From the NCBI GenBank assembly GCA_038087875.1, contig JAXLNO010001064.1, forward strand, positions 124,001-188,000: 64,000 nucleotides of DNA. The letters run 5' to 3'. Position numbers and translations under genes: made by a program. Below the pieces are notes generated by a model, which had not been told where the DNA came from, made no database searches, and worked only from the letters and a program-made list of their open reading frames with translations. Source of the DNA: Malacoraja senta (taxonomy: Eukaryota). Numbering within the stretch: position 1 is the first letter of the stretch; every line of letters begins with the position of its first letter. Below, one piece after another: positions 1 through 64,000 of this stretch.

Positions 1-202
1 AATCTGCAGTTTCTTGTGTCTCCATGGCGACCCACTGGTCAGCGTGGACAGATTGCTACAGAGGGCCTGTTGCCATGCTGTTCCATGATGATGAATTATA
101 ACGTACAACTTAGCAAAGATGAATTCTCTGCAATATTGCTAATGACAAGGTCAGTGAACAATTTTTGACCAACATTTACACATTTGTTCTCTTTTCCTAC
201 AG

Positions 203-547
203 GAAGTGGACATTATATGTACTTTTTCCATCAGGAAGGCAACTTTGTATTGAAAGGACCAGACAGTCCTGGAAATGGCCCCATTGACTTGGAATGGAGG
301 CTACACTCAGGGCAACAAACCACAAAGCGATTGGCCACTTTCCACAGAGAAGATCAGCAGTGGGACGTACAATGGAGTGATGAGTACAATCAAATACCAG
401 GCATCTCCCAGAGGATGCATGCGGACTGGGGTACCCTTAATCTGAGGATCAGGATGCCCACATTCAAACTTGCAGGACTGTTCACCTGGAATCAGACACA
501 GCCCGCTGGGAAAATCCTGAGACAGTGGGAACTATTTGGGATTAAAG
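203..547 (+). CDS. Ig-superfamily receptor copy A, exon encoding Ig domain D1 (V-like, both canonical Cys absent); leader exon lies upstream of the window
   Basis: ttttcctacAG at 201-202 and GTaata at 548; 345 nt, phase 1-1, open. GSGHYMY...VLKGP...DLEWR...LNLRI...LAGLFTW...ELFGIK has V-set spacing with the C-strand Trp. Confidence 0.8.
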
Positions 548-1347
548 GTAATAGAGTCATAGTGTCACACAGCACTGAAACAGGCCCTTTGGCCAAATTC
601 ATCCATACTGACCAACTACCCATCTAAACATCCCATTTGCCCTCATTTGGCCCATATCCCTTTAACCTTTTTTCTGTATAACTGTTTAAATGCCCTTTAA
701 ATACTGTACCTGCATCAAACACTTCCTCTGCTCGATCTTTCCATAAAGTATGTTCATGTACCACACTTTTTGTCAAAAAACTGCCCCTAATATTAAGGCA
801 TATATCAAATCTGCCCCTCTCACCTTAACCATGTACCAGCTAGTTTTTGATTCCCCAACCCTGGAAAAGGGACCATGTGCGTTTACTATAGATATGCCTC
901 TCATGATTTTATTCACTCCCATATAATCTCTGTTAAAGACATCCAAGAAATATAATCAGTCTGAAGAAGGGTCTCAACCAGAAACGTCACCTATCTATGT
1001 TCTCTAGAGTTCAAAGGTCTTTTATTGTCACGTGTACCAATTAAGGGGCAGTGCTATTCATATTACCAGACCTGCTGAATTACTCCTGCATTTTATGTCC
1101 TTTTATATATTAACCAGCATCTGCAGTTCTGTGTTTCTACTATACTAAAAACATCCCTACCTGGAAGTGTTGATGTGGGAGACGAGGGGGGCGAGGGGGA
1201 CAGGTGGTCACTACCAGGAAGTTTTGATGCCATCACTGAGCACGGCAGCTCAACATTCAGCCGACTGTCTGCAGGAAAAAGACAATTCTGCCCACAGTAG
1301 TTCAGAAAGGTGTTGGTCAACTGAACCACATGTGTCTGTTTCCACAG

Positions 1348-1620
1348 TTGAGGCAGACTCACCGAGGCCAGTGATGGGCAGTGACATCACCCTCAGCTGT
1401 ACCATCTCCAGACTCCCAGATACCATCAGTCTTCACTGGAAACCAAGAGGCTCATCTCAGCAGAACAGGAGGAACAACACTGATCAGATCCGTCTGAATA
1501 ACGCCGTCTATCTGATGGTCCAACACATTGGAGCAGGAAATCCCAATCTATACACATGGGAAGTGCAGGAAAATACCTCCATTGTTCTCACTGGAGACAC
1601 CAATGTTGAAGTGGATCAGG
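1348..1620 (+). CDS. Copy A exon, Ig domain D2 (C2-like)
   Basis: gtttccacAG acceptor, GTGAGT donor; 273 nt, phase 1-1. VEADSPRPVMGSDITLSCTIS...LHWK...NLYTWEV...VEVDQ. Confidence 0.88.
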
Positions 1621-1947
1621 GTGAGTCCAAAGCTGCCTTGCAGCAGGTATTAAATAGTTCTTGATATCAAACTGTTCCACATGTTGTATAGTGAGCACTG
1701 ACTCCACCCGTGGGCTTCCACACTGCAGGATGTGGACATTGCCTTTACCCTGGGACATGGTGTAAATATAAAATGGTGGCACTAAGATTGATGGAGCAAC
1801 ACAGGAGAACCAAGAGATTCATTTCAGTTCACCTGCATGAATCAAAGAGAATAATATCCAGTGATGGAAATAACATCTAGTTTTCAGTGTATAACAGAAC
1901 AGGAAAATATGAACTAATTCAAGTATAAATGCAGAGGGAATACCAGA

Positions 1948-2640
1948 ATCAGAATCAGAATCACATTTTATTGGCCACGTAATCATACACAAGGAATTTG
2001 ACAGTGCTTTGCTCGCATAAGGTAAAAACACGATATACACCAGACAATTAAAAATAAAACATTATAATTTAAACATGTGAAAATAAAGTACCGGAGTAAA
2101 AAGAGGCTACCGACTTTTGGCTGTTGAGTAGAGCTACGGCTCGTGGGAAGAAGTTGTTTTTTATGTCTGGCTGTGGCAGCTTTGATAGTCCGGACTCACC
2201 TGCCAGAGGGAAGTGATTCAAAGAGCTTGTGGCCAGGGTAAGAGGGGTCAGAGATGATCTTACCCGCTCGCTTCCTGGTCCTTGCAGTGTACAGTTCATC
2301 AATGGAGGGAAGGTTGCTGCCAATAACCTTCTCAGCTGATCGGACGATTCGCTGCAGGTTCCAGGTATCGTGCTTGGCGGCTGAGCCAAACCAGACCATG
2401 ATGGAGAAGGTGAGGACAGACTCTATGATGGCCGTGTAGAATTGGACCATCATTGCCTGTGGCAGGTTGTGTTTCCTCAACTGCCGCAGGAAGTACATCC
2501 TCTGTTGGGACTTTTTGACTGTGCAGTCGATGGTGGCCTCCCATTTAAGGTCTCTGGAGATGATGATTGCGAAGAAATTAAATGACTCCACAGTTGTGAC
2601 TGTGGTGTTGTTGAAGATGAGTGGGGGGAGGGGAGGGGGA
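1948..2640 (-). mobile_element. Rex1/Babar-type LINE 3-prime fragment (duplicated at about 61795-62460, +)
   Basis: RT C-terminus KKSQQRMYFLRQLRK...HKLFESLPSGR...FFPRAVALLN; (GATTCT)n tail at 1948-1965. Confidence 0.8.
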
Positions 2641-2759
2641 CCTCTACAATCAGGAGGGGAGGATTGAGTCTACAATCAATTCCACTGTCTTAAGAGCACT
2701 GCGCTTCAGGTTGTTGCGATGTCAACAGGACACCAGCTTTATGATTAGGGTGACTTGGA

Positions 2760-3165
2760 CATCGTGCTGAAGTAAGCATGCAGGTACAGCAGGCAATGGA
2801 GAAAGCAAATGGCATGTTGGCCTTCATAGCGAGATGATTTGAGTATAGGAGCAAAGAGATCCTACTGCAGTTGTACGGGGCCTCGTGAGACCACACCTGG
2901 AGTATTGTGTGCAGTTTTGGTCTCCTAGTTTGAGAAAGGACATTCTTCCTATCGAGGGAGTGCAGCAAAGGTTCACCAGGTTAATTCCTGGAATGGCGGA
3001 CTGACATATGATGAAAGAATGGATCGACTGGGTTTATATTCACTGAAATTTAGGATGAGAGGGAATCTTATAGAAACGTATAAAATTATTAAGGGATTGG
3101 GCAGGCTAGATGCAGGAAAAATGTTCCCCATGTTGGACGAGTCCAGAACCAGGGGTCCCAGCTGA
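2760..3165 (+). mobile_element. CR1 LINE 3-prime fragment (duplicated at about 61255-61680, -)
   Basis: Matches the other CR1 copies in the window (KANGMLAFI...[19 protein letters not shown] region). Confidence 0.8.
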
Positions 3166-3263
3166 CATCCCAGAGCCGGGGGTTTGTCCCTGTGGAAACT
3201 CACAACATTGTATCTCGGCGTGTGTGGAAATCTAATTCTTTGTTCCATGTCCCTCTCTTTCAG

Positions 3264-3602
3264 GTTTACATAACAAGACGTACACAGTTTATCGCTCAGT
3301 CACAGATCACAGTGAACTCGACCTGATTTGTGAAGCTTCTCCTGAGCTCAGTGAAACCAAATGGACTTGGAGATCACCACGTTTCCAGAATCAAGAGAAG
3401 GAAATAGCTTCTTCTCACAGGTCTGAGCCGATACATGGCGACAGGAGCTACTTTGGGAATCGACTGGAAACCACAGAGGGAAATGTGAATGGCAAGAATT
3501 TCCATGTGAGGATTGTCCCCGTGCAGTTTGCAGATGCCGGAGTTTACACATGTTCCACAGGATCAAATATACATGTGACCATTGAACTAATCACATTTAC
3601 AG
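3264..3602 (+). CDS. Copy A exon, Ig domain D3 (V-set, canonical)
   Basis: ctcttttcAG acceptor, GTAGGA donor; 339 nt, phase 1-1, open. LDLICEAS...KWTW...RL...DAGVYTC. Confidence 0.92.
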
Positions 3603-4408
3603 GTAGGAGACTGGATGTTACTACTTTCAAGAAATAAGTTACTGGTGTAGAGTTTCTAATCTGAGTACAGACTGCAATGTCAGCAGAAATTTCCAAGTTT
3701 GAAGAATTATTTTACCTCCACAACCTCCTCTTCAACTTATTTGTATTTTGCTGAACCCAAAATCTGCCCTAAACCAACATTATTGGGAATCACATCAAAT
3801 GTTATTTTCATTTATTTTGCTGAAAACACATTGTTTTATACATAAGAGAGGGAATATGATGAAATGTGATTCACAAAGGTGCAAATGAGCTTCCATCGAA
3901 AATATTTTAAAATCATTCAACTTCTCTTAACACATTCCCCAAGTTTCTTTGACCCCAAACGACCCATCCTAATTTTTGAAGGCTCACTGGAGGCTTAAAA
4001 CTGAGTGTATTTTGTGGAATTTATCGATTAATATTTACCTGGATGAGTGTTGTGGCCAAAACTGTGGCCAGAGACAATGATGTGGGCATTGGTTGCTCTT
4101 TGTATAATTAGTTCAAAACTGTTGTGAATGATTATGGAAAAGACACTTGGAGAGGTACATGGATGGGAAAAGTGCAGAGGGATATGGGCCAAATGTGGGA
4201 ACATATTTTAGATGGAGCATCTTGGTCCGCATGGATGAGTTGGGCTGAATGGACCGAATTGTTTCATGCTGTATGACTATGCCTCTAACTCTTGTTGTGC
4301 AATATAATTTTTACACTTAGAACGCCAGATACTGGTGTCAAAGTACTGAGAAAAACACAACACAATCCAGACAAAATTCATTGTTTTACGATTTTCTTCT
4401 TTCCACAG

Positions 4409-4677
4409 TCACAACTGAACCATCTGGCGCAGTGACTGAGGGAAGAAAGATTACCCTGACCGCTCTGTGTCCCATGTCACTGATTCAATGAGACTGGTTT
4501 GGATCAATGATGAAGGCAAAGTTGTAGAGGAGAAAAACCTCATGCAAACAAAGCAGGAGGACAATTCTTTGCAGCTGATTATTGCAATAGCTGATGGAAT
4601 AAGAAGGAAATGGACATGTGGTTTGTTTCATCAAAGCACAGCCAAGGTTTTCATTCTATATAATCTGCAGGTGAACA
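4409..4677 (+). pseudogene. Copy A exon, Ig domain D4 (C2-like, WxC motif) with a 1-nt deletion
   Basis: ttccacAG acceptor, GTAAGT donor; 269 nt, one short of 270. ACC-GC lacks the T of TGC present in copy B, giving TGA at 4489-4491. The restored frame reads ITLTCSVSHVTDSMRLVWIND...RRKWTCGLF. Confidence 0.88.
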
Positions 4678-5296
4678 GTAAGTTTCTTAGCTTCTGCTCT
4701 TCGTTATCTCGACACAGAGTTCTTGTCACGTTGCTATTCTTTTTGGATAACTTTTAACATTCCATGTCTTACTGCAAGTAGAGCTCAATCATAGACATTT
4801 CCTTCAAACCTCTTGTCCATGCCTATAAGGTCACTTCTATTGTAAGTAGTCCAGGTCTCTGAAGCACATGGGAGCACATGGATCACTACTGCTGGCAGAC
4901 CACTGACCAAGACCTGTGTTGGCGATCTCATTGAAGGTGATCGGGAATTTCATCATCAATGTCTGTCCTTGTTGATAAGTGTCTCCAGAGGTATGAAAAC
5001 TGGTCCAGTAGTATGAAAACTAGTGTGTCACTGTGAACCTTTTTGTCAGAGGTCAGTATAGTAAGGTGGGCAGCTTGGTGGAAGATCTTTGCCATAACAC
5101 CCAAACTGTGCCCCTTAAAGATCACAAAAGTAGTGAAAATCATCTTACAAATAGTTGTACAAGTTTCTTTACACTGTTCTGATGCTGTAAAACATTACAG
5201 CGGTTGAAGCATCCACAGTAACTTCACCAAAGGCTGCCATGTGAGAACAGAAGATGTGGGGGAGGGAATACTGATGTCTTCACCTTGTCTGACCAT

Positions 5297-5561
5297 GATG
5301 GCTCAGTGGTAGGGTTGCTGCCTTACAGCGCCAGGGACCCGGGTTCAATCCTGAAGGTAAGGAGTTTGTACCTTCGTCCCAGGTTTTCCGGTTTTTTCCC
5401 AAATTCCAAAGATGTACAAGTCTGTAGGTTAATAGGCTTGGTTTAATTGTATGTTGTCCCTGGTGTGTGTAGGATATTGTTATCTGTGGGAATCGCTGGT
5501 TGGTACGGACTCGGCGAGCCGAAGGGCCTGTTTCCGCGCTGTATCTCTAAACTAAACTAAA
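5297..5561 (+). mobile_element. tRNA-derived SINE, HE1/V-SINE type (duplicated at about 58895-59200, -)
   Basis: tRNA-like head (GCTCAGTGG...GGTTCAATCC), central domain, CR1-like tail ending (CTAAA)n. Confidence 0.8.
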
Positions 5562-6324
5562 CACGCCCTTTCCTCCCAATCCCACCCATCCGTTAATCCC
5601 TGCCCTTCATGTGGCCCCAAGCCTCGGTGAAAGACATTTTGTACAACGCTGACAGAAGGCAAAGCACTGATCCCTAACAGAGGAAGATCCTGTAAACACC
5701 CAGGCACAAAGAAACAATCTCCACCACACATAGATCAATGAAGAGTCAGTGAAGCACAAAGTGGAAAGTATCAATGTCCCACAGGAACACTTTAATTCCT
5801 CACAGATAATTACATCATCCAACCATAGAATTGTGGAATGGTTGTAGCACAGAAGGTGGCCATTTGACCCATCATATCCATGCTAACTCTCATCCAGTGC
5901 AACTCGCTAATTCTACCCCCTCTCCTTTTGCCATTACATTGCAGCTTTTTCATCACTATATATTTGTCCAATTCTCTCTGGAAAGCCACGATAGAACCCA
6001 GCTCCCCAACTGATGCAGACAGTACACTTCAGACTCCAACTATCTGCTGCCTAAAAAGATTTTCCTCAAGTCATTCTAACATGTTTCCCCTTTATTTTAA
6101 ACCTATAACTTTTTGTGCTCAGCCTTTCCACTGAAGGGAGCATCCTTCCACAATCCATTCTGTTCAGACTGAATAAATGATGCATAAATGAACAATGATA
6201 CCATTGATGTGATGAAAGAGCATTATTGACTCTTGTCTTCAAACTCTCTCTTCAGTGTGCCATGGTAATAACTGGACAGAGAACACCATAAAAATAATCT
6301 CAATTATACCAACCATGTTTACTG

Positions 6325-6638
6325 TTTAGTTTAGTTTAGAGATACAGCGCGGAAACAGGCCCTTCGGCCCACCGGGTCCACGCCAACCAGCGATCCCCGC
6401 ATATTAACACTATCCTACACCCACTAGGGACAATTTTTACATTTACCAAGCCAATTAACCTACAAACCTGTAAGTCTTTGGAGTGTGGAAGGAAACCGAG
6501 GATCTCGGATAAAACCCATGCAGGTCCCGGGGAGAAAGTACAAACTCCGTACAGACAGCACCCGTAGTTGGGATCGAGCCCGGGTCTCCGGCGCTGCATT
6601 CACTGTAAGGCAGGAACTCTACCGCTGTGCCACCATGC
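6325..6638 (-). mobile_element. HE1/V-SINE-type SINE (duplicated at about 57827-58130, +)
   Basis: Full-length reverse copy with (TTTAG)n tail and tRNA-like head. Confidence 0.8.
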
Positions 6639-8276
6639 CGCATTCATTGTGTCATCTCTTTGTGACATGTTTACAGTTTGACTTGCCGATTCAACTGCTT
6701 CAATGCACCATCTGATGTGATTATTTGACTGAACACAGCAACCTGCTCCCTGATGGTCACTGTGTGCTATAGGTTGGTGTTATTAATCCTTACTCCTGGC
6801 GAGCAGCAGTCTCCCCCTGGGAGAGGACAACAGGGCTCTGAGAGTCCACTGAGGAATGAGGACTTTGGTTGTCCTCTGCCTGTTCCTCAGTGCCAGTAAA
6901 ACCCTGCTCCGTCAGCCGCTGCACCAAGGGAGAGGCCACCCCCACCCACACACACTCCCACTGTGGTGTCCCCACCTCCCGGATTGGAAATCTGTGCTCC
7001 CGGCTGAGCAGAAGCCTCCCCATGTACGCTCATCTAGCACAGTCTCGCTCTGGAGCAGAACTGAAGTTGAACTTTATTTTACAAGGGTCGCGCACACCAG
7101 CCTCTCCATCCTTTGGCCTCATTGCAGACTGATGCTTTTGGGTGTTGAGCTGTCCTTAAAGGGCAGGGGATATCAATCAGTGAGTGAATAGATTAGTTGG
7201 TGTGTGGAATTAATGCATGGATCAACCATCTCCAATGTTACACTAAAACACATGAAGATGTGTTCATTAGGATTGCAATAATAATGTGTTCAACCTCATT
7301 GACATCAGTAGGCAATGGTTACATGCACAGTACAGTTTTAGTACTTGAAGACCAAAATTAATTTTAGGAGTTGAAAATCCGAATTAAAAATAATAATAAT
7401 AATCAGCAGGACAGATAGGAACTGTGAAAGAGGAACAAGTCCAGCCATGATCACATTAAATGGGGGAGCTGGCTCGAGGGGCTGAATGGCCGACTCCTGC
7501 ACCTATTGTCTATTGTCAAAGATCCTATCTTTGAATCTGACAACGTTTTTATTCATCATAAAACATGAACTCACTTCTTTCCCTTTCCACGGATACTGCT
7601 CAAACGGCTGAGTATTTCTAACCTTTACAGTTCTTGTGCCCTGGTTAGAGAGGATTGAAGCTGGAGGGCAATATCCACTCTGTTGTCAGTAGTGCTCATT
7701 CAACCATTGTTCCAGGCTTAGACTATGATAGACATTTGTCCACTGTACAGTGGGAACTATCACAGCTGAATCAGCTACTTTATCAACCAACCATCAGCTC
7801 CCATATCCTGCCTGAGAAATGTCAGCTAATTGTAACCAAGAAATAGTAACTTGTGTGAATGTTTACAGTCTCTAACTGATGGCTACTGAGGCAAGTTGTG
7901 TCTCTGATCTTTCTGAGTAAGGTCAATTAATCTGGGGAAAAAAAGACACAATGTGCTGGAGTAACTCAACGGGTCAGGCGGAATCTCTGGAGAACATGGA
8001 TAGGTGAGGTTTTGGGTCTTGACCCTACTTCAGACTAAAGGGCTGCGACCCGAAATGTCACCTGCCTAACCTGCTGAGTTTCTCCAACACTTTGTGTCTT
8101 TTATTGGTAAACTCTCATCTGCAGTACCTTGTGTCTCAGTGAATCTGGATCACAAGTTAAACTCAAGACTTCTGATCTAAATTAGTCAGTGTGGTTAATG
8201 CCTGGTCTTTGGGGGAGCTTTTGAATGATGTCCATTTATTCTACAAATGTGAACTCTGTGTTTATTATTTTGACAG

Positions 8277-8384
8277 AGAATTACACTTTTATATACATCA
8301 TTGTTGGAATTATCGGGAGTCTGGCTGTTCTCATCGTCATTATACTGGCAGTGGTGTGGTGTCAAAGAAAGCGCAAGCCTACAG
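8277..8384 (+). CDS. Copy A transmembrane exon (uncharged TM)
   Basis: ttttgacAG acceptor, GTAAAG donor; 108 nt, phase 1-1. NYTFIYIIVGIIGSLAVLIVIILAVVWCQRKRKPT: hydrophobic span then basic stop-transfer residues. Confidence 0.9.
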
Positions 8385-9086
8385 GTAAAGCACATGAAGA
8401 CATCCTTAATGCAGCACAGATTCCCCAAATTATCAATGACAATGTTATCTCTGATACAAGGAGAAAAGAACAATATATTTTGGATAAGAAAAGTATCTGT
8501 TTGTGCTTATGTTGTTGATTTCAGACATTTTGTGGTCAATTAAAGCATTATTTATGCAATGTGGATTGTCTACCTGCGTTGCCATGAGGAGTCTGCTGTA
8601 TGATTCAAGGTGCTGTTCTGCAATGATCTGACCACGTGGTGATTGTGTCACCATCCCCTGTGTAAACCATTATCAAATAAACATGCCAGAAGTTGAAGTA
8701 GAGCTAGTGTAATCATGTAGAAAATATGGTCTCCAATTTGCCCTCAATATGTTCCTATTTACTGGGGGATAAATATTGGCCAGGAAACCAGGAGACCAAG
8801 GTATCTCCACTACACTTTGGTGGTTCAAACTTAAAATGAAAATTTTGCCTTGTGTACCATTCTAATATGGTCATAATTTAGGGAACACTGTGTTTCCATG
8901 GACTCTGATTTTATACACATCGTCTTATCCCACCATTAAATGTCTCTGCCATACATCTGAAGCCATGTTCCTGGTCATTCTGGTGGATCTCATTATTAAT
9001 GGGGTACAGTTTAAACATTGGATTGCTGCTTCTTTAAAATCAAGCCGGATTAAAGTCTTAATCAGAAAATAATACTTATTTTCCAG

Positions 9087-9164
9087 AAATTAATGTGACC
9101 CCAGTACCTGAGATGAGCCGTGTTGCTGAATATATGTCTGTGAGTAGGAAGACAACGCAAGAAG
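9087..9164 (+). CDS. Copy A cytoplasmic exon 1 (Tyr motif AEYMSV)
   Basis: ttattttccAG acceptor, GTAAAT donor; 78 nt, phase 1-1, open. EINVTPVPEMSRVAEYMSVSRKTTQE. Confidence 0.65.
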
Positions 9165-9842
9165 GTAAATAGATGACTCAGTCAATGAATCTCTAGTTGT
9201 AGAGTGTTGTATTTGATGAAGCTACCTATTTCACATTTCACAGTTTTGTAACAAGAATGTGAGGAAGGGAACCTCAAGCTCACAAACTAATTGATCAATT
9301 CAACAGTCTCTCTTGTGTCAATTCACCCCTCAGTCCCAATCTTCCTCATCCAACTGCAGGTCTTACTCTGCATTGCTCAATTGACTAATTTTCACTGGAC
9401 TATCATGGTCAACCCATGAATGTTGAGACATCACCATGAACAACATATTCACACTCCTAATTTATTGTTGATCCTGATTAACAGCTTGGTTAGTGGCTCT
9501 CTAAAGAATGGACAACACTTGCCCTTTCAAAAGTCACCATCCCTTTCACTAAATATCATCTAGCATTAAATGCCTCCAATTCACTTTGCCACTAGTTCAG
9601 ATTTTATTCTAAAGTGAAAATAACAACAACATTACAGAATGGTTAGAGCATCATTAATAAATGGTGGAGAGGTGATGTTTCGGATCGAGACCCTTCTTTT
9701 GAGTCTGAAGAAGGGTCACGACCCGAAACTTCATCTATACATGTCATCCAGAGTTGCTGCCTGACCTGCAGAGGTACTCCAGCACTTTGTGTCCCTTTGT
9801 GTATTAACCAGCATCTGCAGTTCTTTGTTTCTACCTTAGACA

Positions 9843-10565
9843 GAATCAGAATCAGATTTTATTCGCCAAGTATGTTTTGCAACATACGAGGAATTTCACT
9901 GGCCAGGTCAGTCATACAATTAAAAAGCAACAGACACAAAAACACATTTTAACATGAACATCCACCACAATGACTCCTACACATTCCTCACTGTGATGGA
10001 AGGCGAAATAAAGTTCAAGTCCTTCACTTGTGTTCTTCCTCGGTTGGGGGCCTCGAGCCCCCGTTGACGGGATGATCTTAAATCCCGTAGTCGGCGGTGT
10101 TCTGGCCCTCCGCGTCGAGGCGATCCGCTCCCGTATCGGGGAGATGTCAGCTCCCCCGCGCCGGGCGTTCAAACATCGTGTCGGGGCTGCTTGAACCTTC
10201 TGCAGCGTTGGAGCTCCCGTTCTGCAGCGTTGGAGCTCCCGACTAAGCCTCTCCTGAGACTGCGAGCCATTGATGGTAAGTCCGCAGGCCGCGGTGGGAG
10301 CGATCCCAGGCAAGGGATCCGCTCTGGTGTTAAGTCCGCGCCCCGCGGTGGGGCTCACGGCAGTCCGGGGCGGCTTCCAGCTCCATCGATGGTAGGCGGC
10401 AGAGCCCGATGAATGTGATCCGAAAAATGATCACATCTCTGGGAAGGTGAGAAACTGAAAAAAAGTTTCCCTCGACCCCCCCCCCCCTCCCCCACATAAA
10501 ACAAACTGAAGTACATTAAATCAAACTTTTAACAAACACTAAAATAAAAAAAAGATGAATAAACG
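9843..10565 (-). mobile_element. GC-rich non-autonomous retroelement with LINE-type 3-prime tail (related copies about 27096-27998, 29725-30465, 47413-48122)
   Basis: Shared CATCCACCACAG...CTGTG(A/G)TGGAAGG hairpin, CpG-rich body and T-rich 5-prime part in four places. Confidence 0.55.
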
Positions 10566-11546
10566 ATGGTGGACAGTATTGTTTTTGCCAGAATTTAGAC
10601 CACATTTCTGATGAATCTGATGAACAACAGAGAAATCTTTCTTGAAAAATCTGAAGGAACCTTTCAATAAATCACACATTGCTCATGTTTTAATGAGAAA
10701 AATATCAATTCCTAACCTTGTTCCACAGTATGGATCAATTGTATTCCACTGTGTTCCACAGTAAAGGGATCGATTGTATTCATATATTGTCTTTCTGCTG
10801 ATGCAACAAAAGCTTTTCCCTGAACCTCGGCACATATGACAATAAACTAAACTGACCCTCAGCTGATCATATCTCCCCATATTCCTTGATCTTAGTCCAC
10901 ATATGACGTCCCTAGTTTGTATTTTGCAGTCGTTTTTTCCTCTAACCTGTGGTCTTTGTAATTTATGCTTCATTTATGTGTTGTGTTGCCTTAGTCAAAA
11001 TGCCTCTGATGCTGCTGCAGGTAACATTTTCATTGTACATGTACCTCGCCATTGTTGTGTATCTGTCAATAAATTCAACAACTACTAAATGTACTGAATG
11101 ATTTGGCTCCAGACAAATGTGTGGTAGAGAATGTAACCGATTCTTTGTTCTCCTCATCTTCATCCTTATTGTCTCTTGTCTTAAACCTTTACCCCTGGTC
11201 ATGGTCTCCCCCAACAGGGAACATCTTCCTCCATCCAGACTGGTCTACCTGTTGGAACTTTCTATGTTTCCATGAGAACCATTGTCATTCTTCTAAACTC
11301 CACAAGCCAAATTAACTCAAATTCTCTTTGTAATTTCCACCATCCCAGGAAGAAGTCAAAACAAGGAGGTTAGGAGATGTGACTTTTCATGGAGGGGTTT
11401 TTCAAACTGCTGGAGATACTCTATGGGTCGAGCAGCATCTATGGAGGGAAAGCGATGGTCAGCGTTTTGTATCGTGACCCTGCATTGACTTAAATCATCC
11501 TTTTTCAAATACAAATAAATTCTTTGTTTCCAACTTATTTCCACAG

Positions 11547-11603
11547 ATACAGAGGAAGGTATTCATTATGGATCCATCTCCTTCCAGCCAAAAGCATCTG
11601 GTG
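11547..11603 (+). CDS. Copy A cytoplasmic exon 2 with canonical ITIM IHYGSI
   Basis: Long pyrimidine tract then ccacAG, GTAAAC donor; 57 nt, phase 1-1. DTEEGIHYGSISFQPKASG fits I/V/L/S-x-Y-x-x-I/L/V. Confidence 0.75.
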
Positions 11604-13005
11604 GTAAACTGACTTTATTTAAATGTTTCAATCTTTTATCACAGTGAGGATTATTGGCACTGAGCAGTCTGAAACCCTGCTGTCTTTGTCCACTTTACAA
11701 CAGCATCAGGCATTCCTGGGATAAAGTCCCTCGCTCTGTCCGTCGACATGAAGTGGGACAATCAGCTGAGGCTCAGTTAGGAGCCCAACCTTCTCGGGGT
11801 GGGTTCAGCCTCCCCAACCTTCTCTGAGTGTGTTCTGCTCCCATAAACTACAGGGAGTGTGTTCTGGTCCCCTAACCTACTCTAAGTGGGTTCTGGTCCC
11901 CTAGCCTACTCTGAATGGGTACAATAGCCACTCCAGAGATCCAACCAGTGACATCCAGGCTGCTGTTACAACACTGTTGTGCATTGTCGTTGGTGATGAG
12001 AAGTGAAACCAAGACACCATTTATGTCCATCTGAAGAACATTCTTCTACACAACTCCTGACTGAGCTAGAAGTGATCAGCACAAACTTCCTTGAATTACA
12101 AATTTTTGATATTGTTTAGTAGGACTGGATGGTACAATCCCTAAGTTTCTTCACCACAACTGACACCCGATTTTCTTGGGGGTGACCACGAGGTGATTTT
12201 GCTACCAATCAGACACATCTTCAGTTGTGTACCTCAACATCACTAGGTGTTTCGGCCTTTTATCACAAGACACCCTCAGTCAAGGCAGGCCCACCGCAGG
12301 GTGATCAGCGCTGGGTGTGTGTCTTATGGTTAGCCTCTAGATGGTCGCATGGCAGCTCAGACAGCATCTTTTCTCTTCAGCCACAGCCAGTGACTGCTCC
12401 ATTCTGCTTTTATCCTTCCATCTTCCTCTCTACCGCTGACTGTGGCTGGTTGGGCTCTGGACTCGTGTCCGTTGGTGGGGCAGTACTTGGTTGAGCTTCG
12501 CCTGGGGTGCTGATACCCTGTGGACTGTGGTGGTTAACCTGCCACTGGGCTTCACTCCACTGATTTGGCCTACCTCTTAGAAGGTAATGGTCAATGCGAG
12601 GCCCCTCACCAAGCTCTCCCAGGCACTTTTCCCTGCCTTGGTGGATCTTGAGACCCTTCTCTGATGTTATCTTATCCCAGCCACAGATGCAGCTTCATAG
12701 CTTATGTCCTGCCCGGGCTGCTGCTCTGTCAATTACTGTGCTAGTTCTCTTATTTATAGTCGATTCCTTCCATAACAATATACGGGTGTCTTGTTCATGC
12801 TGACCATTCCTGCAGCTCACTGTAAATGCAGAGGTATGAGCATACAGATGACAGATGGGTTTTCTGGAATTCAATGTCTTGTTGATCTACTGTCAGGAAG
12901 AGCAAAATGTAGTAAGCTTTAGACTTTTATATTTCATTTGTCGTTTCCTTTTTCAACATAATCCACCAGTGTCATTTTTAATTGTGATGTTTGCATTTAT
13001 TACAG

Positions 13006-13049
13006 GCAGCAGCGATAATACACTGTCCTCCAATCAAGCATCAGGCACT
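13006..13049 (+). CDS. Copy A cytoplasmic exon 3
   Basis: tttattacAG acceptor, GTAAGT donor; 44 nt, phase 1-0. GSSDNTLSSNQASGT. Confidence 0.7.
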
Positions 13050-13181
13050 GTAAGTATATTGATTCTTGTTGATGAAATCCCAGATCGTACAAGTATGAAT
13101 TAAAGCTGTAATCTGTTTACGGATCTAAACAGCGACAACAGCAATGGTCTTAAATACAATTGGTATTTCTTTCTCTTTCAG

Positions 13182-13241
13182 AACCTTGTTTCTTCAAAGG
13201 AAGATGAGTCTGTCATCTATGCTGAAACAGTAAAAACATAA
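13182..13241 (+). CDS. Copy A terminal coding exon with ITIM-like SVIYAETV
   Basis: tttctctttcAG acceptor; phase 0 matches the previous donor. NLVSSKEDESVIYAETVKT-TAA. Confidence 0.75.
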   Translation, partial: NLVSSKEDESVIYAETVKT

Positions 13242-13389
13242 ACATGAATACTGTGAAGAGAGTGGAAAGTAAAGGCTTGGACTTTGACAAGTGCAACGTT
13301 GCAATTTTTGGAATTGAATTTTTTACTTTATAATTTCTATATACTTTCACGAATGTACTTCCCGAGTTATCAAAATCATCACATTCATC

Positions 13390-14700
13390 TTCTATATTAC
13401 TAAAACTAAGATCTTGACCACTTTCTGACTTTCTGTTTCGTGATTTCTGAAAGAACGCCACCACTTACGGCCGTGATTTTTGGCCACCTCGCTCAGAGTC
13501 CCCCGAGCTGAGCTGGACCAGAGGCTTTTTCCCATCGATGAAAAATCAGAGAGTTGTTAATGTTTTAGTATTGGTTGTGAGTGTGTGTGTGTGTGTCTGT
13601 GTGTGTGTTTTCAGAAAATGTATTGGTGTAAAGTGTTTGCAAATTTGGAGACTTTAAACGTTTGAATCATTCGGTTTCCACACTATGTTTACCACGTTCT
13701 GAAGTTACTTGGCNNNNNNNNNNNNNNNNNNNNNNNNNNNNNNNNNNNNNNNNNNNNNNNNNNNNNNNNNNNNNNNNNNNNNNNNNNNNNNNNNNNNNNN
13801 NNNNNNNNNNNNNNNNNNNNNNNNNNNNNNNNNNNNNNNNNNNNNNNNNNNNNNNNNNNNNNNNNNNNNNNNNNNNNNNNNNNNNNNNNNNNNNNNNNNN
13901 NNNNNNNNNNNNNNNNNNNNNNNNNNNNNNNNNNNNNNNNNNNNNNNNNNNNNNNNNNNNNNNNNNNNNNNNNNNNNNNNNNNNNNNNNNNNNNNNNNNN
14001 NTGTGTAAGTGAGTCTGTGTGTGTGTGAGTGAGAGTCTGTGTGTGTGCGTGCGTGCGTGAGAGTGCATGCGTGTCTGAGTGCGTGTGTGTCTGAGTGCGT
14101 GTGTGTCTGAGTGTGTGTGTGTGTGTGTGTATAGGGGGGTTGCACGCAAGGTCACCGGGTCAAAGGGCATGATGCATGGAGCTGCTCTGGAGGACATCGC
14201 AGCTTCCGGTATATGTTGTTAATACACGAAACGCGTACTTTCCTACCTGTTAAAAAACGCCCAAATGGTGAATTTTTGCGCTGTAAATAATTGTGGAAGT
14301 CGGGGTAACCGTGAGAGACATCTATCCTACTTCAGAATTCCAAAAGTGAAGCGAAATGAAGGTAAAGAGAAGCAACAGCTGAAGGGACAACAACAGCTAA
14401 AGTGCTTGGCGAACATTGGCCGTGCAGATATCGAGATTGAAAATATTGGGAATTATCGCCTTTGCTCACTGCATTTCATCAACAGCAAGACATTATTTGT
14501 GTTTTTTCTTGATTCCTTTGGTATCTAAAAAGTTTCAGAAGTGATAAATCTGGCTGTAAAATTTTAAAATCGCCCATGGTTCTGAAGTGGGTTTGTACAT
14601 GCAAAAAGAAAACGCCTCTGAAGCTAAATTTATCATTAAAGAAATCTCCAGACTTACGAGTGATGTGTAGAAAAGTTTTCTATCATTATGCTATTGAGAT
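13390..14700 (+). mobile_element. DNA-transposon remnant with a THAP zinc-finger exon (ORF 14265-14484); spans N gap 13714-14001; superfamily unresolved
   Basis: MVNFCAVNNC...SYFRIPK...LANIGRAD...YRLCSLHF shows the C2CH THAP signature; W of the conserved motif is replaced by C. Confidence 0.65.
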
Positions 14701-15250
14701 GTATATTTTGGCAAATAATAAAATGTCCTGACAACACCCACTGTCCTTCAATAGGATATTGTCAATTTGCTGAAGTTGATTATGTCCAATTAACAGCTAA
14801 CAATTATGCCACTCCTTGGCTTGCATCTGAGTAAAATGTAATTTGGGTGATCACAGAGGAAGATGACTTAACTTTTTGATGCCGTGGACTGTGGGAAATT
14901 TTGATTCTGTTGTGGGGGGACGTTCATGTTGAATTCTATAATGTGTTGTGTCATTTTTTCTTATTTTCAATTTTTTCTATGGATGTACGGAAACTTAATT
15001 ATTTATTTTATGTAAAGCACTTTGGTTTCAATGCGAGTTGATTTAAACGTGCTATATAAATAAAATTTACTTACTTACTTACGTATGGTTTGTGATTTTT
15101 TTACCCACACCCACCCACACTCAAACACCCACACCCACCCGAAACCACCCTCATCCACCCACACCCACCCAAAACCACCCTCACCCACCCGAAACCACCC
15201 TCACCCACTCGAAACCACCCTTACCCACACAAAACCACCCTCACCCACCC

Positions 15251-15997
15251 GTACAGGGTCTTGGTGAGACCACACCTGGAGTATTGCATACAGTTTTGGT
15301 CTCCTAATCTGAGGAAAGACATTCTCGCCAAGTACAGAGAAGGTTCACCAGACTGATTCCTGGGATGTCAGGACTTTCATATGAAGAAAGACTGGATAGA
15401 CTCGGCTTGTACTCGCTAGAATTTAGAAGATTGAGGGGGGATCTTATAGAAACTTACAAAATTCTTTAGGGGTTGGACAGGCTAGATGCAGGAAGATTGT
15501 TCCCGATGTTGGGGAAGTCCAGGACAAGGGGTCACAGTTTAAGGATAAGGGGGAAATCTTTTAGGACCGAGATGAGAAAAATATTTTTCACACAGAGAGT
15601 GGTGAATATCTGGAATTCTCTGCCACAGAAGATAGTTGAGGCCAGTTCATTGGCTATATTTAAGAGGGAGTTAGATGTGGCCCTTGTGGCTAAAGGAATC
15701 AGGGGGTATGGAGAGAAGGCAGGTACAGATGGTTCCGCTGACTTCCACTGGTCTCTCCATCTCGTCTTGACCATCTGGTCAAAGACAGCCTCTACGCGGC
15801 CTGCACTGCGAGTACCTTACAGGCTCATAAACCGACAAAGCGAAACAAATGTTTAGCGCTAATGCAGCTTAATGTTGAAGGCCTTACCACCGCCAAGCTC
15901 AACGTCATCGAGCAGATTATCAGCCGTGATCACATTGAATGGCGGTGCTGGGTCGAAGGGCCGAATGGCCTCCTCCTGTACCCATTGTCTGTTTCTA
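15251..15997 (+). mobile_element. CR1 LINE 3-prime fragment with a 190-bp foreign insert (15729-15918)
   Basis: LDAGRLFPMLGKSRTRGHSL...WNSLP...FKRELD; tail ctattgtctgtttctatg. Confidence 0.85.
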
Positions 15998-16442
15998 TGA
16001 AACCACCCTCACCCGAAATCACCCACGCAAAACCACCCTCACCCACCCACCCACCCGAAACCACCCACCCACCCGAAACCACCCACACCCACCCGAAACC
16101 ACCCTCACCCACCCAAAACCACCCACACAAAACCACCCTCACCCACCCGAAACCACCCACACAAAACCACCCTCACCCACCCGAAACCACCCACACCCAC
16201 CCGAAACCACCCACACAAAACCACCCTCACCCACCCGAAACCACCCACACCCACCCGAAACCACCCACACCCACCCGAAACCACACTCACCCACCCGAAA
16301 CCACCCTCACCCACCCGAAACCACCCTCACCCACCCGAAACCACTCTCACCTACCCGAAACCACCCTCACCCACCCGAAACCACCCACACCCATCCGAAA
16401 CCACCCACACCCACCCGAAACCACCCTCACCCACCCGAAACC

Positions 16443-17046
16443 AAAAAGCTAATTCTAAAATTTTGGAAGAAGGCTCCAATACCAACTATAAATATGTGGA
16501 TTTCAAATATGTTTGAAACATTACACCTAGAAGAGATAAGACTCCTCCTAGCAGGTAAACCAGATCACTTCCACCTGACGTGGTCTGCATTTATAGAATT
16601 ATTACAAACATAGGGTGCAAAAGTACTTTAAAAAAAATAAAAAATTGAGGTCAGGTAAGGGGGGATGATAGTTGAAGAGTTGGTATGTCCTAGTTACGTA
16701 ATGCTCAAAAAAAAATATTTTTTTCTTTTTTTTTCCTCTCTCTCTTTCTCTTTTTTTCCTAGGGCCTATTTCTTAACTCTTTTTCTTTTGTTTTTAATTT
16801 CGCTCTTATAGGGTCTTCGTCCTTTTTTGTTGTTACATTTTCTACACTTTTCTACACTTTTACTTTTTCCTTCACTTTCTTCTTTCTTTCAATCTTTTCC
16901 TTTTCTAGTGTAAAAAAATAAATAAAGGGAGTACATTAATTGTAAGAAGATATAAATGACGAGTATTAATGTATGTGGTTGTAATGTAATGTACTTCTAA
17001 TAAATAAAAATTAAAAAAATAATTAAAAAAAAAATAATAAAAAAAA
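16443..17046 (+). mobile_element. 5-prime-truncated L1/Tx1-type LINE (ORF2 C-terminus, T-rich 3-prime UTR, poly-A)
   Basis: KKLILKFWKK...WISNMFETLHLEEIR...TWSAFIELL-stop resembles the fish L1 ORF2 end; AATAAA and A-rich tail end at 17046. Confidence 0.75.
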
Positions 17047-17149
17047 CCACCCGAAACCACCCTCACCCACCCGAAACCACCCTCACCCACATTTACAGCC
17101 TCTCTCTCTCTTCTTCTTCTTTCGTGTGACGTGCACAGCCTAAAGTTGT

Positions 17150-17412
17150 TGGACAACTTGTTCTATTTGATCTCTCTCCATCTGTCTCCCTCCATCTTTC
17201 TGTCACCAGGGTCCGGGGTCTCGGCGCCGGTTTCATCTTCATCTTGTTCCCGCCCAAAGCTCCAACCGCCAACCGCCGACTGCACCTGCCCTCACCAAGA
17301 TGGCCGCCTGTCCTCCGGTCCCGCCCCCCCCCCCCGTCGACCGCATGAAAATGGCTGCGCGCGGGCGGGCGGAGAAGCGTCACTTGGTGACGTCGCTGCC
17401 GACGGACCTGAG
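17150..17412 (+). promoter_or_regulatory. CpG-rich candidate promoter and non-coding first exon of the zinc-finger gene
   Basis: CAAGATGGCCGCC (17296-17308) and AAAATGGCTGC YY1-type motifs, GTGACGTC CRE-like site, GC boxes, donor GAG/GTAAAT at 17412/17413. The next strong acceptor (22643-22644) precedes the ZNF ORF. Confidence 0.5.
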
Positions 17413-17735
17413 GTAAATAAATAACTAACTGATGATCAGCGGCTGCAGCGGATTGTGCGGGATCGGGTCACGTGGGGGGAGAAGTGAGTGGGTGAGTGAG
17501 GTCAATGACCACATACAGTACAGTACAGTACAGTACAGTACAGTACAGGCCGGTACAGTCACGTGTGTGGACATGTGTGTGTGGGGGAGAGAGAGAGCGC
17601 TGAGGGCAATCTCCACATAAACCACGTCTGGGGGAATCAAACTGGTCAAACTGGGGTCAATTATATAAACTCACCGTCTGGAGCAGCGTCCTGAGATAAA
17701 ACACCTTATATATAAACATCTCCCTCTCTCTGGCT

Positions 17736-20700
17736 CCCAACCCCCCCTCTCTGTAAATAATCAATAAATCACCACATAAACTGCACGTCTGGGGGAATAA
17801 ACCTGGTAAATCTGGGGTAAATAATGTTATAACACACAGGGGAGCGGAATAAACCCGGTAAATCTGGGGTAAATAATGTTATAAACACACAGGGGAGTGG
17901 AATAAACCCGGTAAAACTGGGGTAAATAATGTTATAAACACACAGGGGAACAAAGTAAACCCTGTCTGGGGTAAAACTAAGGTAAAGTAAATAAGTTTAT
18001 TGGCCAAGTATTCACATACAAGGAATTTGCCTTGGTGCTCTGCCCACAAGCAACAACATGGCATACAGTGACAGTAAATAATGTTATAATACAGTAAATA
18101 ATATTAGAAACACACAGGGGAGCGGAATAAACCCGGTCTGGGGTAAAACTGGGGTAAATAATGTTATAAACACACAGGGGAACAAAATACACAAACAGCC
18201 CCACAGCCATCAGGATATTGAACTCAACTCAAACAAAACTCTAAATATTAATAGCCCATTATCAGTTTATTTGCACTTTATCTGTTTTCTTTATACATGT
18301 GTGTATATATTTATACAATGGTATATGGACACACTGATCTGTTCTGTATTCATGCCGTCTATATTCTTTTGTGCTGAAGCAAAGCAAGAATTTCATTGTC
18401 CTATCTGGGACACACGACAATAAACTATCTTGAATCTTGAATAAACCCGGTCTGGGGTAAAACTGAGGTAAATAATGTTATAAACACACAGGTGAGCAAA
18501 TTAAACCCGGTCTGGGGTAAAACGGGGTAAATAATGTTCTAAAGACACAGGGGAGCAGAATAAACTGGGCTGTGGAGTCGTTCCCAAAACATCCGACCCC
18601 GACCCCTCGGTAAAATAATTCTAAATCTGCTGTGATGACATTACACAAGTTGGCATTTCATAAGAACCACATGAATCCTCAGGCTGCCTTTTAAACCCAT
18701 GTCCATAAAGTTTTGAGTCTAACGGTTGTATCTGTGCTATTGTGGCTTTTAAAAATGTTTATTCTTGAAATAAAAACCATAATTCATTATGCTAAAAGAA
18801 AACAAAATGGTAGAAAGGACCATGACAAAATTAAAGTTCCATTGAATTAAGTAAAAATTATAAAAGCATTACTCCAAAATGTATTAAACTAAGGCCACAG
18901 GTATGAGCTAAATGGCTAAATTATGACAAAAAAAACATCATGTGCATAGAAACCATAGAAAATAGGTGCAGGAGGAGGCCATTCGGCCCTTCGAGCCAGC
19001 ACCGCCATTCATTGTGATCATGGCTGATCGTCCCCTATCAATAACCCGTGCCTGCCTTCTCCACATATCCCTTGACTCCACTAGCCCCTAGAGCTCTATC
19101 TAACTCTCTCTTAAATCCATCCAGTGATTTGGCCTCCACTGCCCTCTGTGTCAGGGAATTCCATAAATTCACAACTCTCTGGGTGAAAACTTTTTTTCTC
19201 ACCTCAGTCTTAAATGACCTCCCCTTTCTTCTAAGACTGTGGCCCCTGGTTCTGGACTCGCCCAACATTGGGAACATGTTTCCTGCATCTAGCTTGTCCA
19301 GTCCTTTTATAATTTTATATGTTTCCATAAGATACCCCCTCATCCTTCTACACTCCAGTGAATACAAGCCTAGTCTTTTCAATCTTTCCTCATATGACAG
19401 TCCCGGCATCCCAGGAATCAATCTCGTGAACCTACGCTGCACTGCCTGAATCACAAGGATGTCCTTCCTCAAATTAGGAGACCAAAACTGTACACAATAC
19501 TCCAGATGTGGTCTCACCAGAGACCTATACAACTGCAGAAGAACCTCTTTACACCTATACTGAAATCCACTCGTTATGAAGGCCAACATTCCATTAGCTT
19601 TCTTCACTGCCTGCTGTACCTGCACGCCAACTTTCAGTGACCGGTGTACAAGGACACCCAGGTCTCGCTGCACCTCCCCCTTACCTAACCTAACCCCATT
19701 GAGATAATAATCTGCCCCTTGTTTTTGCCGCCAAAGTGGATAACCTCACATTTATCTATATTATACTGCATCTGCCCACTCAATCAACCTGTCCAAGTCA
19801 CCCTCCAACCTCCTAACATCCTCTTCACAGTTCACACTGCCACCCAGCTTTGTGTCATCTGCAATAGTGCAATAGAAATTAAAAGTAAATGCCTAGGTAG
19901 TTAAGTTTGCTACAAAAGTACATACCTAAAATGTATTAATAAAAGTCTGAGGAACAGAATTGCTTCTCTCAGAGAGAGAGAGAGAGAAAGTGGAGGGAGG
20001 AGTGGAGTGAGAGGCTGGAGGTGGAAAGGGGGTGAAGTGAGTAGCGGGGGGAAACAGGCAGCAAAGGGAGGGGGGAGGATTCAAGGGGGAGTGGGTTTGG
20101 TGCCGTGGGGGATGAATGGGGGGAAGGGAACTGGGGGGGAGATAGAGGGGTCAGGTGAGCCAAGGAAGGGGGTAGGGAACCAGGTGGGGGTGGGTTCAAA
20201 TTGTTTGGGGGTGGGGAGGAGGGGGGAGGGAGCAAAGGGGGATAAGGAACAGGAGGCGGCAGGTATAAGGGGCAGGGAGCCACAGGAAGGAGGTCACATT
20301 GTTTGGGGGTGGGGAGGGTGTTGCAGTTTAGGAAGTCAAACCAGGGCAGGGTCTTCACTGTGAATGGCGGGGCGCTGGGGGAATGTGTGGAGCCGAGGGA
20401 TCTAGGAGGGCAAGTACGAGTTGGGTCGAAGGGCCTCTTTCCAACGCTGTATCACTCAGTGAATCTATGACAAAGTGCTGGAGTAATTCAGCGGGTCAGG
20501 CAGCATCTGTGGAGAAGATAAACACAAAGGGCTGGAGTAACTCAGCGGGTCAGGCAGCATCTGTGGAGAGAAGGAAACAAAGGGCTGGAGTAACTCAGCG
20601 GGTCAGGCAGCATCTGTGGAGAGAAGGAATGGGTGACATTTTTGGCTCGAGACCCTTCTTTGGTTTAGTTTAGTTTAGAGATGCAGCGCAGGAGAACCCC

Positions 20701-22404
20701 CCTCTCTGTAAATAATCAATAAATCACCACATAAAACTGCACGTCTGGGGGAATAAACCCAGTAAATCTGGGGTTAATAATGTTATAAACCCAGTAAAAC
20801 TGGGGTAAAGTAACTAAGTTTATTGGCCAAGTATTCACATGCAAGGAATCTTGCCTTGGTTGCTTCCGCCCACAAGTAACAACATGACATACAGTGACAG
20901 TTAATAATGTTATAATACAGTAATTAATATTAGAAACACACATAGGGGAGCGGAATAAACCCCGTCTGGGGTAAAAACCTGGGTAAATAATGTTATAAAC
21001 GCACAGGGAGCGGAATAAACTGGGCTGTGGAGTCGTTCCCAAAACATCCGACCCCGACCCCTCGATAAAATAAATCTAAATCTGCTGTGATGACTTTACA
21101 CAAGTTGGCATTTCATAAGAACCACATGAATCCTCAGGCTGCCTTTTAAACCCATGTCCATAAAGTTTTGAGTCTAACGGTTGTATCTGTGCTATTGTGG
21201 TTTTTTTTTAATGTTTATTCTTGAAATAAAAACCATAATTCATTTATGCTAAAAGAAAAACAAAATGGTAGAAAGGACCATGACAAAATTAAAGTTCCAT
21301 TGAATTAAGTAAAAATTATAAAAGCATTACTCCAAAATGTATTAAACTAAGGCCACAGGTATGAAGCTAAATGGTTAAATTATGACAAAAAAAACATGTG
21401 CATAGAAACCATAGAAAATAGGTGCAGGAGGAGGCCATTCGGCCCTTCGAGCCAGCACCGCCATTCATTGTGATCATGACTGATCGTCCCCCAATCAATA
21501 ACCCGTGCCTGCCTTCTCCACATATCCCTTGACTCTACTAGACCCAAGAGCTCTATCTAACCTCTCTCTTAAATCCATCCAGTGATTTGGCCTCCACTGC
21601 CCCCTGTGGCAGGGAATTCCATAAATTCACAACTCACTGGATGAATTTTTTTTTTCCTCACCTCAGTCTTAAATGACCTCCTCTTTATTCTAAGACTGTG
21701 GCCCTGGTTCTGGACTCGTCCAACATTGGGAACATTTTTCCTGCATCTAGCTTGTCCAGTCCTTCTTTATAATTTTATGTTTCCATAAGATTCCCCCTCA
21801 TCCTTCTAAACTCCAGTGAATACAAGCCTAGTCTTTTCAATCTTTCCTCATATGACAGTCCCGCCATACCAGGGATCAATCTCGTGAACCTACGCTGCAC
21901 TGCCTGAATCACAAGGATGTCCTTCCTCAAATTAGGAGACCAAAAACTATACACAATACTCCAGATGTGGTCTCACCAGAGACCTATACAACTGCAGAAG
22001 AACCTCTTTACACCTATACTGAAATCCTCTCGTTATGAAGGCCAACATTCCATTAGCTTTCTTCACTGCCTGCTGTATCTGCACGCCAACTTTCAGTGAC
22101 CGGTGTACAAGGACACCCAGGTTTCGCTGCACCTCCCCTTACCTAACCTAACCCCATTGATATAATAATCTGCCCCCTTGTTTGCCACCAAGTGGCTCCC
22201 TCCCCTTTCTCTATATTATACTGCATCTGCCATGTTTCCCCCGCTACTCACTCAACCTTCACGTCCTTCCATCCTCCTAACAGCTTCCCACGTCCACTGC
22301 CTCCTCCAGCTTTGTGCTCCTCTGCACTCTCGCTGCACTGAGAATAAAGTCAATGCCTAGGTCCGTCAGTAGCTTTTATTAATACTTTTAGGTATGTACT
22401 TTTG
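17736..22404 (+). repeat. Direct duplication (about 17736-19935 vs 20696-22404) containing an about 53-bp satellite-like repeat and a CR1; third partial copy about 40570-41125
   Basis: Shared AATAATGTTATAAACACACAGGGG units, unique spacer and CR1. The second copy degrades towards the N gap. Confidence 0.85.
18948..19860 (-). mobile_element. CR1 LINE 3-prime region (copy at about 21403-22260)
   Basis: ORF 19038-19673 QRDLGVLV...[13 protein letters not shown]...RTRGHSL; (CTATGTTT)-type tail. Confidence 0.9.
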
Positions 22405-22762
22405 NNNNNNNNNNNNNNNNNNNNNNNNNNNNNNNNNNNNNNNNNNNNNNNNNNNNNNNNNNNNNNNNNNNNNNNNNNNNNNNNNNNNNNNNNNNNNNNN
22501 NNNNNNNNNNNNNNNNNNNNNNNNNNNNNNNNNNNNNNNNNNNNNNNNNNNNNNNNNNNNNNNNNNNNNNNNNNNNNNNNNNNNNNNNNNNNNNNNNNNN
22601 NNNNGTTTACCAGCTTGTTGACCTTCTGTGTTCCCCTCCTGCAGGGTTTCGGAGCCGTTGCTGTGGACGGAGAGACAGGCCATTTAGGGCGGCCAGGGTG
22701 CCGGTGAGCCCCCCCCCCCATCTGCTCGGTGTGTGGGCTGAGCTTCGAGGGGCTGAGATTCG

Positions 22763-24409
22763 ATGGGGGACCACATGACGGGGCACAACAAGGAGAAGCG
22801 TTATGAGTGTGACGTGTGTGGCAAGGCCTGGCGGTGCCCGAGCCGGCTGGACATCCACCGGCGGGTGCACATGGGAGAACGCCCCTTCAACGGCTCGGAG
22901 TGCGACAAGAGCTTCAAGATGGCGAAACAGCTGAAGATGCACCAGCGGGTTCACATTGGCGAGAAGCCCTATTGCTGCGGCACCTGCGGCAAGAACTTTG
23001 CCCGGTTGTCGGGGCTGAGGAACCACCGGCGGGTGCACAGCAGTGAGCGGCCCTTCACCTGCTCCAACTGCGGCAAAGGCTTCAAGTCGTCGTTGGACCT
23101 GAAGGTGCACAGGCGTGTGCACACCGGGGAGCGGCCCCACACCTGCGCCCAGTGCGGCAAGGGTTTCACCCTCTCCGGCAGACTGCTGAGGCACCAGCGC
23201 ACCCACACCGGTGAGCGCCCCTACACCTGCGTCCAGTGTGGCAAGGGCTTCACCCAGACCAGTCACCTGCTGTCACACCAGCGCACCCACACCGGCGAGC
23301 GCCCCTTCACCTGCGCCCAGTGCGGCAAGGGTTTCGCCTTCTCCGGCACCCTGCTGAGGCACCAGCGCACCCACACCGGCGAGCGCCCCTACACCTGCGT
23401 CCAGTGCGGCAAGGGTTTCACCAGATCCAGCAGCCTGCGGTCCCACCAGCGCACCCACACCGGCGAGCGTCCCTACACCTGCGTCCAGTGCGGCAAGGGT
23501 TTCACCAGCTCCAGCAGCCTGCAGTCCCACCAGCGCACTCACACCGGCGAGCGTCCCTACACCTGCAGCTACTGCGGCAAGGGCTTCATCTGCTCCAGCC
23601 ACCTGCTGTCCCACCAGCGCACCCACACCGGCGAGCGTCCCTACACCTGCAGCTACTGCGACAAGGGCTTCATCTGGTCCAGCCACCTGCTGTCCCACCA
23701 GCGCACCCACACCGGCGAGCGCCCCTTCTCCTGCGCCCAGTGCGGCAAGGGTTTCGCCCTCTCCGGCACCCTGCTGAAGCACCAGCGCACCCACACCGGC
23801 GAGCGCCCCTACACCTGCGTCCAGTGCGGCAAGGGTTTCATCTGCTCCAGCAGCCTGCGGTCCCACCAGCGCACCCACACCGGCGAGCGTCCCTACACCT
23901 GCAGCTACTGCGACAAGGGCTTCATCTGCTCCAGCCACCTGCTGTCCCACCAGCGCACCCACACCGGCGAGCGCCCCTTCACCTGCGCCCAGTGCGGCAA
24001 GGGTTTCGCCCTCTCCGGCACCCTGCTGAGGCACCAGCGCACCCACACCGGCGAGCACCCCTACACCTGCGTCCAGTGCGGCAAGGGTTTCACCAGCTCC
24101 AGCAGCCTGCGGTCCCACCAGCGCACCCACACCGGCAAGCACCCATACACCTGCGCCCAATGCGGCAAGGGCTTCGCCAGCTCCACCGGACTGCTGTGCC
24201 ACCAGCGGGTGCACACCGGCGACCGTCCCGTCCCCAGCCCGGTGTGTGGAGAGCGCTTTACCATGGCCTCCCACGCCCTGTCTCACCAGTGCGTGCACAC
24301 CAGTGGCCAGCCCTACGACTGCCCGTACTGCGGTGAGGAGTTTGACAGCTCGCGGGGGTTGCGGCAGCACCGGCGGACCCACGCCGGCGAGCAGCTGCTC
24401 CCACTGTGA
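22763..24409 (+). CDS. Tandem C2H2 zinc-finger protein, 19 finger units (17 intact), no KRAB/SCAN domain visible; about 3 further fingers out of frame to 24623
   Basis: 548-aa ORF with CxxC-x12-HxxxH units and TGERPY linkers; acceptor cctcctgcAG at 22643-22644. Confidence 0.93.
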
Positions 24410-24639
24410 CAAGAGAGCACGGGGGCTGCGGGAGCACCAGCGGTTACACACCGGAGAGAGACCTTATGTGTGCGCTGAGTGTGGCAAGGGTTTCACCCGC
24501 CTTGACCACCTGCTGGAGCACCGACGAGTCCACACCGGCCAGCGTCCCTTCACCTGCCTGCTCTGCAGCAAGATCTTTGCCCGCTCCTCCAGCCTGCTGG
24601 CACACCGCCACGTGGATAGATAGGGGCTGTTTAGGTAGA

Positions 24640-24895
24640 CACAAAATGCTGGGAGGAATGGGTAACGTTTCAGGGTCGAGACCCATCTTCAGTGTCGACC
24701 TGATACATCACCCATTCCTTGTCTCCAGAGATGCTGCCTGTCCCGCTGAGTTACTCCAGCACTCTGAAATGTCACCTATCCATGTTCTCCAGAGATGCTG
24801 CCTGACCCGCTGAGTTACTCCAGCACTCTGAAATGTCACCTATCCATGTTCTCCACAGATGCTGCCTGACCCGCTGAGTTACTCCAGCACTCTGC
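24640..24895. repeat. Penelope-derived terminal sequence, about 60-bp unit repeated three times
   Basis: GATGCTGCCTGACCCGCTGAGTTACTCCAGCAC...GTCACCTATCCATGTTCTCCA units plus a hammerhead-like motif on the minus strand. Confidence 0.65.
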
Positions 24896-25732
24896 GTTAG
24901 TCATAGAGTGATACAGTGCGGAAACAGGCCCTTCGGCCCAACTTGTCCACACCGACTAACATGTCCCAGCTACACTAGACCCACCTGCCTGTGTTTGGTC
25001 CATATCCTTCCAAACTTGTCCTATCCATGTAACTGTCTAACTGTTTCTTGGGATAGTCACAGCTCAACTACCTCCTCTGACAGTTTGTTCCATACTGCCA
25101 CCACCCTCTGTGTGAACAAGTTACCCCTCAGTTTCCTTTTAAAACTTTTCCCCTTCACCTTGAACTCATGTCCTCTGGTCCTCGATCCCCCCACTCTGGG
25201 CAAGAGATTCTGTGCACCTAACTAAATTGTGTTCTATGCAAGATTCCAGCATCTGCAGTATCTTGTGTCTCCCTCACCTATATCCACCTATCACTTCTGA
25301 AGAAGGGTCTGAACCTGAAACATCACCCATTCCTTCTCCCTAGAGATGCTGCCTGTCCCGCTGAGTTACTCCAGAATTTTGTGTCCACCTGTCACTTGCC
25401 AGGCTTTGTCCAGCCCCCATCTCTCTTCCAGCTTCCTCCCCCCCACCCTCTCCACTCAGCCTGAAGAAGGGTCCTGACTCAAAACGTCATCTGTCATTTC
25501 CCTCTAAAGCAGTGGAGGAACTCAGTAGGTCAGGCCGCATCTGTAGAGGGAAAGGAATCTAAGGCGACCACTCCCTCCTCTCCTTTCCAACTTTCTCCAC
25601 CCCCCACACCAAGCAGTCTGAAGAAGGGTCCTGACCTAGAATGTTGCCTGTCCATGCTCTCCAGATGTGCAAGTTACTCCAGGAGATTGTGTCTCTCTTT
25701 GTAAACCGGCATCTGCTGTTCCTTCTTTACGT

Positions 25733-28700
25733 ACGTGAAGAGGAAAACATTAGTTAAGACCAAAGTTGGACTCTTGAAGACTGAAAAAGGTGAATTTATT
25801 ATGGGGAACAAGGAAATGGCAGATGAGTTGAACAGGTACTTTGGATCCATCTTCACTAAGGAGGACACAAACAATCTTCCTGATGTACTAGTGGCCAGAG
25901 GATCTGGGGTGACGGAGGAACTGAAGGAAATCCACATTAGGCAGGAAATGGTGTTGGATAGACTGATGGGACTGAAGGATGCAGGGCTCTCGCTTAACTT
26001 TTTTCCCCTGTTGCCAGCCGGGCAACCTTGGCAGCTTTTTAGGTTGCCAAAAGACAGTTTAGGTGGTCATTTAAGATGGCTTGCATGACTAGTGCGATAA
26101 TGTGCTCAGACGAAGGGCGTAGTTACCAGTCGGAATTATACTCAATGAAGCATTCACATATTATTTCTGCTTCAAATAAAGTCACAAACTAAACATATTC
26201 ACCAATCAAGACATGATATATCCCACAATGACATGCAGCAAAATTATAAGACAGTATCTGAACTCTTTTTACACATTGCAATTAATGCAATTACTATTAG
26301 TTCTTTCCACTTCCAAACAAAAATATGGTTGGATTATTCAGCGTATGATCAACCTGTGTCAATAAATCCTGGCCCATGGTAACATATATGCGTATGTATA
26401 GTTATGAATGTTGCTCATTAAATAACTACAGTACTGATACTCCATATTAAGAGCATTGACTTGCCGTTAAAATGAATTCTGTAATAACGTGTCAACAGTA
26501 GCAGTGACAATCGAACACTGCAGTTGTAATGTTTCACGTGTTCACAATTTAATTAATCCATCTTTATGGATTAAAACAAATAATAACATTGGGAATTAAA
26601 ACACATTTGATTGCATTCCGTTATCAAACATAGTCAATGTTCGCTCTGAAGACATTTCCTGCACAATAGGGTCAGGGAGGGGTGTGTGTGTGAATCAGTG
26701 CGGGGTGGATAAGTGGGGGGGGGGGGTTAGAAGGCAGTTGGTGCAGAATGGATGGATTGAGGCAGGTGAATTAGTACGTGTTGGTTGGAGTTGGTAAAAT
26801 TGTGAGCGGAGAGCACCAGGGATGTCAGTGGTGTTGAATGGGGGGGTTCAGTACGGGATGGATGGGGGTAGACAAAAGTGCTGGAGAAACTCAGCGGGTG
26901 AGGCAGCATCTATGGAGCGAAGGAAATAGGCTACGTTTCAGGTCGAGACCCTTCTTCAGACTTCCCCCCATTCTTCTTGAATGGGAGGATCAGTACAGGA
27001 TGGATGGGGGGGGGGAGATCAGCGCAGGATGAATGGGAGGTCAGTACAGTGGATCGGAGGGTGAGCAGGATGAATAGCGGATCACTACAGGATGAATTAC
27101 CAAGCACTTTATTTGTCCCCGAGGGGCAATTTAAACAAACAATACATTTAATCTGCACCGACCGGTCGACCGCATGAGCAGCGACCCCGCAATGGATTGG
27201 GTTGTCAGCAGCGATACAATAAAAAGAACACACAAAAAGTAACACAAACATCCACCACAGCATTCATCACTGTGGTGGAAGGCACAAAAATTTGGCCAGT
27301 CCTCCTCCATTTCCCCCCGTGGACAGGACCAGAGTCCAAGTCAGTCCAGGATCGGCTCTTCCTCACCGGAGACCGCGGCTTTAGATTGTTGTGGGCCGCA
27401 GGCCGGCGGTCAAGATTTAAGGTTCCCTGCCGCAGCCAGAAGCACCGTAGACTGCAGGGCCGGCGGTCGAAGCTCCCCTCCAGGGGTGATGGTAAGTCCA
27501 TGCCGGCCCCGCGGTAGAAGTTGGCCGCGGGCCGGCAATGATGGCTTCTTCTTCTTCCCCCGGGTCCCCCAAGAGGGATCCCGGGCTGTAGACGTCGCAC
27601 CAGCTGGAGCTTTGCAGACCGCGGCTTCAGGCTGCGACTTCAGGCTGCCGGCTGCCCCGGGCCAGCGAAACGGAGCGCTCCCCTCCAGCGAGCCCCAGCG
27701 AGGGTTCACCCGCTCCACGCCGAGAGTCCACGCTGCGCCCGCCGCTGAAGCCCGGGCACGTCTCCGGGAAAGGCCGCGCCGATCCTTGATATTAGGCCAC
27801 GGGGGAGGCGACCTGGAAAAAGTCGCCTCTCCATGGAGGAGGTGACCGAAGCGGTTTCCCCCTTACCCCCCCACACCACCCCCCACACAAGACATACAAA
27901 GAAACATTAATTACACATTTTAAAACATACTAAAAATAAAAAATAAAGTTGAAAAAACTGACGCACTGCTGACATGGCTGCTGCCAGAGCAGCGCCCCCT
28001 ACAGAGGGGAAGGGGGGGAGGTGCAGGGTAAATGGAGGGTGGGTCAGTACGGGATGAATGCGTGGATTAGTACAGGATGGATGGCAGATCAGTACAGGAT
28101 GGATGGAGGTGAAGTGCAGCATGGATGGGAAAGGGGTAAGTACAGGGTGAATTGGGGAACCAGTGTAGTATGGATGGGGGGGGGTGTGGCAGGAGAATCA
28201 ATGCGAGGTGGATAGGGTGATCAGCGCAGGATGAATAGATGGGGGGGTAGATGTGGAGGGGAGAACAGGGGATGTCAGTGAGGACTGAATAGAGGCGGGA
28301 ATGGGGATCAGTGCGGGATGGAGTGGAGGGGTCCCAGGATAAGGGGGTGGAGGGGGCGTACAAGCGAGAGGGAGAGGGGGGGCGAGGTGGGGAGGAAGGA
28401 AAGTCAGCGCTCCTCGGACAACAACGCCCCGCTGCCTTGGCCGTTGGGAACTCCTCGCCACCGCCTCCCTCCTCAGCTAGCCAACAGCAAGGTGCAGCTC
28501 AGAGACCCTATACCTATAAGATCTTTGGTGCAGCTGCTTCAAACAAGTCGGAGCGAATGACGGGCCCCGAACAGCGGCAGCAGCGGCCGCGACAGCGCCT
28601 CCATCTCCTCCTTCCGCACCCCGCCCACCCTGATCAGGGCCTCTGCTTGTAAATCCGGTAACGGCGCAAAACAAACCCTCCCGCACTCCGAGGCCTCTCC

Positions 28701-29643
28701 CTCCCTCCCTCCCGGCCTCGGCGTGCGGGAGGGTTTGTTTTGAAAGCGGTTATCGCCGTTAGCGGATTTACAAGCAGCGGCCCTTATCAGGGCGGGCGTG
28801 GGACGGGAGGAGGAGGAGATGGAGACGCTGCTGCCGCTGTTCGGGGCCCGTCATTCGCTCCGACCCTTCGTCACCTCGCACCTCTTATCTTTGCCCCGCA
28901 CGGCCGCCGCCGCCGACACAAAACATCGCGTTCCTTTTCTCCAGAGATGCTGCCTGACCCGTGGAGTTACTCCAGTTTTTTGTGTCTATCTTTGGTACAA
29001 ACCAGTATCTGGTTGCCAAGCCGGGCAAAATAACTCGGTGTTTATGTTGCCCGGCGGCGCTTTGAGTGGTCAGTGGCACCTGGGCAACCTCTAATTTCGA
29101 GCCCTGGGATGATAAATCCCCTGGGCCTGATGGTCTGCATCCCAGAGTACTTAAGGAAGTGGCTCTAGAAATTGTGGACACATTGGTGATCATTTTCCAA
29201 TGTTCCATAGATTCAGGATCAGTTGCTGTGGATTGGAGGGTAGCTAATGTTATCCCACTTTTTAAGAAAGGCGGGAGAGAGAAAACAGGGAATTATAGAC
29301 CAGTTAGCCTGACATCGGTGGTGGGCAAGATGCTGGAGTCAATTATAAAAGATGAGATAGCCGAACATTTGGATAGCAGTAACAGGATCGGTGCAATTCA
29401 GCATGGATTTATGAAGGGGAAATCATGCTTGACTAATCTTCTGGAATTTTTTGAGGCTGTAACTAGGAAAATGGACAAGGGAGAGCCAGTGGATGTAGTG
29501 TACCTGGACTTTCAGAAAGCATTTGATAAGGTCCCACATAGGAGATTAGTGGGCAAATTTAGGGCAAAGGGCATTGTGGGTAGAGTGCTGACATGGATAG
29601 AAAATTGGTTGGCAGACAGGAAACACAGAGTAGGGATTAACGG
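25733..29643 (+). mobile_element. CR1 ORF2 internal fragment split into 25733-25981 and 29107-29643 by a DNA transposon
   Basis: ...VLDRLMGLK joins DDKSPGPDGLHPRVLKE...NYRPVSLTS...QHGF...YLDFQKAFDKV when 25982-29111 is removed. Confidence 0.9.
25982..29106. mobile_element. 3.1-kb non-autonomous hAT-like DNA transposon with 5-bp TSD (hAT5-like), carrying nested repeats
   Basis: Termini CAGGGCTC.../...GAGCCCTG; GGATG duplicated at 25977-25981 and 29107-29111; GGTTGCC/GGGCAA subterminal motifs at both ends; no transposase ORF. Confidence 0.8.
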
Positions 29644-30462
29644 GCCACATAGACTGGGAAACATATTCTGTAAAAGGGCTGGATGGTTTGGAGTTTGTAA
29701 AATGTGTGCAGGATAGATTTTTGCAGCAATACATAATAATAATAATAATAATAATAATAAGTTTATTTATATAGCACATTTTCCAATTGATTTGAATCAA
29801 AAGCCAAAGTGCTTTACAGTTACTAACCATACAAATAATAAAAAGAGATAGAAAAAATGACAACACACTATAAGAGATTTTACACAAACACGAACATCCC
29901 CCCACAGTAGAATCTCCACTCTCCACTGTGAGGGAAGGCACCAAAATGTCCAGTCCTCCTCCTCCTCCTAGTCCACCCGAGGTCGGGGCCAGTTTGAGGC
30001 CACTGCAGCCAGTCGCCGCAACGGCAGCCCGATGTTGTTTGCCCACCCGCATCGGGTGGAAAAGTCCTCAGCAGCTTGGAAATGTCTGGAGCGGCCGCTC
30101 CTTCCCCGGAGACTGCGACGCCCGTGGATTTCAGGCCGCGCCGGTTGGAGCCTCGACTCCGCGGTGTCGCCCTCAAACCGCAGACCGCAGACTGCGGCTG
30201 CCCGATGTTGGTGGTCGGCGGCCACAGCACTCCGGAGCGGCGACCCGGCAAGGCATCGCCCGCTCCCTGCTGATGTCCCAGCGCTGTGCCGCCGAAGCTG
30301 TGGTCCCCGGCAGGAAACGCCGTTCCAGCCCGATGGAAGGCCGCATGGGGAGACCGGAGACGCGATTTGGAGGAAAACCGCATCTCTGACCAGGTAGGAC
30401 TGGGGTTAAAACAGTTCCCCCCCCCCACATAGAAAGAATAGATACATCCGCCATCTTGGAAT

Positions 30463-30930
30463 GGGGTACCTACTAGAGAAGGGGCAGTGCTGGACCTCCT
30501 GTTAGGAAATGAGACAGGTCAGTTGACAGGTGTGTTGGGGAGCACTTCCGGTCCAGTGATCACAATACCATTAGTTTCAATATAATTATGGAGAAGGTCA
30601 GAACTGGATCTCCCGGTTCCCAACCATTTTAACTCCCCTTCCTACTCCCACACTGATGTATCTGTCCTGGGCCTCCTCCATTGCCAGAGTGAGGTGACAC
30701 GCAAACTGGAGGAACAGCACCTCATAGCTTACAGCCCAATGACATGAACATTGAATTCTTCAAATTAAGGAAACTTCCCCCTCCTAATCAAGTCCTGGAG
30801 TCTGTCCCAACCGCATCTCTTTTTTCCAGCTTTCTCCCCCGACTCCATCAGTCCAAAGAAGGATCCAGACCCGACACGTCACCTGTCCATTCCCCTCCAA
30901 AGTGCCGGTAGTACTCAGCAGGTCAGCCAT
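30463..30930 (+). mobile_element. CR1 endonuclease fragment followed by a Penelope GIY-YIG C-terminal fragment
   Basis: PTREGAVLDLLLGNE...SSDHNTISF, then HFNSPSYSHTDVSVLGLLHCQSEVTRKLEEQHLI...MNIEF. Confidence 0.7.
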
Positions 30931-31922
30931 CCGTGGTGAGAACTTTGGCCCTTCCAGCCATCACCGCCATTCAATGTGATTCCGCTGTGTGGATGTTTAT
31001 GTTAGATTTTATTTTATGTGGCTGTGTGTCTTGTTGCTATTTACTCAGTATGGCTGTATGGTAACTCAAATATCACTGTACCATAATTGGTGCATGTGAC
31101 AATAAATTCCAACTTGAACTTGATCAGCTTTTGTCTATATATTAAAAAAAGGATAATGCAGACTGATCGTGCACAATTGTGACGGCTTGATTTCAAACAC
31201 AGGACAGGACAGGGACATTCCCTGAGGGATTCGCGTGGTTGGAAGAGGTTTCGTCTGTGTTTTTCCCCTCGGTTGTTGTCCGGGGAGGAAGGCGGCAGGA
31301 CTCGGCCCGTCGGGGCTAGGATGCGCGGGAGGAAGGCTGAGCTTGGATTGAGGCTTGGAAGGTTGAGCTCGTCTCCCCTGCCCCGACCCGCATCTGGTCC
31401 ACCACGGAGGGGGAAGCGAGCAAACTCCACACGGACAGCGTCGGTGGTCGCCCTACCCGGCGACATGCCCTTCGGCCCCTCTTGTCCGTGCTACCTCGGG
31501 CTTTCTGCAACACAATCTTCCACTGTTCTGCACTGGATATTGCATTTATTGCGTTTGTCATCACTGTATGTACACTGTTTGCTCTGGCGGCTGCGTGTGA
31601 ACGGGAGATTTCATCGTCTCCCGATCGATGTGCAGAACAACTAACTAATGAAGCATCTGGAACACAGTTCTCCTGGGTTGCTGCAGGCTGAAGCATCAAA
31701 CTACTACCCTGTTGAGCCCCGTCAGTCCCACAGCACAGAAACACACAGCTATGCCTTTCGAAGCTAGTCCCACATGCCTACGTCTGGCCCCTCACCCTCT
31801 CTGCCTTTCCCATTCATGCCTTTAGAAAGGAGATGAGGAGGAATTTCTTTAGCCAGAGGGTGGTGAATCTGTGGAATTCATTGCCACAGAGGGTGGTGGA
31901 GACCAAGTCACCGGGTATTGTT

Positions 31923-32216
31923 TAGATTTTAGAGATACTGCGCGGAAACAGGCCCTTCGTCCCATCGAGTCATCGCCGACCAGTGATCACCCCGTACACT
32001 TGCTCCATCCTACACACATTAGGGACAATTTTACAGAAGCCAATTAACCTACAAACCAGCAGGTCTTTGGAACGCGGAAGGAAACCGGAGCACCCGGAGA
32101 AAACCCACGCAGGTCACGGGGAGAACGTGCAAACTCCATAAAAACAGCACCCGTATTCAGGATGGAACCCGGGTCTCTGGCGCTGTGAGGCAGCAACTCT
32201 ACCGCTGCACCACTGT
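31923..32216 (-). mobile_element. HE1/V-SINE-type SINE
   Basis: Same family as 6325-6638. Confidence 0.8.
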
Positions 32217-32440
32217 GTATTTTTGCTATCTATCATTTCATTTATTACTCACACCAGCAGAGTTGTGCACAAATGGTTCACATTAATAATGTCAATCTGA
32301 GGGGCAACGTTTCCACACAGAGGGTGGTGGGTGTATGGAATGAGCTGCTGGAGGAGGTAGTTGAGGCTGGGACTATCACAACGTTTAAGAGACACTTGGA
32401 TAGGACAGGTTTGGAGGGACATGGGCCAAACGCGGGCAGG

Positions 32441-33120
32441 TGGGACTAGTGTAGATGGGGCATGTTGGTCGGGGTGGGACTAGTGTAGATGGGGCATGTT
32501 GGTCGGGGTGGGACTAGTGTAGATAGGGCATGTTGGTCAGGGTGGGACTAGTGTAGATGGGGCATGTTGGTCGGGGTGGGACTAGTGTAGATGGGGCATG
32601 TTGGTCGGGGTGGGACTAGTGGATTTGGGGCATGTTGGTCGGGGTGGGACTAGTGTAGATGGGGCATGTTGGTCGGGGTGGGACTAGTGTAGATGGGGCA
32701 TGTTGGTCGGGGTGGGACTAGTGTAGATGGGGCATGTTGGTCAGGGTGGGACTAGTGTAGATGGGGCATGTTGGTCGGGGTGGGACTAGTGTAGATGGGG
32801 CATGTTGGTCGGGGTGGGACTAGTGGAGTTGGGGCATGTTGGTCGGGGTGGGACTAGTGTAGATGGGGCATGTTGGTTGGGGTGGGACTAGTGTAGATGG
32901 GGCATGTTGGTCGGGGTGGGACTAGTGTAGATGGGGCATGTTGGTCGGGGTGGGACTAGTGTAGATGGGGCATGTTGGTCGGCGTGGGACTGGTGTAGAT
33001 GTGGCATGTTGGTCGGGGTGGGACTAGTGTAGATGGGGCATGTTGGTCGGGGTGGGACTAGTGTAGATGGGGCATGTTGGTCGGGGTGGGACTAGTGTAG
33101 ATGGGGCGTGTTGGTCGGTG
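32441..33120 (+). repeat. 34-bp minisatellite, 20 units, amplified from a CR1 3-prime UTR
   Basis: Unit TGGGACTAGTGTAGATGGGGCATGTTGGTCGGGG; CR1 tail sequence continues on both sides. Confidence 0.93.
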
Positions 33121-33156
33121 TGGGCAAGTTTGGCCGAAGGAAGGGCCTGTTTCCAT

Positions 33157-34090
33157 GCAAGGTCATGACCCCGAGGGACATTGGTGTCAAGGGTCACGGT
33201 GGAGGGAATGTTCTGACCTATTCTAATGTCTGAGAAGTGAATAGTGATGATTTGTTAATTCATCATGGCTGAAGCAGGTGGGCTCACTTCTGACTAGACT
33301 TTACTGTGGACATTTAAACAGGAAAAGTAAACTTTCTTTGTTAACAATGAATGACCCAGAGAAAGGAGAATGTTACTCTTGGAAGTTCATAGAGTCATCT
33401 TAGAGTTCATAGAGTTCTATAGACTGGATAGACTCGGCTTGTACTCGCTGGAATTTAGAAGATTGAGGGGGGATCTTATAGAAACTTACAACATTCTTAA
33501 GGGGTTGGACAGGCTAGATGCAGGATGATTGTTCCTGATGTTGGGGAAATCCAGAACAAGGGGTCACAGTTTAAGGATAAATGGGAAATCTTTTAGGACC
33601 GAGATATGAAAAAAAATTTGTACACAGAGAGTGGTGAATCTGTTGAATTCTCTGCCACAGAAGGTAGTTGAGGCCAGTTCATTGGCTATATTTAAGAGGG
33701 AGTTAGATGTGGCCCTTGTGGCTAAAGGGATCAGGGGTTATGGAGAGAAAGCAGGTACAGGATACTGAGTTGGATGATCAGCCATGATCATATTGAATGG
33801 CGGTGCAGGCTCGAAGGGCCGAATGGCCTACCCCTGCACCTATTTCCTATGTTTCTATGAACTTCCAAGAGTAACATTCTCCTTTCTCTGGGTCATTCAT
33901 TGTTAATAAAGAAAGTTTACTTTTCCTGTTTAAATGTCCACAGTAAAGTCTAGTCAGAAGTGAGCCCACCTGCTTCAGCCAGGATGAATTAACAAATCAT
34001 CACTATTCACTTCTCAGACGTTAGAATTGTTCAGAACATTCCCACCACCGTGACCCTTGACACCAATGTCCCTCGGGGTCATGACCTTGC
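33157..34090. repeat. 237-bp inverted repeat (33157-33393 / 33854-34090) enclosing a CR1 3-prime fragment
   Basis: The arms are reverse complements with only a few mismatches; the spacer is CR1 (about 33420-33853). Confidence 0.92.
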
Positions 34091-34909
34091 CACCCACAAC
34101 TTGTGGCCGGATCTCAGTCCAATGGGATCCAGACGTCCGTCCACTGGTCAGAACAGTATTTCAGCCACATGAGCAGCAAAGATGAGATAGAATATGGGAA
34201 AGACATTGTGAACCTTCTGTCCTGAAGGGCCGAATGGCCTGCTCCTGCACCTATGGTCAGGATAACAATCCATCCCTCAACATCAGCAAGACAAAAGAGT
34301 TAGCGTTTACAAGAACGATCCCAGGAATGAGTGAGTTAACGTACGATGAGCGTTTGTCGGCGCTGGGCCTGTACTCGCTGGAGTTTAGAAGATTGGGTGG
34401 GGGGGGGGGGAGGTGGGAACCTCATTGAAACTTCACTGAACAGTGAAAGGCCCGGATAGAGTGGATGTTTCCACTAGTGGGAGAGTCTAGGACCAGAGGG
34501 CACAGCCTCAGAATTAAAGGACGTTCCTTTAGGAAGGAGACTAGGAGGAATTTCTTTAGCCAGAGGGTGGTGAATCTGTGGGATTCGTTGCCACAGATGG
34601 CGGTGGAGGCCACAAGTCAGTGGATATATTTAAGGCAGAGATAGATAGATTGTTGTTTAGTGTGGGTGTCAGGGGTTATGGCGAGAAGGCAGAATGGGGT
34701 TAGGAGGGAGAGATAGATCAGCCATGATTAAATGGTGGGGTAGACTCGATGGGCTGAATGGCCTAATTCTGATACTGTGTGTTATGGTCGTCTCTGACTT
34801 AAGGAAATACAAGCAGCCACTTTATGCAAAGAGCAACAAGTCGGAGGGCAATAATTGTCCCGCAGACAACTACTGCCCCAGGTGGATTTCATGATGTGTG
34901 CAACAAACA

Positions 34910-35248
34910 TTGATTGGGCATTGGTGGGCGAAGGGTTAATGTGATAATTGGCTTGATTGAAGCTGATTAGAAAATCGTCAGCTGCTGTGTATAAAAGGGG
35001 GGAGTTGTGGGAGTGTCTGAGTGCAGTTGTACTGGGCTGTGGATGGGGGAAGTGGTCCTGGGCTGTGGATGGGGGCAGTGGTCCTGGGCTGTGGATGGGG
35101 GCAGTGGTCCTGGGCTGTGGATGGGGGCAGTGGTCCTGGGCTGTGGATGGGGGCAGTGGTCCTGGGCTGTGAATGGGAGCAGTGCTCAGGGTAGAGACAG
35201 GGAGTCTCCCCTTGTGTCTGATGTGGATCTACATCTCCACGGCATGAG
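34910..35248 (+). promoter_or_regulatory. Candidate Pol II promoter and first exon (three ATTGG boxes, TATAAAAG at 34990, 26-bp repeat x5, donor at 35249)
   Basis: Motif order seen directly; no downstream coding exons identified. Confidence 0.3.
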
Positions 35249-35729
35249 GTAGGTGAGAACACTACAGCTCTCTACTGAATTGTGTTTGCTTCTTTGATTA
35301 ATTCTGCTGACTTTTCCTTTCAATTGTTATCATTTGAAGTGTCCAGGGTTTTTAATGACTTTTTCTGGTCCAACTGGAATTGTGCTGTTTCTGTGCTGTA
35401 TCTCCGAAATAAATGACGTTTCTACTAGTGGGAGAGTCTCGGACCAGAGGGCAGAATGACAGAATAAAAGGATGTATCTTTACTAAAGTGATGATACCCT
35501 AACCTTATCACAACTGAAATTGAATCTGGCTGATGTACAAAGTAGAAACCAAGCCCTGTAGATGCTGGTTTATACCAAAGGTGGACACATTGCTGGAGTA
35601 ACTGAGTGGGTCAGGCAGCATCTCTGAAGAAATACTAGATTTTGGGATGGAATAGAAGGGTTCTTACCCAAAATATCACATCGTTGGTGCCTGACCTGCT
35701 GAGTTTCTCCAGCACTCTTATCATGGTCT

Positions 35730-36790
35730 CCTCTATATCCCGCAGCTCTGCTCTTACTCCCCATCCCCCTACTCGTAACAAGGACAGAGTCCCCCATGTG
35801 CCCCATTGCAGGTACAGCAGGCAGTGAAGAAAGCGAATGGCATGTTGGCCTTTATAACAAGAGGAATTGAATATAGGAGCAAAGAGGTCCTTCTGCAGTT
35901 GTACAGGGCCCTAGTGAGACCACCCCTGGAGTATTGTGTGCAGTTTGGCCCCCTAATTTGAGGAAGGGCATTCTTGTTATTGAGGGAGCCCAGCGTAGGT
36001 TCACCAGGTTAATTCCCGGGATGGCGGGACTGTCATATGCTGAGAGAATGGAGCATCTGGACTTGTACACTCTGGAGTTTAGAAGGATGAGAGGGAATCT
36101 CATTGAAACATATAATATTGTTAAGGGCTTGGACACACTGGAGGCAGGAAACATGTTCCCGATGTCGGGGGAGTCCAGAACCAGGGGCCACAGTTTAAGA
36201 ATAAGGAGTAAGCTATTTAGAATGGAGACGAGGAAACACTATTTCTCACAGAGAGTGGTGAGTCAGTGGAATTTTCTGCCTCAGAGGGCGGTGGAGGCAG
36301 GTTCTCTGGATACTTTCAAGAAGGAGCTGGATAGGGCTCTTAAAAATTGCGGAGTCGGGGGATATGGGGAGAAGGCAGGAACGGGTACTGATTGGGGATG
36401 ATCAGCCATGATCACATTGAATGGCGGTGCTGGCTCAAAGGGCCAAATGGCATCTACTCCTGCACCTATTGTCTATTGTCTATTGTCCTCACCTTCCACC
36501 CTACGAGCCGTCACATACAACAGATAATCCTCTGAGATTTTTGCCACCTCTAACGGGATCCCACCACCTGCCTCATCTTCCCATTCTCCAATTTCAGTTA
36601 GTCCTTATTTTCTCCCTCCTTCCCCTTCCCTTCCTAGCTCTCCCACAGCCTACTGTCTCTGCCTCTTCCTTTCTTTTTTCCGCCCCCACCACCCCAACTT
36701 CAGTCTGAAGAAGGGTCTCGACCTGAAACGTCATCTATTCCTTCTCTCCATAGATGCTGCCTCACCTGCTGAGTTACTGCAGCATTTTTG
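35730..36790 (+). mobile_element. Penelope fragment interrupted by a CR1 3-prime fragment (about 35806-36480)
   Basis: SRSSALTPHPPTRNKDRVP before and LTFHPTSRHIQQIIL after the CR1; terminal hammerhead-like motif at 36703-36732. Confidence 0.75.
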
Positions 36791-38192
36791 TCAACCTTCG
36801 ATTTTTCCAGCATCTGCAATTCTTTCTTAATCTACACGGTGGGAGTGTTGACCACAAATTGGAGCGACTTGTTATGTGAATTCACTGCACATTGGGAGCG
36901 CTGTCTACAAATTAGATATTGTGCTCTTTACTGCAGAATGGTTCTTTATTGCTCTGTGACCCTTTACCTTTCCCCGTAATGCACCCATTGCACAGATGCC
37001 AAATTTAGTAAAAACCCTGAAACCAGGGAAGATTTGGGATGAAAATCAAGGAACTGCAGGTGCTGATTTACAAAAAAAGGCACAAAGTGCTGGAGTAGCT
37101 CAGCGGGTCAGGCAGCATCTGTGGGGAACATGAATAGGTGACGTTTCACAGAGTGCTGGAGTAACTCAGCGGGTCAGGCAGCATCTGTGGAGAACATGGA
37201 TCGGTGACATTTCACAGACCGCTGGAGTAACTCAGCGGGTCACGTTTGATGCCCATAGTAAGAGTTACAGCATTGGGCAGCTCATTCAGGGAGTTCACTG
37301 TTTTGTGAAGTGTTGTCTTTGATATAGCTGGCATGTTGCTGTGCCAGTTTGATTATGAAAATAGTCAATGTGTTCTTCTACCCTGTAGGATTCACTACTG
37401 CAGACACATTGTAATTTCACTGAACCTTAATTGGTACATGTGATGATAAAATGACCTTGAAACATTGGGCCTAGAGTTATTTTTCCAGGCCCTGTCCACC
37501 CAGTGTTTGATATTTTGAGGTGAATGTAATATTTTCTCACCTGCTGCTGTTTCTCCCTCTACAGTTATTCTACTTGTTTCTGGTTGATGTGCGAAGGTCT
37601 TTAGAGATCTTCTAATGTCCCCAGTTTTCTATGGTTTGTGATATATGGGCTTTGTCAACTTGCTGTTCCAAGTACTGCTTGTGATAGAGGGTGTGATCAA
37701 GGATGTCAGGAGATTTCAATCATTAAAGTGATTTTATTTTGCGATAACGAAGTCTATCTAATCTAGTCTTTGTGGAGATGGTATGAAGATAAGGCCCTTG
37801 TTTAGACCCTCTCGTGGTTTCAATGGGGATAAATCTTTGAGAAAGATTAACAATGTCCTTTCCTAATTGCTTTGTGGTCACGTTCCTTGTATTTCAGGGT
37901 GCTGGAATGTTGAGCAGAAGTGCTGGAGGAACTCTGAGGGTCAGGCAGCATCTGTGGGGGAAATAGACAGATGGTATTTTGGGTTGGAAACCTACAGAAT
38001 GGAGTAGGGGGAGAAAGATGGAAAGTGGGGGTGGGACAAAGCCTGGCATGTGGGGGTGGATGGTTGGCAGATGGATGGAATAAGTAACAAAGGCCAGAGG
38101 TGAAAGTGATAAAACATGTTGGATAAGAAGGGTAGAGGTGTGGAAGATGAAGCCAGAGGGAGGTTTATGGGTGAATGGGACATGGGAGACTA

Positions 38193-38790
38193 TAGTTCAA
38201 GTTCAAGTGTGTTTATTGTCATGTGTCCCTGATAGGACAATGAAATTCTTGCTTTGCTTCAGCACACAGAACATAGTAGGCATTGACTACAAAACAGATC
38301 AGTGTGTCCATATACCATTATATAAATATATACACACATGAATAAATAAACTGATAAAGTGCAAATAACATATAATGGGCTGTTAATGTTCAGAGATTTG
38401 TTTGAGCCAAGTTTAATAGCCTGATGGCTGTGGGGAAGTAGCTATTTCTGAACCTGGTCGTTGCAGTCTTCAGGCTCCTGTACCTTCTACCTGAAGGTAG
38501 CAGGGAGATGAGTGTGTGGCCAGGATGGTGTGGGTCCTTGATGATACTGCCAGCCTTTTTGAGGCAGGGACTGTGATAGATCCCCTCGATGGAAGGAAGG
38601 TCAGAGCCGATGATGGACTGGGCAGTGTTTACTACTTTTTGTAGTCTTTTCCTCTCCAGGGCACTCAAGTTGTCGAACCAAGCCACGATGCAACCGGTCA
38701 GCATGCTCTCTACTGTGCACCTGTAGAAGTTAGAGAGAGTCCTCATTGACAAACCGACTCTCGGTAATCTTCTCAGGAAGTAGAGGCTAA
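38193..38790 (-). mobile_element. Rex1/Babar-type LINE 3-prime fragment
   Basis: LSNFYRCTVES...LPSGRRYRSLKTATTRFRNSYFPTAIRLLN. Confidence 0.85.
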
Positions 38791-38835
38791 CCCAGGATAA
38801 AAGGGAAATGTGGCATGGAGGTGGGAAATCAGCAT

Positions 38836-39062
38836 ACTGGTGATGGGAACCCCCTCTTTCCCTGCACCCCCCCCCACCCTGGTGATGGGAACCCCCTCCT
38901 TCCCTGCACCCCTCCACACTGGTGGTGGGAACCCCCTCTTTCCCTGCACCCCCCACCCTGGTGATGGGAACTCCCTCTTTCCCTGCACCCCCACCCTGGT
39001 GATGGGAACCCCCTCTTTCCATGCACCCCCCCACCCTGGTGATGGGAACCCCCTCTTTCCCT
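38836..39062 (+). repeat. About 39-bp minisatellite, about 6 units (CTGGTGATGGGAACCCCCTCTTTCCCTGCACCCCCCACC)
   Basis: Direct reading. Confidence 0.85.
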
Positions 39063-41735
39063 GCACTCCCCCCCCCCCCCCGGTGTGAACACTTCCCTCA
39101 ACACCTTGGTCACTCTGCTCCTTCCCTCTATGCTCACCTCCCAAACCGGTCTCATATTTCACTCTATCCCCTTCCACCCGTATCCTTCCCTCCAGCTTTA
39201 CGTTTCACTCTTCTCATCTGTAGCACCTTTTGTCTCCTTGTCACCCCTAGCCAATGTCACAACCCATCACCCTCTCCCCTGTATCCACTAATCACAAAAC
39301 AGGCTTTGTCCTGCTCCCACCTCTTGCCCGACTCCATCAGTCTGAAAGGGTCCCAACAGGAAACGACAGCATCTGCCCATTCCCTTTGTGGTCGGGTAGA
39401 TGGTGCCTGATCTGCCAAGTACCTCCAGCACTTTGTTTTGGACCAGGTTACACCCCCTGGTTAAAGTAATCCTAGTTGGCTGCTGCTGCAGGGAAAGTAG
39501 TTTAATGTTGATGACACTTGAAGTCTCATTACAAATGATCAATCCTGCCATTCACCCTACTGTAGTTTTGGAATTTGTCTAAATCTACATTTGGTTTGAG
39601 TGTTTGTTGCCAGAATCAATTTCATCTTCTCTCTGCTCTTTTGTGAAGGTGACCAATTAGTGTTAGTTTCACTTCCACTTTCTCTACCCTACTCCATCAG
39701 TCTGAAGAAGGATCCCAACCTGAAACATCTGTCCATTCACATGGCAGGCAGGCAGATGTTGCCTGACCCACTGAGTAGCTCCAACACTTTGTTTTGGACC
39801 AGGTTACATCCCCTGGTTAAAGTCATCCTAGTTGCCTCCTGTTCCAGGGAAAGTAGTTTAATGTTCATGACACTTGTTTTTAACTCATTACAATTAAGGA
39901 ATCTTGCCCCTTCCATTCACCCAACTGTAGCTTTGTTTGGAATTGGTCTAAATCTATATTTGGTTTAGTATGTTTGTGTCTGTTGCCAGAATCCATTTCC
40001 TCTCCTCTCTGCTCCTTTCTAAAGGGGTGACCAATTAGTGTTAGTTTCCACCCAGGATCTCCAAAGACTGGGTCCTCTGATGCAGGAAGAGTCTGCCAGG
40101 GTTAGACTGTCTTCCTCATTCTGCCAAATGTTGCATAAACTGGGCCAAACTTCATTACTGTTCCTTTACTTGTACGTCTCATTTAATTCAAAGTATTTCT
40201 TTGTCGGTTAAAGTAGTATCTGGTTTGTCATGGTGTGTTTCTCCGGATATTTGAACTGCCTGTATGCTCCTATCTGTTTCTGTTTGTGCACAGGGTTTCA
40301 ATGTCCATGGTAAAGGGCACAGTATCAGGGGCAGTGTTGGGGAGAACACTTCATGTGACAGGGTAAGTTTCACATTTAGGGACACAGCGCGGAAACAGGC
40401 CCTTTGGCCCACCGAGTCTGCACCGACCAGCGATCCCTGCACATTAACACTATCCTACACACACTAGGGACAATGTTACATTTATACCAAGTCAATTAAC
40501 CTACAAACCTGCACATCTTTGGAGTGTGGGAGGAAAGTGAAGATCTCGGAGAAAACCCACTTAGTCACTGGGTTGGGGTAAATAAAGTTACAAACACACA
40601 AGGGAACAAAATAAACCCGGTCTGGGGTAAAACTGAGGTAAAGTAAGTAAGTTTATTGGCCAAGTATTCACATACAAGGAATTCGCCTTGGTGCTCCGCC
40701 CACAAGTAACAACATGACATACAGTGACAGTAAATGTTATAATACAGTATAATACAGTAAATAATGTTAAACACACAGGGGAGCGGAATAAACCCGGTCT
40801 GGGGTAAAACTGGGGTAAATAATGTTTTAAACAAACAGGGGAACAAAATACACAAACAGCCCCACAGCCATCAGGATATTGAACTCAACTCAAACAATAC
40901 TCTGAACATTAATAGCCCATTATCAATTTATTTGCACTTTATCTGTTTTATTTATACATGTGTGTATATATTTATACAACGGTATATGGACACACTGATC
41001 TGTTCTGTATTCATGCCGTCTATATTCTATTGCGCTGAAGCAAAGCAAGAATTTCATTGTCCTATCTGGGACACACGACAATAAACTCTCTTGAATCTTG
41101 AATAAACCCAGTCTGGGGTAAAACATCAGATCATTCGATTCTTGGTCAGGATGTGGCATTTACATCAGAAATAAGACAGGTCTCTTACAGGTCTGTCACC
41201 CAGCCTGGCACTGCCCCAGTCCCACTATGGCCGTTACCCCCATTATCCCCACTATGGCAGTCAGTGGGGTTCAGTAAACGGGGGAACCCAGACGATGTGT
41301 CCTGACCCTTTACTTAGGCAGGTTCATGAGCCCTGAAAACCTGGGACCTCTGCTGCAGTCTCATTAAATTTCCTATTAAAGCGACTGAAAGATGCCTTGC
41401 AGGGCTGTCCCCCAGCCTGGAACTGCCCCAGTCCCACTATGGCTGTGACCCCCCACTCTGCACACTGGCAGTCAGTGGGGTTCAGCAAAGGGAGGAACCC
41501 ACAAGAACTGCCCTCACCCATTAATTAGGCTGGTTCAGGAGCAGGACCTCTGCGACAGTGTCATTAAAAAAAACACTCACAATTATATTCATCATGTTAT
41601 TTTTTATATGTCATATTTATACTTAATTACATATAGTTACAGTCATATTTACGTCATATATATATATATATATATATATAGGTATAATATATAGTTTAAA
41701 TGGACTGCAACACGGAAATAGGCTGATATGGGCAT

Positions 41736-41753
41736 TGGCCACTAGATGGCGCT
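41736..41753 (+). promoter_or_regulatory. Putative CTCF binding site
   Basis: TGGCCACTAGATGGCGCT closely matches the CTCF core consensus TGGCCACYAGRKGGCGC. Confidence 0.5.
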
Positions 41754-41799
41754 TACTTTCCCGATCTCATTTTCTAATTAGTTTAATTAATTAATGTGC

Positions 41800-42588
41800 A
41801 ACTTTTGGCACTGACGATTTATGACATCCTTCTCAATTCTATTTCATCTAAAGCTGTGGAAAATTTCATGTGGTTCCGTGGTGGGTCACGAAAATGGATT
41901 TCTAGACACATGTTTGAAGATTCCACAGCCTATGGGTGGAATTCTCAGTGATAAAATATGCGATGAATTACTTTGTGATACTGAACTGACAATTTCCCGA
42001 GCTGAACATGCTTGTCGTATTAACTAAATCATGACCTCTCACACCAGGTCATTGGGACCCGGCCCGCATTCCTCATACCATGTCGATGCTATCGACACTT
42101 CCTACCGTAAACAGCGCTCACAACCCCACACATCATCTCGACAATCTCAAAGGTTATTGGAAAGTGTTCTAACTGTAGCGGTTCCCACCCTGCAAATCGC
42201 AAACTTTGCTTAGCTCTTGGAAAAATATGCTATTTTGGCAAAAGAAGAAATAATTTCTCAAAATGTTGCAGTACTCGTGGAATCCGATCATTCCCAAGGC
42301 AGTCTGTACACTGGTTAAAACATGAAGCTGCAGATAGCAAGTACCAAGAGCTAGCAGCGCCACCTCCAGCTCTGCTCCCTGAGCATGAAGATAGCAGCCA
42401 TAACATAAACTCCCTGGTTGCTTCCACTAACAAGCAACTCAACCCTGAAGTTTCACTTCATGTCAACAACACCATTAATGTTGCAAAGATCGACACTGGA
42501 GCCAAATGCAACGTCATGTCATTATCCGAATTTAAACGGATCAGAAATGCCGAATGTATTGTAAACACTTCGACTACTTTGTTAGCCT
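41800..42588 (+). mobile_element. Degenerate Ty3/Gypsy gag-protease remnant
   Basis: ILSDKICDELLCDTELTISRAEHACR, broken zinc knuckle (LGKICYFGKRRNNFSKCC) and protease motif KIDTGAKCNVMS; several stops. Confidence 0.65.
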
Positions 42589-43488
42589 ACAATAGACAAT
42601 AGGTGCAGGAGGAGGCCATTCGGCCCTTCGATCCAGCACCGCCATTCAATGTGATCATGGCTGATCATTCCCAATCAGTACCCCGTTTATGCCTTCTCCC
42701 CATGTCCCCAGACTCCGCTATCTTTAAGAGTCCTCTCTCTTGAAAGTATCCAGAGAACCTGCCTCCACCGCCTTCTGAGGCAGAGAATTCCACAGAGTCA
42801 CAACTCTGTGAGAAAAAGTGATTCATCGTCTCCGTTCTAAATGGCTTATTCTTAAACAGTAGACCCTGGTTCTGGTTCCCCCAACATCGGTGTAGTGGCA
42901 GATTTTTCTTATCTTTTGAGAAACGAGTTCTCTAGCCGCTATTGGATGAGAATGGATAAGGGGAATATCTTCGATACCCATGCCAGCTTCCTCAGAGACC
43001 TTCAGAGCGTCTTCACTCGTAAAGCTTCAACACACAGTCTTTTGTTGAATAAATGCTTTATTGTTGATGGTAAACAGCAAGATACATCCAAGTTTCTTCC
43101 GACTCGTTACTGCAATCTTCCTTCAATTCCAACTTGCAACTTTCAACATTACAAAACTCCTCGTGTCTCCGTTACATTGACATGGTCGAAGGATTGACCT
43201 TCTCCATCGTCTCTCCAAACTAATCTAAAAACTAGACTTCTGTGTAAGCATCTAAGCTCCAAACACGCCTAAAACACATCATAAATCCAACCCACAATAC
43301 AACGGGCAGTCTAAAATGTAAAGGCACATGCCATCATCAGTGACATGCAAAACAGGCCAAATGGCCACTACATACCGGCTCCTAATTGTTCCGAGTATCT
43401 AACGAGGCAATTACTAATAAACATTTAAAAAGGTGGCCATAAAGGCTTAACATATATCAAAAGCTAAAGGTGAGGGAATAAAACCCTG

Positions 43489-43563
43489 TGGCTCCTCGTC
43501 GGGAAATTGAACCCCGGTCTAACGCGTGACAGGCAGGGATACTAAACACGATACTAACGAGGA
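43489..43563 (-). tRNA. tRNA-Asp(GTC) pseudogene with genomic CCA, inside the BEL 3-prime UTR
   Basis: TCCTCGTTAGTATCGTGTTTAGTATCCCTGCCTGTCACGCGTTAGACCGGGGTTCAATTTCCCGACGAGGAG+CCA: perfect 7-bp acceptor stem, GTC anticodon; D-loop and anticodon stem damaged. Confidence 0.85.
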
Positions 43564-44744
43564 AAAAATAGCATGCACTATATATCCGCAATCATGGCTC
43601 TTCATCGACTCTTCCATCTTCACCTTCGCCTTCTAGAAGCAAACACAACTTGGTTATTGGTCTTATAAAAACATTGTTTTTTGTTTTAAGACGTACCATA
43701 TGCACCAAACCCTGAACGTCAGGCATGATTTCTAGTATTCTTCCCATCAACCAAGAACCTCGTGATGCTGCAGAGTCAGCCTTGATAACCCAATATTTGT
43801 TACCAAGTTGGGATAACATATAATTTCTTCCTCCATGTCCAACTTGTTCATGAATATGTCGTAAAAATAATGTCGTTATGTAAAAGTCCTTTGAGAGAAT
43901 GATAGGACGTTTAGTTTTTACGGGCATTGCCAATTTGTTTAGGTGACCAAATCATCCACAGAAGACCTTCCTCCCAGACTGGGTCGAGCTTGTACAATTG
44001 ACTGTTTCTTTTTACCCCCTGTCTTCCAGCTTCCAATGTTAATATTTCTTCTTTGTATTTCTGTCTTTGACAGAAAGAGATGATCGCATTTTCCGCCTTG
44101 AGGACATCATCAAGACGTAAATCCTGTACGCCATATGAAGCTTCAAAAACTTGCATATGGCCTTCAATCTCTCTTTTCCGTTTATCAGGATTCTCTCCCA
44201 GGATACTCTCTGTAATTTGTCTCCTTTCCCGAGCCGCCAGCAATAATCTTGTTTTTATTTTAAGAAACCAGGCTACCGAAGTTATCAATTTATTCCATGA
44301 TGAAAAGTAGGTAATTAAATTGTTCACGGTGTCATATGAGTCTTTAGCAATCACATTCACCGAAATGTTTTGTTTTATTTCCGGATCATTTACAGATATT
44401 TCAAATCCGAGTTCAAGCTTTGGCCATTCTCTGCTTGGTTCACAAAGAAACTTGGGGCCCATTGATCCATCTCCTGTTATTTAGAAAGCAATTTGCTGTT
44501 AGTCCTCTAGAAGATTCGTCCAAAGGATTTTCTTTGGTGCTAACATATCTCCATTGAGAAACATGAGTAGTTCCCATTACAAAGGAGACTCTATTTGCTC
44601 CAAATGTCATAAAGCGTTTGTTTTCATTATTGAAGTATTTCAGAACCGTAGTGCTATCGATCGAGAAGATAGATTCTTCCATTTGAAATTGTAGTTCCTT
44701 TTGCAACATTATGTCAATTTTAACAGCTAAGACTGCTGCTGTTA

Positions 44745-45212
44745 AGGCTCTGTCCCACGGGCAGGCGGTGAATCGCGGTGTCGCCGGAAGAGGGGAACGC
44801 ACGGCAACCGCGAGAGCGCCACACGGATGCCGCGCGGGGGCCAAGTGATCTCCGTTCGGCCGGTCCCACGAGCTTGCGGTAAGTTAAAAAAAACGTCGAA
44901 AGGACGTCACGCGGCGTTGGGTGATGACGACATCGTGCAATGCGACGCGCTACGCGATGACGTCATTTCGGATCGCTGGGCTGTGGCGGTGCTAGTGCTG
45001 ATCGCGGCGCTGTGGCGGCGGCTCTGCGGTAGGACAACATTTTTGAACGTTGTCGGTTTTTTGTGAGCACCGTGCACTGTTGGTCCCAACAGCGCACGGT
45101 CCCGCGGTGTGCGTGGGACCGACCCCGCAGTCTCTGGTGGTCCACGAGCGGACCCAACTTCCTGCTTCACCGCCAGTAACCGCCAGTAACCGCATACCCG
45201 TGAGACAGGCCT
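44745..45212. mobile_element. PIF/Harbinger-type MITE inserted in the BEL RNase H region
   Basis: About 17-bp TIRs AGGC(T)CTGTC(C/T)CACGGG; TTA duplicated at 44742-44744 and 45213-45215; CpG-rich, non-coding. Confidence 0.75.
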
Positions 45213-47170
45213 TTAAGTTCCATTCTGGGAATCGTCATTTGTTTCAGTGGTGCCACTCAGGCTTTTCCCATTCAGAATGCAACATGCACTCTTTTGTTAA
45301 CATTTTGCAGTCTTAAATATGAAACAGCCACTTTCACTGTCATCTGAAAAATGATGCAATTGTGAACTTCTGATCTTACCAAAGTTTTTAGGCTTTATGC
45401 ACCGATCCACCTTCAACTTTGAAATTTTATGGAGGTCCGTTAACCATTCTGGCCAACGGTGCGAGGATGTTTGAGTTATACTCTCATCTCATCCAAGTTT
45501 TTCCTTACAAAGATTTTGTAAAATTAACTTGGCTGGCAGTGTAAATGGTGCAAGAAATCCCAAAGGGTCGTATACTGAGCCAATCACAGAAAAGATACCC
45601 CTTCTTGTACATGGTCGCTCCTGAATCGACAACTAAACTGAAACACATCCGTTTCCACGCACCAGTGCCCTTTCCATTGGCAAATTGTCTTTAACTAAAT
45701 CCAACTCCTTGGTTTCTTCAGCTCTGTCATCTGGTGGAATGGTTTCCAATACAACACGATTGTTGCTGATCCACTTGGAAAGTACAAATCCTCCCTTATT
45801 GTAGAGAGAGGTCAGGTGTTTTACCATTTGAATTGCTTTCTGCTCAGTAGATATGGATTTTAGGCAGTCGTCCACGTAAAAATTATTTTTCAAAGTGGAA
45901 ATTACCACCTCTGGGAAATAATCTTTATTATCCTCTGTGGTCTTCCTTAAAGCGAAATTCGCACAACTTGGAGATGACACTGCTCCAAAGAGATGTACTT
46001 TCATCCGGTAATCAACAAGAGCTTGCTGCACATCCCCTTCATGCCACAATAAGAATCGCAGGTAATCAATATGTTCACCAGCTACTTTCACTTGATGAAA
46101 CATCGATCTGATGTCAGCCATTAAAGCAATCGGTTCTTGCCTAAATTTGATGAGAACTCCAATGAGTGAGTTGGTAAGGTCTGGACCTTGCAGTAGTTCA
46201 CTGTTAAGCGATGTACCTTTAAAGACTGTAGCACAGTCAAAGACCACCCTCAATGTCCCTTTCTAGTATTTAACCCCCCTGCCGGAGGTTCCCTTCGCTT
46301 TACTCTTCTGTCCCAATCTCTGGGACTAGTATTTAACACCCCTGCCGGAGGTTCCCTTCGATTTAATCTTCTGACCCACTCTCTGGGACTAGTATTTAAC
46401 CCCCCTGCCAGAGGTTCCCTTCGACTTATTGTAACGGCAGATTTTTCTTATCTTTTGAGAAACGTATTCTCTAGCCGCTATTTGGATGAGAATGGATAAG
46501 GGGAATATCTTCGATACGCATGCCGGCTTCCTCAGAGACTGTCAAAGCTTCTTCACTCATGAAGCTTCAACACAGTCTTTTGTTGAATAAATGCTTTATT
46601 GTTGATGGTAAACAGCAAGATACATCCACGTTTCTTCCGACTCGTTACTGCAATCTTCCTTCAATTCCAACTTGCAACTTTAAACATTACAAAACTCCTC
46701 GTGTCTCCGTAACATTGACATGGTCGAAGGATTGTCCTTCTCCATCGTCTCTCCAAACTAATCTAAAAACTAGACTTCTGCGCAAGGATCTAAGCTCCAA
46801 ACACGCTTAAAAACACGTCATAAATCCCACCCACAATACAACGGGCAGTCTAGAATTTAAAGGCACGTGCCATCATCAATGACATGCAAAACAGGCCAAA
46901 TGGCCACTACACCTGACATCTGCTGAATTTCTTCAAAGTTGCCTTAAAGGCGAGATTCAACTTCTGTGTTTCTTTTTGATGGTGGAGTTGTCTGTCTTTG
47001 ATTGCCCAAACCTGTTCAGAGAGAGGGCACAATTTAAATTGTTTTCACCTTTTATAAAGTCAAAGAGTCATAGAGTCATACAGCACAGAATCATGTCCTT
47101 TGGCTCAACTAGTCTATACCATCCAAGTTGCTCCATCCAAGCTAGTCCCATGTGCCTGCAATTGACCCAT

Positions 47171-47397
47171 TTTAGCGGATGCAGAAACGACGACTACGTT
47201 TTCTGAACGGTTTTTATTGAACACTCGCTCCTTAGCAAACAGGTCTCTGCATACACGCCTGATCACAACGGTGGTCAGCAAAACAACTGTGGCGCCAAAA
47301 CGAAACCGGACGAAAACAGCAGCCCCTCCCGAGTCACGTGACCGCAGCTTCCCAACGCCGGGTTCGATATCTGCATGCGCCAGCAGGCGCCGCTACA
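47171..47397 (-). mobile_element. Probable solo LTR (227 bp)
   Basis: Ends T(T)TAGCGG...CCGCTACA as an imperfect TG..CA inverted pair; AATAAA on the minus strand; CpG-rich; TSD imperfect (CCAT/CCTT). Confidence 0.45.
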
Positions 47398-48629
47398 CCT
47401 TTCTTCTCCAAAGCTTCAAATGTATTTTATTGTCATGTGCACCAATTAAGGTGCAATTAAACTCAATTTATCATAGTCATACTAGAAAAAGCAACAAGAG
47501 ACACAACCACAGAAAAGTTAATATAAACATCCACCACAGTGGATTCTCGACATTCCTCACTGTGACGGAAGGCGATAAATTCTAATCTACTTCCTCTTTA
47601 TACTCCCGCGGTCGGGGCAGTCGAACCATTCGCAGTCGGGGTGATAGAAGCTACCACAGCTGACGATTGAAGCCCCCAGGTCAGGGCGATCGAAGCTCCT
47701 GCGGCTTGGAGCTCCCGTAGTCGATCCCTAACCAAGGGACCACATGCTCCACGATGTTAAATCCGGAGGCTCCACGGTTGGAGCTCCCGAAGTCGATCCC
47801 TAACCAAGGGACCATGTGCTCCACGATGTTAAACCCTGCAGGCTCCCGTGGTTGGAACTCCCAAAGTCAATCCCCAGCAAGAGGCCGCCAGCACCTCGAT
47901 GTTGGGCCACAGTGCGGATGCGGATGGAGATACCATACGGAAAGAAATGCATCTTCGTCGAGGTAAGAGATTTTAAAAACGTGCCCCCCCCCTCCTCCAC
48001 CCCCACATAAAATAAAGCTAAAGAACACTAAAACATCCTTTTAACACATACTAAAAACATCAAAGAAGGAAAAGGACGAGACAGACTGTTGGCGAGGCGG
48101 CCATTGTGGCGCCACCCGGTGGTTTATGTATCTGCCTAAGTGTCTTTTAAATGCAGTTATAGTTCCTTCCTCAACGACCTTCTCTGTCATCTTGTTCAAT
48201 ATAACCACGATCATCTGAGTGAAAAAACTGCCACTCAGGTTCCTCTCAACTTAAACCTATGACTTCTAGTTTTTGATTACTTTATACTGGGTCAAAGACT
48301 CTGCACACTCACCCTATCTATTCCCCTCATGATTTTACACAATTTAACTTCACACATTGAACAAAACACAATAGAGATTCCATTAACTCCGTTTTCCACA
48401 AATATGATAAACACAATATGTAATTTTACTTCGGAGTCACGTTAGTGACTACGTGAAGAGCCCGTTCAGCATGCATGCGCGACATTAGCATTCACGCAGT
48501 GCAACAGCGACGAACGGGAGTACAGGCGCTCCCGCTACAAGTTTAAAAAGCGGACCATCAGGTAAGTTCTTACTCTGAGGTCGTAATAGCAAGCTTGCTT
48601 TGCTCTGTAATTCCAGGGAAATTCGAAAA

Positions 48630-49875
48630 ATGAGTAAACCACGGCAAGCAAAGAAAACCGCCCCCCGTTCGACTCCAACAGAATGGGAGTGTCTCATCAG
48701 TGGGGGGGCGAGGGGCAGCACCTGGACCGCATATGTTGCGGCACACCCTCATCGAGACCGAGCCGAGCCCAGTGCCGCTAGCGCAGCCTGATGAGCGGCA
48801 GCGGGCTGGAGGAAAAGTAAGACAAAAAACAAACCGGCCGGTTATGTCTGACTCCGATGAGGAGGGTCCGCCTGAGAGCGGCAGAACTAGCCACCTGAGC
48901 CGAATGGAAAAGCTCAAGGAGCAACTGCTCCAGCGAGACTTGCTTCGGGAGCTGGAGCAATCTCGCACAGGGGGATCAGGCACTCCCACAGCAGTGCCTT
49001 ATAATGCACTGGCCATTGCTTCTCCCTCAGATGAGGGCAGCATTGGCGACCAGGGCTGGGCTGGTCAGGATCAGGGGTCATTGGCTGAAGATGTCGGGAG
49101 TATGCTTGGGGTACAGGATCAGGAAGAGCTGCTGGGTGTGGTAAATCGCTACGTGGCTACACCACGAGCAGGGCGGCCATTGCAGCCAAAACTGGCGGCC
49201 AGCATCAACCACCTGTCCCTCAAACCCCTACAAGATCAGGTACTTAATGAGGCACTAGAACTCTACTCGCCTCCGGGGAACTGCAGTTCGCTTAATGTAC
49301 CAGCTGTTAACAGCCAAATCTGGGGGTATGTTGGACAGAGTATTCGGAGCCAGGAGATAAAATTACAACGCATCCTCAAGCTCCTGACAACAGGGATAAC
49401 ATCCTATGCTCGTTCCGTGGATGGGGTGGATATGACCACAAACCAGCAAGACACTCTGGATCTGCTGTGCAACACGCAATACGAGATCAACAACCTCCGC
49501 AAGGAGATAATAAGACCTGCCCTCAATCCCAGGTATGCAGGACTGTGCAAAACACCGGCCTCAGAGCCACAGATCCTGTTATTCGGGAAGGACTTAACAA
49601 AACAGGTAAAATACCTGGAGGAAGAGACCAAAGCATTTGGCCTCATGAGGGCATGCCCCGGAACGAGCAGGCCCACACAACCCAGACTGCAGTACCCTAC
49701 CGCGTCCACCAGTCGAAGACAAACATTCCGGACTGGTGACAGCTCGGGGTCCGCATTCTATCCCCGAAAGCCTTTTTTAGGCCAGGGCCCAGAGCGGACC
49801 CCATGGAAAATGCACCACCCCCAACCAACAGGACACCCAGTAGTACAACGGCGGATGAAGAAACAGAAGCAATGA
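48630..49875 (+). CDS. DIRS gag-like ORF (possible frameshift in a G-run near 48705)
   Basis: PPGNCSSLNVPAVNSQIW...QEIKLQRI motif typical of DIRS ORF1; ORF 48700-49875. Confidence 0.75.
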
Positions 49876-52085
49876 ACACTCCCATAACTATGGAGGTAGG
49901 TGGGTCTGGTTCCTACCAACATATAAAAAGTGGGGGGACTGTACTAACAGGGGGGAGATTACGCCTGTTCATTGACGCATGGAGGTGTCTCACGAATGAT
50001 AGTTATATACTTAACAGTATTCGGGGATACAAAATAGAGTTCATTCAAGAAAACATGCCACCAGTTCAGCACGTACCCCAAAAGGTCTTTACCATCTCAG
50101 TCAAAGAGAAACTAGAGGCTCAAGCAGAACTGGTGAGGTTACTTACAAAGGGTGTTATTGAGAAATCCAAACATGAACCTTTGGAATTTGTCTCAAATAT
50201 ATTTACAAAAAGCAAAAAAGATGGTGGATGTCGCATCATCCTTGACTTAACCTCCCTAAATACCTTTGTTAAGTATGTACATTTCAAAATGGAAACATTT
50301 GTAACTGCCAAACAACTGATTTCAAAAGGATACTTTATGGCAAGCATTGATTTAAAAGATGCCTACTATTCAGTACCCATTCATAAGGGTCATCGGAGAT
50401 ACCTAAAATTTACCTGGATGGGGCAACTATGGCAGTATAAAATGTGGCCTAATGGGTTAACATCAGCCCCAAGACTATTTACCAAGATATTAAAACCAGC
50501 CTTGGCAACATTAAGAAAACAAAGACATATTGTCATGGCATACCTTGATGATATACTAATAGTAGGCAAAACCATGGAGTTGGCTAAATCAGCTGTATTA
50601 GCTACCAAACAATTGTTTGAAACCCTGGAGTTTGTCATATATCCAGATAAATCTAAGTTGACGCCATCCACAACTATGGACTATCTGGGATTCACAATTA
50701 ACTCAGTCCACATGTCTGTAATCCTGGTGGCCTGAACATTGAATTCTCCCAATTCTGCTAGCCCTTGCTGTCCCCTCCCCTTCATCAGCCATCTGGTTGT
50801 CTCCTCCCCTCCCCCAGCCCTCCGGCTCCTCCTCCGCCTTTTTCCTTTTTTCCTTTCTTCTCCCCACCCCCTATCAGTCTGAAGAAGGGTTTCGGCCCGA
50901 AACGTTACCTATTTCCTTCGCTCCATAGATGCTGCTGCACCCGCTGAGTTTCTCCAGCATTTTTGTGTACCACATGTCTGTAACGTTGCCAAAAGGTAAA
51001 GCAGCACAATTGGCACAGACGTGCAACAATTTAATGGTTAGCAATCGACCAACCATCCGACAAGTGGCAAGAGTAATTGGCAAAATGGTAGCAGCATTTC
51101 CAGCTACACAATTTGGGCCCCTGCACTATCAAAACCTACAAAGGGCAAAAGTACAGGCGTTGAAACGACATGCAGGTCACTTTGACCGAACCATGAAATT
51201 ACCCATTGAAGCAATATCAGAGTTACAGTGGTGGATAGAACACATTTGGCATAGTTCCAGCCCTATCATCATCAATAACCCAACGTTAATTATACAAACA
51301 GATGCCAGTGCTCAAGGCTGGGGAGCGACTAATACCATATCCAGCACAGGTGGTAGATGGACTAACCTAGAATCATTTTTACTACAAACACTGGGCATAA
51401 ATTACTTGGAAATGTTGGGTGCGTTTTATGGTTTAAAAGCGTATTCTATCGATATGCACCATTTGCATGTTCGTTTACAAATTGATAATACCACGGTGGT
51501 GGCCTATATTAACCATATGGGCGGAATAAAATCGATATCATGTGACAATTTGGTCAACCAAATCTGGCAATGGTGTGTCGATAGACATATTTGTCTATCA
51601 GCAACTTATCTACCAGGTAAGCTAAATACAGTGGCAGACACCAGGTCACGCAAATTCAATGATAACATCGAATGGATGTTACATCCTAGAGCTTTTGCAA
51701 AAATTATAAAGCAATATGGCACACCAGATATCGATCTCTTTGCCTCCCGGCTAAATCACCAGGTACCAATGTATGTCGCTTGGGAACCAGACCCTGAGGC
51801 AGTAGCGATAGATGCATTCGCGCTGAACTGGGGAAACTATTTCTTTTATGCTTTCCCCCCTTCTGCCTCATCAGTAGGGTACTACGCAAAATACAGCTGG
51901 ACTCTGCGTCAGGTATTTTGATAGTACCCGACTGGCCTACACAGCCATGGTTCCCAGTGGTCCTTGACATGGTCATTGAACCTCCTATGACCTTCCCCAG
52001 TAGCCCAGACCTATTGACTCACCCTGTATCAAGCATAAGTCATCCATGCCATGATAAAATTACCCTACTGGGTTGCAGGTTATGA
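49803..52085 (+). pseudogene. DIRS pol: RT (YLDD), RNase H and N6-adenine methyltransferase-like domain; interrupted
   Basis: IDLKDAYYSVPI...AYLDDILI; TDASAQGWGA...INYLEM...IDNTTVVAYIN; DLFASRLN...FYAFPP. 262-nt insertion at 50722-50983 and a -1 in the C-run at 51855-51860. Confidence 0.92.
50722..50983 (+). mobile_element. Penelope 3-prime fragment with 14-bp TSD and minimal hammerhead motif, inserted in DIRS pol
   Basis: CCACATGTCTGTAA at 50708-50721 and 50970-50983; CTGAAGA-a-GGGT-ttcg-GCCC-GAAA-CGTT at 50879-50906. Confidence 0.88.
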
Positions 52086-53060
52086 AAAGACCACTGCTGG
52101 GCCTGGGGTTGTCTGACAGGACCATCAACACGATGACAGCGTCCCACCGTATGTCCACCAGGAAACAATACCTGTCGAGCATCAGGAAGTGGGAAACATA
52201 CTGCTCGACTACTGGGACAACGTACTCATCTGCAACCATAACCAATGTACTGGAGTTCCTGGCTGGCCTTCACCATAATGAAGGATTGAGCTACAGCGCC
52301 ATCAATACGGCCAGAAGTGCTCTGTCAGCCTATTTAAAACCAATACCAGGACAACAGGCTATAGGGTCTCACCCGCTGGTGATTAAACTCATGAGGGGTA
52401 TATTCAACTCTAACCTTCCTAGACCTAGATACACCCGAATCTGGGATGTCAGTGTGGTCCTGACATACTTAAGGGGATGGTCACCAGCCAGGTCCCTCAC
52501 TCTGTAACAGCTAACCCTGAAAACGGTCATGCTGATGGCACTAGTCTCAGCACAAAGAGTCCAGTCCCTCTACTTACTGCGACTGGACAACATGGTTATA
52601 ACACCTGACCGGGTATCATTCACAATTCAGGAGCTGGTAAAGCAGAGCAGGCCAGGAACTTCAGGCCTAGTTATGGATTTCCGGGCATACCCACCTGACA
52701 GGCGGTTGTGTGTCATGACTCACCTACTGACTTACATCGACACAACAAGCAATTCCCGAGGGAGAGAAAAAGCCTTATGGGTCAGCCACAAACAACCACA
52801 TGGTCGGGTGTCGAGCTAAACCATCTCCAGGTGGCTAAAGCAGGTACTGGGGGGCTGCTGGAGTGGACACTGACGTATATACATCTCACTCCACTAGGGC
52901 AGCATCCACATCGGCGGCTAAAAGGATGGACGTACCACTGAACCACATCCTGGCTACAGCGGGGTGGTCCACGGAGAAAACGTTCCAAACGTTCTACAAT
53001 AAGCCGCTAGCACAACCTGTGTTATTTGCAGACAGAATTTTAGAATCTACAAATATATAA
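52082..53060 (+). pseudogene. DIRS tyrosine recombinase with two in-frame stops and one frameshift
   Basis: SAQR...HSTRAAS...AGWS...FQTFY catalytic residues; TAA at 52505 and 52817; extra G near 52850. Confidence 0.9.
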
Positions 53061-53869
53061 TTTAAGCCCGGGGGAGCATTTTGTCTTTTGTTATTGTTTA
53101 ATAAATACCATTATTGTTTACAAACAGATTTATGGTTCATTACGATAATATACTTCCTCCCTTGAAACACTTCGGCAGCGAGTGAAGTATGAACTGTTAC
53201 ACGGTTTGAAATCACAGAGCTTTGAAGTCTTCACGTAGTCACTCACGTGACTCTGAAGTAAAATAGTAAGATTAAACGAGAACTTACCAGTTTGAAGTTT
53301 GATCTGTATTTTATGAGGAGTTACGATGAGGGATTACGTGCCCTCCGCTCCCACCCTCAAATATAGAGATCAACAGGTATCTTAGTTCTCCTTTTCTTTA
53401 CTATGTTTATTTCAATTGTTGTGTTCCCTGTGATTCCACACCGCTGCTTTGAAGAATGTCGCGCATGTGTGCTGAACGGGCTCTTCACGTAATCCCTCAT
53501 CGTAACTCCTCATAAAATACAGATCAAACTTCAAACTGGTAAGTTCTCGTTTAATCTTACTATTAATTTTTCCCAACATTACCAGATTCAGAATTGATGA
53601 TGTGTTTCTCTCCAACTTACTTTCAAATGTGTTGTGCTGACTCCTGTTAATGGGTACATTATTTAGTTTGCTTATTTTGATGTACTTTTGGATTGTCATA
53701 GGTTAACTGGATATTAATCCAAGACTCTTTGAGATTAATAATCCAGAAGCACAGGTTTAAATCCTATTTGATAATCCGAGAATTTGGATTCAGATCAGGA
53801 AAAATATTGTGAATAAAATGGTGGTGCAATGATGGGAATGAGTGACAGAAGTCAAATTACATGGATAGA

Positions 53870-54063
53870 TCATGTGTTACATGGACAGGATGCCCAAGAA
53901 GATGGTGATGGAGAATATGAAGCACAGGATGAGCATGGATTTGAGTTACGGTATGGATTCCACGATAGAGCCATTGCTGGACAGAACATGGGTGGGAAGG
54001 TCACAGGAGACCATGAATGAGGTAAGGCCAACATGTGGAGGTATCTAGCAGAGTTGAAAATAT
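53870..54063 (-). CDS. Speculative terminal cytoplasmic exon of copy B (Ser/Pro/Cys-rich, ends WASCPCNT)
   Basis: tttgtccactctccAG acceptor, open in the phase-1 frame required by the TM donor for 64 codons including the stop. No homology support. Confidence 0.2.
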
Positions 54064-54676
54064 CTGGAGAGTGGACAAATGCATCTTTGCACTGCAGAGT
54101 TTTCACAAGTCAAGATGACAAGTAAAGGAGCAACTGAATTTATAATTGTACATACAGTTAATATATTCAATGTGTAATTTTATATTTCTAATGATCAGTT
54201 ATTGAAATGGTTTATTTTTTTAATGGAAAAAAATGTTGATTTATATAAATATAAGGGAAGCTTTAAGAACTGAGTATTCCATGTGTCAGTGACCTTGATG
54301 AACTGTTGTACTAGCCCGATACCCGTCTGATCAGTTTGTTCAACAACACAGAATAAACGCTCAGGCACAACCCCAAATTTGAACACACAGTTGAGCCTAA
54401 CACTCTGTTGTCATGTGGGATTGCTGCAGCATTGGCCTCACCAGATTAAAGATTATTTGTTAAACTGAGGCACCTTCTGGCCTCTTGGGACACAATAGAT
54501 GTTGGAATGTGAATCACCAAAGTGCAGTGGAGATACCTTTGTCTCCTGGTTTCCTGGCCAATATTCATGCCTCAGTAAATAGGAACATGTTGAGGGCAAA
54601 TTGGAGACCATATTTTCTACATGACTACAATAGCTATACTTCAACTTCTGGCATGTTTATTTGATAATGGTTTACA

Positions 54677-54985
54677 TAGAAACATAGAAACATAAAAAAT
54701 AGGTGCAGGAGAAGGCCATTCGGCCCTTCGAGCCTGCACCTCCATTCAATATGATCATGGCTGATCATCCAACTCGGTATCCTGTACCTGCCTTCTCTCC
54801 ATACCCCCTGATCCCTTTAGCCACAAGGGCTAACCCCTTAAGAATTTTGTAAGTTTCTATAAGTCCCCCCTCAATCTTCTAAATTCTAGCGAGTACAAGC
54901 CGAGTCGATCCAGTCTTTCTTCATATGAAAGTCCTGACATCCCAGGAATCAGTCTGGTGAACCTTCTCTGTACTCCCTCTAGAGA
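54677..54985 (-). mobile_element. CR1 fragment present only in duplication arm 2
   Basis: Absent at the homologous site near 8663 in arm 1; flanked by TTTACA on both sides. Confidence 0.8.
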
Positions 54986-55280
54986 TTTACACAGGGGATG
55001 GTGACACAATCACCACATGGTCAGATCATTGCAGAACAGCACCTGAAATCATACAGCAGACTCCTCATGGCAATGCAGGTAGACAGGACAATCCACATTG
55101 CATAAATAATGCTTCAATTGACCACAAAAAGTCTGAAATCAATTTCTCAACAACATAAGCACAAACGGATACTTTTCTTATCCAAAATATATTGTTCTTT
55201 TCTCCTTGTAACAAAGATAACATTGTCATTGATAATTTGGGGAATCTGTGCTGCATTAAGGATGTCTTCATGTACTTTAC

Positions 55281-55385
55281 CTGTAGGCTTGTGCTTTCTT
55301 TGACAGAACTCCACTGCCAGTATAATGACGATGAGAACAGCCAGACCTCCGATAATTACAACAAATCTGAGGAAAGTATAATTCC
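55281..55385 (-). CDS. Copy B transmembrane exon with Arg and Glu
   Basis: Same splice sites as A; 105 nt. NYTFLRFVVIIGGLAVLIVIILAVEFCQRKHKPT. Confidence 0.88.
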
Positions 55386-56223
55386 CTGTCAAAATAATAA
55401 ACACAGAGTTCACATTTGTAGAATAAATGGACATCATGCAAAAGCTCCCCCAAAGACCAGGCATTAACCACACTGACTAATTTAGATCAGAAGTCTTGAG
55501 TTTAACTTGTGATCCAGATTCACTGAGACACAAGGTACTGCAGATGAGAGTTTACCAATAAAAGACACAAAGTGTTGGAGAAACTCAGCAGGTTAGGCAG
55601 GTGACATTTCGGGTCGCAGCCCTTTAGCCTGAAGTAGGGTCAAGACCCAAAACGTCACCTATCCATGTTCTCCAGAGATTCCGCCTGACCCGTTGAGTTA
55701 CTCCAGCACATTGTGTCTTTTTTTCCAGATTAATTGACCTTACTCAGAAAGATTAGAGAGCCACAACTTGCCTCAGTAGCCATCAGTTAGAGACTGTAAA
55801 CATTCACACACGTTTCTATTTCTTCGTTACAATCAGCTGACATTTCTCAGGCAGGAGATGGGAGCTGATGGTTGGTTGATAAAGTAGCTGATTCAGCTGT
55901 GATACTTCCCACTGTACAGTGGACAAATGTCTATCATAGTCTAAGCCTGGAACAATGGTTGAATGAGCACTGCTGACAACAGAGTGGATATTGCCCTCCA
56001 GCTTCAATCCTCTCTAACCAGGAGCACAAGAATGGTAAACGTTAGAAATACTCAGCCGTTTGAGCAGTATCTGTGGAAAGGGAAAGAAGTAAGTTCATGT
56101 TTTATGATGGAAAAAACGTTGGCAGATTCAAAGAAAGGATCTTTGACAATAGACAATAGGTGCAGGAGTAGGCCATTCAGCCCCTCGAGCCAGCACCTAC
56201 ATTTAATGCGATCATGGCTGGAC

Positions 56224-56999
56224 TCAAGATTCAAGATTCAAGAGAGTTTATTGTCATGTGTCCCAGTTAGGACAATGAAATTCTTGCTTTGCTTCAGCAC
56301 AACAGAATATAGACGGCATGAATACAGAACAGATCAGTGTGTCCATATACCATTGTATAAATATATACACACATGAATAAATAAAACAGATAAAGTGCAA
56401 TAAACAGATAATGGGCTATTAATGTTCAGAGTTTTGTTTGAGTTGAGTTTCATAGCCTGATGACTGTGGGGAAGTAGCTATTCCTGAACCTGGATGTTGC
56501 AGTCTTCAGGCTCCTGTACCTTCTACCTGAAGGTAGCGGGGAGATGAGTGTGTGGCTAGGATGATGTGGGTCCTTAATGATGCTGCCAGCCTTTTTGAGG
56601 CAGCGACTGCGATAGATCCCCTCGATGGTGGGGAGGTCAGAGCCGATGATGGACTGGGCAGTGATAACAACTTTTTGTAGTCTTTTTCCCTCCTGGGCGC
56701 TCAAGTTGCCGAACCAAGCGACGATGCAACCGGTCAGCTTGCTCTCTACTGTGCACCTGTAAAAGTTCGAGAGAGTCCTCCTTGACATACCAACTCTCCG
56801 TAATCTTCTCAGGAATTAGAGGCGCTGATGTGCTTTCTTTATAATAGCATCAGTGTTCTCGGACCAGGAGAGACCTTCAGAGATGTGCACGCCCAGGAAT
56901 TTGAAGCTCTTGACCATTTCCACCATCAACCCGTTGATATAAACGGGACTGTGGGTCCCCATCCTACCCCTTCCAAAGTCCACAATCAGGTCCTTGGTT
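56224..56999 (-). mobile_element. Rex1/Babar-type LINE fragment present only in arm 2
   Basis: Arm 1 reads GAGGAACAA|GTCCAGCC uninterrupted near 7437; LPSGRRYRSLKTATSRFRNSYFP and (TCTTGAA)n tail. Confidence 0.88.
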
Positions 57000-59816
57000 T
57001 TGTTCCTCTTTCACAGTTGTTCTTCTTTCACAGTTCCTATCTGTCCTGATTATTATCATTATTTTTCATTCGGATTTTCAACTCCTAAAATTAATTTTGG
57101 TCTTCAAGTAATAAAACTGTACTGTGCATGTGACCATTGCATACTGATGTCAATGAGGTTGAACACATTATTATTGCAATCCTAATGAGCACATCTTCAT
57201 GTGTTTTTAGTGTAAAATTGGAGATGGTTGATCCATGCATTAATTCCACACACCAACTAATCTATTCACTCACTGATTGATATCTCCTGCCCTTTAAGGA
57301 CAACTCAACACCCAAAAGCATCAGTCTGCAATGAGGCCAAAGGATGGAGAGGCTGGTGTGCGCGACCCTTGTAAAATAAAGTTCAACTTCAGTTCTGCTC
57401 CATAGTGAGACTGTGCTACATGAGCGTACATGGGGAGGCTTCTGCTCAGCCGGGAGCACAGATTTCCAAATGAGGAGGTGGGGACACCACAGTGGGAGTG
57501 GGTGTGGGTGGGGGTGGCCTTTCCCTTGGTGCAGCGGCTGACGGAGCAGGGCTTTACTGGCACTGAGGCACAGGCAGAGGACAACCAAAGTCTTCATTCC
57601 TCGGTGGACTCTCAGCCGACTGTAGTCAGAGCCCTGTTGTCCTCTCCCAGGGTGAGACTGCTGCTCGCCAGGAGTAAGGATTAATAACACCAACCTATAG
57701 CACACAGTGACCATCGGGGAGCAGGTTGCTGTGTTCAGTCAAATAATCACATCCGATGGTGCATTGAATCAGTTGAATCGGCAAATCAAACTGTAAACAT
57801 GTAACAAAGAGATGACACAATGAAGGTGGCACGGTGGGGCAGCGGGAGCGTTGCTGCCTTACAGTTAATGCAGCGCCGGAGATCTGGGCTCGGTGCTGTC
57901 TGTACGGAGTTTGTACTTTCTCCCCGGGACCTGCATGGGTTTTCTCCGAGATCCTCGGTTTCCTTCCACATTCCAAAGACATACAGGTTTGTAGGTTAAT
58001 TGGCTTGGTAAATGTAAGAATTGTCCCTAGTGGGTGTAGGATAGTGTTAGTATGCGGGGATCGCTGGTTGGTGAGGACCCGGTGGGCTGAAGGGCCTGTT
58101 TCCGCGCTGTATCTCTAAACTAAACTAAACAGTAAACATGGTTGGTATAATTGAGATTCTTTTTATGGCTGTTCTCTGTCCAGTTATTACCATGGCACAC
58201 TGAAGAGAGAGTTTGAAGACAAGAGTCAATAATGCTCTTTCATCACATCAATGGCATCATTGTTCATTTATGCATCATTTATTCAGACTGAACAGAATGG
58301 ATTGTGGAAGGATGCTCCCTTCAGTGGAAAGGCTGAGCACAAAAGGTTATAGGTTTAAAATAAAGGGGAAAACATTTTAGAATGACTTGAGGAAAATCTT
58401 TTTGGGCAGCAGGTAGTTGGAGTCTGAGGTGTACTGTCTGCATCAGTTAGGGAGCTGGGTTCTATCGTGGCTTTCCAGAGAGAATTGGACAAATATATAG
58501 TGATGAAAAAGCTGCAATGTAATGGCAAAAGGAGAGGGGGTAGAATTAGCGAGTTGCTCTGGATGAGAGTTAGCATGGATATGATGGGTCAAATGGCCAC
58601 CTTCTGTGCTACAACCATTCCACAATTCTATGATTGGATGATGTCATTATCTGTGAGGAATTAAAGTGTTCGTGTTGGGACATTGATACTTTCCACTTTG
58701 TGCTTCACTGACTCTTCATTGATCTATGTGTGGTGGAGATTGTTTCTTTGTGCCTGGATGTTTACAGGATCTTCCTCTGTTAGGGATCAGTGCTTTGCCT
58801 TCTGTCAGCATTGTACAACCTGTCTTTCACCGAGGCTTGGGGCCACATGAAGGGCAGGGATTAATGGATGGGTGGGATTGGGAGGAAAGGGCGTGTTTAG
58901 TTTAGTTTAGAGATACAGCATGGAAACAGGCCCTTCGGCTCGCCGAGTCCGCACCAACCAGCGATTCCCACAGACTAACACTATCCTACACACACCACGG
59001 ACAACATACAATTTAAACCAAGCCTATTACCCTACAGACTTGTACATCTTTGGAATTTGGGAGAAATCCGGAAATCCTGGAGAAAACCCACACAGGGCAC
59101 GGGATGAAGGTACAAACTCCATACAGACAGCACCTGTAGTCAGGATTGAACCCGGGTCCCCGGCGCTGTAAGGCAGCAACCCTACCACTGAGCCACCATG
59201 GTCAGACAAGGTGAAGACATCAGTATTCCCTCCCCCACATCTTCTGTTCTCACATGGCAGCCTTTGGTGAAGTTACTGTGGATGCTTCAACCACTGTAAT
59301 GTTTTACAGCATTAGAACAGGGGAAAGAAACTTGTACAACTATTTTTAAGATGATTTTCACTACTTTTGTGATCTTTAAGTGGCACAGTTTGGGTGTTAT
59401 AGCAAAGATCTTCCACCAAGCTGCCCACCTTACTATACTGACCTCTGACAAAAAGGTTCATAGTGACACACTGGTTTTCATACTACTGGACCAGTTTTCA
59501 TACCTCTGGAGACACTTATTAACAAGGACAGACATTGATGATGAATTTCCCGATCACCTTCAATGAGATGGCCAAGACAGGTCTTGGTCAGTGGTCTGCC
59601 AGCAGTAGTGATCCATGTGCTCCCATGTGCTTCAGAGACCTGGACTACTTACAATAGAAGTGACCTTATAGGCATGGACAAGAGGTTTGAAGGAAATGTC
59701 TATGATTGAGCTCTACTTGCAATAAGACATGGAATGTTAAAAGTTATCCAAAAAGAATAGCAATGTGACAAGAACTCTGTGTCGAGATAACGAAGAGCAG
59801 AAGCTAAGAAACTTAC

Positions 59817-60078
59817 TGTTCACCTGCAGATTATATGGAATGAAAACCTTGGCTGTACTTTGATGAAACAAACCACATGTCCATTTCCTTCTTACTCCAT
59901 CAGCTATTGCTATAATAAGCTGCAAAGAATTGTCCTCCTGCTGTGTTTGCATGAGATTTTTCTCCTCAACAACTTTGCCTTCATCATTGATCCAAACCAG
60001 ACTCAGTGACATGAGACACAGAGCAGGTCAGGGTAATGTTTCTTCCCTCAGTCACTGCGCCAGATGGTTCAGTTGTGA
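59817..60078 (-). pseudogene. Copy B exon, Ig domain D4 with an 8-nt deletion
   Basis: 262 nt (270 minus 8). TTCAATGA of copy A is missing near 60003, giving ...TCSVSHVTESGLDQ-TGA (59984-59986). The downstream frame keeps LVWINDE...RRKWTC. Confidence 0.88.
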
Positions 60079-60812
60079 CTGTGGAAAGAAGAAAATCGTA
60101 AAACAATGAATTTTGTCTCGATTGTGTTGTGTTTTTCTCAGTACTTTGACACCAATATATGGCGTTCTAAGTGTGAAAAATTATATTACACAACAAGAGT
60201 TAGAGGCATAGTCATACAGCATGAAACAATTCGGTCCATTCAGCCCAACTCATCCATGCCGCCCAAGATGCTCCATCTAAAATATGTTCCCTCATTTGGC
60301 CCATATCCCTCTGCACCTTTCCCATCCATGTACCTCTCCAAGTGTCACTTGCATAATCATTCACAACAGTTTTGAACTAATTATACAAAGAGCAACCAAT
60401 GCCCACATCATTGTCTCTGGCCACAGTTTTGGCCACAACACTCATCCAGGTAAATATTAATCGATAAATTACACCAAATACACTCAGTTTTAAGCCTCCA
60501 GTGAGCCTTCAAAAATTAGGATGGGTCGTTTGGGGTCAAAGAAACTTGGGGAATGTGTTAAGAGAACTTGAATGATTTTTAAAATATTTTTGATGGAAGC
60601 TCATTTGCACCTATGTGAATCACATTTCATCATATTCCCTCTCTTATGTATAAAAAATGTGTTTTCAGCAAAATAAATGCAAATAACATTTGATGTGCTT
60701 CCCAATAATGTTGGTTTAGGGCAGATTTTGGGTTCAGCAAAATACAAATAAGTTGAAGAGGAAGCTCTGGAGGTAAAATAATTCTTGAAAGTAGTAACAT
60801 CCAGTCTCCTAC

Positions 60813-61151
60813 CTGTAACTGTGATTAGGTCAATGGTCACATATATGTTTGATCCTGTGGAACATGTGTAAACTCCAGCATCTGCAAACTGCACGGGGAC
60901 AATACTTACATGGAAATTCTTGCCATTCACATTTCCCTCTGTGGTTTCCAGTCGATTCCCAAAGTAGCTCCTGTCGACATGTATCGGCTCAGACCTGTGA
61001 GAAGAAGCTATTTCCTTCTCTTGATTCTGGAAACGTGGTGATCTCCAAGTCCATTTGGTTTCACTGAGCTCAGGAGAAGCTTCACAAATCAGGTCGAGTT
61101 CACTGTGATCTGTGACTGAGCGATAAACTGTGTACGTCTTGTTATGTAAAT
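60813..61151 (-). CDS. Copy B exon, Ig domain D3 (V-set)
   Basis: Homolog of 3264-3602; 339 nt, open. LDLICEAS...DAGVYTC (ORF 60601-61176). Confidence 0.92.
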
Positions 61152-62788
61152 CTGCAAGAGAGGGACAGGGAACCAAGAATTAGATTTCCACGCACGCCGA
61201 GATACAATGTTGTGAGTTTCCACAGGGACAAACCCCCGGCTCTGGGATGTCAGCTGGGACCCCTGGTTCTGAACTCGCCCAACATGGGGAACATTTTTCC
61301 TGCATCTAGCCTGACCAATCCCTTAATAATTTTATACGTTTCTATAAGATTCCCTCTCATCCTAAATTTCAGTGAATATAAACCCAGTCGATCCATTCTT
61401 TCATCATATGTCAGTCCGCCATTCCAGGAATTAACCTGGTGAACCTATGCTGCACTCCCTCGATAGCAAGAATGTCCTTTCTCAAACTAGGAGACCAAAA
61501 CTGCACACCATACTCCAGGTGTGGTCTCACCAGGGCCCCGTACAACTGCAGTACGATCTCTTTGCTCCTATACTCAAATCATCTCGCTATGAAGGCCAAC
61601 ATGCCATTTGCTTTCTCCATTGCCTGATGTATCTGCATGCTTACTTCAGCACGATGTCCAAGTCACCCTAATGATAAAGCTGGTGTCCTGTTCACATTGC
61701 AACAACCTGAAGCTCAGTGCTCTTAAGACAGTGGAATTGATTGTAGACTCAATCCTTCCCTCCTGATTGTAGATCTCCCCATCCCCGCCCCCAACTCATC
61801 TTCAACAACACCACAGTCACAACTGTGGAGTCATTTAATTTCTTCGGAATCATCATCTCCAGCGACCTTAAATGGGAGCCCACCATCGACTCCACAGTCA
61901 AAAAGTCCCAACAGAGGATGTACTTCCTGCGGCAGCTGAGGAAATACAACCTGCCACAGGCAATGATGGTCCAATTCTACACGGCCATCATAGAGTCTGT
62001 CCTCATCTTCTCCATCATGCTCTGGTTTGGCTCAGTCACCAAGCACGACACCTGGAGGCTGCAGCAAATCGTCCGATCAGCTGAGAAGGTTATTGGCTGC
62101 AACCTTCCCTCCATTGATGAACTGTACACTGCAAGGGCCAGGAAGCGAGCGGGCAAGATCATCTCTGACCCCTCTCACCCTGGCCACAAACTCTTTGAAT
62201 CACTTCCCTCTGGCAGGTGAGTCCTGACTGTCAAAGCTGCCACAGCCAGACATAAAAACAACTTCTTCCCACGAGCCGTAGCTCTACTCAACAGCCAAAT
62301 GTCGGTAGCCTCTTTTTACTCCGGTACTTTATTTTCACATGTTTAAATTATAATGTTTTATTTTTAATTGTCTGTTTTATATCGTGTTTTTACCATATGC
62401 GAGCAAAGCACTGTCAAATTGCTTGTATATGATTACGTGGACAATAAAATGTTATTCTGATTCTGATATTTCCTCTGCATTTATACTTGAATTAGTTCAT
62501 ATTTTCCTGTTCTGTTATACACTGAAAACTAGATGTTATTTCCATCACTGGATATTATCCCCTTTGATTCATGCAGGTGAACTGAAATGAATCCCTTGGT
62601 TCTCCTGTGTTGCTCCATCAATCTTAGTGCCACCATTTTATATTTACACCATGTCCCAGGGTAAAGGCAATGTCCACATCCTGCAGTGTGGAAGCCCACG
62701 GGTGGAGTCAGTGCTCACTATACAACATGTGGAACAGTTTGATATCAAGAACTATTTAATACCTGCTGCAAGGCAGCTTTGGACTCAC

Positions 62789-63061
62789 CCTGATCCACTT
62801 CAACATTGGTGTCTCCAGTGAGAACAATGGAGGTATTTTCCTGCACTTCCCATGTGTACAGATTGGGATTTCCTGCTTCAACGTGTTGGATTATCAGATA
62901 GATGGCGTTATTCAGACGGATCTGATCAGTGTTGTTCCTCCTGTTCTGCTGAGATGAGCCTCTTGTTTTCCAGTGAAGACTGATGGTATCTGGGAGTCTG
63001 GAGATGGTACAGCTGAGGGTGATGTCACTGCCCATCACTGGCCTCGGTGAGTCGGCCTCAA
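62789..63061 (-). CDS. Copy B exon, Ig domain D2
   Basis: Reverse-complement homolog of 1348-1620 with the same splice sites; 273 nt, open (ORF 62745-63077). The B D1 exon falls beyond the window end. Confidence 0.88.
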
Positions 63062-63185
63062 CTGTGAAAACAGACACATGTGGTTCAGTTCACCAACAGC
63101 TTTCTGAACTACTGTGGGCAGAATTGTCTTTTTCCTGCAGACAGACAGTCGGCTGAATGTTGAGCTGCCGTGCTCAGTGATGTCA

Positions 63186-63515
63186 TCAACACTTCCTGGT
63201 AGTGACCACCTGTCCCCCTCGCCCCCCTCGTCTCCGACATCAACACTTCCTGGTAGTGACCACCTGTCCCCCCCGCCCCCTCGTCACCCACATCAACACT
63301 TCCTGGTAGTGACCACCTGTCCCCCTCGTCTCCCACATCAACACTTCCTGGTAGTGACCACCTGTCCCCCTCGCCCCCCTCGTCTCCGACATCAACACTT
63401 CCTGGTAGTGACCACCTGTCCCCCTCGCCCCCTCGTCTCCCACATCAACACTTCCAGGTAGTGACCACCTGTCCCCCTCGCCCCCTCGTCTCCCACATCA
63501 ACGCTTCCAGGTAGG
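63186..63515 (-). repeat. About 53-bp G-rich minisatellite, about 6 units, in intron D1-D2 of copy B (about 1.3 units in copy A at 1156-1230)
   Basis: Unit GGTGGTCACTACCAGGAAGTGTTGATGTGGGAGACGAGGGGGGCGAGGGGGACA on the minus strand. Confidence 0.9.
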
Positions 63516-64000
63516 GATGTTTTTAGTATAGTAGAAACACAGAACTGCATATGCTGGTTAATATATAAAAGGACATAAAGTGCAGGAGTAATTCAGCAGG
63601 TCTGGTAATATGAATATCACTGCCCCTTAATTGGTACACGTGACAATAAAATACCTTTGAACTCTAGAGAACATAGATAGGTGACGTTTCTGGTTGAGAC
63701 CCTTCTTCAGTGATTATATTTCTTGGATGTCTTTAACTGCGATTTTATGGGAGTGAATAAAATCACGAGGCATATCTATAGTAAACGCACATGGTCTATT
63801 TTCCAGGGTTGGGGAATCAAAAACTAGGTAGTACATGTTTAAGGTGAGAGGGGCAGATTTGATATACCCCTTAATATTAGGGGCAGTTTTTTGACAAAAA
63901 GTGTGGTACATGAACATACTTTATGGAAAGATCGAGCAGAGGAAGTGTTTGATGCAGGTACAGTATTTAAAGGGCATTTAAACAGGTGTATGGAAAAAAA

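Follow-up and report, generated by a model that had tools for sequence, protein, structure and literature searches.

An inverted duplication of Ig-type receptor genes, frameshifted as assembled, in the skate Malacoraja senta

The two Ig-type receptor genes (copies A and B) found in the 64,000 nucleotides of Malacoraja senta DNA analysed here (the window) belong to a large unnamed receptor family and are not CD4 or LAG-3. The family as a whole is paired: members with ITIMs and short-tailed members with a charged transmembrane (TM) segment, on related ectodomains, coexist within one species. The window itself probably illustrates birth-and-death evolution in a skate immune-receptor family, that is, duplication followed by decay and not a working pair; both copies are most likely pseudogenes. 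The paired inhibitory and activating use proposed in the initial annotation is partly supported, at the level of the family, which holds both kinds of member, but not for the A/B pair itself.

The claim of near-identical duplicated Ig genes is borne out, as arm A (668-8827, plus strand) pairs with arm B (63999-54510, minus strand) in a real inverted duplication with 94-97% identity. The identity between the exons of A and B is 92.6-97.6%, and arm B carries specific inserts of ~793 bp and ~310 bp. The homology stops at 8827, which is 443 bp past the end of the TM exon (8384) and agrees with the ~440 bp given initially; the match of arm A to its little-skate orthologue begins at 184. Copy A is located on the contig at 1-13713 and copy B on the contig at 22605-64000, and these are joined solely through two gaps; therefore, the convergent orientation and the spacing of A and B rest on scaffolding. 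Of the convergent arrangement proposed for the two genes, the inverted arms stand, but the orientation hangs on the two scaffold gaps. Only a zinc-finger ORF and retroelements are found between the copies in the window. The arms and gaps are as follows:

668-8827, plus strand: arm A of the inverted duplication; to the left of 668 the match continues at lower identity
54510-63999, minus strand: arm B of the duplication, containing inserts unique to B at ~56224-57017 and ~54676-54986
13714-14001, no strand: assembly gap, 473 bp past the stop codon of A, touching no exon or frame
22405-22604, no strand: assembly gap, intergenic, 159 bp ahead of the zinc-finger ORF, interrupting no exon or frame

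The Ig exons of copy A are ordered V-like, C2, V and C2 and are followed by the TM exon, with AG/GT splice borders throughout:

203-547, plus strand: Ig exon D1, V-like, without a Cys pair, phase 1/1; it matches domain 5 of eight-Ig skate proteins best
1348-1620, plus strand: Ig exon D2, C2-type, with the F-strand Cys changed to Trp (LYTWEV), as in domain 6 of its relatives
3264-3602, plus strand: Ig exon D3, a V-set domain in which the canonical Cys pair is present
4409-4677, plus strand: Ig exon D4, C2 with a WTC motif, 269 nt, with a 1-nt loss
8277-8384, plus strand: TM exon, uncharged helix, ending in ...CQRKRKPT, donor AG/gtaaag
9087-9164, plus strand: cytoplasmic exon 1 (..VAEYMSV..); the spliced joint 8384>9087 is seen in RNA contigs
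11547-11603, plus strand: cytoplasmic exon 2, which encodes the canonical ITIM IHYGSI; an RNA contig joins cytoplasmic exon 1 to it
13006-13049, plus strand: cytoplasmic exon 3
13182-13241, plus strand: last coding exon, with the degenerate ITIM VIYAET and then the stop codon

The ITIM-bearing tail claimed for copy A is thus confirmed: it consists of four small exons, whose tyrosine motifs are IHYGSI, a canonical ITIM, and the two degenerate motifs AEYMSV and VIYAET. Compared with supplement 8 of PMC10768021, the tail contains neither the LCK-binding motif Cx(C/H) nor (F/Y)xxL(D/E); the earlier observation that A has no CxC motif is correct. Concerning transcripts, the RNA contigs of related skates show the TM exon spliced to a cytoplasmic exon with a YxN motif and then to cytoplasmic exon 1, the TM exon spliced directly to cytoplasmic exon 1, and cytoplasmic exon 1 spliced to cytoplasmic exon 2. 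None of these contigs is assignable to copy A or copy B.

Copy B has homologous D2, D3, D4 and TM exons, and its D1 would fall past base 64000. The following features are found in copy B:

62789-63061, minus strand: D2 exon, 97.1% identical to A, frame open
60813-61151, minus strand: D3 exon, 97.6% identical to A, frame open
59817-60078, minus strand: D4 exon with an 8-nt deletion; the frame runs ...CSVSHVTESGLDQ and then to a stop
55281-55385, minus strand: TM exon (..NYTFLRFVVIIGGLAVLIVIILAVEFCQRKHKPT), carrying Arg and Glu
46913-47011, minus strand: cytoplasmic YxN exon of 99 nt (LGNQRQ...IQQMS); its acceptor and donor are canonical and good
48700-51921, plus strand: LINE-like ORFs (reverse transcriptase), inserted in the B intron between the TM and YxN exons

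The ectodomains had been described as near-identical V-C2-V-C2 units; the exons are indeed homologous, but D4 is frameshifted in both copies and D1 of B lies beyond the window. The TM exon of B shows ~12 changes and a 3-nt deletion in its first ~40 nt, while the flanking intron is almost identical to that of A, and this stretch is similar to the Arg-type TM of Amblyraja radiata LOC116966225. The TM Arg reported for B is present; however, it is seated at the extracellular border of the helix, just ahead of 21 hydrophobic residues in a row, and 3 residues separate the Glu from the inner border; neither is mid-membrane. No counterparts of the four tail exons of A are found in copy B within the window. 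Their absence is as initially described, but B is not devoid of cytoplasmic exons, as it has its own YxN exon (47011-46913). An in-frame TAA at 46946-46944 of this exon occupies the position where orthologues read the Tyr of LY(A/G/S)N, and the predicted B tail would end 23 residues into the exon, without a tyrosine motif. Elements bearing reverse transcriptase are located within and just downstream of the tail region of B.

The last Ig exon (D4) is frameshifted in both copies as assembled, by -1 nt in A and by -8 nt in B, and a stop follows each frameshift within ~10 codons. In A, the T of the B-strand Cys codon is absent between 4461 and 4462, and the frame then reads ...ITLTALCPMSLIQ up to a stop. 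As assembled, A would be predicted to give a truncated three-domain product, and the same would hold for B. The two frameshifts lie ~25 bp apart in copies that are 95% identical, and a consensus or polishing artefact from cross-mapped reads could explain them. The dN/dS of A versus B looks near 1 (12 of the 16 changes in D2 and D3 are non-synonymous, counted by hand from the translations), a value equally compatible with decay and with diversifying selection acting on a functional receptor.

In the little skate (Leucoraja erinacea) the orthologue LOC129701493 is a single intact gene with the TM exon, the YxN exon and four tail exons. This locus (L001) is collinear with A at 184-13389, with 85-92% identity including introns, and all of its exons are intact; four further Ig exons are found directly upstream. 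Copy A lacks the stretch 31885-37641 of L001 (5.7 kb), which contains the YxN exon. The stretch 31952-32527 of L001 is retained in B at 47831-46911, whereas the four tail exons are unmatched in B.

Based on this comparison, the ancestral gene would have contained repeated V-C2-V-C2 modules, an uncharged TM, the YxN cytoplasmic exon and four small ITIM-carrying exons. An inverted copy of the gene's 5' portion, up to and including the YxN exon, would have arisen first; this is B, which would never have had ITIM exons because the copied stretch reached only to the YxN exon. Subsequently, the parental copy A would have dropped the 5.7 kb including the YxN exon; the left edge of this putative deletion coincides with the point where the A/B homology ends. 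Copy B may then have gained retroelements, a short foreign patch of Arg-type TM, a Val-to-Glu change and the nonsense codon at the YxN tyrosine, and finally a separate frameshift would have arisen in the last Ig exon of each copy. The order of these events is inferred from one outgroup locus.

The wider family is distributed across sharks, rays, chimaeras, coelacanth and ray-finned fish, as a multigene family that numbers dozens of copies in each species. The four domains in the window match domains 5-8 of eight-Ig relatives; thus, the ectodomain in the window probably represents just one half of the gene. Our census of the family contains 60 proteins with an ITIM tail and 18 short-tail proteins with a mid-membrane Lys. 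In Heptranchias perlo, one protein of the Lys type (P0123) is 85% identical to one of the ITIM type (P0070), and the skate Rhinoraja has a Lys-type member as well. Judging from their motifs, the ITIM-tail members would inhibit, with tyrosine phosphorylation recruiting SHP-type phosphatases at (I/V)xYxx(I/V) and Grb2 at YxN, and the short-tail members with Lys in the TM would activate via a DAP12-like adaptor. The Lys-containing TM exon, which is highly conserved in the activating-type members, is absent from the window.

A different reading of A and B is that of a working pair, in which A is inhibitory and B is an activating receptor or a decoy that signals through its TM Arg and an adaptor of the FcR-gamma or CD3-zeta type; gene conversion would have kept the ectodomains alike, and the frameshifts would be sequencing errors. 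The ectodomain exons match at 97% identity, in contrast to the TM and tail, the TM exon of B is locally remodelled to R...E with its flanks unchanged, the tail of B is predicted to stop 23 residues into the YxN exon with the tyrosine motif lost, and both kinds of member plainly occur elsewhere in the family. A similar origin is known for several activating partners in mammals, and FcR-gamma partners such as NKp46 and GPVI typically carry an Arg that lies a few residues inside the outer leaflet. However, we consider this reading unlikely. In the assembly, the reading frame of D4 is lost in both copies, and the Arg is juxtamembrane, ahead of a full 21-residue hydrophobic stretch. The Arg-type TM also occurs in other skates, where RNA contigs show it (as a ...FIIR... 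variant in a related skate) spliced to the YxN exon, whereas the activating-type members of the family use the quite different Lys-TM exon. The short tail of B is accounted for by the partial duplication and the nonsense codon.

It is also improbable that A and B are two alleles or the product of assembling a single locus twice, placed in opposite orientations by scaffolding across the gaps, with the indels and missing exons derived from collapsed or chimeric contigs. This would agree with the linkage of the two contigs by N gaps alone, with the near symmetry of the arms within the window and with the two indels close by in the same exon. On the other hand, the 4-6% divergence and ~50 gap openings are far above normal allelic variation, and B has private features, namely the 793-bp and 310-bp inserts, a minisatellite expansion and the LINE. 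In addition, the 5.7-kb deletion of A and the specific structure of B each lie within a single contig and not at a gap. Duplication followed by decay remains our preferred reading of the two copies.

Concerning CD4 and LAG-3, the family shares with them the repeating V-C2 module, in which the G strand of the V domain is continuous with the A strand of the C2 domain, and, in the C2 domain next to the membrane, an F-strand WxC motif. In a Foldseek search with a full-length family member, CD4 is the top structural match in PDB and takes ranks 1-9 in the Swiss-Prot AFDB, followed closely by LAG-3; the alignment to LAG-3 is collinear from the F-G strands of D3 through D4 to the TM segment. Of the two C2 domains, WxC is confined to the membrane-proximal one (as KWTC in the window; W.C is nearly invariant in alignment A5); the other reads YxC in most members, and in the window it reads YTW. 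The CD4/LAG-3-type V-C2-V-C2 architecture proposed initially holds as a likeness of fold, and the relatives have eight Ig domains. The further step to a CD4/LAG-3-related family is not upheld, as there is no shared tail motif, WxC is limited to one C2 and the profile scores are not distinctive. The E-values of the whole-length profile are 2e-12 for NCAM1, 2e-11 for LAG-3 and 2e-11 for CEA; those of the D3-D4 profile are 5e-13 for pIgR, 4e-11 for LAG-3 and 1e-7 for CD4; the D1-D2 profile matches titin and NCAM only. LAG-3 and CD4 thus score no better than NCAM, pIgR or CEA. The one-exon D1, offered as a distinction from the split D1 of CD4, does not discriminate, because D1 is also unsplit in shark CD4 and LAG-3 (PMC10768021).

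There are also differences from CD4 and LAG-3. The first V-like domain of the family has no Cys pair, its tails carry YxN and ITIMs over five small exons, many members have eight Ig domains, and the multigene family is expanded. The CD4 tail contains Cx(C/H) and the LAG-3 tail a single-exon FxxL(D/E); neither is found in the family. In the catshark, the family is located on a 244-Mb chromosome and CD4 on chromosome 16, which, based on size, appear to be different chromosomes. A canonical shark-type CD4 accompanied by reversed CD4 pseudogene fragments, such as those reported beside catshark CD4 (Takizawa et al. 2023, PMC10768021), is hardly credible here despite that precedent and the best structural match, since the TM and tail are unlike the conserved chondrichthyan CD4 tail (RRAL..RHPLCREHSYQ, CxH; PMC10768021 supplement 8), a comparison that refutes such an identity, six window motifs are absent from the sequences given for shark CD4 and shark LAG-3 in PMC10768021 (the sole match is in coelacanth LAG-3), and none of the relatives returned by the searches is named CD4 or LAG-3, most being 'uncharacterized'.

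The nearest named neighbour of the family is teleost G6f-like (G6fL), a collagen receptor of teleost thrombocytes (Hughes et al. 2012, PMC3528668; Ohashi et al. 2010). G6fL is the nearest named protein-atlas cluster for one shark and one teleost member, with scores of 0.96-0.97, which are feature scores and not an alignment. G6fL has four Ig-like domains, one TM segment and a YxN motif in its tail, and the family likewise contains a four-Ig module, one TM segment and a conserved YxN exon. However, G6fL is a single thrombocyte gene with its own ITAM, split over two exons, whereas the family is expanded and has ITIMs or a Lys-TM; no ITAM is seen in the family. Ly-9/SLAMF3, the second-best protein type after CD4 in the Swiss-Prot fold search, also has a V-C2-V-C2 ectodomain whose first V domain is without a disulfide. 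SLAM tails differ in carrying ITSMs (TxYxxV/I), the third domain of Ly-9 is also disulfide-less, and no sequence-level signal to Ly-9/SLAMF3 is seen. CEACAM proteins share the disulfide-less first domain and an ITIM-bearing tail divided over small exons; their V-like N domain is followed only by C2-type A/B domains, whereas the third domain of the family is V-set with a canonical disulfide, and the profile matches to CEA and CEACAM1 are no better than other Ig matches.

Among the paired families, KIR, LILR, SIGLEC11/16, CHIR and CEACAM1/3 likewise contain ITIM-tail and charged-TM short-tail members on closely related ectodomains. The skate family differs from all of these in the types and order of its domains (V-C2-V-C2, single or doubled), and copies A and B, both broken as assembled, are probably not such an ITIM/charged-TM pair. 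As in KIR and SIGLEC, clustered recent duplicates, pseudogenes and conversion-like patches are found.

The exon model of copy A, the forward-strand Ig-receptor gene in the left part of the window, was built from stop-to-stop frames and splice sites, and AG/GT borders are found at all of its exons. Its inverted copy B lies on the reverse strand: A 668-8827 (+) matches B 63999-54510 (-) in collinear blocks of 94-97% identity, with two inserts private to B (~793 bp and ~310 bp). Homologues of the second, third and fourth Ig exons (D2-D4) and of the transmembrane (TM) exon are present in B, and the expected position of its first Ig exon (D1) is past base 64000, outside the window. These shared exons and collinear blocks bear out the near-identical inverted gene copies described in the initial annotation.

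Features of the window (coordinates, strand, description)
203-547, 1348-1620, 3264-3602, 4409-4677 (+): A, four Ig exons (D1-D4), phase 1
8277-8384 (+): A, TM exon
9087-9164, 11547-11603, 13006-13049, 13182-13241 (+): A, four small cytoplasmic exons
13714-14001: assembly gap, 473 bp past the A stop codon
22405-22604: assembly gap, intergenic, 159 bp upstream of the zinc-finger ORF
22763-24409 (+): C2H2 zinc-finger ORF, 548 aa, almost wholly fingers (zf-H2C2_2, E=7e-132, 16 stretches)
29066-29716 (+): reverse-transcriptase-bearing retroelement fragment
45633-46253 (-): reverse-transcriptase fragment, ~0.7 kb downstream of the B YxN exon
48700-51921 (+): LINE-like element with reverse transcriptase, in the B TM-to-YxN intron

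Neither gap is crossed by any exon or reading frame. The contigs of A and B are joined only via these two gaps, and the convergent orientation of the copies is a scaffolding statement. The zinc-finger ORF sits in a GC-rich block (50-56% GC across 22-32 kb). A 242-nt inverted repeat (33157-33398 and 33849-34090, 97% complementary, arms 450 nt apart) may mark the termini of a small DNA transposon. A unit of ~50-70 bp is found once in the first intron of A (1157-1229, +) and in about four copies in B (63238-63497, -), a minisatellite expansion which translates to reiterated GDRWSLPGSVDVGDEG and is an open frame but not an exon. Single-exon searches added little: Pfam gave weak generic Ig matches for A exons and nothing for D1 and D4, the D3 exon alone matched PD-1, JAML and antibody V domains in the PDB at uninformative E-values (E>=7e-4), and the D2 exon alone against the protein atlas was equally uninformative.

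Concerning the tails, an ITIM was correctly assigned to A, although IHYGSI is the sole canonical motif; AEYMSV and VIYAET are off consensus, the latter being (I/V)IYAQI in the orthologues. The homology between A and B stops 443 bp past the A TM exon, close to the ~440 bp first noted, and no counterparts of the four A tail exons are found in B, nor did a search of its strand find further ITIM exons. B is not tail-less, however, as it has a cytoplasmic exon of its own, 99 nt long with a good acceptor and donor (47011-46913, -), which encodes LGNQRQTTPPSKRNTEVESRL, a stop and GNFEEIQQMS. This is the first cytoplasmic exon of the family, the unnamed group of fish Ig receptors to which A and B belong; it carries the conserved YxN motif and is missing from A. 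The nonsense codon of B, a TAA, replaces the YxN tyrosine, because intact relatives read ..SRLYANPDKIQQM.. or ..SHLYGNPDEIQQM.. at this place.

The last Ig exon (D4) is out of frame in both copies and intact in the little-skate orthologue, judged against the family consensus ..ITLTCSVS.VT.SMRLVWIN... As assembled, A has lost one base between 4461 and 4462, the T of the Cys codon, and the frame then reads ..ITLTALCPMSLIQ to a stop; in B this T is present, but 8 nt are missing some 20 bases further along, and the frame reads ..CSVSHVTESGLDQ to a stop. Most likely, A is the parental copy and B a partial daughter copy, and both are decaying, which depends on the two indels not being assembly errors.

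The nearest relatives are found in the skates Leucoraja erinacea, Amblyraja radiata and Rhinoraja longicauda (80-93% identity per exon); the third Ig exon and a full-length shark member served as queries. The little-skate (L. erinacea) locus of LOC129701493 (CM054017.1:15735121-15785814) is collinear with A 184-13389, introns included, at 85-92% identity. It contains one intact gene with four Ig exons, the TM exon, the YxN exon, the first two ITIM-tail exons (cyt1 and cyt2) and a last exon. Its segment 31885-37641 (5.7 kb), with the YxN exon inside, is missing from A, a 99-nt in-frame loss. The part around the YxN exon (31952-32527) is retained by B at 47831-46911, with nothing matching further downstream. 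In the simplest history, an inverted partial duplication through the YxN exon would have left B without ITIM exons, a later deletion would have removed the YxN exon from A, its left edge being the point where A/B homology stops, and transposon insertions, the nonsense codon and independent frameshifts would have followed. The duplication would postdate the split from the little-skate lineage, because A and B differ by 4-6% and by 8-15% from little skate.

The TM exons differ by ~12 substitutions and a 3-nt deletion clustered in the first ~40 nt, whereas 100 nt of the upstream intron show one difference; the Glu in the B exon results from a single T-to-A change. The patch in B suggests a small conversion tract, because a similar Arg-type TM is found in A. 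radiata LOC116966225 and LOC116969867 (..NYTFIIRFVVIIGG..). The TM Arg ascribed to B is indeed encoded, but the hydrophobic stretch that follows it is a full 21 residues long and has the Glu three residues from its inner end, so that neither is in a mid-membrane position.

Splicing was followed in RNA contigs from related skates, with several paralogues per run and none demonstrably from Malacoraja senta. A 5.9-kb query was swamped by interspersed repeats, and a repeat-free 1 kb gave usable joints. The joint 8384>9087 is found with GT..AG ends; one contig has 95 letters, the YxN exon, between the TM exon and cyt1, and another passes from cyt1 to ..DTEEGIHYGS.. (cyt2). A contig encoding KNYTIIFT.. 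matches the little-skate protein. A TM variant ..NYNFIIR.. is spliced to the YxN exon, so that an Arg-type TM is seen together with the long-tail gene structure, at least as far as its first cytoplasmic exon. The exon model is right for the family because these joints are seen in contigs of related skates. Read-through of the TM-exon donor is open for ~44 codons in both copies (A 8385-8515, +; B 55280-55150, -; ..GK(A/V)HEDILNAAQIPQIINDNV..), and the A. radiata model LOC116966225 closes with this read-through as well, which may reflect an alternative, short-tail isoform made by intron retention, or mere annotation habit.

More than 100 proteins of the family are found, in every elasmobranch examined, Callorhinchus and Latimeria, with more distant members in sturgeon, bichir, eels, cyprinids and others, teleosts included. 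Sharks, rays and chimaeras have dozens of genes per species. Nearly all database entries returned are 'uncharacterized'; the rest bear automatically assigned guesses, among them 'obscurin-like', 'vascular cell adhesion protein 1-like', 'CEACAM5-like' and 'CD276 homolog'. Literature searches found no published description of the family; two CEACAM papers touch on a skate EST or on fish CEACAMs without giving detail. Two V-C2-V-C2 modules, eight Ig domains in all, are present in many members. The four Ig domains of the window correspond to domains 5-8, because the first Ig exon of A shares 84-86% identity with domain 5 of two eight-Ig proteins from skates (35-41% with their domain 1), the second Ig exon has the YTW signature seen in domain 6, and the little-skate locus has four extra Ig exons 0.7-4 kb upstream. 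These upstream Ig-like coding segments, at 6023-9236 (+) of that locus, directly precede the annotated LOC129701493 start. Since the protein of the public model lacks a signal peptide and starts within an Ig exon, the model is probably 5'-incomplete, and the full gene may have eight Ig domains. An eight-Ig member from nurse-shark cDNA stands in GenBank as 'obscurin-like protein' (AGQ17915.1); its accession adjoins that of nurse-shark CD8-beta (AGQ17914), which suggests the same immune-gene survey.

The idea of a paired ITIM/activating system fits the family as a whole and not A and B. ITIM-type tails are present in 60 of the 135 chondrichthyan sequences collected. Another 18 are Lys-type, with a distinct conserved TM (..W.I.TVSGYL(L/F)VKL....GLI..), a Lys at its centre and a short tail that lacks tyrosine motifs; these are found in sharks, rays and one skate. 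In Heptranchias, one Lys-type and one ITIM-type protein share 85% identity. The Lys-type TM exon is absent from the window. With D4 frameshifted in both and B a partial copy, A and B are not supported as paired receptors; the pair is probably dead and of little weight by itself.

As to relationships, canonical CD4 or CD4 pseudogenes, considered after a catshark report, were ruled out by tail and motif look-ups, and no match bears the name of the DICP, NITR, LITR or MDIR families, whose domain types differ from those of this family. The proposed CD4/LAG-3 kinship of A and B stands as a likeness in build. On sequence grounds the family is neither CD4 nor LAG-3, because its tail is wholly unlike the conserved CD4 tail of chondrichthyans and no relative returned by skate, shark, sturgeon or cyprinid queries is so named. 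Family-profile E-values for LAG-3/CD4 are non-specific, no better than for NCAM, pIgR and CEA, and the WxC motif is found in one C2 domain only per V-C2-V-C2 module. Along human LAG-3 the profile aligns collinearly from the F strand of D3, across the WxC motif of D4, up to the TM segment. With an AlphaFold model of a full-length shark member as query (mean pLDDT 70.7), four-domain CD4 came first in the PDB (3e-16) and took five of the top seven places, with LAG-3 at ranks 6 and 10. Among Swiss-Prot models CD4 took ranks 1-9 (4e-22), Ly-9 10 and 14, and LAG-3 16, 17 and 20; the next other family scored 2e-17. In the protein atlas, teleost 'g6f-like' clusters are the nearest named ones for both a shark and a teleost member (0.96-0.97, scores without alignment). 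Sturgeon and cyprinid queries aimed at named G6f-like relatives returned 'uncharacterized' entries only. G6f-like, a thrombocyte receptor, has four Ig domains, YxN and an ITAM (PMC3528668).

It is the unnamed family that has lasting value; it may outweigh A and B in combining a CD4/LAG-3-like ectodomain module with paired NK/myeloid signalling logic, and intact genes are at hand in the little-skate orthologue and the Lys-TM members. We regard it as a tentative and rather doubtful proposition that the family represents an old lineage which is sister to CD4/LAG-3 and G6F/G6f-like, kept from chimaeras to teleosts, and which in cartilaginous fish has expanded to form a true paired system (ITIM and YxN inhibitory; Lys-TM, DAP12-type activating). 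If so, the V-C2-V-C2 'co-receptor' scaffold would first have served germline-encoded NK-like or myeloid recognition, and the window would show one locus of a paired system in turnover. The family bears on the origin of CD4/LAG-3 and G6F, and on what replaces KIR, LILR and Ly49 in cartilaginous fish. Membership in CD4/LAG-3 or G6f-like would be a further step; by its modelled fold the ectodomain appears CD4/LAG-3-like in build, and it is probably close to that of G6f-like.

Follow-up and report, generated by a model that had tools for sequence, protein, structure and literature searches.

Two tail-to-tail inverted copies, A and B, of one four-domain (V-like, C, V, C) Ig receptor gene lie in the 64,000-nt stretch of Malacoraja senta DNA analysed here (the window), and the membrane anchor of copy B begins with an arginine-bearing cluster of differences which, on comparison with Amblyraja radiata (thorny skate) paralogues, is a pre-existing variant (R-type) that did not originate in B. 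The explanation we favour, at somewhat better than even probability, is that A is an inhibitory gene, that B was given the R-type patch by gene conversion or kept it from an old dimorphism and possibly became an activating or decoy partner, and that the pair was probably inactivated recently. Judged by sequence, A and B represent the familiar inhibitory-to-activating switch of paired receptors, here in an as yet undescribed cartilaginous-fish family.

In mammals, birds, frogs and bony fish, much is known of paired activating and inhibitory receptors; to our knowledge there are hardly any descriptions of them from cartilaginous fish, which are the oldest lineage to have an immune system of the human type. 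The A/B locus would catch the step by which an activating form is made, namely acquisition of an arginine patch common to paralogues together with loss of the ITIM tail.

Gene pair and receptor family

The two copies occupy a large inverted repeat with arms of about 8 kb that are 94-96% identical, a global alignment giving 287 mismatches in 8047 aligned columns (3.57%). All exons of A and B have canonical ag/gt splice sites and fitting phases. The arms and their exons are as follows.

668-8827, plus strand: arm A; its end at 8827 is an old deletion junction, the NQRQ exon having been removed
203-547, plus strand: D1 exon of A, V-like without cysteines; in B this exon falls outside the window, past its end
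1348-1620, plus strand: D2 Ig exon of A
3264-3602, plus strand: D3 V-set exon of A (Pfam E 1.4e-7)
4409-4677, plus strand: D4 Ig exon of A, 1 base missing between 4461 and 4462
8277-8384, plus strand: TM (anchor) exon of A, 108 nt, uncharged, (K)NYTFIYIIVGIIGSLAVLIVIILAVVWCQRKRKPT
54510-63999, minus strand: arm B, with private insertions at 56225-57016 and 54680-54985
62789-63061, minus strand: D2 Ig exon of B
60813-61151, minus strand: D3 V-set exon of B
59817-60078, minus strand: D4 Ig exon of B, 8 bases missing between 60006 and 60005
55281-55385, minus strand: TM (anchor) exon of B, 105 nt, (R)NYTFLRFVVIIGGLAVLIVIILAVEFCQRKHKPT, canonical ag/gt, phase 1-1

The point 8827/54510 was considered as the end of the duplication and rejected, as it is the junction of an old deletion in A which the A. 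radiata loci L005 and L006 have in the same form, while B runs on below 54510 like its Rhinoraja orthologue, remaining colinear through several insertions to 46910. The insertions private to arm B measure 792 and 306 nt, and within the larger (56225-57016, minus strand) is a fragment of a LINE-type ORF (..FLRRLRRVGMSRRTLSNFYRCTVESKLTGCIVAWFGN..). The intron preceding D2 has a short unit once or twice in A (1154-1229, plus strand) and as a tandem array in B (63184-63538, minus strand), with copies about 53 nt apart.

Between the two genes lies a GC-rich stretch with two long tandem arrays, one of a 34-nt unit (32303-33248, about 28 copies, 96% alike) and one of an 84-nt unit (22855-24330, about 17 copies, 75-80% alike). 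Two direct copies of a sequence of about 1.1 kb (18551-19679 and 21006-22138, 95-98% identical, 2.46 kb apart) precede an assembly gap at 22405-22604, and another gap (13714-14001) comes directly after gene A.

When 1.84 billion representatives were searched by phmmer with the D3 domain, 66 proteins were returned, and the ten best-matching clusters comprised sharks, rays, skates and a chimaera only, nearly all annotated as “uncharacterized protein”. Pfam gave generic Ig models and no family-specific match, and the family profile matched PDB entries weakly (PD-L1 6e-9, LAG-3 1.5e-6, CEACAM1 1.6e-5, pIgR 1.8e-5). Since these matches are weak or generic, the family is left unnamed; on these searches it is a V-C-V-C Ig family restricted, among the ten best-matching clusters, to cartilaginous fish. 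The Leucoraja protein LOC129701493 matches the window exons at 77-92% identity exon by exon (tblastn), and both arms align colinearly, at 87-91% identity, with the orthologous loci of Leucoraja erinacea and Rhinoraja longicauda.

Members of the family are ordered as D1 (V-like, no cysteines), D2, D3 (V-set), D4, anchor and tail, and have one of two signalling ends. One consists of an uncharged anchor (..GSLALLL..C.RK.K) and ITIM-bearing tail exons (“NQRQ..”, “INETPVPE..EY.SV”, “D.E.IHYGSISF” and “..SVIYAQI”); the anchor exon in the window is of this kind. The other is an anchor with a mid-helix Lys (IW..GYLLVKL..) and a short tail.

Divergence of the transmembrane exon

A preliminary description, made from the letters alone, had stated that the flanking introns of A and B match closely while the TM exon differs in clusters, B being 3 nt shorter with several multi-base codon changes. 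This was borne out, and the translations are as it gave them. The 354 nt directly upstream of the TM exon are 99% identical between A and B and the 218 nt that overlap and follow it 95%. The TM exon itself has 14 mismatches and the 3-nt gap, the maximum of all 105-nt windows along the arms (mean 3.7), and so does not sit at intron background in the sliding-window comparison which the description had proposed as a check; the divergence peak is statistically clear. The differences are grouped near the two ends of the helix, one cluster outer and one inner, and 34 identical bases separate the clusters. Next in divergence along the arms is an intronic stretch (6580-6684, plus strand, against 57887-57783, minus strand; 13 mismatches in 105 nt) inside a SINE-like repeat.

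When the orthologues of Rhinoraja and Leucoraja served as outgroups, nine of the changes in the TM exon were polarised as derived in B, again the maximum of the arm (mean 1.39 per 105 nt), and three as derived in A, including Phe to Tyr. The changes derived in B are mostly non-synonymous. Private to B are the 3-nt deletion (FL-R for FIIR) and Val to Glu (GTG to GAG). The GGA/GTA, TGG/TTC and CGC/CAC differences form a mosaic, each being common to one or the other outgroup.

An R-type patch of 42-58 nt

A scan of the family's anchors identified A. radiata proteins with NYTFIIR(F/S)VVIIGGLALLLVIVLAVVW(Y/C)QRR(H/R)KPT anchors, and four such R-type loci, L005-L008 (proteins LOC116966225, LOC116969960, LOC116969496 and LOC116969867), were compared with B at the DNA level. 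The comparison delimits the following feature.

55339-55393, minus strand: R-type patch in and just before the TM exon of B; minimum extent 55385-55347, maximum about 55393-55339

The patch measures 42-58 nt at the start of the anchor exon, and the Arg codon (AGA) lies within 55346-55370. B agrees with L005-L008 at 10 of the 12 sites where A and B differ within A 8277-8318, and 25 of 25 consecutive bases, including the Arg codon, are identical between B and the R-type loci (TCAGATTTGTTGTAATTATCGGAGG), a string present in at least four A. radiata loci. Over the 44 columns of the patch, B differs from the R-type sequence by three substitutions and one 3-nt gap.

Beyond the patch, where the rest of the exon and both introns are A-like, B groups with A and has no affinity to the R-type loci. 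When A, B, L005 (R-type) and L002 (a non-R A. radiata paralogue) are compared as a quartet, the informative sites run from 11 that join A with B, through six that join B with the R-type locus (8298-8318), to 10 that again join A with B. The Arg segment is thus a phylogenetically discordant island in an otherwise homogenised pair, and in this respect the preliminary reading is supported. L002 and L005 differ from each other in the same patch, on a common background of their own. The ectodomain of B is of the Leucoraja LOC129701493 type and those of the R-type A. radiata genes belong to another subfamily; synonymous changes are present inside the patch.

Given the 25-nt match to an existing R-type exon, gene conversion or a long-kept dimorphism would explain the patch, and not a burst of selected point mutations. 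The A-like surroundings would be the signature of short-tract gene conversion, or of the kept dimorphism. Conversion into B is favoured because the Leucoraja and Rhinoraja orthologues colinear with B are non-R and because its ectodomain is of another subfamily than that of the R-type genes. Of the suggestion that selection had created or preserved the anchor of B, creation therefore fails on the match to the R-type loci, and an imported or retained patch stands; with synonymous changes inside the patch, selection is unnecessary as an explanation.

Window searches found no donor, the 25-nt R string being present in B only and the conserved exon core in A and B only. R-type anchors beyond A. radiata were not found in a word-based search limited to proteins of similar length, which proves little. 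Orthologues in other rays, the comparison advised in the preliminary description, are non-R in Leucoraja and Rhinoraja; the R-type genes of A. radiata are paralogues. About 300 extra nt after the anchor exon in B, L005 and L006 were considered as a lineage marker and rejected, since the inserts are 38% alike, lie at different sites and derive from different TEs.

Upstream of the anchor exon, three R-type loci contain the first tail exon a second time, in diverged form (ETNVTPVPDMSHVTEYT..; L005 12261-12402, L006 18716-18857, L008 14490-14631), which suggests that unequal recombination set an anchor-plus-tail module behind an older gene body. L005 and L006 may be alleles or haplotigs, as they are 99.4% alike in an intronic insert, and L005-L007, which share one deletion, may be very recent copies or haplotigs, so that the number of independent events among them is small.

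Arginine anchors and loss of the inhibitory tail

The tail of A comprises four exons with canonical splice sites and matching phases, and a first tail exon is recognisable in B.

9087-9164, plus strand: tail exon of A, (E)INVTPVPEMSRVAEYMSVSRKTTQE
11547-11603, plus strand: tail exon of A, DTEEGIHYGSISFQPKASG, with the ITIM IHYGSI
13006-13049, plus strand: tail exon of A, GSSDNTLSSNQASGT
13182-13241, plus strand: last coding exon of A, NLVSSKEDESVIYAETVKT, with the ITIM-like VIYAET, ending ..SVIYAETVKT (stop 13239-13241)
46913-47011, minus strand: first tail exon of B (“NQRQ” exon), GLGNQRQTTPPSKRNTEVESRL and then TAA; the TAA (46946-46944) replaces a Tyr codon of the orthologues

With its uncharged anchor and ITIM tail exons, A reads as an inhibitory-type gene. 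The NQRQ exon of B lies 8.3 kb downstream of the anchor exon across a predicted intron, beside an LTR element, and no ITIM exon follows it on the minus strand of the window. Because of the TAA and the lack of a further tail exon on that strand, the predicted product of B would end 29 residues past the helix, without an ITIM. Two 243-nt direct repeats (43032-43274 and 46570-46812, 97% identical, 3.5 kb apart) look like the LTRs of a BEL/Pao element at 43373-43600, and this element sits where the colinearity of B with the Rhinoraja orthologue stops.

In the R-type loci the tail is damaged in other ways. L005, L006 and L007 have a common 2-nt deletion in the first tail exon, which leads to ...EYMSE and a stop ahead of still recognisable ITIM exons, and in L008 no first tail exon was found within 19 kb downstream. 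In each of the four non-R genes examined, namely A, L002, Leucoraja L001 and Rhinoraja L004, the ITIM tail exons are intact. The Arg anchor thus goes together with loss of the inhibitory tail in B and the R-type A. radiata paralogues, which is circumstantial evidence that the Arg has a meaning, and the loss came about by at least two, possibly three, different lesions. The Ig and anchor exons of the R-type loci are open, and coding gene models of this type exist at four or more places; an mRNA of these loci that skipped the damaged tail exon would stay in frame and regain the ITIMs.

In another A. radiata protein, P0114 (LOC116978409), an Arg stands where Gly-Ser is usual, farther into the anchor (YTYIIIIRCLAVLLIIIVGVVVC); D4 is missing and the annotated tail is short. 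Here a charged anchor may have arisen from the inhibitory type a second time, independently.

State of the pair

Several features expected of paired receptors are present, namely similar ectodomains, an ITIM in A, and in B a basic helix residue and a predicted short tail without ITIM. The copies are not both intact: A has a 1-nt deletion in the first Cys codon of D4 (4461/4462) and B an 8-nt deletion in D4 (60006/60005), flanked by a TGA..TGA repeat, each of which shifts the frame and is derived relative to Leucoraja and Rhinoraja. That two independent lesions should affect the same exon in both copies is odd.

Among 852 Ig-exon sites, 10 synonymous and 16 non-synonymous changes separate A from B (pN/pS 0.46), which suggests that constraint acted for some of the period since the two copies parted. 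On that view the D4 lesions would be young, or errors of the consensus, or avoided by transcripts that skip D4 and so stay in frame; some related gene models do lack D4. Frameshifts in both D4 exons make the present-day function of the pair doubtful, and A and B were probably inactivated recently or are expressed only with D4 skipped.

Alternative explanations

The simplest reading of the patch would be a short gene-conversion tract from an R-type paralogue into the anchor exon of B; within the same favoured explanation, an old R/non-R dimorphism may have been kept while its surroundings were homogenised. The patch puts the Arg in the first turn of the membrane helix, and we infer that an R-type anchor assembles through this Arg with the paired aspartates of an ITAM adaptor of the zeta/FcR-gamma type. 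In this way an inhibitory receptor may have become an activating or decoy partner, as in the KIR, LILR, PIR and CEACAM pairs. A bolder version, which we offer tentatively and consider doubtful, makes the Arg cassette of about 50 nt a movable switch: micro gene conversion would carry it between subfamilies and, with truncation of the tail, it would yield partners of zeta-type adaptors, a second activating solution evolved independently beside the old Lys anchor.

B may instead always have been R-type, as a member of an old lineage kept by selection, which corresponds to the “preserved” alternative of the preliminary description. Repeated conversion with A would then have made the ectodomain, the introns and the anchor exon's 3' half uniform, and tracts that erased the Arg would have been selected against. 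The patch is indeed about 25% diverged from the non-R sequence between flanks that differ by 1-5%, the same dimorphism occurs on two different backgrounds, and B retains the ancestral intron and NQRQ exon lost in A, L005 and L006, so that it is not a plain recent copy of A. The cost is at least two tracts that end within about 10-30 nt of the patch on either side, and both the non-R state of the B-colinear Leucoraja and Rhinoraja orthologues and the different ectodomain subfamily of the other R-type genes tell against such a history, which we consider unlikely. The same low probability is given to a neutral origin, by which B is a dying, truncated duplicate, the patch a chance ectopic conversion and the Arg merely tolerated, the R-type loci decaying as well. 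The D4 frameshifts in both copies, the stop in the NQRQ exon, the synonymous changes within the patch, the Glu private to B and a boundary K or H in ITIM-bearing genes would all fit it; the open Ig and TM exons and coding models of R-type genes at four or more places, the joint occurrence of Arg and tail loss by different lesions, and an Ig-exon pN/pS below 1 would not.

New adaptive substitutions in B after the duplication could account for the highest density of B-derived, mostly non-synonymous changes along the arm. They are nevertheless very improbable, as the 25-nt string is found in four A. radiata loci and 10 identical changes arising independently are not credible. Least probable of all is an assembly artefact, a collapsed or chimeric consensus built from mixed reads of paralogues. 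In its favour are the multi-copy nature of the family, two N gaps in the window and D4 indels that may be errors of the consensus; against this, the patch is only 42-58 nt long with a 3-nt deletion and two private changes of its own, and the arms differ by many private substitutions and by the insertions of 792 and 306 nt.

Position of the arginine and a possible adaptor

The anchor of B (FLRFVVIIGG...) has the Arg at position 3 and the Glu at position 22 of a 24-residue apolar stretch without other charge. With 18 uncharged residues between them, a membrane-spanning helix must include at least one of the two. Prediction of the TM boundaries, another proposed check, placed the Arg inside the membrane in the longer windows: it is position 3 of the best hydrophobic windows of 21-23 residues and lies just outside the best one of 17-19 residues. 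A basic residue near the outer boundary is also found in ITIM-bearing relatives (YTFKFT in Rhinoraja, FKHTN in sharks, thus K or H). This weighs against an activating role of the Arg in B, as does the separate activating anchor, of Lys type, that the family already possesses.

The preliminary description had read an R...E pattern with FcR-gamma as the partner. Its Arg part holds, the position being that of zeta/gamma-coupled receptors and common to the R-type loci, and its Glu part does not, as the Glu near the inner end is a single-base change private to B without comparative support. In TCR-alpha, CD89 and NKp46, it is an Arg near the top of the TM domain that contacts the paired aspartates of zeta-zeta or gamma-gamma; a central Lys serves DAP12 and CD3 dimers (PMC13107469). 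FcR-gamma was not found in cartilaginous fish in a 2014 survey (PMC4016189), and cd247 is expressed in T cells of the bamboo shark (PMC11372145), which together make a zeta-like partner the better guess. The partner of B, if there is one, is more likely to be zeta-like than FcR-gamma, which is thus no longer the likeliest candidate.

If the Arg form does pair with a zeta-like chain, the rule of a top-of-helix Arg and an aspartate pair would extend to innate-type receptors at the root of the jawed vertebrates, and would hold even where FcR-gamma was not found. If the movable-switch reading is true, Arg-Asp-Asp assembly would occur outside the T-cell receptor in cartilaginous fish.

Comparison with known receptor systems

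Within the family, the R-type A. radiata paralogues resemble B in the start of the anchor (RF/RS-VVIIGG) and in predicted products without ITIM. They differ from it in belonging to another ectodomain subfamily, in the 3' half of the anchor exon, in having FIIR where B has FL-R (B minus 3 nt), and in a tail cut by a 2-nt deletion in another exon. Lys-type members (Rhinoraja, Pristis and Pristiophorus proteins) have the same ectodomain family as A and B and a short tail without ITIM. Their anchor is encoded by an unrelated exon, old and common to sharks and rays, with the mid-helix Lys at the DAP12/CD3-type position, whereas the R-type anchor derives from the inhibitory anchor exon.

More distant Ig receptors were also compared. 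CD4/LAG-3, B7 (PD-L1) and CEACAM share with the skate family the V-C-V-C order and the cysteine-less first domain, with scores at the generic-Ig level. An identity as CD4/LAG-3, suggested by that order and an “ELFGIK” domain ending, was rejected, as PDB and Pfam gave generic Ig only and the tail motifs that mark these receptors, Cx(C/H) or (F/Y)xxL(D/E) (PMC10768021), are absent from the tails of the family. Kinship with CEACAM, based on the tail motif and the cysteine-less first domain, is left open and was not adopted, the profile match reaching only E 1e-5. The modular domain immune-type receptors of skates (MDIR) have CD300/TREM/pIgR-like domains (PMC3031540), and their name was on none of 43 homologues of the present family.

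In CD89, NKp46, NKp30 and TCR-alpha, which form the “RDD” assembly, the Arg lies 2-3 residues into the apolar stretch, as in B, a likeness of position only. CD89, LILRA2 and NKp46 have an acidic residue directly after the helix; compared with such zeta/FcR-gamma-coupled receptors, the Glu is not conserved among the skate genes.

The closest parallel is with KIR2DL/2DS, LILRB/LILRA, PIR-B/PIR-A and CEACAM1/CEACAM3, whose partners have near-identical ectodomains, as do A and B. In the mammalian and frog pairs, one partner has an ITIM tail and the other a basic anchor residue and a truncated tail, and the same is predicted for A and B. Such paired genes in mammals and frogs occur in opposite orientation with conversion between them (PMC5112662; PMC2213385), and the opposite orientation favours intrachromosomal conversion (PMC5112662). 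Compared with these pairs, the skate Ig family is unrelated and both window copies are frameshifted. The less usual feature is the tract exchanged between paralogues, which in the mammalian and frog pairs is a ligand-binding exon and here would be the charged anchor patch itself, making this locus a clear illustration of gene conversion at the signalling end of a receptor and not at its ligand-binding end.
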